From Alphaproteobacteria bacterium (lineage in GTDB: Bacteria; Pseudomonadota; Alphaproteobacteria; CALKHQ01), in assembly GCA_965227515.1 (NCBI GenBank), contig CBDDFZ010000002.1, positions 192,001 to 256,000 on the forward strand: a stretch of 64,000 nt of DNA, in the 5' to 3' direction. Position 1 is the first letter of the stretch, and every line of letters starts with the position of its first letter. Under the pieces are notes generated by a model. It saw only the letters and a program-made list of their open reading frames with translations, was not told the origin of the DNA and made no database searches. Positions 1 through 64,000 of the stretch are shown here, one piece after another. A program made the position numbers and the translations under genes.

Positions 1-840
1 GGTTTCCTGACCCCCAATAACCTGCTCAACATCGTGCGCCAGAGCGCCATGATCGCCGTGATGGCGGTCGCCATGACGTTCGTGCTGGCCGCCGGAGAGA
101 TCGACCTGTCCGTTGGCGCGGTCGCGGGTCTCGGCTCGGTGGTGACGGCGATGACCATATCCGCCTGGGGCTTCGTGCCCGGCGTTTGCGCCGGCCTTGC
201 AACAGGGCTGGTCGTCGGCACCATCAACGGCGTGTTGACGACCAGGATCGGAATACCGTCGTTCCTGGTCTCGCTGGCGATGCTGGGCATAGCGCGGGGC
301 GTCGCGATGTGGATCAGCGACACCGCCGCCATACCCATCCTGAACGAGACCTACACCTTCATCTTCGGTGCCGGGGATCTGGGTCCGATCCCGATCCTGC
401 TTGTTTGGACCCTGATTGCCGCGGCCCTGGGCCATGTCACCCTGCGCAAGTCCCGCTTTGGCCGGCAGGTCATCGCCACAGGCGGCAACGAGACCGCCGC
501 CCGTTTCAGTGGCATCGCCACCGGGCGCATGAAGTTCTACGTATTGCTGCTGTCATCGGTGACGGCGGCGGTGGCGGGCATGCTCTATGCGGGGCGGCTG
601 CACACCGGCCGGTTCCAGTTCGGGGAAGGCGACGAGCTGTCGGTGATCGCTGCCTGCGTGCTGGGCGGCACCAGTTTGTTCGGCGGTTTCGGTACCGTCA
701 TCGGGTCTGTCATCGGCGCGCTCATGATCAGCCTCATCAACAACGGGCTGATCCTCATGGGGCTGGACTTCAGTCAGCAGCTCATCGCGCGCGGCGTCAT
801 CATCCTGCTGGCGGTTGGGCTGGGCCGGAAACGAGGCTGA
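1..840 (+). CDS. Sugar ABC transporter permease (RbsC/CUT2 type), 5' end truncated by the window
   Basis: Frame is open from base 1; hydrophobic protein with GEIDLSVG, FGRQVIATGGNETAARFSGI and ELSVIAACVLGGTSLFGG motifs typical of BPD_transp_2 permeases. Confidence 0.92.
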   Translation, partial: GFLTPNNLLNIVRQSAMIAVMAVAMTFVLAAGEIDLSVGAVAGLGSVVTAMTISAWGFVPGVCAGLATGLVVGTINGVLTTRIGIPSFLVSLAMLGIARGVAMWISDTAAIPILNETYTFIFGAGDLGPIPILLVWTLIAAALGHVTLRKSRFGRQVIATGGNETAARFSGIATGRMKFYVLLLSSVTAAVAGMLYAGRLHTGRFQFGEGDELSVIAACVLGGTSLFGGFGTVIGSVIGALMISLINNGLILMGLDFSQQLIARGVIILLAVGLGRKRG

Positions 841-936
841 ACGGGTAGCGGCGCCGTGGTGCGGTGGCCAGGGTCGGATGCTTGACCTATAAGGTCGCAG
901 CAATGCACCGCACACCACAGACGACTGCCTGACCCC

Positions 937-2676
937 ATGACCGACCGCCGCCCAACTGGCCCGAAACCCACCGGCCCAAAACCCACTGGCATGCGCAGCC
1001 GCCTCGCCAACTATGGCGACCAGGACTTCTCGCTCTACCTGCGCAAGGCCTTCATCAAGGCGATGGGCTATTCGGACTCGGCGCTCGACCGGCCCATCAT
1101 CGGCATCACCGATACCTATTCCGGCTACAACGCCTGCCACCGCAACGTCCCCGACCTGATCGAGGCGATCAAGCGCGGCGTGCAGCATGCCGGCGGCATG
1201 CCGGTGCCGTTCCCGATCGTCTCGGTGCATGAGTCCTTTTCCAACCCGACCTCGATGTTCCTGCGCAACATGATGGCGATGTGCGCGGAGGAGATGATCC
1301 GCGCCCAGCCGATGGACGCGGTGATCCTGATCGGCGGCTGCGACAAGACCGTGCCGGCGTTGCTGATGGCGGCGGCCAGCGTCGACATCCCGGCGCTGAT
1401 GGTGGTGACGGGGCCGATGATCACGTCGACCCATCGCGGTCAGCGGCTGGGGGCCTGCACCGACTGCCGTCGCTTCTGGGGCGAGTTCCGCGCCGGCAAG
1501 ATCGACGCCGCCGAGATCGACGAGATCAGCGGGCGATTGGCGCCGGGGCCGGGCACCTGCATGGTGATGGGCACGGCGAGCACCATGGCGCTGGCGACCG
1601 AGGCGATGGGCATGATGCTGCCCGGCGGGGCGGCGATCCCCGCCGTGCACGCCGACCGGCTGCGCCATGCCGAGGCCAGTGGAGCGGCGGCGGTGCGGCT
1701 GGCGGCCGACGGGCCGCGCCCGACCGAAGTGATGACCGAACGGTCGATGCGCAATGCGTTGCGCGTGGTGCAGGCGGTGGGCGGGTCGACCAATGCCATC
1801 GTGCACCTGGCCGCCGTCGCCGGTCGGCTCGGTTTCGATCTCGACTACGACGACCTCGACCGCATGGGTACCGAAACCCCGGTAGTGGTTGATCTGAAGC
1901 CGACCGGCGCGCACTACATGGAAGACCTGTTCGCCGCCGGCGGGCTGACCACAGTGCTGCGCGAAATCGGCGAGGTGATCGACCGCGACTGTCTGACGGT
2001 CACCGGCAAGACGCTGGGCGAGAATGTCGACGACCAGCCGACGTCGTGGCCGCAGGAGGTGGTACGCCCGCTTAACGTCGGCGGTGCGATCCGTATGTTG
2101 CGCGGCAACCTGGCGCCGCAGGGGGCGCTGATCAAGCAGGCGGCGGCGACGCCGGCATTGTTGCAGCACCGGGGCCGCGCGGTTGTGTTCTCCTCGCTAG
2201 CCGACATGGCCGCGCGTATCGACGATCCGGACCTAGATGTGCACCCCGACGATGTGCTGGTGCTGCAGAACGCCGGGCCGAAGGGCGCGCCCGGCATGCC
2301 GGAGGCCGGTTACATCCCGATCCCGAAGAAGCTCGCCGCCCAGGGCGTGCGCGACATGGTGCGCATCTCCGACGCGCGGATGAGCGGGACGGCGTTCGGC
2401 ACCATCGTGCTGCACATCTCGCCGGAGGCGGCTGTCGGCGGACCGCTGGGCTTGGTGCGCGACGGCGACATCGTAGAACTCGACGTCGAGGGTCGACGCC
2501 TACAGCTCGGCGTGGACGAGACCGAACTCGCCGCCCGTCGCGCTGCTTGGCAGGCCCCCGCCTCCGATGCGGGCCGCGGCTACGAGCGGCTCCACTTCAG
2601 CCAGGTCCTGCAGGCCGAGGACGGCTGCGACTTCGACTTCCTGCGCAAGCATCCGCGCAACCCGGCAGGCATCTGA
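937..2676 (+). CDS. ilvD: IlvD/Edd-family dehydratase (dihydroxy-acid or sugar-acid dehydratase)
   Basis: NACH, GGCDKTVP and GTCMVMGTASTM (three Fe-S cysteines), GPKGAPGMPE and SDARMSGT motifs; location behind a sugar ABC transporter suggests a catabolic paralogue. Confidence 0.88.
   Translation: MTDRRPTGPKPTGPKPTGMRSRLANYGDQDFSLYLRKAFIKAMGYSDSALDRPIIGITDTYSGYNACHRNVPDLIEAIKRGVQHAGGMPVPFPIVSVHESFSNPTSMFLRNMMAMCAEEMIRAQPMDAVILIGGCDKTVPALLMAAASVDIPALMVVTGPMITSTHRGQRLGACTDCRRFWGEFRAGKIDAAEIDEISGRLAPGPGTCMVMGTASTMALATEAMGMMLPGGAAIPAVHADRLRHAEASGAAAVRLAADGPRPTEVMTERSMRNALRVVQAVGGSTNAIVHLAAVAGRLGFDLDYDDLDRMGTETPVVVDLKPTGAHYMEDLFAAGGLTTVLREIGEVIDRDCLTVTGKTLGENVDDQPTSWPQEVVRPLNVGGAIRMLRGNLAPQGALIKQAAATPALLQHRGRAVVFSSLADMAARIDDPDLDVHPDDVLVLQNAGPKGAPGMPEAGYIPIPKKLAAQGVRDMVRISDARMSGTAFGTIVLHISPEAAVGGPLGLVRDGDIVELDVEGRRLQLGVDETELAARRAAWQAPASDAGRGYERLHFSQVLQAEDGCDFDFLRKHPRNPAGI
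952..990 (+). repeat. Imperfect 15-nt tandem repeat encoding PTGPK-PTGPK-PTG at the N-terminus of the dehydratase
   Basis: ccaactggcccgaaa/cccaccggcccaaaa/cccactggc read directly from the sequence. Confidence 0.6.
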
Positions 2677-2703
2677 CCCCACACCCCGCCGGGTGGGGAT
2701 TGG

Positions 2704-3459
2704 TTATGGCCTAGGCCCGATCCCGATGGGCAGCGCGGGTCCGTCGTTCGGTTCCCATGGGCTGTCCGACAGGCCGAGGCTGACCTTGATAAGCTCGCCG
2801 TGCTCACGGAACAGGGCTTCGGCACGGGCGCCGTCCCGCGCCGTCATCGCCGCGACCATGTAGTGGTGCTGCAAGTGGGCCTGGTGCAGGTGGACCGCGC
2901 GATTGCCCGGCGCCATGCGGTCGAACCGGATGGACGCGGGGTCGCCATAGGGCACGCGGTCGAGCACGGCGCGGACGTCTAGCATCAACGGAATGCCGAC
3001 CGCGCGCAGAACCAGTTCGTGAAACGTCGCGTTCATCGCCGCATAGCGCGCCTCGTCGACGACCCCGTCCTGCACGTCGCGAAAGATCGCGTCGCCGTCG
3101 GCAAGGCACGACGCCAGCTCTGCGGCGATGTCCGGTTTCAGCCCCGCCAGCGCCGCCTTTTTCGCGGCCAACCCCTCGATCGCGGCGCGCATCTCGATCG
3201 CCGCTTCGACATCCCTGGCGTCATAGCGCCGGACGACATAGCCGCGGCCGCCCGCGCGCTGCATCACGCCCTCTTCGATCAGCACCGCCAGCGCGTGGCG
3301 AATGGGCGTGCGCGACACGCCGAGGCGTTCGGCCAGCGCCACCTCGGAATGCTTCTTGCCGGGTTCCAGCGTGCCGTTGATCGCGTAGACGCGCAGCGTG
3401 TCGACCACGTGCTTCTGCAGCGTCTCTCCGCCCGATGGCGTGTCGGGTGTGGCGCTCAT
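2704..3459 (-). CDS. GntR/FCD-family transcriptional regulator
   Basis: wHTH SEVALAERLGVSRTPIRHAL plus FCD-type C-terminus (NATFHELV...HHYMVAAM); ATG at 3459 overlaps the stop of the upstream demethylase (ATGA). Confidence 0.9.
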   Translation of the reverse strand: MSATPDTPSGGETLQKHVVDTLRVYAINGTLEPGKKHSEVALAERLGVSRTPIRHALAVLIEEGVMQRAGGRGYVVRRYDARDVEAAIEMRAAIEGLAAKKAALAGLKPDIAAELASCLADGDAIFRDVQDGVVDEARYAAMNATFHELVLRAVGIPLMLDVRAVLDRVPYGDPASIRFDRMAPGNRAVHLHQAHLQHHYMVAAMTARDGARAEALFREHGELIKVSLGLSDSPWEPNDGPALPIGIGPRP

Positions 3460-4838
3460 GTCTGCCGCCGATAGGCTTTGCGCGACGCCTCGCCAATCGG
3501 CCAAGGGTGGATGGACGCGCGGACATTCGCCTGGCGGTGGCGTTCGACGTTCGGCTTGTCGGTCCCGCCGTCCGGCTCGCCCCAGACCACCGAGACCTCG
3601 TTGCCGTCCACGGCAATGTCGGGGTCGAGGATCGCGAGCGAGATCCACGCCCGCTCGTTGGCGGAGAAGACGGGGCTGATCGACACGCCGACGTCCTGCG
3701 AGCCGTTCGGGCCATCCGCTAACACCCGGTCATAGGGGTGGGTGGCGTAGTAGGCGGAGGGCATCTCCATGTACTTCGTCGGCAGCGCCTTGTCGTCCAT
3801 CATCCCGGCGAACACGGAGAGGACATCGGTTTTATCCCAGACCAGCGTCACCTTGCGGCGATGGGGGCCGGCCGCCATCCGCTCCAGTGCCGCGCGGCCG
3901 ATGAAGTCGTGGTCGAACTTGACCACGCGGCCGTAGTCCAGGTCCCACGGGGTCAGGTAGTAGTCGGCCACATCCTCGGAGGCGAAGCTGCCGCCGATGG
4001 TGCTCACCCCCTCGAAACTGTCCTCGCCCAGCCACTGCCGGTAGGGCCTCATGGCCTCGCCCGTGTAGATCGCCGGCAGCGGGGACGGGATCCAGCCGGA
4101 CTCCGCGGCCGCGGACGAATAGGCCCGCGCGCCGACCTGGCGCAGCCCGTGGGCCGCGCCCGCCTCCAGCAGGGCCGCCTTCACCTTGGGCCCGTCCGCA
4201 TACGGTCCCCAAATCTCCAGCCCCTCGGAGCCGCCCATGCCGTGGCAAAGGGTGCGCGCGCGGCAGCCGGCGATGGTGATCTCGCCCATGTTGAAGAACT
4301 TGGTGGTCAGCGGGCCGCCCTCGTTGACCTGGTTCAGGATCGCCAGCGCGTTCGGACCCTGCACCTCGTAGCGGTAGCACTTGCGCGGCGCGTCGGGCGC
4401 ATCGAGGGTGCGCTGGTCGCGTTCGACCGTAACGTCGTAGCCGCCGGTCTCGGCGTGATATTGTATCCAATTCGGCAGCACCGGCCGGCCGACGACATTG
4501 AAGCTGTCGTCCTCCAGCGCGAAGCAGATGCCGTCCCCGATGACGTAGCCGTCGTGGTTCACGCAGACCATCTGCTTGGCCTTGTTCCGCCCGAAGGTCG
4601 CGAAGCTGTTCACCGCGAGGTCTGAGAGCAGGCGCTTCGCATCCGGCCCGCTGACATGGAGGTCGGTCATGTGGAACGACTGGTCCATCAGCGCGGCGGT
4701 CTCGCGCCACGCCCGCTGTTCCTCGATCCAGTTGGTGAACTCGGGCGCGATCGGGAACTGGTAGCGCCCGGTCTTCAGGTTGCGCAGCATCCGCGCCGGG
4801 TTGGGATACCGGGCGATCTTGTCTTCGAGCGATGCCAT
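3456..4838 (-). CDS. ligM: THF-dependent O-demethylase, LigM/DesA type (aminomethyltransferase family)
   Basis: EFTNWIEEQRAWRET, DQSFHM, ESGWIPSPLPAIYTG, VKFDHDFIGRAALE and VWGEPDGG...VERHRQ match vanillate/syringate O-demethylases. Confidence 0.8.
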   Translation of the reverse strand: MASLEDKIARYPNPARMLRNLKTGRYQFPIAPEFTNWIEEQRAWRETAALMDQSFHMTDLHVSGPDAKRLLSDLAVNSFATFGRNKAKQMVCVNHDGYVIGDGICFALEDDSFNVVGRPVLPNWIQYHAETGGYDVTVERDQRTLDAPDAPRKCYRYEVQGPNALAILNQVNEGGPLTTKFFNMGEITIAGCRARTLCHGMGGSEGLEIWGPYADGPKVKAALLEAGAAHGLRQVGARAYSSAAAESGWIPSPLPAIYTGEAMRPYRQWLGEDSFEGVSTIGGSFASEDVADYYLTPWDLDYGRVVKFDHDFIGRAALERMAAGPHRRKVTLVWDKTDVLSVFAGMMDDKALPTKYMEMPSAYYATHPYDRVLADGPNGSQDVGVSISPVFSANERAWISLAILDPDIAVDGNEVSVVWGEPDGGTDKPNVERHRQANVRASIHPWPIGEASRKAYRRQT

Positions 4839-5011
4839 CTGGCTGCCCTCCCGCGAGATAGGTTATGCTCGGCTTGACGCGAGTTTGGTGCGCCAATACA
4901 AGAATTATCGCCCGCTGGGAAGGTCTGCGGGCGAATTTGGGATACAAACGTGGCCGGGTGCGGTCCGAAAGGACACGCCAGCCACGCAAGAACAAACCTG
5001 GGAGGAGACGC

Positions 5012-6025
5012 ATGAGACTGACCCATTTGCGCGCGATTGCGGCCACCGTGACGACCGCGGTGACGGCAACCGTCACGGTCGGCATGGCCGCCGCGACCGG
5101 CGCCTGGGCGGAGACATTGAGTCTCGCCCATTTCGTGCCGCCGCAGCACATCGTGACCAGTTCCACCATCGAGCCGCTGCAGCAGGCGGTGTCGGAAGCG
5201 GCACCCGACCTGGAGATCCAGGTCTATCCCGGCGGCGAGCTTGGCGCCGGTCCGCTGGAGCAGTATGTGCGCGCGGTGCAGGGCGTGGCCGACATCACCT
5301 GGGGCCTGCAGGGCTACACCTCGTCGCAATTCCCCAAGACCATGGTCTCGGAGCTGCCGGGCGTCCTGTCCGATGGGCTGACCGGATATGACGCGCTGTG
5401 GAACGCCTATGACGCCGGGCTGCTGAGCGACGAGTTTCCGGCGACGGTGCCGCTGGCGCTCTACCTGTCCGAGCCGAACATCTTCATCATGAAGGATCGC
5501 GACGTGCGCACGCCCGAGGACGTTGCCGGCCTGAAGCTGCGCGTTTCCGGTGCGGCCGCCGCCAGCGTGGTCGAGGCGCTTGGCGCGGTGCCGGTGCAGA
5601 TGCCGGCCAACGAGATCTACAACGCGCTGCAGACGGGCCTTGTCGACGGGGTCATCACCGGCGCCTCGGCGGTCGGCGACTTCAAGCTCGACGAGGTGGC
5701 CAACAGCTACACGCTCGGCCCCAGCCTGGGGCACATCTCGTTTTATCTCGTGATGAACGAGGCGCGGTACAACGGCCTGTCGGACGCGCATCGCGCGGCC
5801 ATCGATTCCATCGCCGGGCGGCCGCTGTCGCAGTCGGCCGAGGAGGGCTGGAACGGCCGCGCCGCCGACGTGATCGCAGAGTTGAAGGCGGCCGGCGACA
5901 ACACGGTGATCGAGCTTTCGGCCGAGGAGGCGGCGGCGTTCGATGCCCTGACCATCCCGGTGACCGACCAGGTGGTGTCCGAACTCGGCGCGGAGGACGT
6001 GCTCGCGGCGATGCGCGGCGAGTGA
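5012..6025 (+). CDS. dctP: TRAP transporter substrate-binding protein
   Basis: GGAGGAG RBS, signal peptide, YPGGELG, GLKLRV and EIYNALQTGLVDG motifs. Confidence 0.9.
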   Translation: MRLTHLRAIAATVTTAVTATVTVGMAAATGAWAETLSLAHFVPPQHIVTSSTIEPLQQAVSEAAPDLEIQVYPGGELGAGPLEQYVRAVQGVADITWGLQGYTSSQFPKTMVSELPGVLSDGLTGYDALWNAYDAGLLSDEFPATVPLALYLSEPNIFIMKDRDVRTPEDVAGLKLRVSGAAAASVVEALGAVPVQMPANEIYNALQTGLVDGVITGASAVGDFKLDEVANSYTLGPSLGHISFYLVMNEARYNGLSDAHRAAIDSIAGRPLSQSAEEGWNGRAADVIAELKAAGDNTVIELSAEEAAAFDALTIPVTDQVVSELGAEDVLAAMRGE

Positions 6026-6537
6026 CCCTTCTCGACCGGATCGACCGGGGCGCGGAGCGGCTGATCCGCCTCTCCGCGCTTGCCGGTACGATCGGGCTGC
6101 TGGTTGCCGCCGGCGTCGTCCTGGTGGACGTCGTCGGCCGCTATTTCGGGGCGCCGCTGCGCGGTGCGCAGGACATCTCGACCATGGCGATGGTCATCAT
6201 CGTCTTCGGCGGCATGGCACTCTGCGACCGTGTCGGCGGCCACATCTCGGTCGATATCCTGGAACCCTCGATGCCCGGCTGGCTCAAGACCGCGGGCGAT
6301 CTTGCGTCGGACCTGCTGGGCGCGGCGATCTTTATCGGCCTCGCGGTCGCGATCTGGGAAAGCGCCGGTCTCTCCCAGATGCTCAATCTGGCAACCAACA
6401 TCATCAGCCTGCCGAAGGCGTGGTTCCAGTACGCCGCGGTCGTGATGTCGGCGATCACGGCGCTGGGCATGCTGCTGCGGGCCGCCCTGACGGCGATTGG
6501 CCGTAACCCGCGCCGCCGCTTGCAAGAGGCGAAGTGA
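6022..6537 (+). CDS. dctQ: TRAP transporter small permease
   Basis: Four TM segments, DVVGRY and GHISVDIL motifs; lies between dctP and dctM with overlapping start/stop codons. Confidence 0.9.
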   Translation: MTLLDRIDRGAERLIRLSALAGTIGLLVAAGVVLVDVVGRYFGAPLRGAQDISTMAMVIIVFGGMALCDRVGGHISVDILEPSMPGWLKTAGDLASDLLGAAIFIGLAVAIWESAGLSQMLNLATNIISLPKAWFQYAAVVMSAITALGMLLRAALTAIGRNPRRRLQEAK

Positions 6538-7844
6538 GCGACTTCTCGGTCGGCCTCGTGGGCCTGGGCGTCCTGTTCGTGCTGCTGGCCCTGCGTGTCC
6601 CGGTGGCCTTCTCCATGTTCGCCGTCGGCTTCGTCGGCATCGCCGTGCTGCGAGACACGACGTCGGCGATGAGCCTGCTCGCGTCGGAGAGTTTCACCCT
6701 GGCGTCCTCCGCAGAGCTCGTGGTCGTGCCGCTGTTCATCCTGATGGGCAATGTCGCGACCGAATCAGGCATGAGCCGGCGGCTCTACGACGCCGCCTAC
6801 GCGGTCATCGGGCGGCTGCCCGGCGGGCTGGCCTCGGCGACCGCCATCGGTTGTGGCGGGTTCGCAGCACTCTCCGGCTCGTCGGTGGCGTCTGCGCTCA
6901 CCATGGGCAAGGTCTCGATCTCGGAGATGGACCGCTTCAACTACGACCCCCGGCTGTCGACCGGCGTGGTCGCGGCCGGCGGCACCCTCGGCATCCTGAT
7001 CCCGCCGTCCACCGGCTTCGTCATCTACGCCATCCTGGCGCAGGAGAGCATCGGGCGGCTGTTCCTGGCCGGGGTGCTGCCCGGCATCCTGCTGTTGTCG
7101 ATGTTCGTGGCCACGGTCACGCTGCTCTGCCGCATCAACCCGGCGCTCGGCCCCGCCGGCCCGTCCACCAGCATGCGCCAGAAGATGCACGCGATGGCTG
7201 GCGCCATTCCGATCCTCGTCGTCGTCATCCTGACCATCGGCGGCATCTACGCGGGCGTGTTCTCGCCGGTGGAGGCGGCGGCGGTCGGTGCCGCCTTCGT
7301 CATCCTGATCGCGGTCCTGATGGGCCAGTTGACGTGGGCCAGGCTGTGGGCGGCGACCAGTTCGTCGGTGGTGACCACGGCGACCGTGATGCTGATCTTG
7401 ATCGCGGCGCACATGATGAACCCGTTCCTGGCACTCTCCCACATTCCCCAGGCGCTGGGCGAGTTCCTGGCCGGCCTGGAGCTGCCGGCGCTCGGCGTCC
7501 TGGCCCTGATTCTGCTCTGCTACATCGTGCTCGGCTGCTTCCTGGAAGGCTTCGCGATGCTGGTGCTGTCGATGCCGATCTTCTTCCCGATCGTCATCGC
7601 GCTGGAGATCGACCCGATTTGGTTCGGCGTGCTTGTGGTGCTGGCGCTGGAGATGGGCCTGATCTCGCCGCCGGTCGGCGTGAACGTGTTCATCGTGAAG
7701 TCGGTGGCGCCCGGCGTGCCGCTCGGCCGCATCTTCGCCGGCGTGATGCCGTTCTGGATCGCGATGCTGATCACGCTGGCGATCCTGGTCGCCTTTCCCC
7801 AGATCGCGCTGTTCCTGCCCAACACGATGATCGGGGCGCCTTGA
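6534..7844 (+). CDS. dctM: TRAP transporter large permease
   Basis: VPLFILMG, SGSSVA, GGTLGILIPPS and GLISPPVG motifs. Confidence 0.93.
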   Translation: MSDFSVGLVGLGVLFVLLALRVPVAFSMFAVGFVGIAVLRDTTSAMSLLASESFTLASSAELVVVPLFILMGNVATESGMSRRLYDAAYAVIGRLPGGLASATAIGCGGFAALSGSSVASALTMGKVSISEMDRFNYDPRLSTGVVAAGGTLGILIPPSTGFVIYAILAQESIGRLFLAGVLPGILLLSMFVATVTLLCRINPALGPAGPSTSMRQKMHAMAGAIPILVVVILTIGGIYAGVFSPVEAAAVGAAFVILIAVLMGQLTWARLWAATSSSVVTTATVMLILIAAHMMNPFLALSHIPQALGEFLAGLELPALGVLALILLCYIVLGCFLEGFAMLVLSMPIFFPIVIALEIDPIWFGVLVVLALEMGLISPPVGVNVFIVKSVAPGVPLGRIFAGVMPFWIAMLITLAILVAFPQIALFLPNTMIGAP

Positions 7845-7883
7845 TCCCGGTCAGCTTGGGCTGAGGTTTGCGCCGGACCCACG

Positions 7884-9161
7884 CTACAGCGTGAACTGCA
7901 GGTTCTCCGACAGCACCAGGCCGGCGGCGCCGCGCAGGGTCGCCCGATCCTCCACGTCGCCGAGCCGGAAGTGGAGCGCGTGCCCCGGCTGGGCCGGCAC
8001 CATGGCACGAACGTGCTCGGCGATCGCGTCGCGCAGGATGGCACCGCCGCCCACCACGTCGCCGCACAGCACATAGTGGTTGGGCGACATGGTCTGGTGC
8101 AGGTTGGCGACGCCGATGGCGATGTTGCGCGCGAAACGGTCCAGCAGGTCGGCCGCACCCTTGTCGCCATGGTTGGCGAGATAGGTCAACCGCGCGGAAT
8201 CCATGAACTCGTGGTCGGGCAGGCGCAGCTTGCGCGCCTCGTCGCGCAGCCAGAACAGGGTGGCGATGGTCTCCCAGCAGCCGCGCCGTCCGCAGCGGCA
8301 CAAGTCGCCGTCGATCTGCACGAAGGTGTGGCCCAGCTCGCCGCCGCCGCCGCCGGGGCCGCGATAGAGGCGGCCGTCGAGATAGAGCGCGCCGCCCAGC
8401 ACCTCGCCGACCACGATGACGGCGAAGTTGCTGAGCCCCCGGCCGACGCCGAACCAGCGCTCGCCGAGCAGCAGGGCGCGCGGGTAGTGGTCGATGCAGG
8501 TCGCCAGCCCGGTCCGCTGGTAAAGCTCGCGGCCCAGCGGGTAGCCGGCCAGCGCTGGCGCCAGGTTGACCGCGACGATGGTGTTGGTGTCGGTGTTGAT
8601 CATGCCGCCGACCGCGACGCCGATGCCGAGCGGTTCGCGCGGCGCCTGCGCCAGCGTGCGCTCGACGCATCGCATCAGGCCCTCGATCAGCGCGCCGGGG
8701 TCGGACGCGTCGGCATCCAGCGGTTCGCTGTGCTCGGCGTAGATGTGCCCGGTCAGGCCGACCAGGGCGGAACGCGCCATGTCCGGCAGCAGCACGGCGG
8801 CGCAGATCGGTCCGGCCTCCGGGGAAAACCACAAAGGGTGCGCCGGCTTACCGCCGCCGGACGACGGCTTGGCCCGTCCCTCGACCAGTATCCCCTGCTC
8901 CAGCAAGGGCTGGACGATGCCGGAGATTGTCGTCCGGTTGACGGCCGCGCGGCGCGCCAGCTCGGCCCTGCTGGTCGGCCCCAGGTCGAACAGCGCCTGC
9001 AACACCCGGCCGCGATTGGCCGACCCGATCGTGTGCGACGACAGCAGGCCCTGGCGGCGGCCTCGATCGGTTGGGCTGCGGCGCCCGACCAGCCGGTCCG
9101 CGCCGGTTGCCGGCTCGGTGGCACTGGGTCCGTATTCGTCGAATTCGTCGTCGTGGTGCAT
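7884..9161 (-). CDS. ROK-family transcriptional regulator
   Basis: N-terminal HTH (SRAELARRAAVNRTTISGIV), GELGH and the CRCGRRGCWE zinc motif; the real gene is the C-terminal part of the 968-aa ORF, with probable ATG at 9161. Confidence 0.88.
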   Translation of the reverse strand: MHHDDEFDEYGPSATEPATGADRLVGRRSPTDRGRRQGLLSSHTIGSANRGRVLQALFDLGPTSRAELARRAAVNRTTISGIVQPLLEQGILVEGRAKPSSGGGKPAHPLWFSPEAGPICAAVLLPDMARSALVGLTGHIYAEHSEPLDADASDPGALIEGLMRCVERTLAQAPREPLGIGVAVGGMINTDTNTIVAVNLAPALAGYPLGRELYQRTGLATCIDHYPRALLLGERWFGVGRGLSNFAVIVVGEVLGGALYLDGRLYRGPGGGGGELGHTFVQIDGDLCRCGRRGCWETIATLFWLRDEARKLRLPDHEFMDSARLTYLANHGDKGAADLLDRFARNIAIGVANLHQTMSPNHYVLCGDVVGGGAILRDAIAEHVRAMVPAQPGHALHFRLGDVEDRATLRGAAGLVLSENLQFTL

Positions 9162-9327
9162 GGTTTGAAGGTGTGGGCCCTGCGCAGGGCGGGCCAAGCA
9201 TAGTGCGTTGAGAGCACGATACACCCAACGATGTTGACAGCCCCAGACATTAGTGCGAGCCTCGTACTTAATCCGCATGGGGACACATCGACGTGCAGGA
9301 TTCAGGGGGTCTTCGAACAACTTCGTA

Positions 9328-9344
9328 TGGCGACATTGTCGCCA
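9328..9344. promoter_or_regulatory. Perfect 8-1-8 palindrome TGGCGACA-T-TGTCGCCA, candidate operator
   Basis: Lies in the divergent gap between the ROK regulator and the ABC operon; function is inferred only. Confidence 0.35.
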
Positions 9345-9509
9345 GTCGGCGGCGTGGCCGTCGGCGCACCGGCGTGGCTGGAGGCCGCCACTTAAGCTAG
9401 GTGCGGCAACGAACGCCGCACCAGGTGCCGGCTTGCGAGGGATCGAGCGCCGGCATCCCAAATCGCTAGGTATGGCTGTTCGTCCAATCCTAGACTTGGG
9501 AGAAACGTT

Positions 9510-10829
9510 GTGGACCGGGAAAAGAACCTTCAACGCTATCTGGCCGACCGCCGTACCGTGCTGAAGGGCGGCCTGGCCGCTGCGGGCGCGATGGCGGCGC
9601 CCGGGCTGGCCGGCCGGGCCAGCGCTGCACCGGCGGATCCGCTGCACTTCGTCGGTTGGCAGTACAACCCGCAGATCGTGGAAGAGAACGTTGGCATCTT
9701 CCGTGACCTCTACGACGAGAACGTGAATTACGAGCTGGTGCCGGGCGAATACCACGCCGTGGTCGAGACCAAGCTGATCGCCGGCCAGCACATCGACATG
9801 ATGTACTCCGAGGAAGACCGCATCCTGCGCTGGAACCGTGCCGGCTGGACGCGCAGCCTGGACGGGCTGCCGGGCCTCGACGAGATCAAGGCCAATATGT
9901 ACGACGTCAACGTCCACAATATGTCGCTGCCCGACGGCACCCTCGGCGGCCTGCCGTACTACACCGGCTTCAACTCCTTCGTGTGCAACCAGAACCACCT
10001 GGACGCCGCCGGCCTGGAGCCGCCGGAGAGCTGGGAAGAGTTGATGGAGCAATGCCGCCAGCTCAAGCAGGACGGCATCTCCGAATACCCGTACATCAGC
10101 GCCTGGACGCGGCAGTGGCCGACGCTGTCGTGGAGCCTGTTCTCGATCTGGTATTCGGAAGGCGCGAAGGTCTTCGACGAGAACAACGACCCCGACTTCG
10201 GGCCGGAGTTCCGCTCGGTGCTGGAAATGCACCGCCAGATGTACGAGGAAGAGCTCGTCGTTCCCGACATCATGACGCTGCAGGGCGAGGCGGTGCCGAA
10301 CTTCGCCACCGGCCAGCACACCTACATGGTGGTGCACGAGTACGACCAGAAGGTGTTCAACACGCCTGATATGTCGCAGATCGCCGGCGCCTGCCGCAAC
10401 GCGATCATGCCGGGCAAGACGCGGTCGACCTTCATCTGGACCGCGGTCTACCAGATGGGCGCGAACCCGATCGACGAACAGCGCGCCTGGGACCTGATGC
10501 AGTTCTTCGGCGGCAAGGCGTCGGACGGCAACTACTACGTCGCCGAGCGCTGGGCGCTGGAGTTCGGCCTGGGCACGCCGCACAAGGAGGTCATCGAGAG
10601 CGCGGAGGTGCAGGAAGCCTTCTCGCAGTGGAAGGACATGGAGGTCGCGACCCAGCAACTGGAGACCGCCACCACCCGCGACGTCGCCAAGACCATGTGG
10701 TTCCCGGAATGGGACTGGTACATGATGGGCGAGGTTCAGGACTACATCCGAGGCGAGCAGTCGACCGACGAGCTGATCGACAAGCTGCACGCCAAGGCGG
10801 TCGAGGTGAAGAGCCTCTATCCCGAATAA
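9510..10829 (+). CDS. Sugar ABC transporter substrate-binding protein (CUT1) with Tat signal
   Basis: DRRTVLKGG twin-arginine leader, GGLPYY and PPESWEELM motifs; first gene of the ABC operon. Confidence 0.88.
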   Translation: MDREKNLQRYLADRRTVLKGGLAAAGAMAAPGLAGRASAAPADPLHFVGWQYNPQIVEENVGIFRDLYDENVNYELVPGEYHAVVETKLIAGQHIDMMYSEEDRILRWNRAGWTRSLDGLPGLDEIKANMYDVNVHNMSLPDGTLGGLPYYTGFNSFVCNQNHLDAAGLEPPESWEELMEQCRQLKQDGISEYPYISAWTRQWPTLSWSLFSIWYSEGAKVFDENNDPDFGPEFRSVLEMHRQMYEEELVVPDIMTLQGEAVPNFATGQHTYMVVHEYDQKVFNTPDMSQIAGACRNAIMPGKTRSTFIWTAVYQMGANPIDEQRAWDLMQFFGGKASDGNYYVAERWALEFGLGTPHKEVIESAEVQEAFSQWKDMEVATQQLETATTRDVAKTMWFPEWDWYMMGEVQDYIRGEQSTDELIDKLHAKAVEVKSLYPE

Positions 10830-10843
10830 GCCTCAACGGACGT

Positions 10844-10868
10844 CGGCGGCCGCGCCCAGCGGCCGCCG
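10844..10868 (+). terminator. Intercistronic hairpin after the binding-protein gene (mRNA stabiliser or partial terminator)
   Basis: CGGCGGCCGC-gccca-GCGGCCGCCG, a perfect 10-bp stem with no strong U-tract. Confidence 0.45.
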
Positions 10869-10915
10869 GTTCCCGGCTTGACTCATCACACTGAAACACG
10901 CGCAAGACTGGGGCA

Positions 10916-12856
10916 ATGACCGCAGACACCGCTACGCCGTCGTCGATACCGGCGCGCGCCAGCCGGCGGCGCGACCGGCCGCGCATTCTGGTGCCGGTGC
11001 TGCTGACGGTGCCCGCGTTGCTGGTGGTGTTCGTCGTGTTCGGCATGCCGCTGGGCTATTCGCTGGTGCTCAGCCTGCACCGCATCAACATGCTGACCCA
11101 GCAATGGACCTTTGTGTGGTTCGACAACTACCTCGACATCCTGCCGCACGAGGAGTTCCTGTCGGCGCTTGGCCGCACCGCCTATTTCACCGCGATCACG
11201 GTGATCGGCGGGCTGATTGTCGGCATGGGCATGGCGCTGGCGCTGAACTGCCGCTTCCCCGGCCGCAACTTCCTGCGCAGCGCGATGCTGGTGCCCTGGG
11301 CGATGGCGCCGGTGGCCGTGGGCATCCTGTGGGGCTGGATGTTCAACGGCGAATACGGCACGCTGAACGCGCTGCTCTACGACCTGGGCCTGATCGAGGA
11401 CCCCGTCCATTGGCTGGCTGACGGCGACACCGCCTTCAACCTGGTGGCCCTGGTCCACATCTGGAACCAGGCGCCGCTGGCAGCACTCCTGATCCTGGCC
11501 GGGCTGCAATCCCTGCCCGAGAACCTGCACCGGGCCGCGCGCATCGACGGTGCCGGCCCGATCGAGCGCTTCGTCAAGATCACGCTGCCCTGGCTGCGGC
11601 CGATGATGCTGCTGATCCTGATCCTGACCTCGATCAACTCGATCATGGCGTTCGACCTGTTCTGGATCATGACCAAGGGCGGGCCCGGTAGCGCCACCAC
11701 GGTCTTCTCGTGGATGGGCTACGCCTATGCATTCCAGTTCTCGCGCTATGGCGAAGGTGCGGCGATCCTGTTCGTGCTCACCATCGTCTGCCTGATCCTG
11801 GCCTGGCTCTATCTGAAACTGTTCTTTCCGAAGACGGCCCGGCGCGGCGGTGGCGAGGGTGGTGGCGTGCGTGTCGCCCGGTTGGCCGACACCCTGATCG
11901 TCCGCGCGTCGGAAATCGGTGCCGGGGCAGCGTCGCGCCTGTTGCGCCTGCCCGTCCGGCACCGCTCCAGCCTGATGTCGGGCCAGGCGCGGCGGGTGGC
12001 GTGGCGCGTCTTCCTGACCGTGGTCGCGATCCTGATCTTCGTCTGGTCGTTCGGGCCGTTCCTGTGGCTGGTGCTGATGAGCCTGTCCACGTCGGCCGAC
12101 CTTGTGCGCAGCCCGCCGACCTCCATTCCGACCACGCTGACCTTGGAGAACTACCGCTTCGTGCTGTTCCCCGGCGGCGTGGAGGACGGCCAGTCGTCGA
12201 TCCAGGCGACCCGGGTGCCGCGCTCGATCATGAACAGCTTCATCATCGCCTCGGCGGTGACGGCCATCAACTTGCTGCTTGGCTCGATCGCGGCGTACGC
12301 GTACGCGCGCAACCAGCACAGCCGCGTCATGAACACCACGCTGTGGGTGCTGATGATGACGCGCATGGCGCCCAGCCTGGCGCTGATCCTGCCGTTCTTC
12401 ATCGTGTTCCGTGCGCTCGACCTGATCGACACCCACCTCGCGCTGATCATCGCCTATTGCAGCCTGATCCTGCCGCTGTCGATCTGGATGATGAAGGGCT
12501 ACTTCGAATCCATGCCGCCGAACCTGGAGAAGGCGGCGATGGTGGACGGCTGCACCCGCTGGAAGGCGCTGTGGAAGGTGGTGTTCCCGGTGGCGCGGCC
12601 GGGCATCGTGGCCACCGGCATCTTCTGTTTCCTGGTCAGCTGGAACGAGTTCATCTTCGCGCTGATCCTGACCGGCTCGCCGAATGCGCAGACCATTCCG
12701 GTGGTCATCGCCGGCTTCCTGGCGCAGCTCAGATTCTACGACTTCGGGCCCATGTTCGCCGCCAGCGCATTGGCGGTGATCCCGCCCGTTCTGGTGGCGC
12801 TGCTGTTCCAGCGCTACCTGGTCAGCGGCATGCTGTCCGGTTCGCTGAAGGGATGA
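10916..12856 (+). CDS. Fused double ABC permease (MalF-like plus MalG-like)
   Basis: Two EAA loops in one ORF (LHRAARIDGA...ITLPWLRP and LEKAAMVDGC...VVFPVARPG) joined by a Gly/Arg-rich linker. Confidence 0.88.
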   Translation: MTADTATPSSIPARASRRRDRPRILVPVLLTVPALLVVFVVFGMPLGYSLVLSLHRINMLTQQWTFVWFDNYLDILPHEEFLSALGRTAYFTAITVIGGLIVGMGMALALNCRFPGRNFLRSAMLVPWAMAPVAVGILWGWMFNGEYGTLNALLYDLGLIEDPVHWLADGDTAFNLVALVHIWNQAPLAALLILAGLQSLPENLHRAARIDGAGPIERFVKITLPWLRPMMLLILILTSINSIMAFDLFWIMTKGGPGSATTVFSWMGYAYAFQFSRYGEGAAILFVLTIVCLILAWLYLKLFFPKTARRGGGEGGGVRVARLADTLIVRASEIGAGAASRLLRLPVRHRSSLMSGQARRVAWRVFLTVVAILIFVWSFGPFLWLVLMSLSTSADLVRSPPTSIPTTLTLENYRFVLFPGGVEDGQSSIQATRVPRSIMNSFIIASAVTAINLLLGSIAAYAYARNQHSRVMNTTLWVLMMTRMAPSLALILPFFIVFRALDLIDTHLALIIAYCSLILPLSIWMMKGYFESMPPNLEKAAMVDGCTRWKALWKVVFPVARPGIVATGIFCFLVSWNEFIFALILTGSPNAQTIPVVIAGFLAQLRFYDFGPMFAASALAVIPPVLVALLFQRYLVSGMLSGSLKG

Positions 12857-12869
12857 CAGGGAGGAACCG

Positions 12870-13967
12870 ATGGCGAGCGTGACCCTGCGGCAATTGACCA
12901 AGATGTTCGGCGACGTGACCGCCGTCAATGCGCTGGACGTGGCGATCAGCGACGGCGAGTTCCTGACCCTGCTCGGGCCCTCCGGCTGCGGCAAGTCGAC
13001 CGCGCTGGCGTGCATCGCCGGGTTGGAGATACCGACCGGCGGCGAGATCGTGTTCGACGACCAGCCGGTGACCGACCTGATGGCGCACCAGCGCAACGTC
13101 GCCATGGTGTTCCAGGACTACGCGCTCTACCCGCACATGAGCGTGCGCGAGAACATGAGCTTCGGCCTGCGCCAGCAGAAAGTGGCGGCGGCCGACATTC
13201 GCCAGCAGGTCGACACCGCCGCCGAGATGCTGGACCTGACCATGCTGCTCGACCGGCGGCCGGCGGAGCTTTCCGGCGGCCAGCGCCAGCGCGTCGCGGT
13301 CGGCCGGGCGGTGGTGCGCAACCCGTCAGTGTTTCTGATGGACGAGCCGCTGTCCAACCTGGACGCCGGGCTCCGGATCAAGACCCGCACCCAGATCAAG
13401 AGCCTGCAGCGCACGCTGGGCGTCACCTCCGTCTTCGTCACCCACGACCAGGAAGAGGCGATGGTGCTGTCGGACCGGATCGCGGTGATGCGGCTTGGCC
13501 AGTTGCAGCAGATCGGCCCGCCGATGGATGTCTATCGCGACCCGGACAATCTGTTCGTCGCCTCGTTCATCGGCAGCCCGGCGATGAACTTTCTGGAGGC
13601 GACGGTGCAGGCCGCCGACGGCGGGCTGGCCTGCTGGTTCGCCGACCAGCAGGTCGCATTGCCGGCCAGCGTGCTGCGCCATGGCCAGGTGGATGGCACC
13701 GGGCGCGCCGTCGTGCTCGGCATCCGCCCGACCGATCTTCAGGTCGGCGGCCCCATTGAGGAGACACGGGGCGAGGCGATGCGCGGCGAGGTGTTCCTGG
13801 TCGAGCCGGTCGGCCCGGTGTCCTATGTCGACGTCAAGATCGGCGAGTTCGTGGTCAAGGCGGTCTGCGAGCCCGATGACGCGCCGCAGATCGGCGAGAC
13901 CGTCACCCTGAATTTCCTGGCCGAGCGTGCGCGCCTGTTCGATCCGGACAGCGAGCAGCGCTTGTAG
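12870..13967 (+). CDS. Sugar ABC transporter ATP-binding protein (MalK/UgpC type)
   Basis: GPSGCGKS, LSGGQRQR, MDEPLSNLD and FIGSPAMN motifs, C-terminal TOBE-like region. Confidence 0.95.
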   Translation: MASVTLRQLTKMFGDVTAVNALDVAISDGEFLTLLGPSGCGKSTALACIAGLEIPTGGEIVFDDQPVTDLMAHQRNVAMVFQDYALYPHMSVRENMSFGLRQQKVAAADIRQQVDTAAEMLDLTMLLDRRPAELSGGQRQRVAVGRAVVRNPSVFLMDEPLSNLDAGLRIKTRTQIKSLQRTLGVTSVFVTHDQEEAMVLSDRIAVMRLGQLQQIGPPMDVYRDPDNLFVASFIGSPAMNFLEATVQAADGGLACWFADQQVALPASVLRHGQVDGTGRAVVLGIRPTDLQVGGPIEETRGEAMRGEVFLVEPVGPVSYVDVKIGEFVVKAVCEPDDAPQIGETVTLNFLAERARLFDPDSEQRL

Positions 13968-14020
13968 GCCAATTCTAGAATGGCTGCCTTTGGGCCGCTC
14001 CAATCGGAGGAAAAGAAGAG

Positions 14021-15043
14021 ATGGCGATGGACAAGGTGAAGCTGGCCGTGGTCGGGGCCGGCATCTGGGGCGAGAACCATGCGATGGCCTTCGCCCACTA
14101 CCCGCTGGTCGACCTTGCCTATATCTGCGACCTGGATGGCGACCGCGCCAAGGCGCTGGCCGACAAGGTGGGCTGCGACTGGACGACCGATATCGACGCG
14201 CTGGCCAACAGCGACATCGACGGCGCCAGCATCGCCACGCCAGACCATGCCCACAAGGGCCCGGCGCTGAAGCTGATCGAAGCCGGCAAGCACCTGCTGA
14301 TCGAGAAGCCCTTCACCACCGACATCGACGAGGCGCGCGAGATCATCGCCGCCTCCGAGGCCAAGGGCACCAAGCTGATGGTGGATTTCCAGTTGCGCTG
14401 GCATCCGCAGTACATGGGCGCCAAGCACTATGTGGAATCCGGCGAACTGGGCGACGCGGTGATGGGCTATGCCCGCCTCAGCGACACCATCTACGTGCCG
14501 ACCAAGATGCTCTCCTGGGGGGCGGCGTCGGGGCCGGAATGGTTCCTGTTCCCGCACACCATGGACGTCACCCGCTGGATCCTGGGCGAGGAGCCGGTGG
14601 AGGTGTTTGCGCGCGGCAGCAAGAAGGTTCTGGCCGGCATGGGCATCGACGCCTGGGACGCGGTGCAGGCCTCGGTCCAGTTCGAGCGCAGCTTCGTCAC
14701 CTTCGAGACCTGCTGGATCATTCCCGAATCCTACCCGACCGTGGTCGATTCCAAGTTCACGCTCTACGGCAGCACCGGCTGCATCGAGCTGGACAGCACC
14801 CCGGGCATCGCGATCTCGTCCGACCGCTACAAGTACCCGTTCTCCAGCCACGCGATCACGCGTTACGGCAAGCCGTTCGCCCATTTCTATGAGTCGATCA
14901 AGTACTTCGCCGACTGCATCGCCGAGGACAAGGTGCCCGAGGCGACCGGCAATGACGGGCTGGTCGCCACCGCGATGATCCAGGCCACGGTGAAGTCCCT
15001 GAACGAGGGCCGGGCGGTGAAGCTCTCCGAACTGCTTGGCTGA
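14021..15043 (+). CDS. Gfo/Idh/MocA-family NAD(P) oxidoreductase
   Basis: VVGAGIWG, ATPDHAH and IEKP motifs. Confidence 0.9.
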   Translation: MAMDKVKLAVVGAGIWGENHAMAFAHYPLVDLAYICDLDGDRAKALADKVGCDWTTDIDALANSDIDGASIATPDHAHKGPALKLIEAGKHLLIEKPFTTDIDEAREIIAASEAKGTKLMVDFQLRWHPQYMGAKHYVESGELGDAVMGYARLSDTIYVPTKMLSWGAASGPEWFLFPHTMDVTRWILGEEPVEVFARGSKKVLAGMGIDAWDAVQASVQFERSFVTFETCWIIPESYPTVVDSKFTLYGSTGCIELDSTPGIAISSDRYKYPFSSHAITRYGKPFAHFYESIKYFADCIAEDKVPEATGNDGLVATAMIQATVKSLNEGRAVKLSELLG

Positions 15044-15569
15044 CGCCGCGATGGCGGGCCCTTCGGACGCGGTGGACGCGGCTGCGGAATTCGCGGCACT
15101 GGTTGACGTCCTGATCCCCGGCGACGGCGCGTTTCCGGCCGCGAGCACGGTCGGCGCGCAGGCCCGGCTGGCGGAGCGGCTGGATCGCCTGGCCGGGCCG
15201 GGCGCGCACCGGACGTTGCTGGACGGCCTGGCGTCGGCCGGCGGCCCGCTCCGCGATCTCGATGCGGCGCAACGGGCCGGCGCGGTGCGTGGGCTGGAAG
15301 CCGCCGCGCCCGACCTGTTCGAAGCGACCCTGAAGGCGGTCTACCTCAGCTATTACGAGCACCCGTCGGTGCACGCGGCGATCCGCGCGCTCGGCCATCC
15401 CTACCACACGCGCCTGCTGCCGGAGGGCTATGACGTGGCGCCGTTCGACCCCGCCACCGACCGCCCGAGCGAACGGCGGGGCAACTGCCGCACGACCGAC
15501 GAGGTGCGGCGCGTCGACCTGAGCGGCCTCGACTTTGGCGCCGACACGGACGCGCGCGATGGTGGCTAG
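15036..15569 (+). CDS. Gluconate-2-dehydrogenase subunit-3-like small protein
   Basis: LVDVLIPGD...PAAS N-terminal motif and YLSYYEHP...LGHPY C-terminus; upstream of a GMC flavoprotein; start may be the ATG at 15051. Confidence 0.6.
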   Translation: MADAAMAGPSDAVDAAAEFAALVDVLIPGDGAFPAASTVGAQARLAERLDRLAGPGAHRTLLDGLASAGGPLRDLDAAQRAGAVRGLEAAAPDLFEATLKAVYLSYYEHPSVHAAIRALGHPYHTRLLPEGYDVAPFDPATDRPSERRGNCRTTDEVRRVDLSGLDFGADTDARDGG

Positions 15570-15640
15570 CTTGAATGTCGCGTTCGTTTATGGAGCCAGG
15601 TCATGGCCCAGGTATGCTGGCTGTTCGCTACAACTCAATT

Positions 15641-15777
15641 GTCGTCCTCGCCCTTGTGGCGAGGACCCATCGCCGTCCAATACGCCGACGACCTTGACGG
15701 CCCTGAGGCATGTTGTGGCGGGGCAAAGCTCCAGACCGCCACACAAATGGGCCCTCGGCACGGAGGCCGAGGGCGAC
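15641..15777. repeat. REP-doublet (REPIN-like) element, copy 1
   Basis: GTCGTCCTCGCCCTTGTGGCGAGGACCCAT at 15641 and an inverted variant ending ...GCCGAGGGCGAC at 15777. Confidence 0.8.
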
Positions 15778-15826
15778 GAAGGTATTTGGCGGCAGGATGC
15801 GCGCAAGTCCTGGTGGGACCCCGGAC

Positions 15827-17449
15827 ATGACCGCTAGCGAAACCGAAATCGCCGATGTCGCGGTGGTCGGCGCCGGTGTGTCCGGCGCGCTGGTCAGCCT
15901 GATCCTGGCCGAGGCCGGCATCGACGTGGTGTGCCTGGAGCAGGGCGGCCGGGTCGCCCCCGGTGCCTATCCGCACGACGATGCCGACTGGGAATGGCAG
16001 CGCTCGACCGTGTGGCATCCCGAGCCGAACACCCGCCGTGGCGAGGACGACTACGCCGTCGACACCGACAGCGAGGCCACGCTGATGTGGAACGCGGTCG
16101 GCGGCTCCAGCGTCATCTACACCGCGCTATGGCCGCGTTATCGCCCATCCGACTTCCGCAAGGGCGACGAGCACGGTCTGGCACCGAACTGGCCGATCAC
16201 CTACGAGGACTTGGCGCCCTACTATGACCGCGCCGACCGGCTGCTCGGCACCAGTGGATTGGCTGGCGATCCGGGTGGCCCGCCGGTCTCCAGCTATCCG
16301 ACCCCGCCGCTGCCGATCGGGGCGGTCGGGCGCCGGCTCGCCGGCGGGTTCGACAAGCTTGGCTGGCACTGGTGGCCAATGCCGGCCGGTGTCATCTCGC
16401 AGGATTATGACGGCCGTCCGGGCTGCAACGGCTGCGGCGGCTGTGTCGCCGGCTGCCCGCGCGGCTCCATGAGCAATGTCGGCTTTTCGATCTGGCCCAA
16501 GGCGTTGCGAGCCGGCGCCAGGCTGATCACCCGCGCGCGTGCGCTGCAGATCGAGACCGACGGCGCCGGGCGTGCCACCGGTGTGGTTTACGCCGACCGC
16601 GACGCGGGCTGCCAGCGCCGCCAGCGGGCGCGCACTGTCGTGCTGGCTGGCAATGGCGTCGGCTCGGCGCGGCTGTTGCTGGCGTCAGGCAACCTCGCCA
16701 ACAGCTCCGACCAGGTCGGCCGCAACCTGACCCACCACACGCTGGTGGGCACCGAGATGTGGGTGGACGAACCCCTCGCTTCGCACACCGGCTCGCTGGG
16801 CGCGGTGATCAGCCAGGAGTTCGCCGAGACCGACACCGCACGCGGCTTCGTCAACGGCTTCAATTTCAACTGTGTCGGCATGGAGGGCGCGGGCCTGCAG
16901 TCGCTGGGCTTCCTCTCGCCCGGCGGCGCGCCATGGGGCGAGGGCCATCACGACTGGTTCCGCCGGCATTTCGGCCACGGCTTCGTCGCGTTCGCCATCG
17001 GCGACGATATCCCGCACCCGGACAATCGGGTGACCCTGTCACCTGATATCGGCGACGAGGACGGGCTGCCGATCCCGCGCATCGACTATGCGCCGCATGC
17101 CAACGACTGGGCGATGATGCGCTTTGCCGCCCAGCGGCTGGAGGAGCTGGCCGGCGCCGTCGGCAGCTTCGAGCATCGCATGGTCGACTACGTCGATCCG
17201 CAGACCGGCCGCTACCGCCCGCCGGCCTGGCATCTGCTCGGCACCTGCCGCATGGGCGACGACCGCGAGACCTCGGTCGTCGACAAGTGGAACCGGTGCT
17301 GGGACGTGCCGAACCTGCTGGTGGTCGACGGCGGGGCGCTGACCACCGCCGGGGCGGTCAATCCGACCCCGACGATTGCCGCCGTCGCCGTGCGCGCCGC
17401 CGAGCGCTTGTGTAAGGATCGCGGGCGCGCAGAGGCCGACCCGACATAG
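15827..17449 (+). CDS. GMC-family FAD oxidoreductase with Cys cluster
   Basis: VVGAGVSG, VGGSSVIY, CNGCGGCVAGCP, HLLGTCRMG and NPTPTI motifs. Confidence 0.9.
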   Translation: MTASETEIADVAVVGAGVSGALVSLILAEAGIDVVCLEQGGRVAPGAYPHDDADWEWQRSTVWHPEPNTRRGEDDYAVDTDSEATLMWNAVGGSSVIYTALWPRYRPSDFRKGDEHGLAPNWPITYEDLAPYYDRADRLLGTSGLAGDPGGPPVSSYPTPPLPIGAVGRRLAGGFDKLGWHWWPMPAGVISQDYDGRPGCNGCGGCVAGCPRGSMSNVGFSIWPKALRAGARLITRARALQIETDGAGRATGVVYADRDAGCQRRQRARTVVLAGNGVGSARLLLASGNLANSSDQVGRNLTHHTLVGTEMWVDEPLASHTGSLGAVISQEFAETDTARGFVNGFNFNCVGMEGAGLQSLGFLSPGGAPWGEGHHDWFRRHFGHGFVAFAIGDDIPHPDNRVTLSPDIGDEDGLPIPRIDYAPHANDWAMMRFAAQRLEELAGAVGSFEHRMVDYVDPQTGRYRPPAWHLLGTCRMGDDRETSVVDKWNRCWDVPNLLVVDGGALTTAGAVNPTPTIAAVAVRAAERLCKDRGRAEADPT

Positions 17450-17460
17450 ACGAGCCTGCG

Positions 17461-17871
17461 CTAGGCTTTCGCCTCGGCATCGAGTTCGTCGAACAGGCCC
17501 TGCACGATCCGCATGGCGTCGAGCGATGCCGGCGCGCCGCAGTAGATGGCGCCCTGCAGCACGATCTCCACGATCTCCTCGCGGCTGAGCCCATTGGTCA
17601 GGGCGCCGCGGGCGTGGACCTTGAACTCGTTCGGCCGGTTCAGCGCCATGGTCATGCCGAGGTTCAGCACGCTGCGCAGCTTCCGGTCGAGGCCGGGCCG
17701 CCCCCAAATCTCGCCCCAGCACCACTCGGTGATCAGCTTCTGCAGCGGGGCGGAGTAATCGGTGGCGGCGGCCAGCGACTTGTCGACATAGGCGTCGCCC
17801 AGCACCTCGCGCCGGATCGTCAGCCCCTGCTCGAACATGTCGCCCTCGAAAGACGGGTGGCGGGTGCTCAT
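17461..17871 (-). CDS. Carboxymuconolactone decarboxylase-family protein
   Basis: GLTIRREVLG, WGEIWGRPGLDRKLRS and AIYCGAPA motifs (PcaC-like). Confidence 0.88.
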   Translation of the reverse strand: MSTRHPSFEGDMFEQGLTIRREVLGDAYVDKSLAAATDYSAPLQKLITEWCWGEIWGRPGLDRKLRSVLNLGMTMALNRPNEFKVHARGALTNGLSREEIVEIVLQGAIYCGAPASLDAMRIVQGLFDELDAEAKA

Positions 17872-19250
17872 GGTGGTCCTCCGTGTTCTGGAATTCTCGG
17901 CCGTGCCTGCGCCATGAGTGCGCCGATGCTGCCGGTCTTGGGAAGCGCCCAGAGTGCCGTGGCAAGCGATCCCGCGTCCACAGCGGGTGCGCCGTGGCGG
18001 GCGAGTGCCGCGAACTTGGCCATGAGGTCATCATCGCTCATCGGGCAGCCTGGATTGCCGCGGCCGACCGGCACCGTGACCGCGATTTGCGCGCCATCGG
18101 CCATGTCGATCTTCACCGAGGCGCACTCCACCGGCACGGCCGGATCGGCCCCGATCTCGCCGACGCGCTCGGCGAGGGCCCTGACGTTCGGCGCGCGCAC
18201 GGCGTCGTCGGAGAAGTCGGCAACCCCGGCGGTGCCGCGCAACAGGCTGACCGCGACCGCGTGCTGGGCGCTGACCTGCGCCTCGCGCCCTGTCGTGACG
18301 CCCGGGCGGTCGGTGCGCGCTTTCAGCAGCGGATTGCCGGAAATCGTGACCTGCGCGATCCGCGCGGGATCGAAACCGGGGTCGGCGCGGGCCTCCAGGC
18401 AGGCGTCGATCACCGGGTTCAGCACCACCCCGCACGGATAGGGCTTGAACATATCGTTCTTCAGGTCCCAGTGTGTGCCCAGGCCATCCTCGATGGCGTC
18501 CGGGCGCGGCGCGTCGCAGCAGACGGCCAGGAAACCGCGCGGGCCTTCAAGGGGTTGCTCCGGGCCGGCGACGCCGGCCTCGGCCATCAGCGCCGACATC
18601 AGCCCGTTGCGCGCGGCCCCGCCCACACCGACGCTCTTGGCCATGTGGCCCAGCGTTTCGACCAGCCCGGATGCCTGCGCCGACGCGTTGCCCAGCGCCC
18701 ACAGCGTGCGCGTGGCGTCCAGGCCGAGCAGCTTCGTGGCAGCAGCGGCGGCGCCAAAGATGCCGCAGGTCGCGGTGATGTGCCAGCCGCGGTTGTAGTG
18801 GCCCGGCGACACCGCGTTGCCGATGCGGCAGGCGACCTCGATCCCCAGCGCCACCGCGTGGATCAGCGTCGCGCCGCCGATGGGGCGGGTCTCGGCAAGC
18901 GCCAGTGCCGCCGGCAGCACCGGGGCCGTCGGGTGGATGATGGTGCCGGCGTGGTTGTCGTCGAAGTCGAACACGTTGATCGCTGCGCCGTTCAGGAACG
19001 CGGCGGTCGGCATGTCCGCGCGCTGCGCGTGGCCGATGACCGTCGCCTGCGCACCCGATGCGAACGGCATCAACAGTTCGGACAGGCGCACGATGGCTTC
19101 GTCGGCACGGCCGCCGAGCGCGGTGCCGAAGCCGTTCAGGACCGCGCGCAAGGCGTGCGCGCGCACGTCATCCGGCAGGTCGCCCGGTGCGGCGGCGCAG
19201 ACGAACCCCGCCAGCCGGCGCGACAGGCCGGCACTGTCGAGCGTGGGCAC
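17868..19250 (-). CDS. MmgE/PrpD-family protein
   Basis: DFDDNH...IHP, GWHITATCG, EGPRGF and FKPYPCG motifs; GTG start inferred at 19250. Confidence 0.88.
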   Translation of the reverse strand: MPTLDSAGLSRRLAGFVCAAAPGDLPDDVRAHALRAVLNGFGTALGGRADEAIVRLSELLMPFASGAQATVIGHAQRADMPTAAFLNGAAINVFDFDDNHAGTIIHPTAPVLPAALALAETRPIGGATLIHAVALGIEVACRIGNAVSPGHYNRGWHITATCGIFGAAAAATKLLGLDATRTLWALGNASAQASGLVETLGHMAKSVGVGGAARNGLMSALMAEAGVAGPEQPLEGPRGFLAVCCDAPRPDAIEDGLGTHWDLKNDMFKPYPCGVVLNPVIDACLEARADPGFDPARIAQVTISGNPLLKARTDRPGVTTGREAQVSAQHAVAVSLLRGTAGVADFSDDAVRAPNVRALAERVGEIGADPAVPVECASVKIDMADGAQIAVTVPVGRGNPGCPMSDDDLMAKFAALARHGAPAVDAGSLATALWALPKTGSIGALMAQARPRIPEHGGPP

Positions 19251-19255
19251 CTGTT

Positions 19256-20149
19256 TCAGCCCGAGACTTCGACGCCCGACCATTCCTCGATCGGCTTGAT
19301 GATCTCGGTCAGGTCGGCGGCATCGCCGAGCCGTCCTTGCGCGATAGTCAGCAACTGCTTCACCGCGCTGCCGACGATCATCGGCACGCCCTGCGCCTCG
19401 CTCTCCTCCAGGCACAGCCGGATGTCCTTCGCGGAAAGACCGAGGGCGAAGCCGAAATCGAAGCTGCGGGTCAGCACGAACTTGGGGATCTTGGTCAGCG
19501 TGGCGTTGGAGCTGCCGCTGCCGGCGTTGATCACCTCGACCATGACAGCGGGGTCGAGCCCGGCCTTGGCGCCCAGCACCAGCGCCTCCGAGGCAATCGA
19601 CAATGCGGTCACCGACATCAGGTTGTTGATGACCTTGATGGTCTGGCCCATGCCCGGCTCCGCGCCGACATGGATCACCTTGCCGAAGCATTCCAGGATC
19701 GGCCGAACCTCGTCCAGCACCGCCGCGGGGCAGGCCGCCATCAACGCCAGCGTGCCCTTCTCGGCGCCAGCAACGCCGCCGCTGATCGGGCAGTCCACCG
19801 GGGAGATGCCGGCATCCGCCAGGCCCTTGGCGACCGACTTCGCCACCTTCGACCCGGTGGTCGAGAGGTCGACGACGATGCGCACCGCGCTGCCGCCGCT
19901 CAACCCATCCGGCCCCAGCGCCACAGCCGACACGATCTCGGGCGTCGGCAGCGACATCAGAACGATCTCGGCCACGTTGGCGAGCGCGGCCGGGCTCTCC
20001 GCGCACTCCGCCCCGGCATCGACCAGGGCCGCCACCGCGTCCGGGTTGGTGTCGAACACCGTCACCTTGTGGCCGGCATCCAGCAGCCGCCTGGCCAAGG
20101 GTGTGCCCATCCGGCCGACGCCGGCGAAGCCGATGCGGACGTCGCTCAT
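19256..20149 (-). CDS. Beta-hydroxyacid dehydrogenase (3-hydroxyisobutyrate/tartronate-semialdehyde reductase family)
   Basis: IGFAGVGRMG, DCPISGGVAGAEKGTL and KVINNL motifs. Confidence 0.9.
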   Translation of the reverse strand: MSDVRIGFAGVGRMGTPLARRLLDAGHKVTVFDTNPDAVAALVDAGAECAESPAALANVAEIVLMSLPTPEIVSAVALGPDGLSGGSAVRIVVDLSTTGSKVAKSVAKGLADAGISPVDCPISGGVAGAEKGTLALMAACPAAVLDEVRPILECFGKVIHVGAEPGMGQTIKVINNLMSVTALSIASEALVLGAKAGLDPAVMVEVINAGSGSSNATLTKIPKFVLTRSFDFGFALGLSAKDIRLCLEESEAQGVPMIVGSAVKQLLTIAQGRLGDAADLTEIIKPIEEWSGVEVSG

Positions 20150-20204
20150 AACTGCATTCCTTCCATTTCGCTGTCGCGCCGGTGGCGCTGCGCCCTTCGG
20201 CCGC

Positions 20205-21002
20205 TCAGGCGATAGGGTCCAGGTCGAGGCGCACGATGTCGGCGACGCCGTCCAGTGCAGTGGGATAACGCTCCAGCACCAGCGGGTCGTGGCCCGGGAT
20301 GACGTGCTGCGGCGAGGACGCCAGCCGGCGCATGGTGTCATAGCCGTTCAGCATGTCGGTGGCGCTCTCCACCACGGGGAAAGGCCGGTTCTGTTCGAAG
20401 TTGGCGTAGAAGTGCGAGGCATCGGAGCCGAGCACCACCCAGCCGCGCTGGGTCAGCACGCGCACCACCTGCAGGCCCTTGGTGTGGCCGCCGACCCGGT
20501 GCACCGTGATGTTCGGCGCGACCTCGGAATCGCCATCGTGGAACTGCACCCGGTCGTCGTAGATCTTGGTCACCATGCTGGCGACGTCCCCACCGTCGAA
20601 GGCATGGCGCAGATAGGCGTGGCACATGCCGCGCCCGGTGCAATAGGCCATCTCCGCGTCCTGCACGTGATAGCGCGCCTGCGGAAACAGATTGCGGTTG
20701 CCGGCATGGTCGAAATGCATGTGCGAGATGATGATGTCGCGCACGCCGTCGGGGTCGATGCCGACCATCTTCAGCCCGTCGCCCACCGGCCGCAGCAATT
20801 GGCGGTTGCGCCGTTCCGCGGAACTGGCGTCATAGCCGGTATCGAGCAGCAACGTCCGCTCGCGGCCGACGATGGCCCAGACGAAATAGTCCAGCGGCAT
20901 CGGGCCGTCGTGCGGATCGCCGCCGATGAAGTTGGCCGCCGCCGTGCGGTCGTGATGGCCGTAGCGGATCGCGTAGAGTTCGTATGTGTCGTCCATCTGC
21001 AT
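20205..21002 (-). CDS. Metallo-beta-lactamase-fold lactonase (AHL-lactonase-like family)
   Basis: LLDTG, SHMHFDHAG, GGHTKG, SDASH and IPGHDP metal-binding motifs. Confidence 0.88.
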   Translation of the reverse strand: MQMDDTYELYAIRYGHHDRTAAANFIGGDPHDGPMPLDYFVWAIVGRERTLLLDTGYDASSAERRNRQLLRPVGDGLKMVGIDPDGVRDIIISHMHFDHAGNRNLFPQARYHVQDAEMAYCTGRGMCHAYLRHAFDGGDVASMVTKIYDDRVQFHDGDSEVAPNITVHRVGGHTKGLQVVRVLTQRGWVVLGSDASHFYANFEQNRPFPVVESATDMLNGYDTMRRLASSPQHVIPGHDPLVLERYPTALDGVADIVRLDLDPIA

Positions 21003-21023
21003 GTCCTCCCTCGCCGCGCTATT

Positions 21024-21899
21024 CTAGCTTGCGAGCCAGCCCGCTTCGACCGGCAGGGTTGCCCCCGTCATGTCGCGGGCGACCGGGCCGCAGAGGAACA
21101 CCAGCAGATCCGACACGCTTTGTGGCGCGACGAAATTGCCGCCGGGCTGCTTGCCCTCCAAGAAGATGCGCTCGGCCTGGTCGCGGTCGGTGTCGCGCTC
21201 GGACATGATCCCGATCACCCGGTCCTCGGTGCCCGGCGTCAGCACCGAGCCGGGGCAGATGCAGTGGCAGGTGACGTTGCGGTCCAGGTTCTCCAGCGCG
21301 ACGGCGCGGGTCAGGCCGAGCAGGCCCGACTTCGTGGCGACGTAGCCGACCCGGTCCGCCGTGCCGCGAATGCCGTAGACCGACGTGATGTTGAAGATGC
21401 GCCCGAAATTGCTGTCGCGCATGGCCGGCAGCAGGCGGCGGATCGCGTAGAAGGCCGCCGACAGGTTGACTGCCAGCGACGCCTCCCAGGACTCGGTCGG
21501 GAAGTCGATGACCGGGGCGAAATGGCGGACAACGGCATTGTTGACCAGGATGTCGACCCGCTCGAACCGCTGGCAGGCGGCGTCGATCAGGTCCTCGACC
21601 CCGGCCGGCGACGACAGGTCGGCGCGCAGGTAATCGACATCGACCCCCTCGTCGTCGGCAAGCTGCCGACAGACCGGCGCCATCGCGTCGTCGTCGGCGA
21701 GACCGTGCAGCATGACCGATGCGCCGGCGTGCGCCAGGCCCTTGGCGATCGCGTGGCCGAGGCCGCCGGTGGAACCGGTGACCAGAGCGCGGTAGCCCTC
21801 AAGGGTGCGGGCCGGCGCGCGCGGCGGCGTCAGCGGTCCAACCCTGTCCTGCTCCGTGTCCGCGCCCAATCGCCAACACCCCCTGTTCAGCCGTGCCAC
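21024..21899 (-). CDS. Short-chain dehydrogenase/reductase (3-hydroxybutyrate-dehydrogenase-like)
   Basis: TGSTGGLG, LVNNA and YVATK motifs; true start is uncertain and may be up to about 70 nt downstream. Confidence 0.85.
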   Translation of the reverse strand: MARLNRGCWRLGADTEQDRVGPLTPPRAPARTLEGYRALVTGSTGGLGHAIAKGLAHAGASVMLHGLADDDAMAPVCRQLADDEGVDVDYLRADLSSPAGVEDLIDAACQRFERVDILVNNAVVRHFAPVIDFPTESWEASLAVNLSAAFYAIRRLLPAMRDSNFGRIFNITSVYGIRGTADRVGYVATKSGLLGLTRAVALENLDRNVTCHCICPGSVLTPGTEDRVIGIMSERDTDRDQAERIFLEGKQPGGNFVAPQSVSDLLVFLCGPVARDMTGATLPVEAGWLAS

Positions 21900-21962
21900 G
21901 CGAACTTGCCGTTGGCGCCGCTGCCATTCCCCACCGGCAACTGCCCCGACGGCCGAAGTTCA

Positions 21963-21976
21963 TGATACCGGTAACA
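21963..21976. promoter_or_regulatory. LacI/GntR-type operator TGATACCGGTAACA
   Basis: Near-palindrome with central CG upstream of the leftward SDR operon; identical to the reverse complement of 23159-23172. Confidence 0.7.
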
Positions 21977-22019
21977 CGCGCGACTATAGGACCGGGCCTT
22001 GGCCGATGCAACGACGGAC

Positions 22020-23060
22020 TCAGGTGCTTTCGCGCTGGATGACCTCGAACTTCAGGTCGACCACGCTGCCGCGCAGGTGCTCGGCATCGTCGATGATGCG
22101 GCTCAGCAGCATGCGCGCCGCCCGCTCGCCGATGTCGTGCCGCGGCAGGCGCAACGTCGTCACCGACGGGGAGACATGGCGCAGCAGGTCGACATCGTCG
22201 AAGCTGGCGATGGCGATGCGGTCGGGCACCGCCCAGCCGCGCTTGCCGCACTCGAACAGCGCTCCCACGGCCAGCACGTCGCCGGCGCAGAACAGCGCAT
22301 CGACCTGCGGCACCGTCTGGACGATACGGGCCACCACCTCGGCGCCGGCGGCGAGCCCGCGCTCGGTCTCGACCACCAGGCGCGGGTCGTAGTCCAGGCC
22401 CAGGTCGTCCAGCGCCTCCCTGTAGCCCCGGATCCGGTCCTGGGAGCGGTCGTTGTGCACCGAGTAGAGCGAGGCGAAGGCGATGCGTTTGTAGCCCAGG
22501 CGGCCGAGATGCATGGTCATCGCGTGCGACGCGTCGCGGTTGGAATAGCTGACCGCCATGTCGAGCGGTTCGGCGGGAATGTTGCCGTTTTCCACTACCG
22601 GGACGCCGGATTTGCGGATCTTGCCGATCGCATCGGGCGTGTGCTCGGTGCTGTGCAGTACCAGCCCCCCGACCCTATGGCTGAGGAACACGGTGATCAG
22701 TTCCTCCTCCTCGTTCGGGTCGTGGCCGGACTCCGCGATCATCAACTGGAAGCCTGAGCGTTTCAGCACCTCCGACAGGCCCTTCACGGTTTGCGTGTAG
22801 ATCGAGTTGTCGATGCTGGGCACGATCAGGCCGATGGTCGTCGAGCGGTTGGACGACAGGCTGCCGGCGAGGTGGTTGGGTAGATATCCGATCTCGCGGA
22901 CGGCGCGCAGCACGCGCTCGCGCATCTCGTCGGAGACCTTGCTGGGCTCCTTCAACGCGCGCGACACGGTCATCGTCGAGACCCCGGCGCGGATCGCGAC
23001 ATCGCGCATGCGAGCGCTGCCGTTTCCGGGCCCTGACCGGGAGGACGAGCGCTTCGGCAT
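22020..23060 (-). CDS. LacI-family transcriptional regulator (gluconate-repressor-like)
   Basis: MRDVAIRAGVSTMTVSRAL HTH, YLPNHLAGSL hinge and a periplasmic-binding-like effector domain. Confidence 0.93.
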   Translation of the reverse strand: MPKRSSSRSGPGNGSARMRDVAIRAGVSTMTVSRALKEPSKVSDEMRERVLRAVREIGYLPNHLAGSLSSNRSTTIGLIVPSIDNSIYTQTVKGLSEVLKRSGFQLMIAESGHDPNEEEELITVFLSHRVGGLVLHSTEHTPDAIGKIRKSGVPVVENGNIPAEPLDMAVSYSNRDASHAMTMHLGRLGYKRIAFASLYSVHNDRSQDRIRGYREALDDLGLDYDPRLVVETERGLAAGAEVVARIVQTVPQVDALFCAGDVLAVGALFECGKRGWAVPDRIAIASFDDVDLLRHVSPSVTTLRLPRHDIGERAARMLLSRIIDDAEHLRGSVVDLKFEVIQREST

Positions 23061-23158
23061 GGTGGCTCCTTGTTATGCGGCCATGTTAATCAAAGCTGCC
23101 TTGCGTTACGCCAGCAAGGGAATCTTGCCCCGATACGACAATCTGATACCATTTCTGT

Positions 23159-23172
23159 TGTTACCGGTATCA
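23159..23172. promoter_or_regulatory. LacI/GntR-type operator TGTTACCGGTATCA
   Basis: In the AT-rich divergent gap upstream of the LacI gene; a half-site TGATACC lies at about 23144. Confidence 0.7.
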
Positions 23173-23239
23173 GATTTTGCGAGAAACCGATGGCGTCGGT
23201 GCATCGGGCATGTGCGGACGGCGACCGGGAGGGCAAGCG

Positions 23240-23710
23240 GTGCAAGGTAAGAGCGGGCTGGCGGCCGAGCAGGCGATGGTGCGCTATCTGGACGAAGCCA
23301 AGTCGGTCCATGATGCGTTGCGTGCGCTGCTGACCCAGGTCTCCGGCTTCGCGCTGATGCTGATGACATCGCGCGATCTTCGATTGCTGCCGGACGCGCC
23401 CATCGGCAAGGCCGTGTCGGCTTCGGCAGAGGCAACCGAGGCGGCCCGCGCGCTCGCGGTCCCGCCCGATGCCGAACACCACCATCATCATTTGAGCTGC
23501 GCCTGCGCGGCTGTGTCCCAATCGTGCGCCGCGGCTTTGTCCTGCATGGCGCCCGACGCCACCGAGCGCGACCGGGACGCGCTGGTCGCGATGCTGAAGT
23601 CGGCGGTCGGGCACGTGCGGGCACTGGGTGTGCTGATGCCGGGCTTCGAGCCGGTGAAATTCGACCAGGCCTGCTGCGCCGCCCATGCGGCGCCAATGAG
23701 CTTGAACTAG
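23240..23710 (+). CDS. Hypothetical His/Cys-rich helical protein
   Basis: GGGAGG RBS before GTG 23240 (alternative ATG 23276); contains HHHHHLSCAC and a C-terminal CCAAH; codon usage looks coding. Confidence 0.7.
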   Translation: MQGKSGLAAEQAMVRYLDEAKSVHDALRALLTQVSGFALMLMTSRDLRLLPDAPIGKAVSASAEATEAARALAVPPDAEHHHHHLSCACAAVSQSCAAALSCMAPDATERDRDALVAMLKSAVGHVRALGVLMPGFEPVKFDQACCAAHAAPMSLN

Positions 23711-23779
23711 GTGGAAGACCGGGAATTGGTCGGAACACCGGCGGCCTGAACCGCAACGCTTTGCCCTGGGGAGGACATC

Positions 23780-24658
23780 ATGGCGGACTATTCGATTTGG
23801 GTGCTTGAGTACGCGGCGGTTGAGCTGTTCCCGTTCAACGTCATGATGTACGGGCCGATGCACGAGGGCACGCGCAAGCTGCCCTATGCCTACGTCGTGC
23901 TGCAGGGCAATGGCGAGACCATCCTGATCGACACCGGCTACGACCATGTCAACTACGGCAAGACGCTGGCCGAGAACTACGGCGTGACCAACTACCACGG
24001 GCCGCGCGAGGTGATGCGCGAATGCGGGGTGGCGCCGGAGGACGTGACCGCGGTCTTCATCACCCACGCCCATTTCGACCACATCGGCGCGATGGACCAT
24101 TTCCCCAACGCCAAGTTCTATCTGCAGAAGCGCGAGCTCGATCAATGGGCCTGGGCGCTGACGCTGGGCCCCGAATTCGGCTTCCTGCTCGGCGGCGGCG
24201 ACCCGGCCGACATCGTGAAGGCGGTCGAGGCGGCCAAGGAAGGCCGGATGATCCTGATCGACGGCGACCAGGAGGATGTGTTGCCCGGCATCGACGTCCA
24301 TCTCGCCGCCGACACCCACACCTACGGCAGCATGTACGTCACGGTGCGCAACGACGGCGCGCGCGACGGCGAGGACAAGTGGGTGTTCGCCGGCGACCTG
24401 ATCTACACCTACGACAACCTCACCGGGCTCGACCCCGACAACCCGCAGATCGTGCCGATCGGGCTCGCGGTCGGCAGCCAGCACAACCTCATGTTCACCA
24501 GCGCGGAGATGCTGAAGTCGGTGGGCGGCGAGGTGCGGCGCGTGATCCCGGTGCACGAGGACCGGCTGAAGGAAACCTTCCCGTCGCGGCTGACCGACCG
24601 TGGCCTCCAAGTGGTGGAAATCGCACTGGCCGACGGGCAGGTCAGCAAGGTGGCCTGA
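23780..24658 (+). CDS. Metallo-beta-lactamase-fold lactonase (AHL-lactonase-like family), second copy
   Basis: GGAGG RBS; LIDTG, THAHFDHIG, DTHTYG, AGDL and IPVHE motifs. Confidence 0.88.
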   Translation: MADYSIWVLEYAAVELFPFNVMMYGPMHEGTRKLPYAYVVLQGNGETILIDTGYDHVNYGKTLAENYGVTNYHGPREVMRECGVAPEDVTAVFITHAHFDHIGAMDHFPNAKFYLQKRELDQWAWALTLGPEFGFLLGGGDPADIVKAVEAAKEGRMILIDGDQEDVLPGIDVHLAADTHTYGSMYVTVRNDGARDGEDKWVFAGDLIYTYDNLTGLDPDNPQIVPIGLAVGSQHNLMFTSAEMLKSVGGEVRRVIPVHEDRLKETFPSRLTDRGLQVVEIALADGQVSKVA

Positions 24659-24739
24659 GCGGATATCCGTGCCAGAACGAGGACTTGGCATTCTCGCCCT
24701 GGTGGCTGCTGGGTTTAGACTTCTCACAAACAGACTACT

Positions 24740-24916
24740 GTCATCCTCGCCCTTGTGGCGAGGATCCATTTGTGTCCGAAATACCAACGGGTTACAGGAT
24801 TCACGCCAGTCAGTGGCGGGCAGCAGATAGATACCGAAACGCCCAGGCGTCCAGCACATCAGGCGCGTCTCGTTCCCTGCTCATCCATGGGTCCTCGCCA
24901 CAAGGGCGAGGACGAC
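24740..24916. repeat. REP-doublet (REPIN-like) element, copy 2
   Basis: GTCATCCTCGCCCTTGTGGCGAGGATCCAT ... ATGGGTCCTCGCCACAAGGGCGAGGACGAC, between convergent genes. Confidence 0.82.
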
Positions 24917-24984
24917 GAATGGTTGTTGTTTCCGAGAACGATCTGGGGATCGATCGGCGCAGCGGTGGATAACGCCCGCCGGTC

Positions 24985-25767
24985 CTAACCCTGATCGGCG
25001 CCGGCGACGAACCCGCCCCCGTCGATGACCACCGCCTGGCCGGTGATGAACGACGCGGCGTCGGACGACAGGAACAGCACAAGCTGGGCGATCTCCGACG
25101 GGTCGCTGATCCGGCCCATCGGGATCATCGGCAGCACCACGTCGCGCGCGCCCTGCTCGCTGCCGAACATATCGGTCAGCAGCGGCGTCATCACCGAGCC
25201 CGGCGCGATGGCGTTGACGCGGATGTTCTTGCGCGCCACCTCCAGCGCCACCGAGTTGGTCAGCCCGATCACGCCCCACTTGCTGGCGCAATAGACGGCG
25301 GTGGTGGCGAAGCCCATCACCCCGAACAGCGACGACGTGTTCACGATGGCGCCGCCGCCCTTGGCGATCATGTGCGGCACCTGGTGCTTCAGGCCGTTGA
25401 AGATGCCCTTCAGGTTGATGTCCATCATGAAGTCGTACTCGGCGTTGTCCAGGTCCTGGACAGGGGCCGCCTTGCCCGAAACGCCGGCATTGTTGAACGC
25501 CACGTCGATGCGGCCGAAGCGGTCGAACGCGTTCTGGTGCAGCCGCGCCATGGCGGCGGTGTCGCGGACGTCGGCCTCCTCGAATGCGGCCTCGACGCCC
25601 AGGTCACTGAGCTCGGCGGCCAGGCTCTCGCCCTTGTCCTGCCCGATGCCGGACGCATAGACGTTCGCCCCGGCTTGCGCGAAGGCGAGCGCCGTCGCGC
25701 GGCCTATGCCGGTGGTGGCGCCGATCACCAGCACGCCCTTGCCGGAGAAATCGTACTTGACCTGCAT
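24985..25767 (-). CDS. Short-chain dehydrogenase/reductase
   Basis: GATTGIG, AFNNAG, YCASK and IRVNAIAPG motifs; GGAGGAG RBS before ATG 25767. Confidence 0.92.
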   Translation of the reverse strand: MQVKYDFSGKGVLVIGATTGIGRATALAFAQAGANVYASGIGQDKGESLAAELSDLGVEAAFEEADVRDTAAMARLHQNAFDRFGRIDVAFNNAGVSGKAAPVQDLDNAEYDFMMDINLKGIFNGLKHQVPHMIAKGGGAIVNTSSLFGVMGFATTAVYCASKWGVIGLTNSVALEVARKNIRVNAIAPGSVMTPLLTDMFGSEQGARDVVLPMIPMGRISDPSEIAQLVLFLSSDAASFITGQAVVIDGGGFVAGADQG

Positions 25768-25844
25768 CTGATGCTCCTCCCCTGCGGTCCCGTTGGCGCG
25801 GCACCGCACAGCGGTGCGCACATCCGGTCCAGATAGCGCGATTG

Positions 25845-25858
25845 TGGTACCGCTAACA
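25845..25858. promoter_or_regulatory. LacI/GntR-type operator variant TGGTACCGCTAACA
   Basis: About 80 nt upstream of the SDR start; 12/14 identical to the 21963 site. Confidence 0.6.
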
Positions 25859-26157
25859 AGAGCGTTTGGCCCGGCTGGCGGCCGCAAGCCGCGCGATCCG
25901 GGGCTGGTTCGCGCGCGCACGGCGGGTTGCTGGTGGGTTGCCGGCGGGCCGTCCGGGCCGTTGCCGCGATTGCGGCCCGGCAATCCGCCAACAAGGGCGG
26001 CGTGGCGGCCAGCCTGTTGTTTTGATGCAGAAAATCGGCGCGGGCGGCGACAGGGATGGTTTACCGCAGCGCAAGGATCACGGGCAGTCGCGCGGTGCCG
26101 CCGCGTCGGGGCGCTTCGCCACGACAGACACCTTGCCAGCCATGCGAAACTGCGTCA

Positions 26158-26171
26158 TGATACCGGTACCA
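26158..26171. promoter_or_regulatory. LacI/GntR-type operator variant TGATACCGGTACCA
   Basis: Upstream of the CUT2 ABC operon; 13/14 identical to the 21963 site. Confidence 0.65.
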
Positions 26172-26302
26172 AGCATGGCAGCCCGTGTGTCTTCGCCAAT
26201 TGCCGCGGGCCGCCGCCGAGTGAGGGTTTGGACGAGTGAGGTTTGCGGCGGGTGAGGTTCGAATGGAGTGCGCCGGGGGAACCGTGCCGGACCGATCGCG
26301 AG

Positions 26303-26387
26303 TGCCTGAACAACACGGACTGCCTGAATCACGCTGAATGCACGACGCTGAATGAACGACACCGACTGAACGACACCTATTGAACAA
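26303..26387 (+). repeat. Degenerate array of about six (C)TGAA..CAC units in the leader of the ABC operon
   Basis: tgcctgaacaacac / tgcctgaatcac / gctgaatgcacgac / gctgaatgaacgacac / cgactgaacgacac / ctattgaacaa. Confidence 0.5.
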
Positions 26388-26461
26388 GCCGGGCGTGCGC
26401 CGTTGCAGACGATCAAGTGGCGCATCGCCCGATCGGAACCAAACAGGGGGAGGAACCCGAT

Positions 26462-27400
26462 ATGAACAAACTGCTGCTCGCCACGGTGGCGGTCGGCGCG
26501 ACGGTCGCAGCGACCGCCGCTTCGGCACAGGACGAAAAGACGCTCGGTATCGTGGCGCTGCTCGCCAACGATGCGTTGAACATCGCCGTCATCAATGGCG
26601 CGACCGAGGTCGCGGAGGCCAATGGCTGGACGGTCAATGTGATCGACACCCAGGCCAGCGCCGACCAGGCAAATGCCGCCATGAACACCTTTGTGGCCCA
26701 GGGCGTCGACGCGATCTTCACCCTGGCCTACGCGTCGACATCGCTCGGCTCCGGCATCGCCGCGGCGCGCGAGGCGGAAATCCCGGTGGCCGCCTGGGGC
26801 GGCGAGATCGTCGACGGTATCGTGGTCACCACCAGCGGCCAGCAGGTCGGCGACGATTCGGTGAACTACCTGCTCGAGGTCGTCGGCGACACCGCCAACA
26901 TCCTGGCTCTGACCTTCCACCCCGGCAAGCTGTGCATCGACCGCGGCGTCGGCTTCGATGAAGGCATCGCCGGCATGGAGGGCATCGACGTCGAATATGC
27001 CGAGGTCGTCGTGCCCGGCCAGGTGCAGTTCGGCAACGCCACCGCGGCGGCATGGCTGACCGCGCACCCCGGCACCGACGGTGTGCCGCTGGCGATCTGG
27101 TCGTGCTGGGACGAGCCGACCACCGGTGCCGTGGCCGCCCTTCGCCAGGCCGGCCGCACCGACGTGACGACGGTTTCGATCAATGGCAGCCTGCAGGCGC
27201 TAGACCTGGTCAAGAATGGCTACATGACCGCCACGGTGTGGCAGCCCGCCCACGAAGAGGGCAAGCAGGTCATGGAAGCGATCCTGGAGGCGATCGAGGC
27301 TGGTGACGCCTGGGAGCCGAAGGTGATCTCGATCCCCGGCGTGGTGGTCACCCAGGACAATGTGGAGCAGTTCCTGGCAGAACACCCGGATGGCATGTGA
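26462..27400 (+). CDS. Sugar ABC transporter substrate-binding protein (RbsB-like)
   Basis: GGGGAGG RBS, Sec signal peptide, Peripla_BP_4-like (VAQGVDAIF, ATVWQPA). Confidence 0.88.
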   Translation: MNKLLLATVAVGATVAATAASAQDEKTLGIVALLANDALNIAVINGATEVAEANGWTVNVIDTQASADQANAAMNTFVAQGVDAIFTLAYASTSLGSGIAAAREAEIPVAAWGGEIVDGIVVTTSGQQVGDDSVNYLLEVVGDTANILALTFHPGKLCIDRGVGFDEGIAGMEGIDVEYAEVVVPGQVQFGNATAAAWLTAHPGTDGVPLAIWSCWDEPTTGAVAALRQAGRTDVTTVSINGSLQALDLVKNGYMTATVWQPAHEEGKQVMEAILEAIEAGDAWEPKVISIPGVVVTQDNVEQFLAEHPDGM

Positions 27401-27413
27401 CACATCGGTGGAG

Positions 27414-28970
27414 ATGACGACGCCGGGGGAGGGTGCGCCTTCCCCCGGTGCCTGGATGCAAATCCGAGGACTGACCAAACACTTCGCCGGTGAGCTGGCC
27501 CTGGACAGCGTCGACCTGGATGTCGAGCGCGGCAAGGTCCACGGGCTGGTCGGCGCTAACGGTGCCGGCAAGTCCACACTGATCCGCTGCCTCGCCGGGG
27601 TCACCGTGCCCAACCGCGGCAGCATCAGCATCGGTGGCGAAGAGTTGCACAAGGGCTCGCCCCACGCGTCCGAGCGTGCGGGCCTTGCCTTCATCCACCA
27701 GGAATTGAACCTGATCCCGCAATTCAGCGCGCTGCAGAACATGCTGCTCGGCGTGCCGAAGGTGACGCGGTTCGGGCTGATCGACTGGCGGCGCTCCGGC
27801 GTCGGGCCGCGCGCGGCGGCCGAACGGGTGGGCATCCGCTTCCCGCTGGAAACCCGCGTTTCCGACCTCACGGTCGCCGAGCGCTGGCTGGTGATGATCG
27901 GCAAGGCGCTGGCCCGCGACGCCGCGATGATCGCGATGGACGAGCCGACGGCATCGCTCTCCGGGCCGGAAAGCGAGCAACTGTTCTCGATCATCCGCGA
28001 TCTGTCGGCGCAAGGCGTGGCGATCCTCTATGTCTCGCACCGGCTGGAGGAGGTGCTCGACCTCTGCGACCGGATCACGGTGCTGCGCGACGGCCGTATC
28101 GTGGCCGAGGAGGAGCGGGGCGCGCTCGACAAGAAGGGCCTGGTGCGGGCGATCATCGGCCATGACGTGGCGAGCGTGCACGACACCGACCGATTCGCGG
28201 CGGACCGCGCCCAGCCGCCGGTGTTTTCCGCCCGCAACGTGTCGTGGAAGACCAGGGTCAGGAACGTCAGCTTCGATCTCTACCGTGGCGAGGTGCTGGC
28301 GCTGGGCGGCCTGGTCGGCGCCGGCCGCACCGAGCTCGCCCATCTCGCCGCCGGCGTCACCCGCCCCGACAGCGGGCATTTCGAGCTTGGCGGCGAGGTG
28401 CTGCGCGTGTCCGGCGAGGCCCAGGCGATCGATGCCGGCATCGCCCTGGTGCCGGAGGAACGCCGCTCCCAGGGCCTGATGCTGCAGCAAACGGTGGGCT
28501 TCAACATCAACGTGGCGACGCTGCGCCAGATCCGCGCGGTGCCGGGCCTGCCGTTCGTGTCGACGCAAAAGGCGCGGCGCCAGGCCGAGCGGCTGATCGG
28601 CGAGCTTGGCATCAAGACGCCGTCGGCCCTGGTCAAGATCGCCGGCCTTTCCGGCGGCAACCAGCAGAAGGCGCTGATCGCGCGCTGGCTGCCGGCCGGC
28701 ATGCGCCTGTTGATCCTCGACGAGCCGTCGCGCGGCGTCGATGTCGGCGCGCGCGAGGAAATCCACGCCGCGATCCGCGAGCTGGCACGCTCGGGCGTCG
28801 GCATGCTGGTGATCTCCTCCGACGTGGAGGAACTGGCGCTGCTGGCCGACCGGGTGCTGGTGATGCGCGAGGGCCGGATCACCGGCGAGCTGACCGGCGG
28901 CGACATCACCGAGGCGGCGATCATCGAACTCAGCTATCACGACGGACAGGACGACGGAGACAACGCCTAA
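27414..28970 (+). CDS. Sugar ABC transporter ATP-binding protein (RbsA/MglA, two ABC domains)
   Basis: GANGAGKS, MDEPTASL, LSGGNQQK and LDEPSRGVDVG motifs; alternative start 27456 after a hairpin at 27421-27450. Confidence 0.93.
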   Translation: MTTPGEGAPSPGAWMQIRGLTKHFAGELALDSVDLDVERGKVHGLVGANGAGKSTLIRCLAGVTVPNRGSISIGGEELHKGSPHASERAGLAFIHQELNLIPQFSALQNMLLGVPKVTRFGLIDWRRSGVGPRAAAERVGIRFPLETRVSDLTVAERWLVMIGKALARDAAMIAMDEPTASLSGPESEQLFSIIRDLSAQGVAILYVSHRLEEVLDLCDRITVLRDGRIVAEEERGALDKKGLVRAIIGHDVASVHDTDRFAADRAQPPVFSARNVSWKTRVRNVSFDLYRGEVLALGGLVGAGRTELAHLAAGVTRPDSGHFELGGEVLRVSGEAQAIDAGIALVPEERRSQGLMLQQTVGFNINVATLRQIRAVPGLPFVSTQKARRQAERLIGELGIKTPSALVKIAGLSGGNQQKALIARWLPAGMRLLILDEPSRGVDVGAREEIHAAIRELARSGVGMLVISSDVEELALLADRVLVMREGRITGELTGGDITEAAIIELSYHDGQDDGDNA

Positions 28971-29980
28971 TGGCCGAACAGGAATTGACCGCGCAGGAAG
29001 GCGCTGAACTGCAGGGGTCGTCGGGGCTGCGCACCGCGCTGATCGTGCTGTCGCGCTACGGCACCATCTTCGGGCTGCTGCTGATGATCCTGATCTTCGG
29101 CATCATGGCGCCGGACATCTTTCTGTCGCGCGCGAACCTGATCAACATCCTGAGCCAGGCATCGCTGACCGCGATCATCGCCTGCGGGCTGACCTATACG
29201 CTGGTGGTGGGCGAGTTCGATCTGAGCATCGGGTTCGTGGCGAGCTTCGTGGGTCTGATCGTCACCGGCCTGATGGCGCACGAGGGGCTGCCGATCTGGC
29301 TCAGCATCATCGTGGCGCTGATGGTTGGCAGCGGCATCGGCGGCATCAACGGTATCCTGGTCACCAAGATCCGCATCAACGCCGTGATCACCACGCTGGG
29401 CATCGGCACCATGCTGACCGGCCTCGGCTTCACCTACAGCCAGTTTCCGATCGCGTCCGGCATTCCGTTCGAGTTCACCGATATCGCGCTCAGCCGCCCG
29501 ATCCTGGACCTGCCGAGCCCGGTGCTGATCATGGCGCTGGTTCTGGTGGTGCTGTGGATCATCCTGAACAAGACCGACTTCGGCCAGCGCATGCAGGCGG
29601 TCGGCGCCAATATCGAGGCGGCGCGCCTGTCCGGCATTCGTGTCGACCTAGTGAAGATCCTGGCGTTCTGCACCGCCGGCTTCTGCGCCGCCCTGACCGG
29701 CATCCTGCTGTCGGCGCTGCTGGGCAGCGGCACGCTGGGCGCGGCAGACGGCTATCTGCTCGATGCCTTCGCGGCGGTCTTTCTGGGATCGGCGACCCTG
29801 AAGGAAGGCGAGTTCCACATCGTCGGCACCCTGATCGGGGTGCTGATCCTGGCCGTGGGCTTCAACGGGCTTTCCATCTTCGGCGCGCCGACCCACTTCC
29901 AGCCGATCTTCAAGGGCGGGATCCTGATCCTGGCGGTCGGCATGTCGGCCCTGGCCCGGCGCTACGCCGCCAATTTATGA
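28970..29980 (+). CDS. Sugar ABC transporter permease (RbsC-like)
   Basis: GEFDLSIG, GANIEAARLSGI and LDAFAAVFLG motifs; TAATG coupling to the ATPase gene. Confidence 0.92.
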   Translation: MAEQELTAQEGAELQGSSGLRTALIVLSRYGTIFGLLLMILIFGIMAPDIFLSRANLINILSQASLTAIIACGLTYTLVVGEFDLSIGFVASFVGLIVTGLMAHEGLPIWLSIIVALMVGSGIGGINGILVTKIRINAVITTLGIGTMLTGLGFTYSQFPIASGIPFEFTDIALSRPILDLPSPVLIMALVLVVLWIILNKTDFGQRMQAVGANIEAARLSGIRVDLVKILAFCTAGFCAALTGILLSALLGSGTLGAADGYLLDAFAAVFLGSATLKEGEFHIVGTLIGVLILAVGFNGLSIFGAPTHFQPIFKGGILILAVGMSALARRYAANL

Positions 29981-30039
29981 CGCCTGCCGCGTGATCACAC
30001 CGGCGGCCCGCCATGCCCGCCGGATGGTCCGCGAATCCT

Positions 30040-30090
30040 TGACGTTCACGCCGTGAATTTGAGCTTGACCCTGACGTTCACGTGGTGAAT
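30040..30090. promoter_or_regulatory. Tandem 19-bp repeat, each copy containing the palindrome TTCAC-N3-GTGAA
   Basis: TGACGTTCACGCCGTGAAT (30040) and TGACGTTCACGTGGTGAAT (30072), 32 bp apart, upstream of the glycan cluster. Confidence 0.55.
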
Positions 30091-30330
30091 GATCCGCGCG
30101 ATTCCGGCACCGTCAGTGGTGCCCGAATCGTTGCGGAAATCACCAAGGCAGGGCGACGCGCGCGGCAAAAAGCGCCTTCACCCGGCCTGCGGTAGCGTGC
30201 CCGGATGCCGGGATTCGCAGCCGCCGGATCCCCATCTCCCATGACCCTCGGATCACGCTTTCATATGCTGGCAAGGCCATGCCGCACGGCTGCGCACGTG
30301 GCGCCGACCGCGCCGGAGGGGTGCTAGGCG

Positions 30331-32193
30331 ATGTGCGGCATTGCCGGCGCAATTGGGCCGGGTGCAATCGACGCCGCTCCCATGCCGGCGGACCGGCAGC
30401 AGGCGGCTCTTGATGCCCTGGCGCGGCGTGGCCCCGACGCTTCGGGGGCATGGGGCGGGACGGTCGGCGGCATGTCGGTGACGCTGCTGCACACGCGGCT
30501 CGCGATCATCGACCTCGACCCCCGGGCCAACCAGCCGTTCGCCGCCGCCGACTGCGTGCTGAGCTACAATGGCGAGGTCTACAACTACCGTGAGCTGCGC
30601 GCCGAGCTGGAGGCGTTGGGGCATGGCTTCCAGACCGACAGCGACACCGAGGTGGTGGTCCGCGCCTACCGCCAGTGGGGCACGGCCGCCCTCGGCCGCA
30701 TGGACGGGATGTGGGCGTTCGCCCTCGCCGACCTGCGCGATGGCACCGTGCTGCTCAGCCGCGACCGCTTCGGCGAGAAGCCGCTGTTCTGGTGGCGCCA
30801 TGGCGGCACGCTCTACTTCGCGTCCGAGGTGAAGGCGCTGGTGGCGATGGCGGGCGCCCGTCCCCCGGTCAATGCCACCATGGTCCGCCGCTATCTGGTC
30901 AATGGCTACAAGGCGGTGCACAAGTCGGCCGAGACCTGGTTCCAGGGTGTGCATGCGTTGCCGGCCGCCACCTATGCGGTGCTGGACGGCGCCGGCGCGC
31001 CCGCGCCGCAGCGCTACTGGTCGCTGGCATTCACGCCCACGGCCATGAGCATGGACGATGCGGTGGCGGAAACCCGCCGCCATATGGTCCACGCGGTAGA
31101 CACCCGGCTGCGCGCCGACGTGCCGGTCGCGTTCTGCCTGTCGGGCGGGATCGATTCCTCCGCGCTGGCGAGCCTTGCGGCCAAGCACCTGGGCCGGCAG
31201 GTGGCCGCGTTCTCGATCCTGGACCGCGACGAGCGCTATGACGAGCGCACCAACATGACGGCGACGGTCGAGGACATCGGCTGCGACTGGCACCCGATCG
31301 AGACCACGACCGAGGGGTTTCTCGACGCGCTGGCCGAGCTGGTCGGCTATCACGACGCCCCGGTGGCGACCATCAGCTACTACGTCCACGCCTTCCTTTC
31401 GCGTGCGATCCGCGAGGCCGGCTTCAAGGTGGCGATCTCCGGCACCGCGGCCGACGAGATCTTCACCGGCTACTATGACCATTACGGCTTCTGGCTGGCG
31501 GCGATGGCCGACCGGCCGGAGGCCGATGCACTGGTCGCAGACTGGCGGCGGAGCTACGGCGCCCATGTCCGAAACCCGGTGCTGCAGGACCCGATGACGT
31601 TCCGCGACCGCCCGGACGAGCGAGGCCACATCTACCTCAACCGCGATCTGTTCAACGGCTGGATGACCGAAGAACTGGACGAGGATTTCGCCGAGGAGGC
31701 ATACGCCGACGACCTGTTGCGCCGGCGGATGATGAACGAGCTGTTCCATGAATCGGTGCCGGTGCTGCTGGCCGAGGACGACGCCAATTCCATGCGCTGG
31801 TCGGTGGAGAACCGTTCGCCCTATCTGGCGCGTGGGCTGGTGGAGTTCCTCTACACCGTGCCCGGCGAGCACCTGATCCACGACGGCTACCCGAAATGGC
31901 TGCTGCGCGCGGCGGTGCCGGAGATGAACGAGACCGTGCGCGGCGACCGGCAGAAGCGCGGCTTCAATGCCTCGATCGACTCCCTGCTCGACCGCAAGGA
32001 CGCCGCCGTGCGCGAGCGTCTGCTGGCGCCGGGGCCGATCTTCGACATCGTCCGGCGCGATGCGATGGAAGACCTGCTCGAAGCCGACCTGACCGACAAC
32101 TCGTTCTCCAAGTTCGCGTTCAGCTTCGTCTCGGCCAAGCTGTTCCTGGAGAGCGACATCGCCGCCGGCGGCCTGCCCCAGATGGCGGCCTGA
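30331..32193 (+). CDS. asnB: Asparagine-synthase-like glutamine amidotransferase (glycan amidation)
   Basis: MCGIAG (Ntn Cys), RRGPD, YNGEVYNY, RDRFGEKPL, LSGGIDSS and QKRGF motifs. Confidence 0.92.
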   Translation: MCGIAGAIGPGAIDAAPMPADRQQAALDALARRGPDASGAWGGTVGGMSVTLLHTRLAIIDLDPRANQPFAAADCVLSYNGEVYNYRELRAELEALGHGFQTDSDTEVVVRAYRQWGTAALGRMDGMWAFALADLRDGTVLLSRDRFGEKPLFWWRHGGTLYFASEVKALVAMAGARPPVNATMVRRYLVNGYKAVHKSAETWFQGVHALPAATYAVLDGAGAPAPQRYWSLAFTPTAMSMDDAVAETRRHMVHAVDTRLRADVPVAFCLSGGIDSSALASLAAKHLGRQVAAFSILDRDERYDERTNMTATVEDIGCDWHPIETTTEGFLDALAELVGYHDAPVATISYYVHAFLSRAIREAGFKVAISGTAADEIFTGYYDHYGFWLAAMADRPEADALVADWRRSYGAHVRNPVLQDPMTFRDRPDERGHIYLNRDLFNGWMTEELDEDFAEEAYADDLLRRRMMNELFHESVPVLLAEDDANSMRWSVENRSPYLARGLVEFLYTVPGEHLIHDGYPKWLLRAAVPEMNETVRGDRQKRGFNASIDSLLDRKDAAVRERLLAPGPIFDIVRRDAMEDLLEADLTDNSFSKFAFSFVSAKLFLESDIAAGGLPQMAA

Positions 32194-32837
32194 TGGCAAC
32201 CATCGGCATCGTCGACTACGGGCTGGGCAATCTGCGCTCGGTGCGCGGCGCGGTGGAGCGGTTGGGCCACGAGGCCCAGGTGACCGCCGACGCCGATGCG
32301 CTGGCGGCCGCCGACCGGCTGATCCTGCCCGGGGTGGGCGCGTTCGGCGACGGCATGAAGAACTTGCGCGCCCGTGGCCTCGACACCGCGCTGACCGCGC
32401 TGGTGCGGGACGGCAAGCCGATCCTGGGCATCTGCCTCGGCTTCCAGCTCCTCGCCCGCGGCAGCACCGAGTTCGGCGAGCATGAGGGCCTGGGCTGGGT
32501 GCCGGCCCATGTCGAGCGGCTGGCGCCGGCCGACACCACGTTGCGCGTGCCCCATGTCGGCTGGAACGACCTGGAGCAGACCAAGGCATCGCCGCTCTAC
32601 GACGACGTGCCGGCGGAGGCGTTGTTCTACTACGTCCACAGCTACCGGATGGTGGCCGATAGCGACGAGATCGTTGTCGGCCGTTGCGACTACGGCGGCC
32701 CCTTCGTCGCCGCCATCGCCCACGGCAACATCTTCGGCGTGCAGTTCCACCCGGAAAAGAGCCAGGCCCACGGGCTGACCCTGCTCGGCAACTTCCTCGA
32801 CCTGCCGGCCGCCGCCATGGTGCGCGATGCTGCGTAG
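32193..32837 (+). CDS. hisH: HisH-like class I glutaminase (WbuY type), copy 1
   Basis: DYGLGNL, LPGVGAF, GICLG, PHVGWN and QFHPEKS motifs. Confidence 0.9.
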   Translation: MATIGIVDYGLGNLRSVRGAVERLGHEAQVTADADALAAADRLILPGVGAFGDGMKNLRARGLDTALTALVRDGKPILGICLGFQLLARGSTEFGEHEGLGWVPAHVERLAPADTTLRVPHVGWNDLEQTKASPLYDDVPAEALFYYVHSYRMVADSDEIVVGRCDYGGPFVAAIAHGNIFGVQFHPEKSQAHGLTLLGNFLDLPAAAMVRDAA

Positions 32838-33573
32838 GCGCGTCATCACCGTGCTGACCTTCAACGACGGCGTGCTGTTCCGCACCAAGCTGTTCCGGCC
32901 CGACTATCGCTACACGCTGAACTTCGTCGATGCCTGGTCGGTGGACGAGATCGTGGCGCTTGATGTGACCCGCCCGGGCGAGGGCGACCGCGCCAATTTC
33001 GAGCAAGTGGTGTCCGAGTTCGCCAGCCGCTGCTTCGTGCCGCTGGCAGCCGGCGGCGGCATCCGCAGCCTGGCAGATGTCGAGCGCCTGATGGCGGTGG
33101 GCGCGGACAAGGTGGTGGTGAACACCGGCGCGCTGGAGCGGCCCGAGCTGATCACCGAGATCGCGCAGGCCTATGGCGCCCAGTGCGTGGTGGTCTCCAT
33201 CGACGCCAAGCGCCACGAGGATGGCACGTACGAGGTGTTCGGCCGCTTCGGCGCCGAGCCCACCGGCAAGACGCCGGAGGATTGGGCGCGCGAGGCCGAG
33301 GCGCTGGGCGCCGGTGAGATCATGATCACCGCCATCGAGCGCGATGGGTCGCTGCAGGGCTATGACCTGGAGCTTAGCCGCGCGGTCGCCGATGCGGTCG
33401 GCATCCCGGTGCTGATCCTCGGCGGCTGCGGCACCTGGAAGCACATGGCCGAAGGCTTCCGCGAGGCCGACGCGGCGGCGGCCTGCACCCAGAACATCTA
33501 CCACTTCACCGAGACCAGCATTCACAGCGCCAAGCGCTATCTGGCCGGCCAGGGCATCGCGGTGCGTTCGTGA
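32827..33573 (+). CDS. hisF: HisF-like (WbuZ/AglZ type) subunit, copy 1
   Basis: GGGIRS, GADKVVVNT, QCVVVSID, GAGEI and IERDG motifs; lacks the Asp of the canonical CLDV motif. Confidence 0.85.
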   Translation: MLRRRVITVLTFNDGVLFRTKLFRPDYRYTLNFVDAWSVDEIVALDVTRPGEGDRANFEQVVSEFASRCFVPLAAGGGIRSLADVERLMAVGADKVVVNTGALERPELITEIAQAYGAQCVVVSIDAKRHEDGTYEVFGRFGAEPTGKTPEDWAREAEALGAGEIMITAIERDGSLQGYDLELSRAVADAVGIPVLILGGCGTWKHMAEGFREADAAAACTQNIYHFTETSIHSAKRYLAGQGIAVRS

Positions 33574-33583
33574 GCGATTGGGC

Positions 33584-34690
33584 ATGAAATACTGCAGCCA
33601 GTGCCTGATGCCGGACACCCGGCCGCGCGTGGTGTTCGACGCCGAGGGTGTGTGCAACGCCTGCCGCACCGCCGAGGAGAAGGCGGTCATCGACTGGGAC
33701 GCGCGCCGGGCCGAGTTCGATGCCTATGTCGAGCGGCTGCGCCCGGCCGGCGGCGCTTACGACTGCATCGTGCCCTGGTCCGGCGGCAAGGACTCCAGCT
33801 TTATCGCCTACAAGCTGAAGTTCGAGCTGGGGCTGAACCCGCTGCTGGTCACCTTCTCGCCGCTGATCCCGAACGAGGTCGGCGCCCACAATCGCGAGGC
33901 GCTGATCCGCGCCGGCTTCGACCACATCATGGTGCGGCCGAACCAGCATGTGTCGCGCCACCTGTGCCGCCGCTTCTTCACCGAGCGCGGCAACCCGAAG
34001 GTGCATTGGGACGCGGGCGTCAATTCGGCGCCGATGCAGGTCGCGGTCAAGTACCGCATTCCGCTGATCTTCTATGCCGAGCATGGCGAGAGCGAATATG
34101 GCGGCCACGTGCTGAGCGAGGAGCACAAGAAGATCCGCGACCTGACCGAGGTGCTGGAGCACCAGATCGGCGACCACCCGGACAACTGGGAAGACGAGGT
34201 GGCCGGCGACCGCGATCTGGAGCCCTACCGCTACCCCGACCTGGCCGACGTCGAGGCGCAGGGCGTGACCGCCATGTACTTCGCCTATTTCTTCCCGTGG
34301 GACATCCGCCAGAACTTCGACTACATCCGCGACAAGATCGACTTCCGCACCGCGCCGGGCGGCCGCACCGAGGGCACGTTCACCGACTTCGACAGCCTCG
34401 ATGACAAGGTCGACAACCTCTACTACTACCTGCAATACATCAAATTCGGCTTCGGCCGCGCGATCCGCGACGCCTCGCGGCAGATCCAGCGTGGCCACAT
34501 GACCCGGGAGACCGCGCTGGACCTGGTGCAGCGCTATGACGGCGAGCCGCCGGAAGCTTTCCTGGCCGAGACCCTGGACTACCTGGACATGGACGCCGGC
34601 ACGTTCTGGGAGACCATCGACCTGCACCGCAACCGCGAGATCTGGGAGCATTCCGGCAACCAGTGGCAGCTTCGGCATCCGCCGGAGTAG
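33584..34690 (+). CDS. N-acetyl-sugar amidotransferase (WbuX/PseA family), copy 1
   Basis: CSQC...CNAC, YDCIVPWSGGKDS PP-loop and YIKFGFGRA motifs. Confidence 0.9.
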   Translation: MKYCSQCLMPDTRPRVVFDAEGVCNACRTAEEKAVIDWDARRAEFDAYVERLRPAGGAYDCIVPWSGGKDSSFIAYKLKFELGLNPLLVTFSPLIPNEVGAHNREALIRAGFDHIMVRPNQHVSRHLCRRFFTERGNPKVHWDAGVNSAPMQVAVKYRIPLIFYAEHGESEYGGHVLSEEHKKIRDLTEVLEHQIGDHPDNWEDEVAGDRDLEPYRYPDLADVEAQGVTAMYFAYFFPWDIRQNFDYIRDKIDFRTAPGGRTEGTFTDFDSLDDKVDNLYYYLQYIKFGFGRAIRDASRQIQRGHMTRETALDLVQRYDGEPPEAFLAETLDYLDMDAGTFWETIDLHRNREIWEHSGNQWQLRHPPE

Positions 34691-34702
34691 GGTCGCGCAA
34701 AA

Positions 34703-35158
34703 TTGGATCAACTAAACTGTCCATCTCTTGACGTCTGGACTGCTCGATCAGATTGGTTCGATGAGTTGTTCGACGTGGAAAAACGAGGCGGTGGTTATGC
34801 TATGGGGGAACACTCCACAGGGCTCTTAGTTGATCTGCAAGCAATATTTTGTGCAGGAGCATTTATTTCAGTGATTATTGTATCATGCGCCGTCATAGAT
34901 GCACATTTCAGGGAGGTCGAGTTAGATCCAAAATTCGGTGGTGGGATCAAAGCCTCGTTTGCGTCCTCGGGGTCTTCAAAACTTGACGATCTTGAGTGGC
35001 TGCGAAACTTGAGAAACGAGCTTGTTCATCCAAATGTCCGAAAAGCTCCAGCCATTTCGGTCGACTCTCAATGGTCGAACCGGGCTGAACATGAACAAGA
35101 TGGTAGGCGCGCCATCAAATTGGTTGCAGACATTTTGTTTGAATTTCCTTTTGTCTGA
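34703..35158 (+). CDS. AT-rich hypothetical protein with HEPN-like RNxxxH motif
   Basis: Visibly lower GC than the flanks; helical pattern, AVIDAHFR and LRNLRNELVHP. Confidence 0.65.
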   Translation: MDQLNCPSLDVWTARSDWFDELFDVEKRGGGYAMGEHSTGLLVDLQAIFCAGAFISVIIVSCAVIDAHFREVELDPKFGGGIKASFASSGSSKLDDLEWLRNLRNELVHPNVRKAPAISVDSQWSNRAEHEQDGRRAIKLVADILFEFPFV

Positions 35159-35193
35159 AACAGCTTAACCTCTCGCAACAACCTGCACCTCAA

Positions 35194-36060
35194 ATGACCG
35201 ACTACCAAGACTTCCCCTGTGACGTGTGCGGCGCCGACGATGCCGCCGAGATCGAGATCGCGCGGCACTACATGGACGGCCAGCAACTGCATGTCTGCCG
35301 TGGCTGCGGCTTCGTCCACGTGCGCAGCCGCCGGTCCGCCCAGGCTATTGCCGATGCCTGGTCGGACGACCTCTACCAGCGCAAGTACACCGCCCGCATA
35401 CCGGCGGTGCGCGCCCGCCAGGTCTATGTCGCGGAGTTCATGGACACCGAGATCGGGGTGCGCGGCAAGTCGGTCTGCGACATCGGTGCCGGCGAGGGCC
35501 TGTTCCTCGACATGCTGCGCGAAGCCCCGTACGACGCCGATGTGTTCGGCATCGAGCCCTCGGCCGCCAACGGCAACCTGATGGACTCCCAGGACATTCC
35601 GAACACCGTCGGCACCATCGAGAGCTACATCGACACGCCGGGCCACCGCACCGGCTTCGATATCGCCACCATCATTTGGACGCTGGAGAATTGTCAGTCG
35701 GCCAAGACCATGTTGGACGGCGCGCACCATCTGCTGGCGGGCAACGGCCATATGGTGGTGGCCACCGGCAGCCGCGTGCTGGTGCCGTTCAAGAAGCCGC
35801 TGCAGTACTACCTGGGCCCGAACGCGGCCGACACCCATGCCTTCCGCTTCTCGGCCAACACCCTCCGGCGGGCGATGGCCAACAGCGGCTTCGAGACCGT
35901 GCGGATCAACCGCTATATCGACACCGACGTGCTGGTGGCCATCGGCCGCAAGTCCGAGACGCCGGTCGATGCCAGCGCCTACCGCGACGACTGGCGGGAG
36001 GTGCTCGACTTCTTCAACCGCTGGCATGCCGAGACCCAGGCCCATTACAGCGATGTCTGA
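35194..36060 (+). CDS. Class I SAM-dependent methyltransferase with N-terminal zinc ribbon
   Basis: CDVC...CRGC, VCDIGAGEG and GIEPS motifs. Confidence 0.85.
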   Translation: MTDYQDFPCDVCGADDAAEIEIARHYMDGQQLHVCRGCGFVHVRSRRSAQAIADAWSDDLYQRKYTARIPAVRARQVYVAEFMDTEIGVRGKSVCDIGAGEGLFLDMLREAPYDADVFGIEPSAANGNLMDSQDIPNTVGTIESYIDTPGHRTGFDIATIIWTLENCQSAKTMLDGAHHLLAGNGHMVVATGSRVLVPFKKPLQYYLGPNAADTHAFRFSANTLRRAMANSGFETVRINRYIDTDVLVAIGRKSETPVDASAYRDDWREVLDFFNRWHAETQAHYSDV

Positions 36061-36781
36061 CCTGGCGGAGACCCTCGGCGTGTCGGTGACGCCGCAGCCG
36101 TTCGAGACGGCCATTTTCGGCGCGCCGGTCTGGCGGCTGGATGTAGTGGACGGTAGCGCGGGGCTGGCGCGGGCGGCACTGCGGGCCGTGGTCGATGACG
36201 CCCGCCGCCAGGACGTGGCGTTGGTAAGCTGCCGGGTGCCGGCGGACAGCGCGTCTGACGCGCCGCTGACCGGGGCAGGTTTCCGCCATGTCGAGCGCCT
36301 GCTGACCTTCGAGCGCCCCCTGGACGACGGGCCCACGGTGCCGGCCGACCTCGCCACCCCGGAAGAGGCCGATGCGGTGGCCGAGATCGGCGCCTCTACG
36401 TTCAGCCACGACCGCTATCACGCCGACCCCGCGCTGTCGGATGCCGCCGCCGACGAGATCAAGCGCCAGTGGGTGCGCAATGGCGTTGCCGGGCGGGCGG
36501 ATGCGCCCATCGTGGCGCGGGTGGACGGCGCCATCGCCGGCTTCAATCTGTGCATGCGGCGCGGCGATATGGCGGTGATCGACCTGATCGGCGTTGCCGC
36601 CGCCTATCGACGGCGCGGCATCGGCCGCCGGCTGGTGCGCGCGGCGCTCGGCCACTATGCCGGCGTGTGTGCGCGGATGCGGGTCGGCACCCAGGCGGCC
36701 AACGCGCCCTCCATCGCGCTCTATCGCGGCGAGGGTTTCGCGCAAGTGGAGGCCGCCGACACCTATCACTGGACGCCTTGA
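36053..36781 (+). CDS. GNAT acetyltransferase (WecD-like)
   Basis: DRYHADP, YRRRGIG and VGTQAANAPSIALY motifs. Confidence 0.85.
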   Translation: MSDLAETLGVSVTPQPFETAIFGAPVWRLDVVDGSAGLARAALRAVVDDARRQDVALVSCRVPADSASDAPLTGAGFRHVERLLTFERPLDDGPTVPADLATPEEADAVAEIGASTFSHDRYHADPALSDAAADEIKRQWVRNGVAGRADAPIVARVDGAIAGFNLCMRRGDMAVIDLIGVAAAYRRRGIGRRLVRAALGHYAGVCARMRVGTQAANAPSIALYRGEGFAQVEAADTYHWTP

Positions 36782-36785
36782 GCCG

Positions 36786-37796
36786 TTGGCGCTTTCCAAG
36801 TCACTCAAGATTGGCGTCGTCGGCCTCGGCGTCGGTGAGCAGCACGTCATCGGCTACAACGCCATCGACGGCTGCGAGGTCGTCGCGGTCGCCGACGTCG
36901 ACCCGGAGAAGCTCAAGACCGTGGCGGACCGTCAGGACGTGCCCGAACGCCATGCCGACTACCGCGCGGTCACCGAGCATCCCGATATCGACGTGGTTTC
37001 GATCTGCTCGTACGACGATGCCCATGCCGACCAGGCGGTCTCGGCCCTCAACCACGGCAAGCACGTCATGGTCGAAAAGCCGATCGCGCTCGACCGGCGG
37101 GACGCGGCGCGCATCGCCCAGGCCCATGCCGACAGCGGCAAGCGGCTGTCGTCCAACCTCATCCTGCGCCACAGTCCGCGCTTCCGCGCGGTCAAAGAGA
37201 TGGTGGCGGCCGGCGACTTCGGCGACGTGTTCTATGCCGAGGGCGACTACATCCACCAAATCCTGTGGAAGATCACCGAGGGTTGGCGCGGCAAGATGGG
37301 CTTCTACTGTGTCACCTATGGCGGCGGCATCCACCTGATCGACCTGATGCGCTGGATATTGGACGACGAGGTGACGGAAGTGGCCGCCATGGGCGCCAAG
37401 CTGCTGACCGCCGATGCGGATTTTCCCGGCCCGGACACCATGACCAGCCTGCTGAAGTTCGAGCGCGGTGCGATGGCGAAGTCGACCACCACCTTCGGCC
37501 CGCAACGCCGCCAGATCCACACCCTCAACGTCTATGGCACCAGGCTCTCGTTCGAGAACGGCATCCCGGACGCGCGCCTGTTCCGCGGCGACCAGCCGGA
37601 GGACGAGGCGGCGATGACGGTGCCCTATCCGGCGATAAACAAGTTCGACCTGCTGCCGGACTTCGTCGATGCCATCCGCCAGGACCGCGAGCCCAATGTG
37701 TCGGCGCGCGACGTGTTCCGCGTGATGGACATCTGTTTCGCAGCGTGGGAGGCGGCCAGCACCGGCCGCACGGTCAAGGTGGACTATCTAGTATGA
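36786..37796 (+). CDS. Gfo/Idh/MocA oxidoreductase
   Basis: IGVVGLGVG, VEKP and GGIHLID motifs; TTG start inferred. Confidence 0.88.
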   Translation: MALSKSLKIGVVGLGVGEQHVIGYNAIDGCEVVAVADVDPEKLKTVADRQDVPERHADYRAVTEHPDIDVVSICSYDDAHADQAVSALNHGKHVMVEKPIALDRRDAARIAQAHADSGKRLSSNLILRHSPRFRAVKEMVAAGDFGDVFYAEGDYIHQILWKITEGWRGKMGFYCVTYGGGIHLIDLMRWILDDEVTEVAAMGAKLLTADADFPGPDTMTSLLKFERGAMAKSTTTFGPQRRQIHTLNVYGTRLSFENGIPDARLFRGDQPEDEAAMTVPYPAINKFDLLPDFVDAIRQDREPNVSARDVFRVMDICFAAWEAASTGRTVKVDYLV

Positions 37797-38956
37797 CGGA
37801 AACGCCCGCGCGCAACATTCCGTTCGGCAAGCCGATGCTGGGCGACGCCGAGCGCGCGGCGGTCGCCGAAATACTGAGCGGCACGCAACTGGTGCACGGC
37901 CCGGCGGCGGCGGCGTTCGAGCGCGCGTTCGCGGCGCGGGCCGGGGTGGCCCATGCCGTTTCGGTGTCGTCGTGCACCGCCGCCCTCCATTTGTCGCTGT
38001 TCGTCAGCGGCATCGGCCCCGGCGACGAGGTGATCGTGCCGGCGATGACCCATGTCGCAACGGCCCATGCGGTGGAGTTCTGCGGTGCCACGCCGGTGTT
38101 CGCCGATGTGCTGCGCGACAGCGGCAACATCGACCCGGACGCGGTGGCGGCAGCGATCACGCCCAAGACTCGCGCCATCATGGTGGTGCATTATCTGGGG
38201 CTGCCCTGCGACATGGACCGGTTGCGCGCGCTGGCGGCCGACGCCGGTGCGTTGGTGGTGGAGGACTGCGCGCTGGCCGTCGACGCCACCTACGATGGGC
38301 GCAAGGCCGGCGGGTTGGGCGATATCGGCTGCTTCTCGTTCTATCCGGTCAAGCACATGACCACGCTGGAAGGCGGCATGGCGACCACCGACAACGACGA
38401 ACTGGCCGCCGCCATTCGCAAGCGCAAGGCATTCGGCTACGACCGCATGCTGGGCGAGCGCGCCAAGCCCGGCATCTATGACGTCGACGAGCTGGGCTAC
38501 AACTACCGCATGAACGAGGTGCAGGCCGCCATCGGGCTGGCGCAGCTCGACCGGCTGGACGGCTTCCAGAAAAGGCGGCGCGAGAACTTCACGGTGCTGT
38601 CCGAGCGCCTGGCGCAATCTCCCGATATCACCGTGTTCGCACCCGCCCAGGGCAAGGCGGTATCCTCGCACTACTGCCTGAACGCGGTGCTGCCGGCCGA
38701 CGGCCGCATCGACCGCGATGCGGTTGTCGCCACGCTGAAGGCCAAGGGCGTCGGCTCCAGCGTGCACTATCCGGTGGCGGTGCCGCTGATGCGCTATTAC
38801 CGCGACAAGTACGGCCATGCCGACGGCGCCTTCCCGGTTGCCGAGTGGCTGGCGGCCCAGACAATTTCGCTGCCGGTCGGGCCGCACATGGATGCGGACG
38901 ACGCGGCCTATGTCGGCGATGCGGTGGTCGCCGCCGTCGCAGAGGGAGGTTCATGA
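37793..38956 (+). CDS. DegT/DnrJ/EryC1/StrS aminotransferase
   Basis: SSCTAALH, VEDCA, SFYPVKHMTTLEGG (PLP Lys) and GYNYRM motifs. Confidence 0.92.
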   Translation: MTETPARNIPFGKPMLGDAERAAVAEILSGTQLVHGPAAAAFERAFAARAGVAHAVSVSSCTAALHLSLFVSGIGPGDEVIVPAMTHVATAHAVEFCGATPVFADVLRDSGNIDPDAVAAAITPKTRAIMVVHYLGLPCDMDRLRALAADAGALVVEDCALAVDATYDGRKAGGLGDIGCFSFYPVKHMTTLEGGMATTDNDELAAAIRKRKAFGYDRMLGERAKPGIYDVDELGYNYRMNEVQAAIGLAQLDRLDGFQKRRRENFTVLSERLAQSPDITVFAPAQGKAVSSHYCLNAVLPADGRIDRDAVVATLKAKGVGSSVHYPVAVPLMRYYRDKYGHADGAFPVAEWLAAQTISLPVGPHMDADDAAYVGDAVVAAVAEGGS

Positions 38957-40035
38957 CCGACAGCTTCGACTACAACGATGTCGTCAGGAAACTGGCCGGC
39001 GAGCGCGTGATGCTGGTCGGCGGGGCGGGCTTCATCGGCCACAACCTGGCGCTGGAGCTCAGGCGGGTCGGGGTGGAGACCATGGTGGTCGACAACCTGA
39101 TGGTGAACAGCCTGATCGAGAGTGTCTACGACACCGACAGTGCGATGGTGCAGGCGCGCGCCTACCTGAACTTCCTGCTCGACCGCTTCAAGATGATGCG
39201 CGACGCAGGCGCGGAATTGCGCAATGCCGATGCCCGCCTGGTCGGCGACGTGGCGCGGGTGTTCAACGAGTTCCGGCCGACCAAGGTGGTGCACCTGTCG
39301 GCCATCGCCAGCGCGGTCGATGCGCGGCAGAACCCCGGGCTGTGCTTCGACCTGCAGCTCGTCACCCTGCGCAACGTGCTGGAGCAGTGCCGGCTGGTGC
39401 ACGACCAGGTCAACCAGGTCATGTTCCTCAGCTCCAGCACGGTCTACGGCGACTTCGAGAGCGATACGGTGGACGAGAGCACGCGGCCTCGCCCGCGCGG
39501 CATCTACGCCAATGCCAAGTACATGGGCGAGCGGCTGGTGCGCACCTATCACCACCAGAATGGCATCGGCACCACGATCATTCGGCCGAGCGCACTCTAC
39601 GGCGAGCGCTGCAAGTCGCGGCGGGTGAGCCAGGTGTTCATCGAGAATGCGCTGGTCGGCAAGCCGCTACTGCTGGAAGGTGGTGGCGACGGCAAGCTCG
39701 ACTTCACCTATATCCGCGACCTAGTCGAGGGCATGGTGCGCGCGCTGGCGCTGCACAAGGGCCGTGGCAGCTCGGAGACCTTCAACCTCACCTTCGGCAA
39801 TGCGCGTACCATCGCCGAACTGGCCGCGATCGTGAAGGAAGTGGTGCCCGAGGCGATCCTGGAGGAGCGGCCGCGCGCCCAGGACAAGCCGATCCGCGGC
39901 ACGCTGTCGACAGACCGGGCCCGCGATATTCTCGGCTTCGTGCCGCAATGGCCGCTCGACAAGGGCTACCGCGCGTACTGCCAGTGGTATGTCGACCAGT
40001 GGCGGCGCGCCGAACGGGACATCAAGGCGAATTGA
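38953..40035 (+). CDS. NAD-dependent nucleotide-sugar epimerase/dehydratase
   Basis: GGAGFIG, SSSTVYG, YANAK and DFTYIRD motifs. Confidence 0.9.
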   Translation: MTDSFDYNDVVRKLAGERVMLVGGAGFIGHNLALELRRVGVETMVVDNLMVNSLIESVYDTDSAMVQARAYLNFLLDRFKMMRDAGAELRNADARLVGDVARVFNEFRPTKVVHLSAIASAVDARQNPGLCFDLQLVTLRNVLEQCRLVHDQVNQVMFLSSSTVYGDFESDTVDESTRPRPRGIYANAKYMGERLVRTYHHQNGIGTTIIRPSALYGERCKSRRVSQVFIENALVGKPLLLEGGGDGKLDFTYIRDLVEGMVRALALHKGRGSSETFNLTFGNARTIAELAAIVKEVVPEAILEERPRAQDKPIRGTLSTDRARDILGFVPQWPLDKGYRAYCQWYVDQWRRAERDIKAN

Positions 40036-40724
40036 CGACTGCCTTGATATTCGCGCGGATGGATTCCCGGCGTTTGCCGGGCAAGGTGCTGGCCGACCTG
40101 GGCGGCAAGCCGTTGCTGGCGCGCGTGGTTGACCGGATGGCGCTGGCCACCCGCGTGGACCGGCTGATCGTCGCCACCTCCGACCGGGCCGTCGACGCGC
40201 CGGTGGCGGCGTGGGCGGACGACAACGGCCTCGCCTGCTTCCGGGGCGATGTGGACGACGTGGCCGGGCGTGCGCTTGCCTGCTGCCGGGCCGAGGGGCT
40301 GGATGCGTTCGTGCGCATCAGCGGCGACAGCCCGTTCATCGATCCCGATGTGGTGGATGCCGTGTGCGCGCGCTTCGACGAGGACGGGCCAGACATCGCG
40401 ACAAACGTGCATCCGCGCACCTTTCCGCCTGGCGTCAGCGCCGAGGCGATCTCGGTCGCGGCACTGACCCGTGCGATGGAGAACCCCGGGCCCGGCGACC
40501 GCGAGCACGTCACCACCGCGTTCTACGACGCACCGGCGCGCTGGCACATCGCCAACGTGGAGTCCGGCCGTGACTTTGCCGGGCTCAGGCTGACCGTGGA
40601 CGAGCCGGCGGACCTAGACCGCGCGCGGCGCATCCTGGCGGGGGCCGGTTCGGCACCCGAGCGGCTTTCGCTGGACCAGATCGCGGCACTGGCGGCCGAT
40701 ACCACCGAGATGGCGGCGCAATGA
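40032..40724 (+). CDS. SpsF-type cytidylyltransferase, copy 1
   Basis: ARMDSRRLPGKVL, RISGDSP, REHVT and RLTVDEPAD motifs; TTG start overlaps the upstream stop. Confidence 0.88.
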   Translation: MTTALIFARMDSRRLPGKVLADLGGKPLLARVVDRMALATRVDRLIVATSDRAVDAPVAAWADDNGLACFRGDVDDVAGRALACCRAEGLDAFVRISGDSPFIDPDVVDAVCARFDEDGPDIATNVHPRTFPPGVSAEAISVAALTRAMENPGPGDREHVTTAFYDAPARWHIANVESGRDFAGLRLTVDEPADLDRARRILAGAGSAPERLSLDQIAALAADTTEMAAQ

Positions 40725-42004
40725 GCGGCAACGGCCAGCTCGCGATCCTGGGCGGCACGCCGGTGATCGACGGGCCGCTGCCGCCCTATCGCTCGATGGG
40801 CGAGGGCGAGCGCCGGGCAGTGCTGGAGGTCATGGACTCAGACTGCCTGTCCGGCTTCTACGGCAGCCCGGGACCGGAGTTCCACGGTGGCCCGCAGATC
40901 CAGTCCTTCGAGGCCGAATGGCGCGCCTTTTACGGCGTCGAACACGCCATCAGCGTCAACTCCGCCACCTCTGGGCTCTATGCCGCCATCGGCGCGCTCG
41001 GCATCGGCCCCGGCGACGAGGTGATCGTGCCGCCGTGGACCATGTCGGCCTCGGTGATGGCGCCGCTGATCTATGGCGCGCTGCCGGTGTTTGCCGACAT
41101 CGAGGACGAGACCTTCGGGCTCGACCCGGCGGCAGTGGAAGCCGCGGTCACGCCGCGCACCCGTGCTATCGTAGCGGTGAACCTGTTCGGCCATGCCGCC
41201 CGTCTGGGTGAGTTACGCGCCATCGCCGACCGGCATGGCCTGGCGCTGATCGAGGACAACGCCCAGGCGCCGCTGGGCATGGACAACGGTCGCCGCACCG
41301 GCACCGTCGGCGATATCGGCGTGTTCAGCCTGAACTACCACAAGCACATCCACACCGGTGAGGGCGGCATCTGCGTTACCGACGACGCCGGACTGGCCGA
41401 GCGGCTGGCCCGCATTCGCAACCACGCCGAGAACGTGGTCGACCCCGACGATGCGGCCGGCCTGGTCAACATGATCGGCTTCAACTACCGGATGACCGAG
41501 CTGAGTGCGGCCATCGGCCGGGTCCAACTCGGCGATATCGAGCGTCATGTCGCGGGGCGCGAAGCGCTGGCGGGAGCGGTCTCGGACGGGCTGGCCGACC
41601 TGGAGGGCGTGACTGTTCCCCATGTCCGCGATGGTTGCCGTCACAACTACTACTGCTGGACCGCCCGGCTGGACGAGGCCGCACTCGGCGTCAGCCGGCG
41701 CCAGTTCAGCCGCGCTCTCGCCGCCGAGGGGTTTCCCCACGCCACCGGCTACCTGGCGCCGCTCTATGAGCTGCCGGTGTTCAAGCACCGCATCGCCATC
41801 GGGGCGGATGGCTATCCGTTCAATACGGGCGACGTGCGCTACGAGACCGGCATGTGCCCGGTGACCGAACGGCTGCACCGGTCCGAGGCGTTGTTGTTCG
41901 AGCCGTGCAGCATGGCGCTCAGCGACGGGCTCGCCGACCGGCTGGTGACTGCGTTCCGCAAGGTCCATGCCAATCGCGGCGAACTGCGCAAGCTGAACGA
42001 CTGA
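40721..42004 (+). CDS. DegT/DnrJ/EryC1/StrS aminotransferase, second copy
   Basis: NSATSGL, IEDNAQ, SLNYHKHIHTGEGG and GFNYRMTE motifs. Confidence 0.92.
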   Translation: MSGNGQLAILGGTPVIDGPLPPYRSMGEGERRAVLEVMDSDCLSGFYGSPGPEFHGGPQIQSFEAEWRAFYGVEHAISVNSATSGLYAAIGALGIGPGDEVIVPPWTMSASVMAPLIYGALPVFADIEDETFGLDPAAVEAAVTPRTRAIVAVNLFGHAARLGELRAIADRHGLALIEDNAQAPLGMDNGRRTGTVGDIGVFSLNYHKHIHTGEGGICVTDDAGLAERLARIRNHAENVVDPDDAAGLVNMIGFNYRMTELSAAIGRVQLGDIERHVAGREALAGAVSDGLADLEGVTVPHVRDGCRHNYYCWTARLDEAALGVSRRQFSRALAAEGFPHATGYLAPLYELPVFKHRIAIGADGYPFNTGDVRYETGMCPVTERLHRSEALLFEPCSMALSDGLADRLVTAFRKVHANRGELRKLND

Positions 42005-42759
42005 TGGCTGCTTCGAAAGTCTTTGCCAGCATCGAGGCGCGCATGGGCGCCAGTCGCTTTCCGGGCAAGGTGGTGCAGCCGATTGCCGGCGTGCCCGCGC
42101 TCGCCCGGATGATCCGCCGGGTCCGGCAGGCGGCGTCGCTGGACGGCATCGTGGTCGCCACCACCGACAAGCCGGGCGACGACCCGGTTGCCGCGCTCGC
42201 CGAGGCGGAGGGCGTGGCGGTGTTTCGTGGCAGCGAGGACGACGTGCTCGACCGCGTGCTGCGCGCGCAGCAATCGATGGACGCCGGCTTGGATACCCAC
42301 GTGGTGGTCGAGCTCTGCGGCGACTGCCCGCTGATCGACCCGGCGGTGATCGACCGCGCGGTGGCGGCATTCCTGGAAGGCGATGCCGATATCGTCACCA
42401 CCACCAGCCCGCAATCCTACCCGCATGGTATGGACGTGGAGGTGTTCGCGCTCGCCGACCTGGCCGACATGGCCGCGCGCATCGACGACCGCGAGGTGCG
42501 CGAGCACGTCTCGCTGGAGTTCTATCGCCGACCGGAGCGCTACCGCCTGCGTAACCTGGAGGCGCCGGCCGACGCGCATGCGCCCGATGTGCGCCTGCTG
42601 CTCGACTATCCGGCCGACCTTGCCACCCTGGACGCGGTTTGCCGCGCGGTGGAAGCGGCGCACGGCGCGCGGTTCACCACCGCCGATGTGCTTGCGGTCT
42701 TGCGGGCCAACCCCAAGCTTGCGGACGCCTGCCGCGTCCATGCCGAGGCGGCGCAATGA
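42004..42759 (+). CDS. SpsF-type cytidylyltransferase, copy 2
   Basis: EARMGASRFPGKV, RGSEDDVLDR, GDCPLIDP, REHVS and LDYPAD motifs. Confidence 0.9.
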   Translation: MAASKVFASIEARMGASRFPGKVVQPIAGVPALARMIRRVRQAASLDGIVVATTDKPGDDPVAALAEAEGVAVFRGSEDDVLDRVLRAQQSMDAGLDTHVVVELCGDCPLIDPAVIDRAVAAFLEGDADIVTTTSPQSYPHGMDVEVFALADLADMAARIDDREVREHVSLEFYRRPERYRLRNLEAPADAHAPDVRLLLDYPADLATLDAVCRAVEAAHGARFTTADVLAVLRANPKLADACRVHAEAAQ

Positions 42760-43769
42760 GCTTGCGCACCGTCATCATCGGCTTCGGCCAGCAGGCCGAC
42801 ACCCTGGCCAACGATGCGCGGATGGCCCGCTATTTCCCGAAGGCGACCCACGCCGCCGTGCTGCACGACCACCCGGCGTTCGACTGGTGCGCCGTGGTCG
42901 ACCCCGATCCTGCAGCCCGCGCACGCGCCACCGAGCGCTGGGGCATCGCCGAGACAGTCGCCGACGTTGGCGAACTGGCCGATCCGGGCGCCTTCGACTG
43001 CGCCGTGATCGCAACCCCGCCGATGCACCGGCGCGGTCTGCTGGAGCGCCTGCCGGGCCTGAAGGCGGTGATGCTGGAGAAACCTGTCGCCGACACGTTG
43101 TCTGCCGCTGAGCAGCTCGGCACGGCCTGCCAGGCACGCGGCCTGAAGGTGCAGGTAAACTACTGGCGGCGCGGTGTGGTGGCGTTCCGGGCGCTCGCGG
43201 ATGGCGGCCTTGCCGAACGGGTCGGTGCCGTGCAGACGGTCTTCGGCGTCTACGGCGGCGGTCTGCGCACCAACGGCAGCCATCTGATCGACTTCGTGCG
43301 CATGCTGGCCGGCGAGATCGCCGGGGCCGCGCCGGCGCGCGACGCCCGTCCGGCCGCCGATGCGCCGGTGCCGGGAGACATCGCCGCCACGCTCGACCTG
43401 ACGCTGGCCGATGGTGCGCCGGTGCGGCTGGTACCGCTCGACTTCGGTCACTACCGCGAGGTCGGGCTCGATATCTGGGGCACGCGCGGGCGGCTCTCGA
43501 TCACCCAGGAGAGCCTGGTCGCGCAAGCTTTCCCGGTGGTGGACAACCGCGGCCTGGAGAACGCGCGCGAGGTGGCGTCGGACCGGCCGGTCTCGCTGAA
43601 CGTGGTGCCCGCAGACGCCTTCAAGACTCTCTATGACAATCTGGCCGACAGCATTGCCGTCGACACCGCGCTGGTGAGCCCGCTGTCGTCGGCGCTGGCG
43701 ACCGAGCGCCTGATCGACATGGCGGTTGGGGACCACGCGGCGGCAACACCGAAGGTGCGCCTGGCATGA
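42756..43769 (+). CDS. Gfo/Idh/MocA oxidoreductase
   Basis: IIGFG, IATPP, LEKP and NGSHLID motifs. Confidence 0.85.
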   Translation: MSLRTVIIGFGQQADTLANDARMARYFPKATHAAVLHDHPAFDWCAVVDPDPAARARATERWGIAETVADVGELADPGAFDCAVIATPPMHRRGLLERLPGLKAVMLEKPVADTLSAAEQLGTACQARGLKVQVNYWRRGVVAFRALADGGLAERVGAVQTVFGVYGGGLRTNGSHLIDFVRMLAGEIAGAAPARDARPAADAPVPGDIAATLDLTLADGAPVRLVPLDFGHYREVGLDIWGTRGRLSITQESLVAQAFPVVDNRGLENAREVASDRPVSLNVVPADAFKTLYDNLADSIAVDTALVSPLSSALATERLIDMAVGDHAAATPKVRLA

Positions 43770-44824
43770 TCCGCTACGGCAAGACCAATGCCGAGTACAT
43801 GAAGCAGAAGGCGGTGTTCTACGACCTGGACGCCAATCGCGCCTGGGTTACCCGCGCCGCCGAGATCGCCGCGATCTACCGCGCCCAGCCACTGCGGCCG
43901 GGCTGCGTGGTCTGCGGCACGCCACTGGGTGCTCCCGCCTTCACCCTGCATGGCGCCGACTACAGCTTCTGCGGGTCGTGCGGCCACTTCAACGGCCACC
44001 ACCAGGACACGCCCGACTTCGCGCGCCAGCTCTATGCCACCGATATGAACGAGGGCGCGGAGGTCTACAGCGACGTCGACCGCGAGGCCTTCATGGGCCG
44101 TGTGCGCTCGATCTACGTGCCGAAGGCCGACTTCATGCGCGATGCGCTGCGGGAGCAGGGCGAGGACCCGTCGGCCCTGACCTACGCCGACCTCGGCGCC
44201 GGGGCCGGCCATTACGTGATGGCGATGCGCGAGCTCGGCTATGCCGCGACCACTGGCTACGAAGTCTCGCCGGCGATGGTGGCGCAGGGCAACGCCATGT
44301 TCGGCGAGACGGTGCTGCACGAGAACACCATCGACGAGCTGCCGGAGATCGCGCGCACGGTCGATGCCGACGTCATCACCATGATCTTCTCGCTGGAGCA
44401 CATCGAGGGACTGCGCACTTTCGTGCAGGCGGTGGTCGACAACCCGCGCGTGCGCTTCTTCTATTTCGCGGTCCCGACGGTCAGCCCCAGCATCGCTTTC
44501 GAGGCGCTGTTTCCCCAGGTGATGCCGCGCATTCTGGGCTTCGGCCACACCCATCTGTTCTCCGACGCGTCCATCGACGTGCTGTGCCGCGATTTCGGCC
44601 TGACGCGGACGGCGGAGTGGTGGTTCGGCAGCAACGCGTTCGACCTGCACCGCTATGTGGCGACCCAGCTTGCCGACGACCCGGCGCTGGCACCGATGGC
44701 CGAGCATTGGGGCGAGATGCTGCTGCCGATGATCGACGACCTGCAGCTTGTGTTCGACCGGCACAAGATGGCGTCCGAGGTCCACATGTTCACCCGGGTA
44801 GATCGACAGGGAGTGCAGCGATAG
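43766..44824 (+). CDS. Class I SAM-dependent methyltransferase with zinc-ribbon-like N-terminus
   Basis: CVVC...CGSCGH, ADLGAGAG and SLEHI motifs. Confidence 0.8.
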   Translation: MIRYGKTNAEYMKQKAVFYDLDANRAWVTRAAEIAAIYRAQPLRPGCVVCGTPLGAPAFTLHGADYSFCGSCGHFNGHHQDTPDFARQLYATDMNEGAEVYSDVDREAFMGRVRSIYVPKADFMRDALREQGEDPSALTYADLGAGAGHYVMAMRELGYAATTGYEVSPAMVAQGNAMFGETVLHENTIDELPEIARTVDADVITMIFSLEHIEGLRTFVQAVVDNPRVRFFYFAVPTVSPSIAFEALFPQVMPRILGFGHTHLFSDASIDVLCRDFGLTRTAEWWFGSNAFDLHRYVATQLADDPALAPMAEHWGEMLLPMIDDLQLVFDRHKMASEVHMFTRVDRQGVQR

Positions 44825-44829
44825 CCGGT

Positions 44830-45999
44830 ATGGCGAAAGTGGCGATCTACGTGGAAGATCCCGGTGCGGCCAATTTCGTGGCCGGGCTGGTGCCGGCGCT
44901 TGCCGCCCAGGGGACGCCGCCGCAATTGTTCGCCGATGGTGCCGGTGCGGGCCAGCTCGCAGCGCTCGGCCTGACGCCCGCGCCGGGCGAGGGTGCAGCG
45001 GCGGCGCTGGCCGATGCGGACGCGTTGCTGGTTGGCGTGTGCGAGAACCGGCGCACCATCGGGCATGAGCTGGTGGACCAGGCGAGACGCGACGGTATCG
45101 TCGTGTTCGGCGCCATCGACGGGCCCTCGCCGACGGCCGCGCGCATGTTCAGCGGCGAGGGCGACAACCCGCTGGCCCATGCGCCGGACTGGCTGCTGGT
45201 GCCCGATGCGATCACCCGGCGGGACTTCGTGGCCATCGGGTTCGGGAACGAGCGGATCGTCGAGGTTGGCCATCCGCACTACGACCGCGTGCTGCGCAAG
45301 CGCGACGCGTTGGAGCGCCAGGGGCGCGCGGCGCTGCGGCGGCGCTGTTTCCCCGACCTCGCGCATGACCGCCCGATCCTGGTGTTCCTGGCCGAGTTGT
45401 CGGACGGCCTGGACCCGGCGGCGTTCCACCGCAGCCCCGACTACACGCTGGCAGGCTGGGGCGACGACGACCGGCGCACCCATGTGGTACTGCAGGAAGT
45501 GCTCGATGCCCTCGACGGAGTTGCTGCGCGACCGCAGCTCGTCCTGCGCCTGCATCCGAAGAACGAGGCGGCCGAGTTCACGCGCTATGCCGAGCGCATC
45601 GACCGGGTGAGTGCCGACGAACCGGCGATGGAGGTGGTGTTCGCCGCCGACATGGTCGTCGGCCTGTCGACCATGCTGCTGGCGGAGGCGGCGCTGCTGG
45701 GCCGACCGGTGCTATCGGTCCTGCCGCGCGCCATCGAGCGCGAATGGCTTCCAGCGGTGGTCGGCCCCCAGCTGCCGTGGGCGTGCGACCGCGCAGGCGT
45801 GCGGGCTGCCATGGCGCGGCTGGTCGCGGGACAGGGCGGACGCCTGGACATCGACATCAGCGGACTGGCTGGCGTCGGGGAGCGAGCCGCGCGCGCCATT
45901 CTCGATATCGTCGAACGGCGGGCACAGGCTTCGCGCGACGGGATCGGCCGAGCCGTGGGCGGCCTGGGACGTGCTGGAGTGCGACAACAGGCGTGGTGA
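44830..45999 (+). CDS. GT-B-fold putative glycosyltransferase
   Basis: VGHPHYD, LRLHPK and ADMVVGLSTMLLAEAALLGRP resemble the GT-B C-domains of CMP/CDP-donor transferases. Confidence 0.6.
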   Translation: MAKVAIYVEDPGAANFVAGLVPALAAQGTPPQLFADGAGAGQLAALGLTPAPGEGAAAALADADALLVGVCENRRTIGHELVDQARRDGIVVFGAIDGPSPTAARMFSGEGDNPLAHAPDWLLVPDAITRRDFVAIGFGNERIVEVGHPHYDRVLRKRDALERQGRAALRRRCFPDLAHDRPILVFLAELSDGLDPAAFHRSPDYTLAGWGDDDRRTHVVLQEVLDALDGVAARPQLVLRLHPKNEAAEFTRYAERIDRVSADEPAMEVVFAADMVVGLSTMLLAEAALLGRPVLSVLPRAIEREWLPAVVGPQLPWACDRAGVRAAMARLVAGQGGRLDIDISGLAGVGERAARAILDIVERRAQASRDGIGRAVGGLGRAGVRQQAW

Positions 46000-46997
46000 G
46001 CCCGGCGACAGACACCCCGAAGCGCCCGGCGCGTTCGGCCGCTGCCAACCGGGATGCCTATCTGTGCTTTTGCGAAGAGGTCACAGCGGAGGCTTTCCGC
46101 GACCATATCCGGGCCCACCAGGACCAGCCGTTCGAGGACGCCTGCGCTGCCCTGGGCGTGGCCAGCAAGTGCACCGCCTGTTTGCTGAATGCTGAGAACG
46201 AGTTCGTGGAGGCGGCGCGGGGCAGCGCCAAGCCCGGCGAAACCGGCAAGCACCGGGCGCCACAGACCGGTCACGACCGGCCGACCGGCCGGCACCGCAT
46301 CTATGCGCTGCTGGATGCCGTTTCGCCATCGCTGGCGCGCCGCATCCCCGGGATCATTCCCATCATCGCCGGGCCGGGCATCAAGACGACACTGGCATTT
46401 TCCAACGTGGCGCCGCCGCTGATCGGGGAACGCGCGCCGGCCTTCGACATATCGATCGAGACCCACGACAGCGAGGGTCGGCTGGTCGACCGGGTGCGCG
46501 ACCGCGTGGAACGCAACAGCAGGCGGGAGTTCGAAGTCTCGAAGGGCATCTCGGGCGGTGCGGTGGATGGCATCTCCACCGGCGCTTGCTTCCTGACCTA
46601 TCGGGCCCATGGCGGCAGCGGCTACCTTGGCTGCATCCGGCCGCACTTCAAGGTCGAGTCCGCGATTTCGGTGTCATCGGTTCATTCGGCGGCGGGCGGC
46701 GCGCGCCACGCCTATATCGAGGCGCGTCCGGCCAATCCGGCGGAGCGCCAGTACGTGTCGGTGGTCAATGCCGCGACCCGTCCCGCCTCGGTCAAGGTGA
46801 CGACCCTGGTGGATGGCGCACCGGTCGGTACAGGGACATGGGCGGTGCCGGCGCGCGGCGCCCGGCTGTGCGCGGTCCCAGCCGGCGCACCGCTGGACGC
46901 GGTGGTCGGCGTGGCGGCCGAGGCGGATAGGCCCGTTCGATGGCATTTCATGGTGGCCGAAGGCACGCCGCCGCGACTGTCGCTGGATCACATCTAG
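45996..46997 (+). CDS. Hypothetical protein with N-terminal BFD-like [2Fe-2S] motif
   Basis: YLCFCEEVT...KCTACL (CxC...CxxC); GTGA overlap with the upstream gene. Confidence 0.65.
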   Translation: MSPATDTPKRPARSAAANRDAYLCFCEEVTAEAFRDHIRAHQDQPFEDACAALGVASKCTACLLNAENEFVEAARGSAKPGETGKHRAPQTGHDRPTGRHRIYALLDAVSPSLARRIPGIIPIIAGPGIKTTLAFSNVAPPLIGERAPAFDISIETHDSEGRLVDRVRDRVERNSRREFEVSKGISGGAVDGISTGACFLTYRAHGGSGYLGCIRPHFKVESAISVSSVHSAAGGARHAYIEARPANPAERQYVSVVNAATRPASVKVTTLVDGAPVGTGTWAVPARGARLCAVPAGAPLDAVVGVAAEADRPVRWHFMVAEGTPPRLSLDHI

Positions 46998-47009
46998 GAC
47001 GCCCGGTCC

Positions 47010-47864
47010 GTGGCCCTTTATAAGTACTTGTTGCCGCTGATCTCCGTGGCGCCGCCGCCCGGCTATCGGCTGGTGCAAACCATCGGCGCGGGTCAGTTGC
47101 ACGACATCCTGGATCGGCCGAAAGCCGACGTCGTCGTTTGCCAGAGCCTGGTGTCCGGCGGCGTCGAGACCCAGCAGTTCCGGCATGAGCTGGCAATAGA
47201 CCAGGACCATCGCACTTTGCCGCCGGTGCGCATCAGCCTGGACGCCCAGGACGACGACGCCTGGGCAACGGGAGAGGCGCTGCCCTACGTCGAAACCCAC
47301 GCCGAGGTCCTAGGCGACGCCAATTTCGTCAGCCACTTCCCGCCGGACTTCTACACCATCTACAGCGGGCCCGAACGCAAGTCGTTCTTCAGCGACAACG
47401 CGCTGAAATACGGCAACACGGTCACGATCTATCAGATCCAGGCCTTCGGCGCCTGGGTGGAGGGCTATCCCACCTCGATGGTCGATCCGGCGCGCGATAT
47501 CGACGAATCGCTGGTTCTGTTCAATCCGTTCACGCGACCGGCGGTGGTTGACGTGACCCTGGAAGGCATTCCCGACAAGCGGCGGTTCCGCATCGATGCG
47601 ACATCGGGCCGGCGCATCAGCCTGGCCCACGCCTTCGACCTCGGCGAAACGGGCTGGGCGGGGCAGGTCTATGTCTCGGGCCGCAACCGGGTGGTGATGT
47701 ATGTCGCCAAGCACTCGCTCGCCGATCCATCGAAGGTGACGACAATCGAACATTCCAACCCCTATCGCGGCGAGCCCACCCATGAGCCCGCGACCCAGGT
47801 GCTGCGTCGGCGCGTGGGGACGGCATTGATGAGGTTGCGCGCGCGCGTGAGCGGAGAAGCATGA
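47010..47864 (+). CDS. Hypothetical protein, distantly similar to the C-terminal region of the preceding gene
   Basis: Coding-like codon bias; fills the operon gap; stop overlaps the next ATG. Confidence 0.7.
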   Translation: MALYKYLLPLISVAPPPGYRLVQTIGAGQLHDILDRPKADVVVCQSLVSGGVETQQFRHELAIDQDHRTLPPVRISLDAQDDDAWATGEALPYVETHAEVLGDANFVSHFPPDFYTIYSGPERKSFFSDNALKYGNTVTIYQIQAFGAWVEGYPTSMVDPARDIDESLVLFNPFTRPAVVDVTLEGIPDKRRFRIDATSGRRISLAHAFDLGETGWAGQVYVSGRNRVVMYVAKHSLADPSKVTTIEHSNPYRGEPTHEPATQVLRRRVGTALMRLRARVSGEA

Positions 47865-48685
47865 TGATGAAGGTTTGGCATTTCTTCGCAGGCTTGGCGC
47901 GCGCGCTGCTGCCGATGTCGTTCATCAAGTGGCTGCGCGGCGACTACAAGTCGGTGCACGGCCGGCTGCACAACAAGTGGGAAGGCTTCAAGCTGTGGCT
48001 GTACCGGCTGAAGGGTGGCAGCTACATCGATTGGTATGCCAAACGCATGGATGGCTTCGCGGCCGAGGCCGCGGTCGATCCCGCGATCAAGCGCACCTAT
48101 CACGACAGCGGATCACAGGACCTGGAAACGCTGAGGCAGCTGGGCCTGGAGCCATCTCACCGGCTGCACGAGTTCGGCTGCGGGTTCCTGCGCAGCGCCC
48201 ACTACTTCGTGAGCTACCTGGAGCCGGGCAAGTTTTCCGGCAACGACGCCAGCGGCGAGCGGATCAAGAACGGGCTCGACTACGTCAAGAAGACCTATGG
48301 CTTCGACATGAAGTCGAAGGCGCCGAACCTGATCGCCAACAAGGACAACAGCTGGGACTGGCTGCCGGACAAGCCTGACATGATCTGGTGCTACGCCGTG
48401 TTCACCCACATGCCCGAAGACGACATCGAGGACGTGGTGCGAAACCTGCACAAGGTCCTGAAGCCGACCACCGGGTTCTATTTCACCTATTCCGAGAAGA
48501 CGGACCAGCGGCGGCCGGTGGAGCGCATGGGCGCGCAGGACTGGTGGCACAAGCAGTCCTACTTCGACGAACTCGCCGCGCGCCACGGCCTGAAGATCGA
48601 GCACGACATTCCCCATCTGGACGCGCAGCGGCAAGGGCAGGCCGATCACTACGTGACGCGGTTCTCGCGACTCTCCTTGGCGTGA
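47861..48685 (+). CDS. Class I SAM-dependent methyltransferase
   Basis: LHEFGCGFLR (motif I) and WCYAVFTHM motifs. Confidence 0.82.
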   Translation: MMMKVWHFFAGLARALLPMSFIKWLRGDYKSVHGRLHNKWEGFKLWLYRLKGGSYIDWYAKRMDGFAAEAAVDPAIKRTYHDSGSQDLETLRQLGLEPSHRLHEFGCGFLRSAHYFVSYLEPGKFSGNDASGERIKNGLDYVKKTYGFDMKSKAPNLIANKDNSWDWLPDKPDMIWCYAVFTHMPEDDIEDVVRNLHKVLKPTTGFYFTYSEKTDQRRPVERMGAQDWWHKQSYFDELAARHGLKIEHDIPHLDAQRQGQADHYVTRFSRLSLA

Positions 48686-48716
48686 ATTGTACGCAAGATA
48701 GCAACGGCTGGACGTC

Positions 48717-50606
48717 GTGAGCCAAAGACAAGTCATCCCGCCCGGCACCGAGCTGGAGAGCCGCAAAGGCTTGGCGGTCTATCGGACCAGCCTGCGCGTG
48801 GCTGGCATGAAGCCACGCTACGTGCTGACACTGCTGGCCTTCCAGTTTGCCAGTACGGTGTTTGAAAGCTTTGGGCTGTCGATGTTGTTGCCGGTCTTTC
48901 AGCTCATGGAAAGCGGGCAAGAAGCCTCTGTTCTGGCGGAGGACTCACGGTTCTGGCAGATCTTGATCGAATCCTATGCGTTTCTGGGCCTGGAGCCATC
49001 GATATTGACTTTGTTGGCGACAAGTTTCGTCGCCATCCTGGCCCGACAGGCATTTGTCTATGTGCGGCTGATTTACTTCGCGCGGTTACGCTTCGTGTTG
49101 ATCCAGCGATTGCGGGAGCGGGCGTTCCAGGCGTTCGTTTGGGCGCGGCTTGGCTACATCGAAAAGCAGGGCCTGGGCACCATTGTCAACGACTTGACCG
49201 TCGAGATGCAGGTGGCGGTGGAGTGCGCGATGGCCATCGTGCGCATGGCGGGCAATGTGGTGGTGTGTCTCGTCTACGTTGCGCTGCTGATGATGCTGTC
49301 GGTGCCCATTACGTTGGCGGCCTTGGCTGTTATGGCATTGGCGGCCGTTCCGGTCGCGTTGTTGCTGCGCGAGGGTCGCCAGGTCGGCAAGCAACTGGTG
49401 CAAGCCAATGCTGAGCTGCTGGGCTTCCTGTCCGAGCGCCTGAGGGCCATTCGCCTGATCCGATTGAGCGGCACCGGCGAGCCGGAAATGGCGAATATGC
49501 GCCGGCGAACGGGCCGCCAGTTCGATCGCTACATGCGTGGCTTCGTTCTGCAATCGCGCACCACCTTGTTGCTGGAGCCAATCGTTGCCGCGGCGGCGTT
49601 CGTGTTCTTGTACCTCGGGTCGTCGACGTTCGATCTGGACCTCGGTTCGATGGGCCTGTTTCTGCTGGTTCTCTTGCGGCTCGCCCCGATGGTGAAGGAA
49701 ATTCTGTCGCAACGGTTCTCGATCGCCAACTCCCTCGGCAGTGTCGAGCAGGTGGAACGCCGCATGGCCGGTCTGCGCGATGCCGCGGAGCCGGTTAACG
49801 ACGCAAAGCCGTTTCCGGGTTTCAGCCGGCAAGTGGAATTGCGCGATGTGGTGTTCGAGTATCCGGAGCAAGACACGGCGGCTCTGAAAGGCATCTCGGT
49901 TTCTATCCCGGCGGGCAGCATCACGGCACTCGTGGGCCCATCCGGCAGTGGCAAGTCGACACTGATCGATCTGCTGCCGCGCCTTCGAGAGCCGTCGGCC
50001 GGAGAGTTGTTGTACGACGGCGTGCCGGCAACGGCGTTCGACCTGACCAGCCTGCGACACGCGATATCCTATGCGCCGCAGGCACCGCAGATTTTCGATG
50101 TCACGGCGGCGGAGCACATCGGGTACGGCAGCACGGAGCCGGATCTCGAGTCGATCCAGAAGGCAGCGCAGCTTGCCGGGGCGCATGACTTCATCTGTGC
50201 ATTGCCGCGCGGCTACGACACCCTGCTGGGAGAGAACGGCGCCCGCCTGTCCGGCGGCCAGAAACAGCGACTGGATCTTGCGCGCGCGTTGCTGGCCCAC
50301 TCCAATCTGCTGATCCTGGACGAACCGACCAGTCAGTTGGATGCCGATTCCGAGTTCGCTTTTCGCGGCGCATTGGAGCGTATCCGCCTGGAAACGGACA
50401 TGACCATCGTTGTCGTGGCGCACCGGCTTTCGACGGTGACCATCGCCAACAAGATCGTGGTTCTGCGCGACGGCCAGGTCGAAGGTGTGGGAACCCATGC
50501 GGAACTGATCGCGGCTGGCGGATGGTATGCCGAGGCGTTTCGTCGGCAGCAGGGCGAGGCCGCGACGGGCAGCGACATCGTGGCGTCAATCAGCGTGCGT
50601 GCCTGA
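48717..50606 (+). CDS. ABC exporter, fused permease/ATPase (PglK/MsbA-like glycan flippase)
   Basis: N-terminal TM domain (ESFGLSMLLPV), GPSGSGKS, LSGGQKQR, LDEPTS and AHRLST motifs. Confidence 0.9.
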   Translation: MSQRQVIPPGTELESRKGLAVYRTSLRVAGMKPRYVLTLLAFQFASTVFESFGLSMLLPVFQLMESGQEASVLAEDSRFWQILIESYAFLGLEPSILTLLATSFVAILARQAFVYVRLIYFARLRFVLIQRLRERAFQAFVWARLGYIEKQGLGTIVNDLTVEMQVAVECAMAIVRMAGNVVVCLVYVALLMMLSVPITLAALAVMALAAVPVALLLREGRQVGKQLVQANAELLGFLSERLRAIRLIRLSGTGEPEMANMRRRTGRQFDRYMRGFVLQSRTTLLLEPIVAAAAFVFLYLGSSTFDLDLGSMGLFLLVLLRLAPMVKEILSQRFSIANSLGSVEQVERRMAGLRDAAEPVNDAKPFPGFSRQVELRDVVFEYPEQDTAALKGISVSIPAGSITALVGPSGSGKSTLIDLLPRLREPSAGELLYDGVPATAFDLTSLRHAISYAPQAPQIFDVTAAEHIGYGSTEPDLESIQKAAQLAGAHDFICALPRGYDTLLGENGARLSGGQKQRLDLARALLAHSNLLILDEPTSQLDADSEFAFRGALERIRLETDMTIVVVAHRLSTVTIANKIVVLRDGQVEGVGTHAELIAAGGWYAEAFRRQQGEAATGSDIVASISVRA

Positions 50607-51142
50607 TGGACGCGTTGGCAGCGTCGACATGGCCGCTTGAGACGGAGCGGATTCGGCTCTTGCCGTTTCAGGCTCACCACCTGACCGAGCGGTATGTCGG
50701 CTGGCTGAACGATCCTGTTGTCGTGCGTTACAGCGAGCAGCGCCATCGCCGTCACACATTGGAGAGCTGTGCGGAATATTTCCAAAGTTTCAGTAGCGGC
50801 CCGAGCCTGTTTCTCGCTATCGAGACCAAGTCGCCGCTGGATCATATCGGTAACATCACCGTCGATATCGATCCTCCAAATGCGCTCGCCGACATCTCGA
50901 TCATGATCGGTCACCGGGATGTGTGGGGGCGTGGCTACGGGCTGGAGGCGTGGCGCGGCGTCATGCATTGGCTGTTGGCACGCACCGATATCCGCAAAGT
51001 CACGGGCGGTGCGGTTGCGGCAAACCGAGCCATGATCAAGATCATGCAGCAGAGCGGTATGACCGAAGACGGCGTGCGGCGGGCGCACTTTGTCATCGGG
51101 GGCGTAGCCAACGACGTCATGCATTTTGCAGTAATCAAATAA
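50606..51142 (+). CDS. GNAT acetyltransferase, RimJ/RimL type (PseH candidate)
   Basis: YVGWLNDP, HIGNI, WGRGYG and NRAMIKI motifs. Confidence 0.85.
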   Translation: MDALAASTWPLETERIRLLPFQAHHLTERYVGWLNDPVVVRYSEQRHRRHTLESCAEYFQSFSSGPSLFLAIETKSPLDHIGNITVDIDPPNALADISIMIGHRDVWGRGYGLEAWRGVMHWLLARTDIRKVTGGAVAANRAMIKIMQQSGMTEDGVRRAHFVIGGVANDVMHFAVIK

Positions 51143-51261
51143 CGCAAGAGGTATATGGTGGTATTGAATTTTGTTCGGCACACCCTCGATACAGGAGGGG
51201 TTGTGTCTGTATTGGTCAATCCGGGGGCTGTTTCCAATGATATATGTTGTTGGGGTAGATA

Positions 51262-52095
51262 GTGGCGTCAAATATTCCGGTTCTCGTGGGGCATGTCAAA
51301 TCTGGCACCGCTTATATTGATGCCTCTGTTCGTGCGAGCTCGTTGGTAGATATATTTGGTGCAAATGAAGTGCGCGCGATGTCCCCTCAAGATATTATCG
51401 CGCGCGCTGAAGAGAGGCCCGTGTATGCATATCACCAGAACGCGCTGTTGATTCCTGAGTACCTGGAAAAGCTCAGAGAAATTGCGGGAGAGGGCCCGGT
51501 TTTTGTTATCTACAGAAATCCCATAGACGCCGCGCTCTCGATCGCGCGACAATTGATGCAAGGTCATGCGGGAGATATCGATGTTGGGCTGAAAAAGAAG
51601 ATATTCATGCCTGGGAATCCGTTGAACAATATGTTTGACAGCTTTATGTCGGGAGCCTTTCGTGAATTGATTGATGAGCGGTTTAATTACGTCAATTCGG
51701 CCAAGACAGTGAGGAGTGTCTTCCCTCTCTCCCAAATTAAAGAGTATCTGTTTGAGGACAGGGCGCGTGTGTTGGAGGACCTTGCCGGTGCACTCGGCTG
51801 CACACTCAGCCCGCTTGAACGGCCCGTCAATGTCTCCTATACGCCCCGCAACTGGCTGCTATACAAGATTATCAACTTTTCCTATTCAAGGATTACCAGG
51901 CGGGATTCGGGACAACTCCGCACTGCTGTGACAGATGGTGGGGCAACTGGACTGCTGGCCTTCATCTATCGACTGAATCAAAGGCCGCCGTCCACTCTGC
52001 TCAGTCCGGAAGAACGTCAACAAATATTATCGAATCTACCATTCAGTCTGTCTGAATTTTCCGACCTGACTGGATTGCGGCCTGATTGGACGTAG
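51262..52095 (+). CDS. AT-rich sulfotransferase-like protein
   Basis: VGHVKSGT (5'-PSB-like) and IYRNPIDAALS (3'-PB-like) PAPS-binding motifs; lower GC than the neighbours. Confidence 0.6.
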   Translation: MASNIPVLVGHVKSGTAYIDASVRASSLVDIFGANEVRAMSPQDIIARAEERPVYAYHQNALLIPEYLEKLREIAGEGPVFVIYRNPIDAALSIARQLMQGHAGDIDVGLKKKIFMPGNPLNNMFDSFMSGAFRELIDERFNYVNSAKTVRSVFPLSQIKEYLFEDRARVLEDLAGALGCTLSPLERPVNVSYTPRNWLLYKIINFSYSRITRRDSGQLRTAVTDGGATGLLAFIYRLNQRPPSTLLSPEERQQILSNLPFSLSEFSDLTGLRPDWT

Positions 52096-52154
52096 GGCCG
52101 CCACGTTCCAACCGATCCGCGGTTGCCGAGCCCCGCTCGGACAGCTCACTTGCC

Positions 52155-53762
52155 ATGCACGACAGTCAACCAATCGTCTTTACCCTGCTCAATCAGTTCG
52201 TGGACCTGATCGGAGGTTGCGCGCGCACGCTGCGGTCCGAGCACGGCATCGGCAGTATCCTGCTGCACACGGGTGGCCTGCCGAACCCGAATGTGTACGA
52301 CCTGAAGCCGGCCGATTTCGATCAGACGATCGACTATGTGCAGGAACTGCAACCGCGCCCGATCGATGGTGCGTCCGGCGGGCGCGCGATCTGCGAGGCC
52401 GCGCAGGCGGCGGAACGGCGCTACGGCTGCAGGATCGTCGAGCTGATCCGCGCCGACAGGCATCTGGGCCCGCAGTTCGCCAACGGCGCGGCGGTTCCGA
52501 CGTCGCGCTACGGGCGCCGGTTCAGCTACGAGCAGGCGGTCGATCTGGCGGTCCGCTTGCTGGCCTACTTTGACGACCTGATCGAGCGCACCAGCCCCCG
52601 GGTCATCGTCACGACCCCTGGCGATACGGCAAGGATGGCCCTCATTTCGGTTGCGGAACGTCGCGGCATACCCATTCGGCTGCCGAGCCAGAGCTACTCC
52701 AATGACGCGTTTCAATGGCGCGTGGACCGGTATTTCTGGCCTGCGAACCTGGCGCGCGCATTCGAGCAGACGGCAAACGACGCCAAGACCGATGCGGAGG
52801 TCGATGCGAACAGTGACGATGGTGCACGTGCGGTGCCGGACTCGAACCGCACGGCCTATGCCCGGCGCGAGCTTGCATCCGGGCAATCCATACTGGTGCC
52901 CATGCGCAGCTCGGCGCGCGCGATACGGCGCGAGGTGGGCAACGTCATCAAGCGGCGGTCGGTCGGCTATGGCGGCTACCGGCTGGGCGAGACCATCGCA
53001 ACGACGTTTGCAACCTGGCGCGCCAAGAAGCGCCTGGCACGCCTGGCGCCGAGCGGCGACAGCCTGCCCGGAGGCTGTTCCTACATTCTCTATCCCTTGG
53101 TGGTGGAGCCGGAAACGACGCTGCAGTGCGAATCCCCGATGGCCGACAACCAACTGACCATCATCGATTGGCTGGCAAAGTCGATTCCGGGCGGCTGGCG
53201 ACTGGTGGTGAAGGAGCACCCGGGATTCACCTATCCGCGGCCCGGCTACTTCTGGCAACAGATCCGGCGCTACCCGAATGTCGTTGTCGCCGCGCTGGGC
53301 GAGAGCGGGGAGCGGTTGGCTCAGGATGCCCGTATGGTGGCGGTGATCAATGGCACGCTCGGCATGCAGGCGGCCGCCGGTGGCGTGCCTGTGCTCACGT
53401 TCCACCCGCACTGGTGGGGGCGCTTTCTGCCGCATGTGGCCTTCGCCGGCAGCTACGAGGAAACGGCGGACGCGATCCGCAAGCTGGCCGACGATGCAAA
53501 CCTGCCGCCGGTGCCGGAGCGCCAGCGTCTGGGCCGGGCGCTGGAGCGTGCGCTCGACGTCGATGCGGTCCACCTGGAGGACCCGCGTATCCTGAACGAG
53601 AAGGCGCTTGGCGAGCCAACGCCGGAAGGGGATGTTCGCGCGATCCTGGAGGCGTTGTTCCACTCCTTGCGCGAAACCGACCAGGACAGGCAGGCGCCGT
53701 TCGACGAGCGCTCTGGCAACGAACAACCGATGGCGTCGCCGAAAATGCCGCAAATCGCATGA
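52155..53762 (+). CDS. KpsS/KpsC-like capsule biosynthesis protein (putative CMP-ulosonate transferase)
   Basis: YPLVVEPE, VVKEHP and INGTLGMQA...GVPV motifs. Confidence 0.7.
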   Translation: MHDSQPIVFTLLNQFVDLIGGCARTLRSEHGIGSILLHTGGLPNPNVYDLKPADFDQTIDYVQELQPRPIDGASGGRAICEAAQAAERRYGCRIVELIRADRHLGPQFANGAAVPTSRYGRRFSYEQAVDLAVRLLAYFDDLIERTSPRVIVTTPGDTARMALISVAERRGIPIRLPSQSYSNDAFQWRVDRYFWPANLARAFEQTANDAKTDAEVDANSDDGARAVPDSNRTAYARRELASGQSILVPMRSSARAIRREVGNVIKRRSVGYGGYRLGETIATTFATWRAKKRLARLAPSGDSLPGGCSYILYPLVVEPETTLQCESPMADNQLTIIDWLAKSIPGGWRLVVKEHPGFTYPRPGYFWQQIRRYPNVVVAALGESGERLAQDARMVAVINGTLGMQAAAGGVPVLTFHPHWWGRFLPHVAFAGSYEETADAIRKLADDANLPPVPERQRLGRALERALDVDAVHLEDPRILNEKALGEPTPEGDVRAILEALFHSLRETDQDRQAPFDERSGNEQPMASPKMPQIA

Positions 53763-54919
53763 GCCAGGCAGCTAACCCCACCGACCAGGGCCCGGCGATG
53801 GTGTATTGCAAACGCTGTCTGGAGCCGAGCACGCGGCCGGACTCGATCTTCGACGAGGAGGGCGTGTGCCTGCCGTGCCGTCTGCTCGAGACGGCGCACG
53901 AGATCGACTGGCAGGCGCGGATGGCCGACCTGGACCAGATCGTCGCCTGGGGCAAGGCGCGCAACGTCAGCGGTTACGACTGCATCATCCCGGTCAGCGG
54001 CGGCAAGGATTCGCACCGCCAGGCGATGTACTGCCGCGACGTGCTGGGCATGAAGGCGCTCCTGGTCTCGTGCGGCTATCCGCCGGAGCAGCAGACCGAG
54101 CGCGGCGCCCACAACATCGCCAATCTGATCAACCTTGGGTTCGACTGCATCTATGTCAGCCCGGCGCCGGAAACCTGGCGCCGCCTGATGCGCGCCGGCT
54201 TCTTCCGCTGGGGCAACATGTTCAAGTCGACCGAGCTCGCGCTCTACGCCAGCGCGCCGAAGATCGCCACCGCCTGGCACATCCCGCTGGTCGTCTATGG
54301 CGAGAATCCGTCGCTGTCCTGGGGCAGCGCCGGCGGCTCGATGAACGAGGACGCCAACCAGCTCCGCTTCTCCAACACGCTGCAGGGCGGCGATATCTCG
54401 TGGCTGCTGGAAGCTGGCTTCAACCTGAAGGAAATCTACTGGTATCGCTATCCGTCGGACCGCGACGTGCAGCGCGCCAATCTGCGCATGATCTACCTCG
54501 GCTACTTCATCGAGGACTTCAACGACGCCATGAACGGCAAGCTGGCGATGGAGTGGGGCTTGAAGCCGCGCGAGGGCGAGGACGCAATCCCCGAGGACAT
54601 CGGCCAGATCACCACCTATGACGCGCTGGACGACGACTTCGTCATCGTCAACCAGATGCTGAAGCAACTGAAGTTCGGGTTCGGCAAGGCGTCGGAGCAA
54701 TGCAGCGGGATGATCCGCAATGGCGAAATCACCCGCGAGAAGGGCGTGGAGTTGGCCAATCTCTACGACGGGCGCTGCGCGCATCGCTATCTGAAGGCGT
54801 TCTGCGACTATATCGGCGTCAGCGAGGATGAGTTCTGGGAGCAGGCCGAACGTTGGCGCAATCGCGACATCTGGGTGCAAGAGGGCAATACGTGGACGCT
54901 GCGCTATCCGCTGACGTGA
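53759..54919 (+). CDS. N-acetyl-sugar amidotransferase (WbuX/PseA family), copy 2
   Basis: CKRC...CLPC, YDCIIPVSGGKDS, YGEN and KFGFGKA motifs. Confidence 0.9.
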   Translation: MSQAANPTDQGPAMVYCKRCLEPSTRPDSIFDEEGVCLPCRLLETAHEIDWQARMADLDQIVAWGKARNVSGYDCIIPVSGGKDSHRQAMYCRDVLGMKALLVSCGYPPEQQTERGAHNIANLINLGFDCIYVSPAPETWRRLMRAGFFRWGNMFKSTELALYASAPKIATAWHIPLVVYGENPSLSWGSAGGSMNEDANQLRFSNTLQGGDISWLLEAGFNLKEIYWYRYPSDRDVQRANLRMIYLGYFIEDFNDAMNGKLAMEWGLKPREGEDAIPEDIGQITTYDALDDDFVIVNQMLKQLKFGFGKASEQCSGMIRNGEITREKGVELANLYDGRCAHRYLKAFCDYIGVSEDEFWEQAERWRNRDIWVQEGNTWTLRYPLT

Positions 54920-55584
54920 CGTCCCGGCTCACCCCCAGCCAGCGCCAGGCTCAGGCGGCGCTCGACCTGGTGATCGTCGACTACGGGCTGGCCAACCTGA
55001 CCTCGGTGGCGAATGCGCTCGCCCGGCTGGGCTGCGCGGCCGAGATCAGCGACGACCCGGCGCGGCTGGTGGATGCCGAGGCGATCCTGCTGCCCGGTGT
55101 CGGCAGCTTCGGCGAGGCCATCGGCGCCTTGCGCGCGCGCCGACTGGACGCGCCGCTGACCGAGGCGGTGATCGAGGGCGGCACGCCTTTTCTGGGCATC
55201 TGCCTCGGCCTGCAGTTGCTCGCCCGCCGCTCCGCCGAGCTTGGCGAGCACGAAGGCCTGGGCTGGATCGATGCCGATGTCGACTACGTGCCGGCCGATG
55301 CCGGGCGGGTGCCCCATGTCGGCTGGACCTCGATCGACTTCGACGACGACGATCCCCTGTTCCACGGTATCGACCGCGACGCCGCGTTCTATTTCGACCA
55401 TTCGCTGCACATGGCACCCCGCGAGCGCGTGCGCACGGCGACGGTGGACTATGGCGGCACGCTTGTCGCCGCGTTCACCCGGGACAATGTGATGGCGACC
55501 CAGTTCCATCCGGAAAAGAGCGACCGCAACGGGCTCAGGCTGCTGCGCAACTTCCTCAACATCTGCCTCGACGCGCGCCACTGA
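54916..55584 (+). CDS. hisH: HisH-like glutaminase, copy 2
   Basis: DYGLANL, LPGVGSF, GICLG and QFHPEKS motifs. Confidence 0.9.
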   Translation: MTSRLTPSQRQAQAALDLVIVDYGLANLTSVANALARLGCAAEISDDPARLVDAEAILLPGVGSFGEAIGALRARRLDAPLTEAVIEGGTPFLGICLGLQLLARRSAELGEHEGLGWIDADVDYVPADAGRVPHVGWTSIDFDDDDPLFHGIDRDAAFYFDHSLHMAPRERVRTATVDYGGTLVAAFTRDNVMATQFHPEKSDRNGLRLLRNFLNICLDARH

Positions 55585-55597
55585 TGGCCCAGGACTG

Positions 55598-56473
55598 ATG
55601 CCAAAGAAACGCGTCATCGCCGCCATCATCGTGCGCCAGGGCTGGGCGGTGCAGTCGTTCGGCTTCGCGCGTTGGCTGCCGGTCGGCCGGCCGGAGATCG
55701 CCGCCCGGTTCTTCGGGTCCTGGGGCGCGGACGAGATCGTGGTGCTCGATATCGATGCCAGCCGCGAAGGGCGGACCATCGACCCCGCCCTGGTGGCGCG
55801 GATCGCGCATCAGGTGCAGGTGCCGCTGACGGCCGGCGGCGGCCTGCGCAGCGCCGAAGATGTGCGCGAGGTGGTGCAGGCAGGCGCCGACAAGGTGGCG
55901 ATGAACCAGGCAGCGTTCGATGTGCCGGCAGGTGTGCACGAGGCGGTCGAGGCGTTCGGCACCCAGTGCATCATCGGCGCGATGGACGTGCGACGCGGCA
56001 GCGATGGTGTTGCGCGGGTGTTCGCGGGCAACGGCCAGGCGGACACCGGCCTCGACCCGGTCGCGCACGCCGCGGCCCTGGCCCGGTTGGGTGTCGGCGA
56101 GATCCTGGTCAACAGCATCGATCGCGATGGCGCTGGCGCTGGCTACGATACCGGGACCGCGCTGGCCGTGGCGCGCTCGGTCGCGATGCCGGTGATCGTG
56201 CTCGGCGGTGCCGGTCATCCGGCCCATCTGCACGATGTGCTGCGCCACGAGGAGATCGCGGCGGCGGCGGCGGCGAACTTCTTCAACCACACCGAACACG
56301 CCATCGGCACCGCCAAGGCGTGGCTGAAGGGTGCGGGCATCGACATTCGCCTGGAGAACTGGGCCGACTACAGCCAGTACCCGTTCGACGAGGGCCAGGG
56401 CCGGTTGCTGAAGAAGCCCGACGCGGTGCTGGACGACGAGATTTTCGAATTCGTCGCGCCCGAGGTAATTTGA
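55598..56473 (+). CDS. hisF: HisF-like (WbuZ/AglZ type) subunit, copy 2, with C-terminal extension
   Basis: GADEIVVLDI, GGGLRS, GADKV and SIDRDG motifs; about 35 extra C-terminal residues. Confidence 0.85.
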   Translation: MPKKRVIAAIIVRQGWAVQSFGFARWLPVGRPEIAARFFGSWGADEIVVLDIDASREGRTIDPALVARIAHQVQVPLTAGGGLRSAEDVREVVQAGADKVAMNQAAFDVPAGVHEAVEAFGTQCIIGAMDVRRGSDGVARVFAGNGQADTGLDPVAHAAALARLGVGEILVNSIDRDGAGAGYDTGTALAVARSVAMPVIVLGGAGHPAHLHDVLRHEEIAAAAAANFFNHTEHAIGTAKAWLKGAGIDIRLENWADYSQYPFDEGQGRLLKKPDAVLDDEIFEFVAPEVI

Positions 56474-56503
56474 CGGTGCGCGTTCTTTCCCAAAGCCCAA
56501 ATC

Positions 56504-56636
56504 GTCGCCCTCGCCCCCCGTGGCGAGGGCCCATGGCTAAGCCGTGCGCGTCATACGCCTCGTACAGCGCGGGCAAACAGGCAGGCGACCGGCGCTTGGC
56601 TCACACATGGGTCCTCGCCACAAGGGCGAGGACGAC
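56504..56636. repeat. REP-doublet (REPIN-like) element, copy 3
   Basis: GTCGCCCTCGCCCCCCGTGGCGAGGGCCCAT ... ATGGGTCCTCGCCACAAGGGCGAGGACGAC. Confidence 0.82.
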
Positions 56637-56660
56637 GAGGGGATTGGGCAAACCTACACA

Positions 56661-57968
56661 ATGAACTACTGCACCCGTTGCCTCTATCCGGCGAACCATC
56701 CGCTCGGCATCGTGCTGGACGATGCGGGCGTGTGCAGCGGTTGCCGGGTGCACGAGGAGAAGTACACCCTGGACTGGCAGGCGCGGTTCGAGCGTCTGCG
56801 CCGCCTGTTCGATGCCTACCGCAACAAGAGCGGCACGTCCTACGACTGCATCGTGCCGGTCACGGGCGCGCGCGACAGCTACTACATCGTTCACGTGGTC
56901 AAGCACCTGTGCGGCATGAACCCGCTGCTGGTCGCCTACAACCGGCATTACAACACCGAGCGCGGCATCCGGAACCTGTCCTACCTGCGCACGGTCATGG
57001 ATTGCGACCTGCTGCAGCAGGTGGTGTCGCCTGAGATCGTCAAGCGGGTCAGCCGAGAAACGCTTGCGCGCATCGGCTCGCTGCATTGGCACGCCCTGGC
57101 CGGCCACACCGTGTGGCCGGTGCAGGTGGCGGTCAGGCTGCGCATTCCGCTGATCGTGTGGGGCGCGCATCAGGGCCTGGACCAGGTCGGCATGTACACC
57201 CATGGCCAAGAGGTCGAGATGACCCGCAAGTACCGGATGGAGCACGACCTGATGGGCGTGGAGGCGGAGGACCTGGTCGACGGCATGGAGGGTCTGACCG
57301 ACCACGACATGACGCCGTTCAAGTATCCGCATGACCGCCAACTCTCGAAGGTCGGCGTGCGCGGCATCTACCTCGGCAACTACATTCCTTGGGACTCCAA
57401 GCGCCAGCACGAGGACATGCAGGCGCTCTACGACCACGAGTTCGCGCCGCAGCAGCGCACCTTCGACACCTACAACGACGTCGATTGCCAGCACTACAGC
57501 GGGCTGCACGACTGGATAAAGTTCGCCAAGTGGGGCTATGGCAAGGTGACGGACCACGCCAGCCGCGAGATTCGCCTGAAGCGGATGAGCCGCGAGGAAG
57601 GCATCGACATGGTCGCGCGCTACAGCCAGGTCGAGCCGCGCGACCGCCGGCAGTGGCTGGACTGGCTGGAGCTGGACGATGCCACCTTCGACGCGTCCGT
57701 GGACCGGTGCCGCGACCCGCGCATCTGGACACGCGCCGATGATGGCGGTTGGCGGCTGATGGACCACATCGGCAACCACCGCAACGATCCCGGGGTCGAG
57801 GCGGCGCGGCTGGAACGCGCCGAGGACACGTGCGCGTTTCGCGTGACCCCGTCGAAGGACCCCGAGGCCGACGAGAGCGAGTACGTTCTGATGACCAAGG
57901 GCTACGTGCTGGGCCACCCGGCCACCAACCGGACGGCTGGCCGGGAACAACCGTCGAGGCTGCCATGA
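56661..57968 (+). CDS. N-acetyl-sugar amidotransferase (WbuX/PseA family), copy 3, with variant PP-loop
   Basis: CTRC...CSGC, YDCIVPVTGARDS and KWGYGKVTDHA motifs. Confidence 0.88.
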   Translation: MNYCTRCLYPANHPLGIVLDDAGVCSGCRVHEEKYTLDWQARFERLRRLFDAYRNKSGTSYDCIVPVTGARDSYYIVHVVKHLCGMNPLLVAYNRHYNTERGIRNLSYLRTVMDCDLLQQVVSPEIVKRVSRETLARIGSLHWHALAGHTVWPVQVAVRLRIPLIVWGAHQGLDQVGMYTHGQEVEMTRKYRMEHDLMGVEAEDLVDGMEGLTDHDMTPFKYPHDRQLSKVGVRGIYLGNYIPWDSKRQHEDMQALYDHEFAPQQRTFDTYNDVDCQHYSGLHDWIKFAKWGYGKVTDHASREIRLKRMSREEGIDMVARYSQVEPRDRRQWLDWLELDDATFDASVDRCRDPRIWTRADDGGWRLMDHIGNHRNDPGVEAARLERAEDTCAFRVTPSKDPEADESEYVLMTKGYVLGHPATNRTAGREQPSRLP

Positions 57969-59014
57969 CCGCGTCGCCCCCCATACGCGCTTTCGAAAAT
58001 CCGATGCCCGACCTGAACGGCAAGGGCATCCTGGTCACCGGCGGCACCGGCTCGTTCGGCCGGCGCTTCGTGGCCGAGGTCCTGGCGCGCTACCGGCCGG
58101 CCCGCCTGATCGTGTTCTCGCGCGACGAGCTGAAACAGTATGAGATGGAGCAGGACTTCCCGCTCTCCGAGCACGGCGCGCTGCGCTACTTCATCGGCGA
58201 CGTGCGCGACCGGCAGCGCCTCGCCATGGCGATGCGCGACATCGACTATGTGGTGCATGCCGCCGCGCTGAAGCATGTGCCGACGGCGGAATACAATCCG
58301 ATGGAGTGCATCCACACCAACGTGATGGGCGCGGAAAACGTGATCCACGCCGCCATTGGCGCCGGCGTGCGCCAGGTGATTGCGCTCTCCACCGACAAGG
58401 CGGCCAACCCGATCAACCTCTACGGTGCCTCCAAGCTTGCATCGGACAAGCTGTTCGTCGCGGCCAACGCGCTGGGCGGGCGCGGCGGCGCGCGCTTCGC
58501 GGTGGTGCGCTACGGCAATGTCGTCGGGTCGCGCGGTTCGGTGGTGCCGTTCTTCAAGCGGCTGGTGGCTGAGGGGGCCGCCGAGTTGCCGATCACCGAC
58601 CCGCGCATGACGCGGTTCTGGATCACGTTGCAGCAGGGTGTGGCGTTCGTGCTGTCCAGCCTGGCGATGATGTCCGGCGGCGAGATTTTCGTGCCCAAAA
58701 TCCCGTCGATGAATATCGTCGACCTGGCCGAGACCATGGCACCCGGCGTGCCGCACAAAATGGTCGGCATACGGCCAGGCGAGAAGCTGCACGAAATCAT
58801 GGTGCCGGAGGATGACGGCCGCTCCACCATGGAACTGGACGACCGCTACATCATCGCCCCGCAGTTCCCGTGGTGGAGTGGCGAGACCCACGTGCAGCGC
58901 GGCGCGACCCATGTGTCGGAAGGGTTCAGCTACGCCAGCGACACCAACACCGAGTGGCTGAGCGGCGAGGACATGCTGCGGTTGCTCGACGGCACGGAGG
59001 CGAACGCTGGCTGA
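57965..59014 (+). CDS. pseB: UDP-GlcNAc 4,6-dehydratase (inverting)
   Basis: TGGTGSFG, SRDELKQ, HAAALKHVP, STDKAANPINLYGASKL, RYGNVVGSRGSV and ITDPRMTRFWIT motifs; alternative start 58004. Confidence 0.93.
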   Translation: MTASPPIRAFENPMPDLNGKGILVTGGTGSFGRRFVAEVLARYRPARLIVFSRDELKQYEMEQDFPLSEHGALRYFIGDVRDRQRLAMAMRDIDYVVHAAALKHVPTAEYNPMECIHTNVMGAENVIHAAIGAGVRQVIALSTDKAANPINLYGASKLASDKLFVAANALGGRGGARFAVVRYGNVVGSRGSVVPFFKRLVAEGAAELPITDPRMTRFWITLQQGVAFVLSSLAMMSGGEIFVPKIPSMNIVDLAETMAPGVPHKMVGIRPGEKLHEIMVPEDDGRSTMELDDRYIIAPQFPWWSGETHVQRGATHVSEGFSYASDTNTEWLSGEDMLRLLDGTEANAG

Positions 59015-59036
59015 TGCCGCCATCGCCGGCGCAAGG

Positions 59037-60266
59037 GTGACCGCAGAGTTGGCCGACGCACCAAACGCGCTGCCGTTCCTGCCCTATGGGCGGCAGGCGA
59101 TCGACGACGACGACGTGGCGGCGGTCGCGCGCGTGTTGCAGGGCGACTGGCTGACCACCGGCCCGACCGTCGAGGCATTCGAGCAGGCGCTGGCCGAGAA
59201 GGTGGACGCCGGCTTCGCGGTTGCCTGCAGCAGCGGCACGGCCGCCCTGCACATGGCCGCGATGGCGCTTGGCCTGGGGCCGGGCGACGCGGTGATCGTG
59301 CCGACGATCACGTTCCTGGCCACCGCCAACATGGCCCGCTTCGTCGGCGCCGAGGTGGTGTTCGCCGACGTCGATCCTGACACCGGACTGATGGGCGTGG
59401 AGCAAGCCAGCGACGCGCTGGCGCGGGTGCCCGCCGGGCTGAAGGCGAAGGCGCTGGCGCCGGTGCATCTCGCCGGCCAGTGCGCCGATCCCATCGGGCT
59501 GCGCGCACTGGCCGACGAACATGGCCTCAGCGTGATCGAGGATGCCTGCCACGCGCTCGGCACCACCTATGGCAACGGCACCCCGGTGGGGGCCGCGGCG
59601 CATGCCGACCTCGCCACGTTCTCGTTCCATCCGGTGAAGACGATTGCCATGGGCGAGGGTGGGGCCGTCACCGGCAACGACCCGGTGCTGGGCGCGCGTC
59701 TGCGGAAGCTGCGCAGCCACGGCATGACCCGCGACGCGGCCGACATGGCCAACGCGGGCGAGGCGCTGGATGCCGATGGCACGGTCAACCCGTGGTACTA
59801 CGAGATGCCCGACCTGGGGTTCAACTACCGCGCCAGCGACATCCAGTGCGCGCTCGGCTTGAGCCAGCTTGCGAAGCTGGACGGCTTCGTCGAGCGCCGC
59901 CGCGCCCTGGTCGAGCGCTATGACCGGCTGCTCGCGCCGTTGGCGCCGCGGGTGCGACCGCTGGGGCGGGTGCCGGGCAACCGGCCGGGCTGGCATCTCT
60001 ATGTCGCGCTGGTCGATTTTGAGGCTGTCGGCCTGGACCGCGCTGGGCTGATGAACGCCTTGCGTGCGCGCGGCATCGGCAGCCAGGTGCACTACATCCC
60101 GGTGCATTGGCAGCCCTACTACCGCGACCGGTATGGCGATATCGACCTGCCGGGTGCCGCGGCCTATTACCGGCGGTGCTTGTCGCTGCCGCTCTATCCG
60201 ACGATGGCGGACCAGGATGTCGACCGGGTGGTCGCCGCACTCGCCGCGTGTCTGGGAGACGACTGA
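59037..60266 (+). CDS. pseC: UDP-4-amino-4,6-dideoxy-N-acetyl-altrosamine transaminase
   Basis: LPYGRQAIDDDD, SFHPVK, WYYEM..LGFNYR and QVHYIPVH motifs; directly follows pseB. Confidence 0.9.
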   Translation: MTAELADAPNALPFLPYGRQAIDDDDVAAVARVLQGDWLTTGPTVEAFEQALAEKVDAGFAVACSSGTAALHMAAMALGLGPGDAVIVPTITFLATANMARFVGAEVVFADVDPDTGLMGVEQASDALARVPAGLKAKALAPVHLAGQCADPIGLRALADEHGLSVIEDACHALGTTYGNGTPVGAAAHADLATFSFHPVKTIAMGEGGAVTGNDPVLGARLRKLRSHGMTRDAADMANAGEALDADGTVNPWYYEMPDLGFNYRASDIQCALGLSQLAKLDGFVERRRALVERYDRLLAPLAPRVRPLGRVPGNRPGWHLYVALVDFEAVGLDRAGLMNALRARGIGSQVHYIPVHWQPYYRDRYGDIDLPGAAAYYRRCLSLPLYPTMADQDVDRVVAALAACLGDD

Positions 60267-60268
60267 CC

Positions 60269-61333
60269 ATGGTGAAATTCGGCGACCGCCAGATCGGCGA
60301 CGGCCACCCCTGCTTCATCACGTTCGAGGCGGGCCCCACCCACGATGGCCTGGACTCGGCGAAACGGCTGGTCGACCATGCCGCCGACGCTGGCGCCGAC
60401 GCGGTGAAGTTCCAGATCCTCGATCCCGACCGGCTGGTCGCCGACCGCACGGTGCCATTCTCCTACGAGGTGCTGGTGGACCGCGAGACCGGCGCCACCG
60501 AGCCGGTGACCGAGCCGCTCTACGACCTGTTGAAGCGGCGCGCACTCAGCGACGACGAGTGGCGCGCGGTGAAGGCGCATTCCGATGCGCGCGGGCTGGC
60601 CTTCTTCGCCACCGTCGGTTTCGACGACGAGGTCGATTTCCTGACCGAGCTGGGGTGCGATTCGATCAAGATTGCGTCCGCCGACGTCAACCACACCCCG
60701 CTGATCCGCCGGGCCGCGGAATCGGGCATGTGCCTGCAGCTCGACACCGGCAATTCGACCATTGGCGAGATCGAGGCGGCGGTCGACATCATCCGCGAGA
60801 CCGGCAACGACAACGTCATCATCCACCATTGCCCGTCCGGCTATCCGGCGCGGCTGGAGAGCATCAACCTCAACGTCATCCCGACGCTGAAGCGCATGTT
60901 CCCCTATCCCATCGCCTATTCCGACCACACGCCGGGGTGGGAGATGGACGTGGCCGCCCTGGCGATGGGGGTCAACCTGATCGAGAAATCGATCACCGAG
61001 GATCGCACCACGCGCTCCATCGAGCACATCTTCTCGCTGGAGCCGGCCGACATGGCCGCGTTCATGACCGTGGTGCGCGAGGTGGAGACCGCCATGGGCA
61101 CCACCCGCCGCATCATGCACGCGGCCGAGCGCGAGAAACGCATGGCGGTCAGGCGCAGCATCTCCGCCGCCCGCGATCTGCAGGCGGGACAGACCCTGGC
61201 GGCCGATGACCTGGACTACCGCAGGCCGGGCTTCGGCATCCCGCCGAACGAGGTCGACCGTGTGATCGGCCAGCGCCTGCGCGCGGCCAAGCCCGCGGGC
61301 GAGGCCTTCGCCTGGACCGATTTCGAGGTCTAG
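60269..61333 (+). CDS. NeuB/PseI-family nonulosonic acid synthase (divergent) with C-terminal SAF domain
   Basis: GADAVKFQ, IKIASAD, HCPSGYP, YSDHT and RRS...RPGFGIPP motifs. Confidence 0.88.
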   Translation: MVKFGDRQIGDGHPCFITFEAGPTHDGLDSAKRLVDHAADAGADAVKFQILDPDRLVADRTVPFSYEVLVDRETGATEPVTEPLYDLLKRRALSDDEWRAVKAHSDARGLAFFATVGFDDEVDFLTELGCDSIKIASADVNHTPLIRRAAESGMCLQLDTGNSTIGEIEAAVDIIRETGNDNVIIHHCPSGYPARLESINLNVIPTLKRMFPYPIAYSDHTPGWEMDVAALAMGVNLIEKSITEDRTTRSIEHIFSLEPADMAAFMTVVREVETAMGTTRRIMHAAEREKRMAVRRSISAARDLQAGQTLAADDLDYRRPGFGIPPNEVDRVIGQRLRAAKPAGEAFAWTDFEV

Positions 61334-61343
61334 TTCCTCTCGC

Positions 61344-61973
61344 ATGGGCGAACTTGCGATCATCGACTACGGCATGGGCAACCTGCTGTCCGTTGCCAAT
61401 GCGCTGGCGGAGATCGGCCATCCGGGCGAGTTGGTCGAGGACCCCGACGCGGTGGCAGGCTACGACCGTGTCGTGCTGCCCGGTGTCGGGGCGTTCGCCG
61501 AGGCCATCGACCATCTGCGCGCCTCCGGCATGGCGCCCGCCCTGGACAGCCACGTGAAGGCGGGCAAGCCCCTGCTCGGCATCTGCCTTGGCATGCAGCT
61601 CATCTGCCGCTCGTCCACCGAGGACGGAGAGCACGAGGGGCTGGGCTGGGTCGATGCGCCGGTGGTCGGATTTCCAGCCGGCAACGGCCTGAAAGTGCCG
61701 CATATGGGCTGGAACAGCCTGCATCTGGAGGGCGAGCACCCGGTGTTCGACGGTATCGAGAGCGGCAACGACGTCTATTTCGTGCATTCCTACTATGTCG
61801 ACCCGACGGCCGAGACCATGGGCGCGCCCGGCGTGCTGGCAACCGCGACCCACGGGGTGTCGTTCGCCGCGGTGGTGGCGGTCGGCAACGTCGTCGGCAT
61901 GCAGTTCCACCCGGAAAAGAGCCAGCGCGTGGGCCTGAAGCTCTTGGAAAATTTCATCACCCGTGCCGGATAG
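61344..61973 (+). CDS. hisH: HisH-like glutaminase, copy 3
   Basis: DYGMGNL, GICLGMQ, PHMGWN, YFVHSY and QFHPEKS motifs. Confidence 0.92.
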   Translation: MGELAIIDYGMGNLLSVANALAEIGHPGELVEDPDAVAGYDRVVLPGVGAFAEAIDHLRASGMAPALDSHVKAGKPLLGICLGMQLICRSSTEDGEHEGLGWVDAPVVGFPAGNGLKVPHMGWNSLHLEGEHPVFDGIESGNDVYFVHSYYVDPTAETMGAPGVLATATHGVSFAAVVAVGNVVGMQFHPEKSQRVGLKLLENFITRAG

Positions 61974-61981
61974 ACTGGTTA

Positions 61982-62773
61982 TTGCTTAAGAAGCGGCTCA
62001 TTGCGGTCTTGATCCTGCGCGACGGCCAGGTGGTGCAGTCGGTGCGGTTCAAGCACACCAACGTCATCCACTACGACCCGGTCCACGCGGTCGAGGCATT
62101 CAACAAGTGGGCGGTGGACGAACTGGTGATGCTGAACGTCAGCCGCGATGCGGCGGGGCGCGACAAGTTCGCCGCATCCATCCGTGCCGTGTCGCGCCAC
62201 TGCTTCGTGCCGATGACCGCCGGCGGCTGGATCACCGATGCCGGCTACGCGCGCGAGGTGCTGCGCAGCGGCGCCGACAAGCTGGTGGTGAACACGGCGA
62301 TCGCCGACGATCCCGATCTGGTGCGCACGCTGGCGCGGCGCTACGGCCGCCAGTGCATCGTCGGCTCGATGGACGTGAAGCGCGATGATGACGGAACGCC
62401 CGGCGTGATGGTGGATCGGGGGCAACGACCGGCCACGACGCCGGATGGTGCGACCGACCCGGTGTCGTGGGCGCGCTATGCGACGTCGCTGGGCTGCGGC
62501 GAGATCTTCTTCAACTCCATCGACCATGACGGCGCGCGCCGCGGCTATGACCTGGAAACCCTCGGCGCCGTATGCGATGCCGTCGACGTGCCGGTGATCG
62601 CCTTCGGCGGCGTCTTCACCTGGAAGCACATGGTCGAAGGGCTCCAGGCCGGCGCCGAAGCGGTGGCCGCCGCCAACATCTTCCACTACACCGAGCACGC
62701 CACCAAGAAGGCGAAATCGTTCCTGGCCCGCGCCGGCATGGACGTTCGCCTCGAAGGCCGCATCGGCGCATGA
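61982..62773 (+). CDS. hisF: HisF-like (WbuZ/AglZ type) subunit, copy 3
   Basis: AVDELVML, GADKLVVNT, QCIVGSMD and SIDHDG motifs. Confidence 0.85.
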   Translation: MLKKRLIAVLILRDGQVVQSVRFKHTNVIHYDPVHAVEAFNKWAVDELVMLNVSRDAAGRDKFAASIRAVSRHCFVPMTAGGWITDAGYAREVLRSGADKLVVNTAIADDPDLVRTLARRYGRQCIVGSMDVKRDDDGTPGVMVDRGQRPATTPDGATDPVSWARYATSLGCGEIFFNSIDHDGARRGYDLETLGAVCDAVDVPVIAFGGVFTWKHMVEGLQAGAEAVAAANIFHYTEHATKKAKSFLARAGMDVRLEGRIGA

Positions 62774-62801
62774 ACACGGGACCCGAAGGACACGACTGCT
62801 G

Positions 62802-64000
62802 ATGGACTATTGCGCGCGCTGCCTCTATCCGGCCAACGCCAAGCCCACCATCATCTTCGACGACGAAGGTGTGTGCAGCGGCTGCCGCTACCACGAATCG
62901 CGCGGCGGGCTGGAGATCGGCTGGGAGGAGCGGCAGGAGATGCTGCAGGAAATCCTCGACGAGGCGAAGGCCCTGGCGAAGGAGCGCGGCAATCCACATG
63001 ACTGCATCGTGCCGGTCAGCGGCGGCAAGGACTCGCACTTCCAAGTGTGGGTGCTGCAGGAAAAGTACGGCATGAACCCGCTGATGGTGCACTTCAACCA
63101 CGTGTTCAATGCGCCGTCGGGCCTGCGCAATCTGTCCAACCTGGCCGAGAAATCCGGCGCGGACCTGATCTGCTACCACGCCGGCGTCGCGTCGGTGCGC
63201 AAGATCAGCCGCTACATGCTGGAGCGGGTGGGCGACCTGACCTGGCACTATCACGCCGGCATCCGCACCGTGCCGTTCCAGGTGGCGGTGCAGCACAACA
63301 TTCCGCTGATCGTCTGGGGCGAGCACGGCTTCGCCGAGCTGACCGGTCTGGTCACGCTGGAGGACTTCGTCGAGTACACCAAGTGGTCGCGCAAGGAACA
63401 CGATATGCGCGGGGTGGAGGCGCACGAGCTGATCGGCCAGGCCGGCATCACCGAGCACGACATCGCGCCTTACGTGTTCCCGGAGGACGAGGACATCGAG
63501 CGCACCGAGGTGCGCGGCATCTACCTGTCCAACTTCTTCGACTGGAACGCCAAGTCCCAGGGCGAGAAGATGATCGAGACCTGGGACTTCGGCACCATCG
63601 CGTTCGAGCGCGACCGCACGTTCAACCTCTATGCCAAGATCGACGACCACGCCAACGACGTGCACGACTACCTGAAGTACCTGAAGTTCGGCTACGGGCG
63701 GGCCACCGACGACGCCAGCATGGAGATCCGCCACGGCCGGATGACGCGCGAGGAGGGCATGGCGATGGTGGCGCGCTACGACGCGCGCGAGCCCTCGACC
63801 CTGGCCGACTATTGCGACTTCCTCGGCATCACCGTGGATGCGTTCTACGACCTGGTGGAGCCGATGCGCGACCCACAGATCTGGGCGAAAGAGGGTGGCC
63901 GCTGGGTCGCCACCGACAGTGTCGACCGCCATGCCGTCGGCCCGCGCGAGGAGGCGGCGCGGGTGGCGCAGTCCAACGACCGGGTGCTCGACGACCGCAA
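62802..64000 (+). CDS. N-acetyl-sugar amidotransferase (WbuX/PseA family), copy 4, 3' end truncated by the window
   Basis: Absent from the ORF track because it has no stop in the window; my translation from ATG 62802 gives MDYCARCLYPANAKP...CSGC...HDCIVPVSGGKDSH...YLKFGYGRATDDA. Confidence 0.9.
   Translation, partial: MDYCARCLYPANAKPTIIFDDEGVCSGCRYHESRGGLEIGWEERQEMLQEILDEAKALAKERGNPHDCIVPVSGGKDSHFQVWVLQEKYGMNPLMVHFNHVFNAPSGLRNLSNLAEKSGADLICYHAGVASVRKISRYMLERVGDLTWHYHAGIRTVPFQVAVQHNIPLIVWGEHGFAELTGLVTLEDFVEYTKWSRKEHDMRGVEAHELIGQAGITEHDIAPYVFPEDEDIERTEVRGIYLSNFFDWNAKSQGEKMIETWDFGTIAFERDRTFNLYAKIDDHANDVHDYLKYLKFGYGRATDDASMEIRHGRMTREEGMAMVARYDAREPSTLADYCDFLGITVDAFYDLVEPMRDPQIWAKEGGRWVATDSVDRHAVGPREEAARVAQSNDRVLDDR

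Follow-up and report, generated by a model that had tools for sequence, protein, structure and literature searches.

What could a single bacterial locus do with four amidotransferases of the WbuX/PseA family? WbuXYZ of Escherichia coli O145 and AglXYZ of Methanococcus maripaludis, one set in each case, combine an X protein with HisH-like and HisF-like partners for acetamidino sugars. The window analysed here, a stretch of 64,000 nucleotides from an alphaproteobacterial genome, holds four such amidotransferases (X1 to X4) together with three HisH glutaminases, three HisF-like proteins, asnB, pseB, pseC and a NeuB-family gene, all on the forward strand. This co-oriented inventory had been proposed in an initial annotation of the sequence, and its coordinates as well as profile scores confirmed it (Table 1). 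Gene content, motifs, phylogeny and synteny are established in this work, and our preferred reading, which we consider fairly probable, is that the region is a co-oriented surface-glycan supercluster where three separately inherited cassettes have been joined, each with its own acetamido-to-acetamidino system.

The co-oriented genes run past the window edge, from 30331 to ~82067 (~52 kb), so that position 64000 is the edge of the window and not the end of the cluster, and the windowed part is the first 34 kb of the ~52-kb supercluster. A TIGR03573 search of the 5.5-Mb genome returned exactly four WbuX matches, all at most 30 kb apart, which indicates that their clustering is not due to chance. 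Outside the cluster, an own-profile search of the genome found one HisH and one HisF, both housekeeping and on another contig. Raw-read contigs match the window at 44001-56631 and 56610-64000 with zero differences, but the matching run is possibly the source of the window itself and hence lends no independent support to the assembly. Membership of the WbuX/NASAT family was defined by NCBIfam TIGR03573 (curated cut-off 203.2 bits), and that of HisH by TIGR01855 (cut-off 105.4 bits) plus the catalytic Cys and His/Glu motifs.

Table 1. Features of the supercluster, with their positions counted from the first letter of the window
Feature	Position	Strand	Basis and remarks
asnB1, glutamine-dependent asparagine-synthase-type amidotransferase, first gene of cassette A	30331-32193	+	TIGR01536 385 bits (cut-off 267)
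H1, HisH-type glutaminase	32193-32837	+	TIGR01855 234.6 bits; GICxG, HPE
F1, HisF-like (WbuZ-type) barrel, presumed ammonia channel	32827-33573	+	PF00977 164.8 bits; WbuZ 228 bits
X1, WbuX/NASAT-family amidotransferase	33584-34690	+	TIGR03573 326.7 bits; SGGKDS; four Cys
Remainder of cassette A	34703-46997	+	Families by Pfam and NCBIfam, in order: 151-aa ORF, methyltransferase, GNAT, GFO oxidoreductase, DegT aminotransferase, SDR, CTP_transf_3, DegT, CTP_transf_3, GFO, methyltransferase, NeuC-like (weak match), gene of no assigned family
Region before X2	47010-53762	+	No-family gene, methyltransferase, fused ABC exporter, GNAT, no-family gene, Capsule_synth-like glycosyltransferase
Fused ABC exporter	48717-50606	+	HepA, MsbA and PglK models matched, all under cut-offs
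Capsule_synth-like glycosyltransferase, 535 aa	52155-53762	+	Pfam Capsule_synth E 0.0075; 0.97 by Atlas features
X2, first amidotransferase of the X-H-F-X module	53759/53798-54919	+	TIGR03573 290.2 bits; SGGKDS
H2, HisH-type glutaminase common to X2 and X3	54916-55584	+	TIGR01855 199.6 bits; catalytic motifs kept
F2, HisF-like barrel	55598-56473	+	PF00977 163.1 bits
X3, second amidotransferase of the module, variant subfamily	56661-57968	+	TIGR03573 303.5 bits; PP-loop TGARDS
pseB	57965-59014	+	TIGR03589 529 bits (cut-off 408)
pseC	59037-60266	+	TIGR03588 492 bits (cut-off 424)
NeuBx, divergent NeuB-family synthase	60269-61333	+	PF03102 213 bits; NeuB 256 and PseI 208 bits, both under cut-offs
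H3, HisH-type glutaminase	61344-61973	+	TIGR01855 219.1 bits; catalytic motifs kept
F3, HisF-like barrel	61982-62773	+	PF00977 158.7 bits
X4, amidotransferase within the pse operon	62802-64091 (past window end 64000)	+	TIGR03573 332.6 bits; SGGKDS
Pse-associated methylase, PseF-like gene, PseG/GNAT fusion, PseI (after X4)	beyond 64091		

The paralogues are not near-identical copies, with pairwise identities of 28-42% among X1 to X4, 46-50% among H1 to H3 and 37-41% among F1 to F3; divergence of this extent (28-50% in the X, H and F pairs) marks them as old and excludes a recent duplication. In the X tree, where Campylobacter PseA and PtmG were not placed, X1 to X4 form four separate starred clades. 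That of X1 (14 rows, 100*) includes Rhodospirillales, Pelagibacteraceae and others, whereas each row of the X2 clade (5 rows, 100*) is the first X of an X-H-F-X module and each row of the X3 clade (5 rows, 100*) the second. The nearest relatives of X4 come from an uncultured archaeon MAG (65% identity) and a Methylomirabilota MAG. The PP-loop of the family has been stated as SGGXDS (PMC10607449), a form found in X1, X2 and X4 and altered in X3. All four proteins keep the Zn tetracysteine motif CxxCxn[GN]xCxxC, with C4, C7, C24 and C27 invariant. In this regard, the earlier proposal of non-redundant modules was upheld by the four clades, the conserved Zn and HisH motifs and the conserved gene context proper to each module. 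Judged from these sequences, X1 to X4 are to be regarded as old and non-redundant, and since every module also has a conserved context of its own, the likeliest reading is that they would act on different sugars or positions.

All three HisH proteins align their GICxG (Cys) and HPE (His-Pro-Glu) motifs with those of the housekeeping HisH of the same genome, the catalytic roles of these residues being assumed from the HisH literature. Each HisF-like gene is flanked by an H gene on one side and an X gene on the other, and its product has lost the first aspartate of the HisF cyclase (Thr in F1) while the columns for R5, E46, K99, D130 and E167/168 are kept. F1 to F3 are members of PF00977 (159-165 bits) and score best against WbuZ (TIGR03572, 218-228 bits), although under its cut-off of 299.7, as they do for AglZ/HisF2 (NF038364, 182-190 bits, cut-off 310) and for the HisF equivalog (190-216 bits, cut-off 294.55). 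The initial annotation had called for trees of the three components to test for co-divergence. In the F tree, F1 clusters with the F proteins that accompany X1 orthologues (100*), F2 with the F genes of other X-H-F-X modules (98*) and F3 with the F partners of the nearest relatives of X4 (99*), but the H tree did not resolve the placement of H2 and H3. Moreover, co-inheritance by linkage explains the grouping of F with X as well as co-adaptation does.

Each of the three cassettes also occurs alone elsewhere. Cassette A comprises asnB-H1-F1-X1 and about 12 sugar genes, and is conserved in many alphaproteobacteria: an asnB1 orthologue (at least 50% identity) occurs in 20 of the 29 loci holding an X1 orthologue, and at least five of ten of the remaining genes (at least 40% identity) lie beside the X1 orthologue in 23 of these loci. 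A NeuB-family match was detected somewhere in 15/29 of the same loci; the NeuB gene that precedes the cassette in some other genomes is absent from cassette A here. Its assignment as a legionaminic acid pathway was rejected, as the SDR reached 61.8 bits against the LegB cut-off of 475 and the DegT protein 210.7 bits against the LegC cut-off of 420. Cassette A fits neither the canonical Leg nor the canonical Pse pathway, and its product would be a CMP-activated diamino sugar acid that is amidinated and probably N-methylated. Cassette C is a pse operon into which H3-F3-X4 and a methylase are inserted. The ~52-kb cluster includes a predicted full pse pathway, four of whose six steps are over the NCBIfam cut-offs (PseB and PseC, plus PseG with 205 bits against 154 and PseI with 494 against 340), whereas the PseF-like gene (161 against 205.7 bits) and the PseH-like GNAT domain fused to PseG (30.9 against 93.1 bits) stay below them. 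The methylase after X4 scores 146 bits with TIGR03587 (cut-off 112), and in 11 of 80 loci, drawn from many phyla, a similar methylase is encoded at most 3.5 kb from an X gene. Cassette C would yield an acetamidino, possibly N-methylacetimidoyl, pseudaminic acid.

From this material we infer the enzymatic steps, their substrates and the glycan itself. The HisH glutaminase would free ammonia from glutamine, which would then pass through a HisF-like barrel devoid of the first cyclase aspartate and arrive at the PP-loop enzyme of the WbuX/NASAT family, where the oxygen of the N-acetyl group would be activated with ATP and swapped for NH. Most likely, the sugars would be built into a polysaccharide of the capsule or O-antigen type and exported, as suggested by the ABC exporter together with the Capsule_synth-like and GT4 transferases. 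The cluster encodes WbqC and two GT4 proteins; the reading of one GT4 gene, near 79125-80215, is split over two frames, and this gene is possibly broken or frameshifted. Acetyltransferase, GFO and DegT genes are present in the distal part of the cluster as well.

The organisation of cassette B raises a separate issue. Its core, X2-H2-F2-X3, is a recurrent four-gene module, preceded in the cassette by a GNAT gene, a gene of no assigned family and the Capsule_synth-like transferase; one metagenome locus (L122) repeats the order GNAT, u238, u535, X2, H, F, X3. Besides the present genome, 4 members of the class show the X-H-F-X order, as do 6 of the 9 metagenome loci whose flanks were long enough. 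It had been suggested that each amidotransferase may need a cognate glutaminase pair of its own, a rule that fails for four X proteins and three pairs, because X2 and X3 lie on either side of the one pair they share, an arrangement repeated in these 4 genomes and 6 loci; two amidotransferases would be fed here by one glutaminase pair. Another reading is that X2 and X3 make up one two-component enzyme, where the ATP-pyrophosphatase chemistry of the X3 subfamily is lost or altered and its members serve as scaffold, substrate-binding partner or regulator, in which case the cluster would have three amidination activities and not four. We regard it as rather doubtful. An X2-type gene accompanies the X3-type gene in all five genomes holding the latter (our own and 4 others) and in 9/9 metagenome loci with enough flank, one companion being only 35% identical to X2, and the branching order of both clades in the tree is identical; columns 174 and 297, conserved in the rest of the family, are changed in both. 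Furthermore, the third PP-loop position is Ala in 115 of the 120 closest X3 clusters (SGG in only 1), and the WGE[HN] Glu, replaced by Ala in X3, is present in 0/119 members of the subfamily and kept in 111/112 other family members (counted by pattern match; 18 rows were inspected by eye). The lost residue may have a role like that of the Glu that binds Mg in NAD synthetase. An altered PP-loop and the loss of a near-universal Glu suggest that X3 may not catalyse the same reaction as the rest of the family. On the other hand, the variant motifs are themselves conserved, since SGARDS is found in 105 of these 120 clusters, which points to a retained nucleotide-binding function rather than to decay; the Zn tetracysteine motif is present in 120/120 proteins of the subfamily and X3 keeps most other conserved columns. 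No residue is named for the lost Glu in the available part of the NASAT paper (PMC10607449). A bolder proposal, which we consider unlikely, is that X2-HisH-HisF-X3 is an undescribed two-amidotransferase machine working on a single ammonia source, where the catalytic role of X3 has changed and a pseudaminic-acid-type sugar is amidinated at each of its two N-acyl groups. The outcome would be a doubly amidinated, net cationic nonulosonic acid and, with the products of X1 and X4, a polymer with three or four kinds of amidine.

The multiplicity itself could be a mere by-product of cassette accretion by gene transfer, with one or two modules expressed or relevant, the others redundant or being lost, and at most one kind of amidine in the glycan. 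Such an origin is consistent with the nearest available relative, where both conserved flanks are present and the cluster is missing beside each of them, and with relatives of the same family, which carry 0 or 1 X copy of other clades. It also agrees with the drop in GC to 57-61% at 47010-53762, with the archaeal and Methylomirabilota affinities of X4 and with a GT4 gene that may be frameshifted. However, the X, H and F genes, ten in all, are open and of full length with their motifs retained (the PP-loop of X3 being altered), the coding-frame GC3 is high throughout the cluster, the genes all point one way and adjoin or overlap like those of an operon, and every paralogue is part of a widespread, conserved clade. 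We hold this reading to be improbable. Regarding its distribution, at least two X copies occur in 19 of the 66 positive genomes of the class, and four in one locus is the maximum among ~800 genomes. The initial annotation had stated that characterised loci carry one HisH/HisF pair, which appears true of those characterised, and had called for counts of copies per locus; the count sets this locus at the top of the range, but a genome with two or three copies is no rarity in the class. Even less probable, in our opinion, is that the cluster is a glycosylation island for flagellin (or another protein) instead of a polysaccharide locus. The closest characterised multi-amidotransferase locus is indeed the flagellar glycosylation island of Campylobacter, and pseudaminic acid is described as a common flagellin glycan (PMC3958885). 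Nevertheless, the flagellin genes lie ~510 kb away with their own adjoining NeuB-family gene, no Maf/MptE-like family match was found in the genome, and the cluster contains the exporter, the Capsule_synth-like transferase, both GT4 genes and WbqC. We therefore keep the polysaccharide supercluster as the preferred reading.

Several known systems, as described in the available parts of the sources cited, can be compared with this supercluster. WbpG of Pseudomonas aeruginosa O5 is a NASAT that acts on a diamino uronic acid, whose acetamido group it turns into an acetamidino group, and HisH2/HisF2 have been proposed to deliver ammonia to it (PMC11445079, PMC10607449), a delivery supported by the binding of HisF2 to WbpG in co-immunoprecipitation or pull-down (PMC11445079). 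This three-gene logic is the same as in H1-F1-X1 and H3-F3-X4. The O5 system is, however, a single module within an O-antigen locus that acts on a UDP-linked sugar and not on a nonulosonic acid, whereas the GFO, DegT and acetyltransferase genes of cassette A and of the distal part accompany cytidylyltransferases. The X and F proteins match best to the NCBIfam models WbuX, WbuZ and AglZ/HisF2, which take their names from WbuXYZ and AglXYZ, but F1 to F3 differ from those namesakes in falling under both the WbuZ and AglZ cut-offs. At the structural level, the family is represented by a single solved protein, the Legionella pneumophila NASAT (PDB 8WEX), in which the PP-loop and the Zn site are visible; it shares SGGKDS and the Zn tetracysteine, and has an extra N-terminal segment (residues 55-69) absent from other family members (PMC10607449). 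A profile of X1 to X4 matches 8WEX with an E of 2.9e-82, while the single proteins reach only 114-206 bits, X1 being the closest (205.7 bits). Several paralogues per genome are already on record in Vibrio vulnificus, where three NASAT family members, two with consecutive accession numbers, are listed in a figure legend (PMC10607449).

The Campylobacter jejuni island holds PseA (Cj1316c), HisH/HisF (Cj1315c/Cj1314c), PtmG (Cj1324) and PtmH (PMC12102941, PMC3958885, bioRxiv 10.64898/2026.04.20.719630). PtmG and PtmH are responsible for the acetimidoyl and N-methylacetimidoyl forms of legionaminic acid, and CMP-NulOAcAm has been observed in Magnetospirillum gryphiswaldense (bioRxiv 10.64898/2026.04.20.719630). 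Like our cluster, the island joins two WbuX-family amidotransferases, each for a different nonulosonic acid (Pse and Leg), with a methyltransferase that forms the N-methylacetimidoyl group, and a HisH/HisF pair adjoins pseA. Its locus tags give two X and one H/F pair compared to the four X and three pairs reported here, and it lies beside flagellin and maf genes, unlike the present cluster. An X-H-F-X module or a paralogue with a variant PP-loop is not described for the island in the available parts of these sources (PMC12102941, PMC3958885, bioRxiv 10.64898/2026.04.20.719630). Altogether, the locus looks like a known enzyme system present in an unusually large set, one cassette of which is apparently undescribed.

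The multiplied amidination set proposed in the initial annotation proved real by model scores, which identified four sugar amidotransferases of the WbuX/PseA family (X1 to X4), three HisH glutaminases (H1 to H3), three HisF-like barrels (F1 to F3), asnB, pseB and pseC. Third-position GC revealed an uninterrupted run of plus-strand genes from 30331 on, in a window of 66-70% GC, and the cluster outruns the window end. Membership of the WbuX family was defined by NCBIfam TIGR03573 (N-acetyl sugar amidotransferase, cut-off 203.2 bits), and these four PP-loop proteins, without any Pfam match, are recognised by NCBIfam alone. The HisH genes reached 200-235 bits with TIGR01855 (cut-off 105.4) and the HisF-like genes 159-165 bits with PF00977, the latter staying under the curated cut-offs of the WbuZ, AglZ/HisF2 and HisF models; asnB, pseB and pseC passed their equivalog cut-offs. 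The window corresponds to C2:192001-256000 of a two-contig genome (4.07 and 1.45 Mb) that contains exactly four WbuX matches, all at the cluster, and profiles made from the window paralogues found one extra HisH and one extra HisF, the housekeeping pair located next to hisA on the second contig. All WbuX copies and all non-housekeeping HisH/HisF thus sit together, a co-location not due to chance.

Main features of the cluster, its surroundings and related loci (window coordinates unless a contig or fetched locus is named; values above 64000 lie beyond the window end)
Feature	Position	Strand	Remarks
X1	33584-34690	+	TIGR03573, 326.7 bits
CTP_transf_3 cytidylyltransferase	40032-40724
CTP_transf_3 cytidylyltransferase	42004-42759
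Low-GC segment	48000-52100		57-61% GC vs ~67% elsewhere
X2	53798-54919	+	TIGR03573, 290.2 bits
Contig junction between F2 and X3	56610-56631
X3	56661-57968	+	TIGR03573, 303.5 bits
NeuB-family member	60269-61333		Below both NeuB and PseI cut-offs
X4	62802 onward, end 64091 beyond window	+	TIGR03573, 332.6 bits
Pse-associated methylase	64094-64720 (L005:2094-2720), after X4		TIGR03587, 146 bits, cut-off 112
CTP_transf_3 cytidylyltransferase	L005:2717-3433
PseF-like cytidylyltransferase	After methylase		161 bits, below cut-off 206
PseG/GNAT fusion	After PseF-like gene		PseG, 205 bits, cut-off 154
PseI	After PseG/GNAT fusion		494 bits, cut-off 340
524-aa protein without family, then Asn-synthase-like protein	Distal cluster, after PseI
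PhyH-family gene, FkbM-like gene	Distal cluster
DegT, GFO, hexapeptide and GNAT transferase genes	Distal cluster
WbqC, then two GT4 glycosyltransferases	Distal cluster
GT4 gene in two frames	79125-80215 (L005:17125-18215)		N-terminal part 79125-79619, rest 79337-80215
Second asnB	End ~82067		Last gene of cluster
GntR, NanE (ManNAc-6-P epimerase), ROK kinase, ABC sugar transporter	82179-92749 (L006:179-10749)		Directly past cluster
Two flagellin genes	C2:761675-763357		~510 kb from cluster
NeuB-family gene of flagellin block	C2:764046		Block C2:761675-764735
Fourth NeuB-family gene	C1:1003650-1004339
Closest relatives of X4/F3	L073:7183-11874 and L109:177-2144		57-65% identity

Near-identical paralogues, which the initial annotation had wanted looked for, are absent: pairwise protein identity ranges over 28-50% (28-42% for X, 46-50% for H and 37-41% for F), which rules out recent duplication or repeat-driven misassembly. 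Contig pieces of 249-557 bases from two sequencing runs (run labels X2 and X5) cover the genes X2, H2, F3 and X4 and their neighbours with 3-33 differences, and among the contigs compared none from an independent run bridged two modules. Two runs under the same organism label (X11 and X12) contained almost no sampled words, which is no proof of absence. In the run that covers the whole stretch, contigs break and overlap between F2 and X3, the two that meet there being otherwise without difference from the window.

A family tree of 96 members, calculated without the characterised PseA, PtmG, WbpG and WbuX and after leaving out 22 loci to thin the X1 orthologues (L043-L061, L066, L068 and L069), one duplicate locus and two non-family loci, placed X1-X4 in four separate clades (SH-aLRT 100), and the cluster is a composite of three cassettes. 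In cassette A (asnB1-H1-F1-X1 and sugar genes), X1 shares its clade with 13 rows, mainly Rhodospirillales-like and further alphaproteobacterial MAGs, with one Bacteroidota row and three from Pelagibacteraceae; the top identity is 71%. X1 orthologues (≥60% identity) occurred in 29 of 80 loci from species-representative genomes; 23 of them kept at least five of ten downstream genes at ≥40% identity (methyltransferase, GNAT, GFO, DegT, SDR, two cytidylyltransferases, DegT, GFO and NeuC-like), 20 had asnB1 (≥50% identity) and 15 a NeuB-family match. The product of this cassette is predicted to be a CMP-activated diamino sugar acid from neither the canonical Leg nor the canonical Pse pathway; the canonical legionaminic acid route was discarded because the SDR and DegT proteins fail the LegB, LegC and PseC cut-offs. 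X1 is also the paralogue closest to the Legionella enzyme of solved structure (205.7 bits vs 166.5, 130.3 and 114.1 for the others). Two of the three CTP_transf_3 genes of the whole cluster are interleaved with DegT and GFO genes, a hint of some tailoring on CMP-linked sugars.

Cassette B is an X-HisH-HisF-X module whose first and second amidotransferases are X2 and X3; it also occurs in four other genomes (G100, G263, G282 and G244), and the X2 and X3 clades share the same branching order. Among nine metagenome loci with enough flank, after five others too short for the count had been left out, six kept the order X2-H-F-X3, in one a more distant X, with 35% identity to X2, came after H-F-X3, and two, near-identical to each other, had X3 and X2 without H/F between them. 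In locus L122 the order GNAT, a 238-aa protein, a 535-aa protein, X2 (84%), H, F and X3 (71%) is as in the cluster, and elsewhere the module adjoins pseB, pseC, pseI and pseF homologues. Cassette C is a pse operon into which X4, H3 and F3 have been inserted. X4 has its nearest relatives in a Methylomirabilota MAG and, at 65% identity, in the MAG of an uncultured archaeon; F3 likewise falls with the F genes of these two, a pattern suggesting that this module moved across domains or phyla. Of 80 loci (L037-L116), 11, spread over Bacteroidota, Patescibacteria, archaea and others, carry a TIGR03587-like methylase no further than 3.5 kb from an X gene, often directly beside it. This methylase may make N-methylacetimidoyl pseudaminic acid, a modification so far described, according to the SugarBase preprint (10.64898/2026.04.20.719630), for legionaminic acid only.

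The family is defined in PMC10607449 by its PP-loop, SGGXDS, together with a Zn tetracysteine motif. The four cysteines are kept in X1-X4, and SGGKDS was found in 109 of 112 members outside the X3 clade (117 collected), the exceptions being SGGKDG, SGGKNS and SGGVDS. All five X3-clade PP-loops deviate (TGARDS twice, TGGRDS, TGCGDS and SGGRDS). Protein clusters resembling X3 at ≥58% identity number at least 120; of the nearest 120, at 58-100%, 105 have SGARDS, 115 carry Ala at the third position and one retains SGG. Moreover, 111 of the 112 members outside the X3 clade have the Glu of the [WY]GE[HN] motif (94 recognised by pattern and 17 by eye). In the X3 subfamily the pattern fitted 119 of 120 proteins, and none of these has Glu there, the residue being Ala (98), Val (13), His (7) or Thr (1). 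The lost Glu may be analogous to the metal-binding Glu of NAD synthetase. The main text of PMC10607449 gives it no role. Two otherwise conserved columns, 174 and 297, are altered in both the X2 and X3 clades. A decaying copy would be one reading of such losses, but the consistency of the variant PP-loop and of the Glu replacement across the subfamily points firmly to a conserved variant, the chemistry of which may differ.

In a tree of 68 F rows, F1 joined the partners of X1 orthologues (100), F2 the F genes of other X-H-F-X modules (98) and F3 the partners of X4's relatives (99), so that X and F were co-inherited cassette by cassette; the H tree (64 rows) resolved H1 alone (96). Cognate pairing would explain such co-inheritance, and so, just as well, would tight linkage by itself. 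A complex prediction of F2 with X2 and X3, in which X3 as partner gave a score not specific against one control, weighs neither for nor against binding. In the glutaminases H1-H3, the cysteine of GICxG and the HPE motif are intact. F1, F2 and F3 carry Thr, Ile and Ile in place of the initial HisF aspartate (CLDV in the housekeeping protein), and the columns matching R5, E46, K99, D130 and E167/168, whose roles we assume from Thermotoga HisF work, are kept, a pattern that fits an ammonia conduit rather than a cyclase. As for the one pair per amidotransferase suggested by the initial annotation, four X face three pairs, one pair being common to X2 and X3 in a conserved sharing. That first interpretation is partly supported: the modules are non-redundant (four clades, each in its own context) and, judged from sequence, very probably serve different sugars or positions. 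One pair per enzyme does not hold, and an unusually cationic glycan would be a further prediction.

Unrelated genes of sugar transport and metabolism precede 30331. The nearest available relative (G001, of this family) has the two flanks, at 87% and 73-87% identity, on different long contigs, and none of the 50 cluster genes was found in the adjoining 40 kb and 20 kb. The low-GC segment, spanning a GNAT gene, an ORF without family and the ABC exporter, appears to be a later acquisition inside the cluster; together, the missing cluster genes and the GC dip indicate that the cluster was acquired or rearranged. The plasmid collection gave no related multi-module record, its matches being pseB-level DNA similarity to Azospirillum plasmids (75-78%) and distant proteins. 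The GT4 gene read in two frames seems to reflect a frameshift or a sequencing error, and the block directly past the last asnB resembles sialic acid catabolism, beside a cluster for nonulosonic acid biosynthesis.

Regarding the destination of the glycan, export and polymer genes of the cluster comprise a fused ABC exporter, a 535-aa Capsule_synth-like protein (Pfam E 0.0075; Atlas features at 0.97 to clusters with 70-90% PF05159 members), two GT4 and WbqC. The two flagellin genes have a NeuB-family gene of their own, and Maf-type glycosylation was discarded as no MptE/Maf-like match was found in the genome. A polysaccharide is, by inference, a likelier destination than a flagellin glycan. The other contig bears a fourth NeuB-family gene, so that several targets may be supplied with nonulosonic acids.

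Loci with several modules are not as exceptional as the initial annotation assumed. In a class sample drawn evenly (401 genomes including our own), 66 had a match (E ≤1e-40): one in 47, two in 6, three in 11 and four in 2 (our genome and G265); in a phylum sample of 401, also including our own, with completeness ≥90%, 47 did (one in 38, two in 8, three in none, four in our genome only). These matches are not exact copy numbers, with at most five candidates scored per genome and some assemblies fragmented. Several X at one locus were found in at least ten class-sample genomes, with three X and two pairs in 6.5 kb (G244) or ~45 kb (G166) and two X in G100, G263, G282, G129, G115, G305, G352 and G265; 80 loci chosen by X1 likeness had one X within 10 kb either side in 76 cases, two in 4 and more in none. 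Four X and three pairs are the largest set among ~800 sampled genomes, the end of a continuum rather than something apart. A WbuX match in the genome search (G265:C1:607777-608778, 253 bits) was not listed by the profile scan of its locus (L026, G265:C1:590001-610000).

Amidination systems thus appear as self-contained cassettes, an X with its own HisH/HisF-like pair, that travel and can be stacked three to a genome. Amidination would make an acidic nonulosonic acid net-neutral, or cationic if doubled, altering surface charge, phage and antibody recognition and cell aggregation, and the enzymes might serve to make amidinated CMP-sugars. The newest element, and the clearest lead, is the widespread and conserved X2-H-F-X3 module, in which the second enzyme is a variant with a systematically altered active-site signature; no description of the module or of the variant PP-loop subfamily was found in the literature searched by family names, and a full-text search of that literature gave no doubly amidinated nonulosonic acid (Pse5Am7Am, Leg5Am7Am, or diacetimidoyl and diacetamidino names). 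Amidinated nonulosonic acids exist in related bacteria, as CMP-NulOAcAm species are reported from Magnetospirillum gryphiswaldense (SugarBase preprint), and three Vibrio vulnificus members figure in the legend of a family alignment (PMC10607449). The three-gene logic is that of WbpG with HisH2/HisF2, in which the HisF2-WbpG interaction was confirmed by co-IP or pull-down (PMC11445079), and of Campylobacter PseA with Cj1315c/Cj1314c and PtmG/PtmH (PMC12102941, PMC3958885, 10.64898/2026.04.20.719630). The Campylobacter island differs in holding two X genes, for two sugars.
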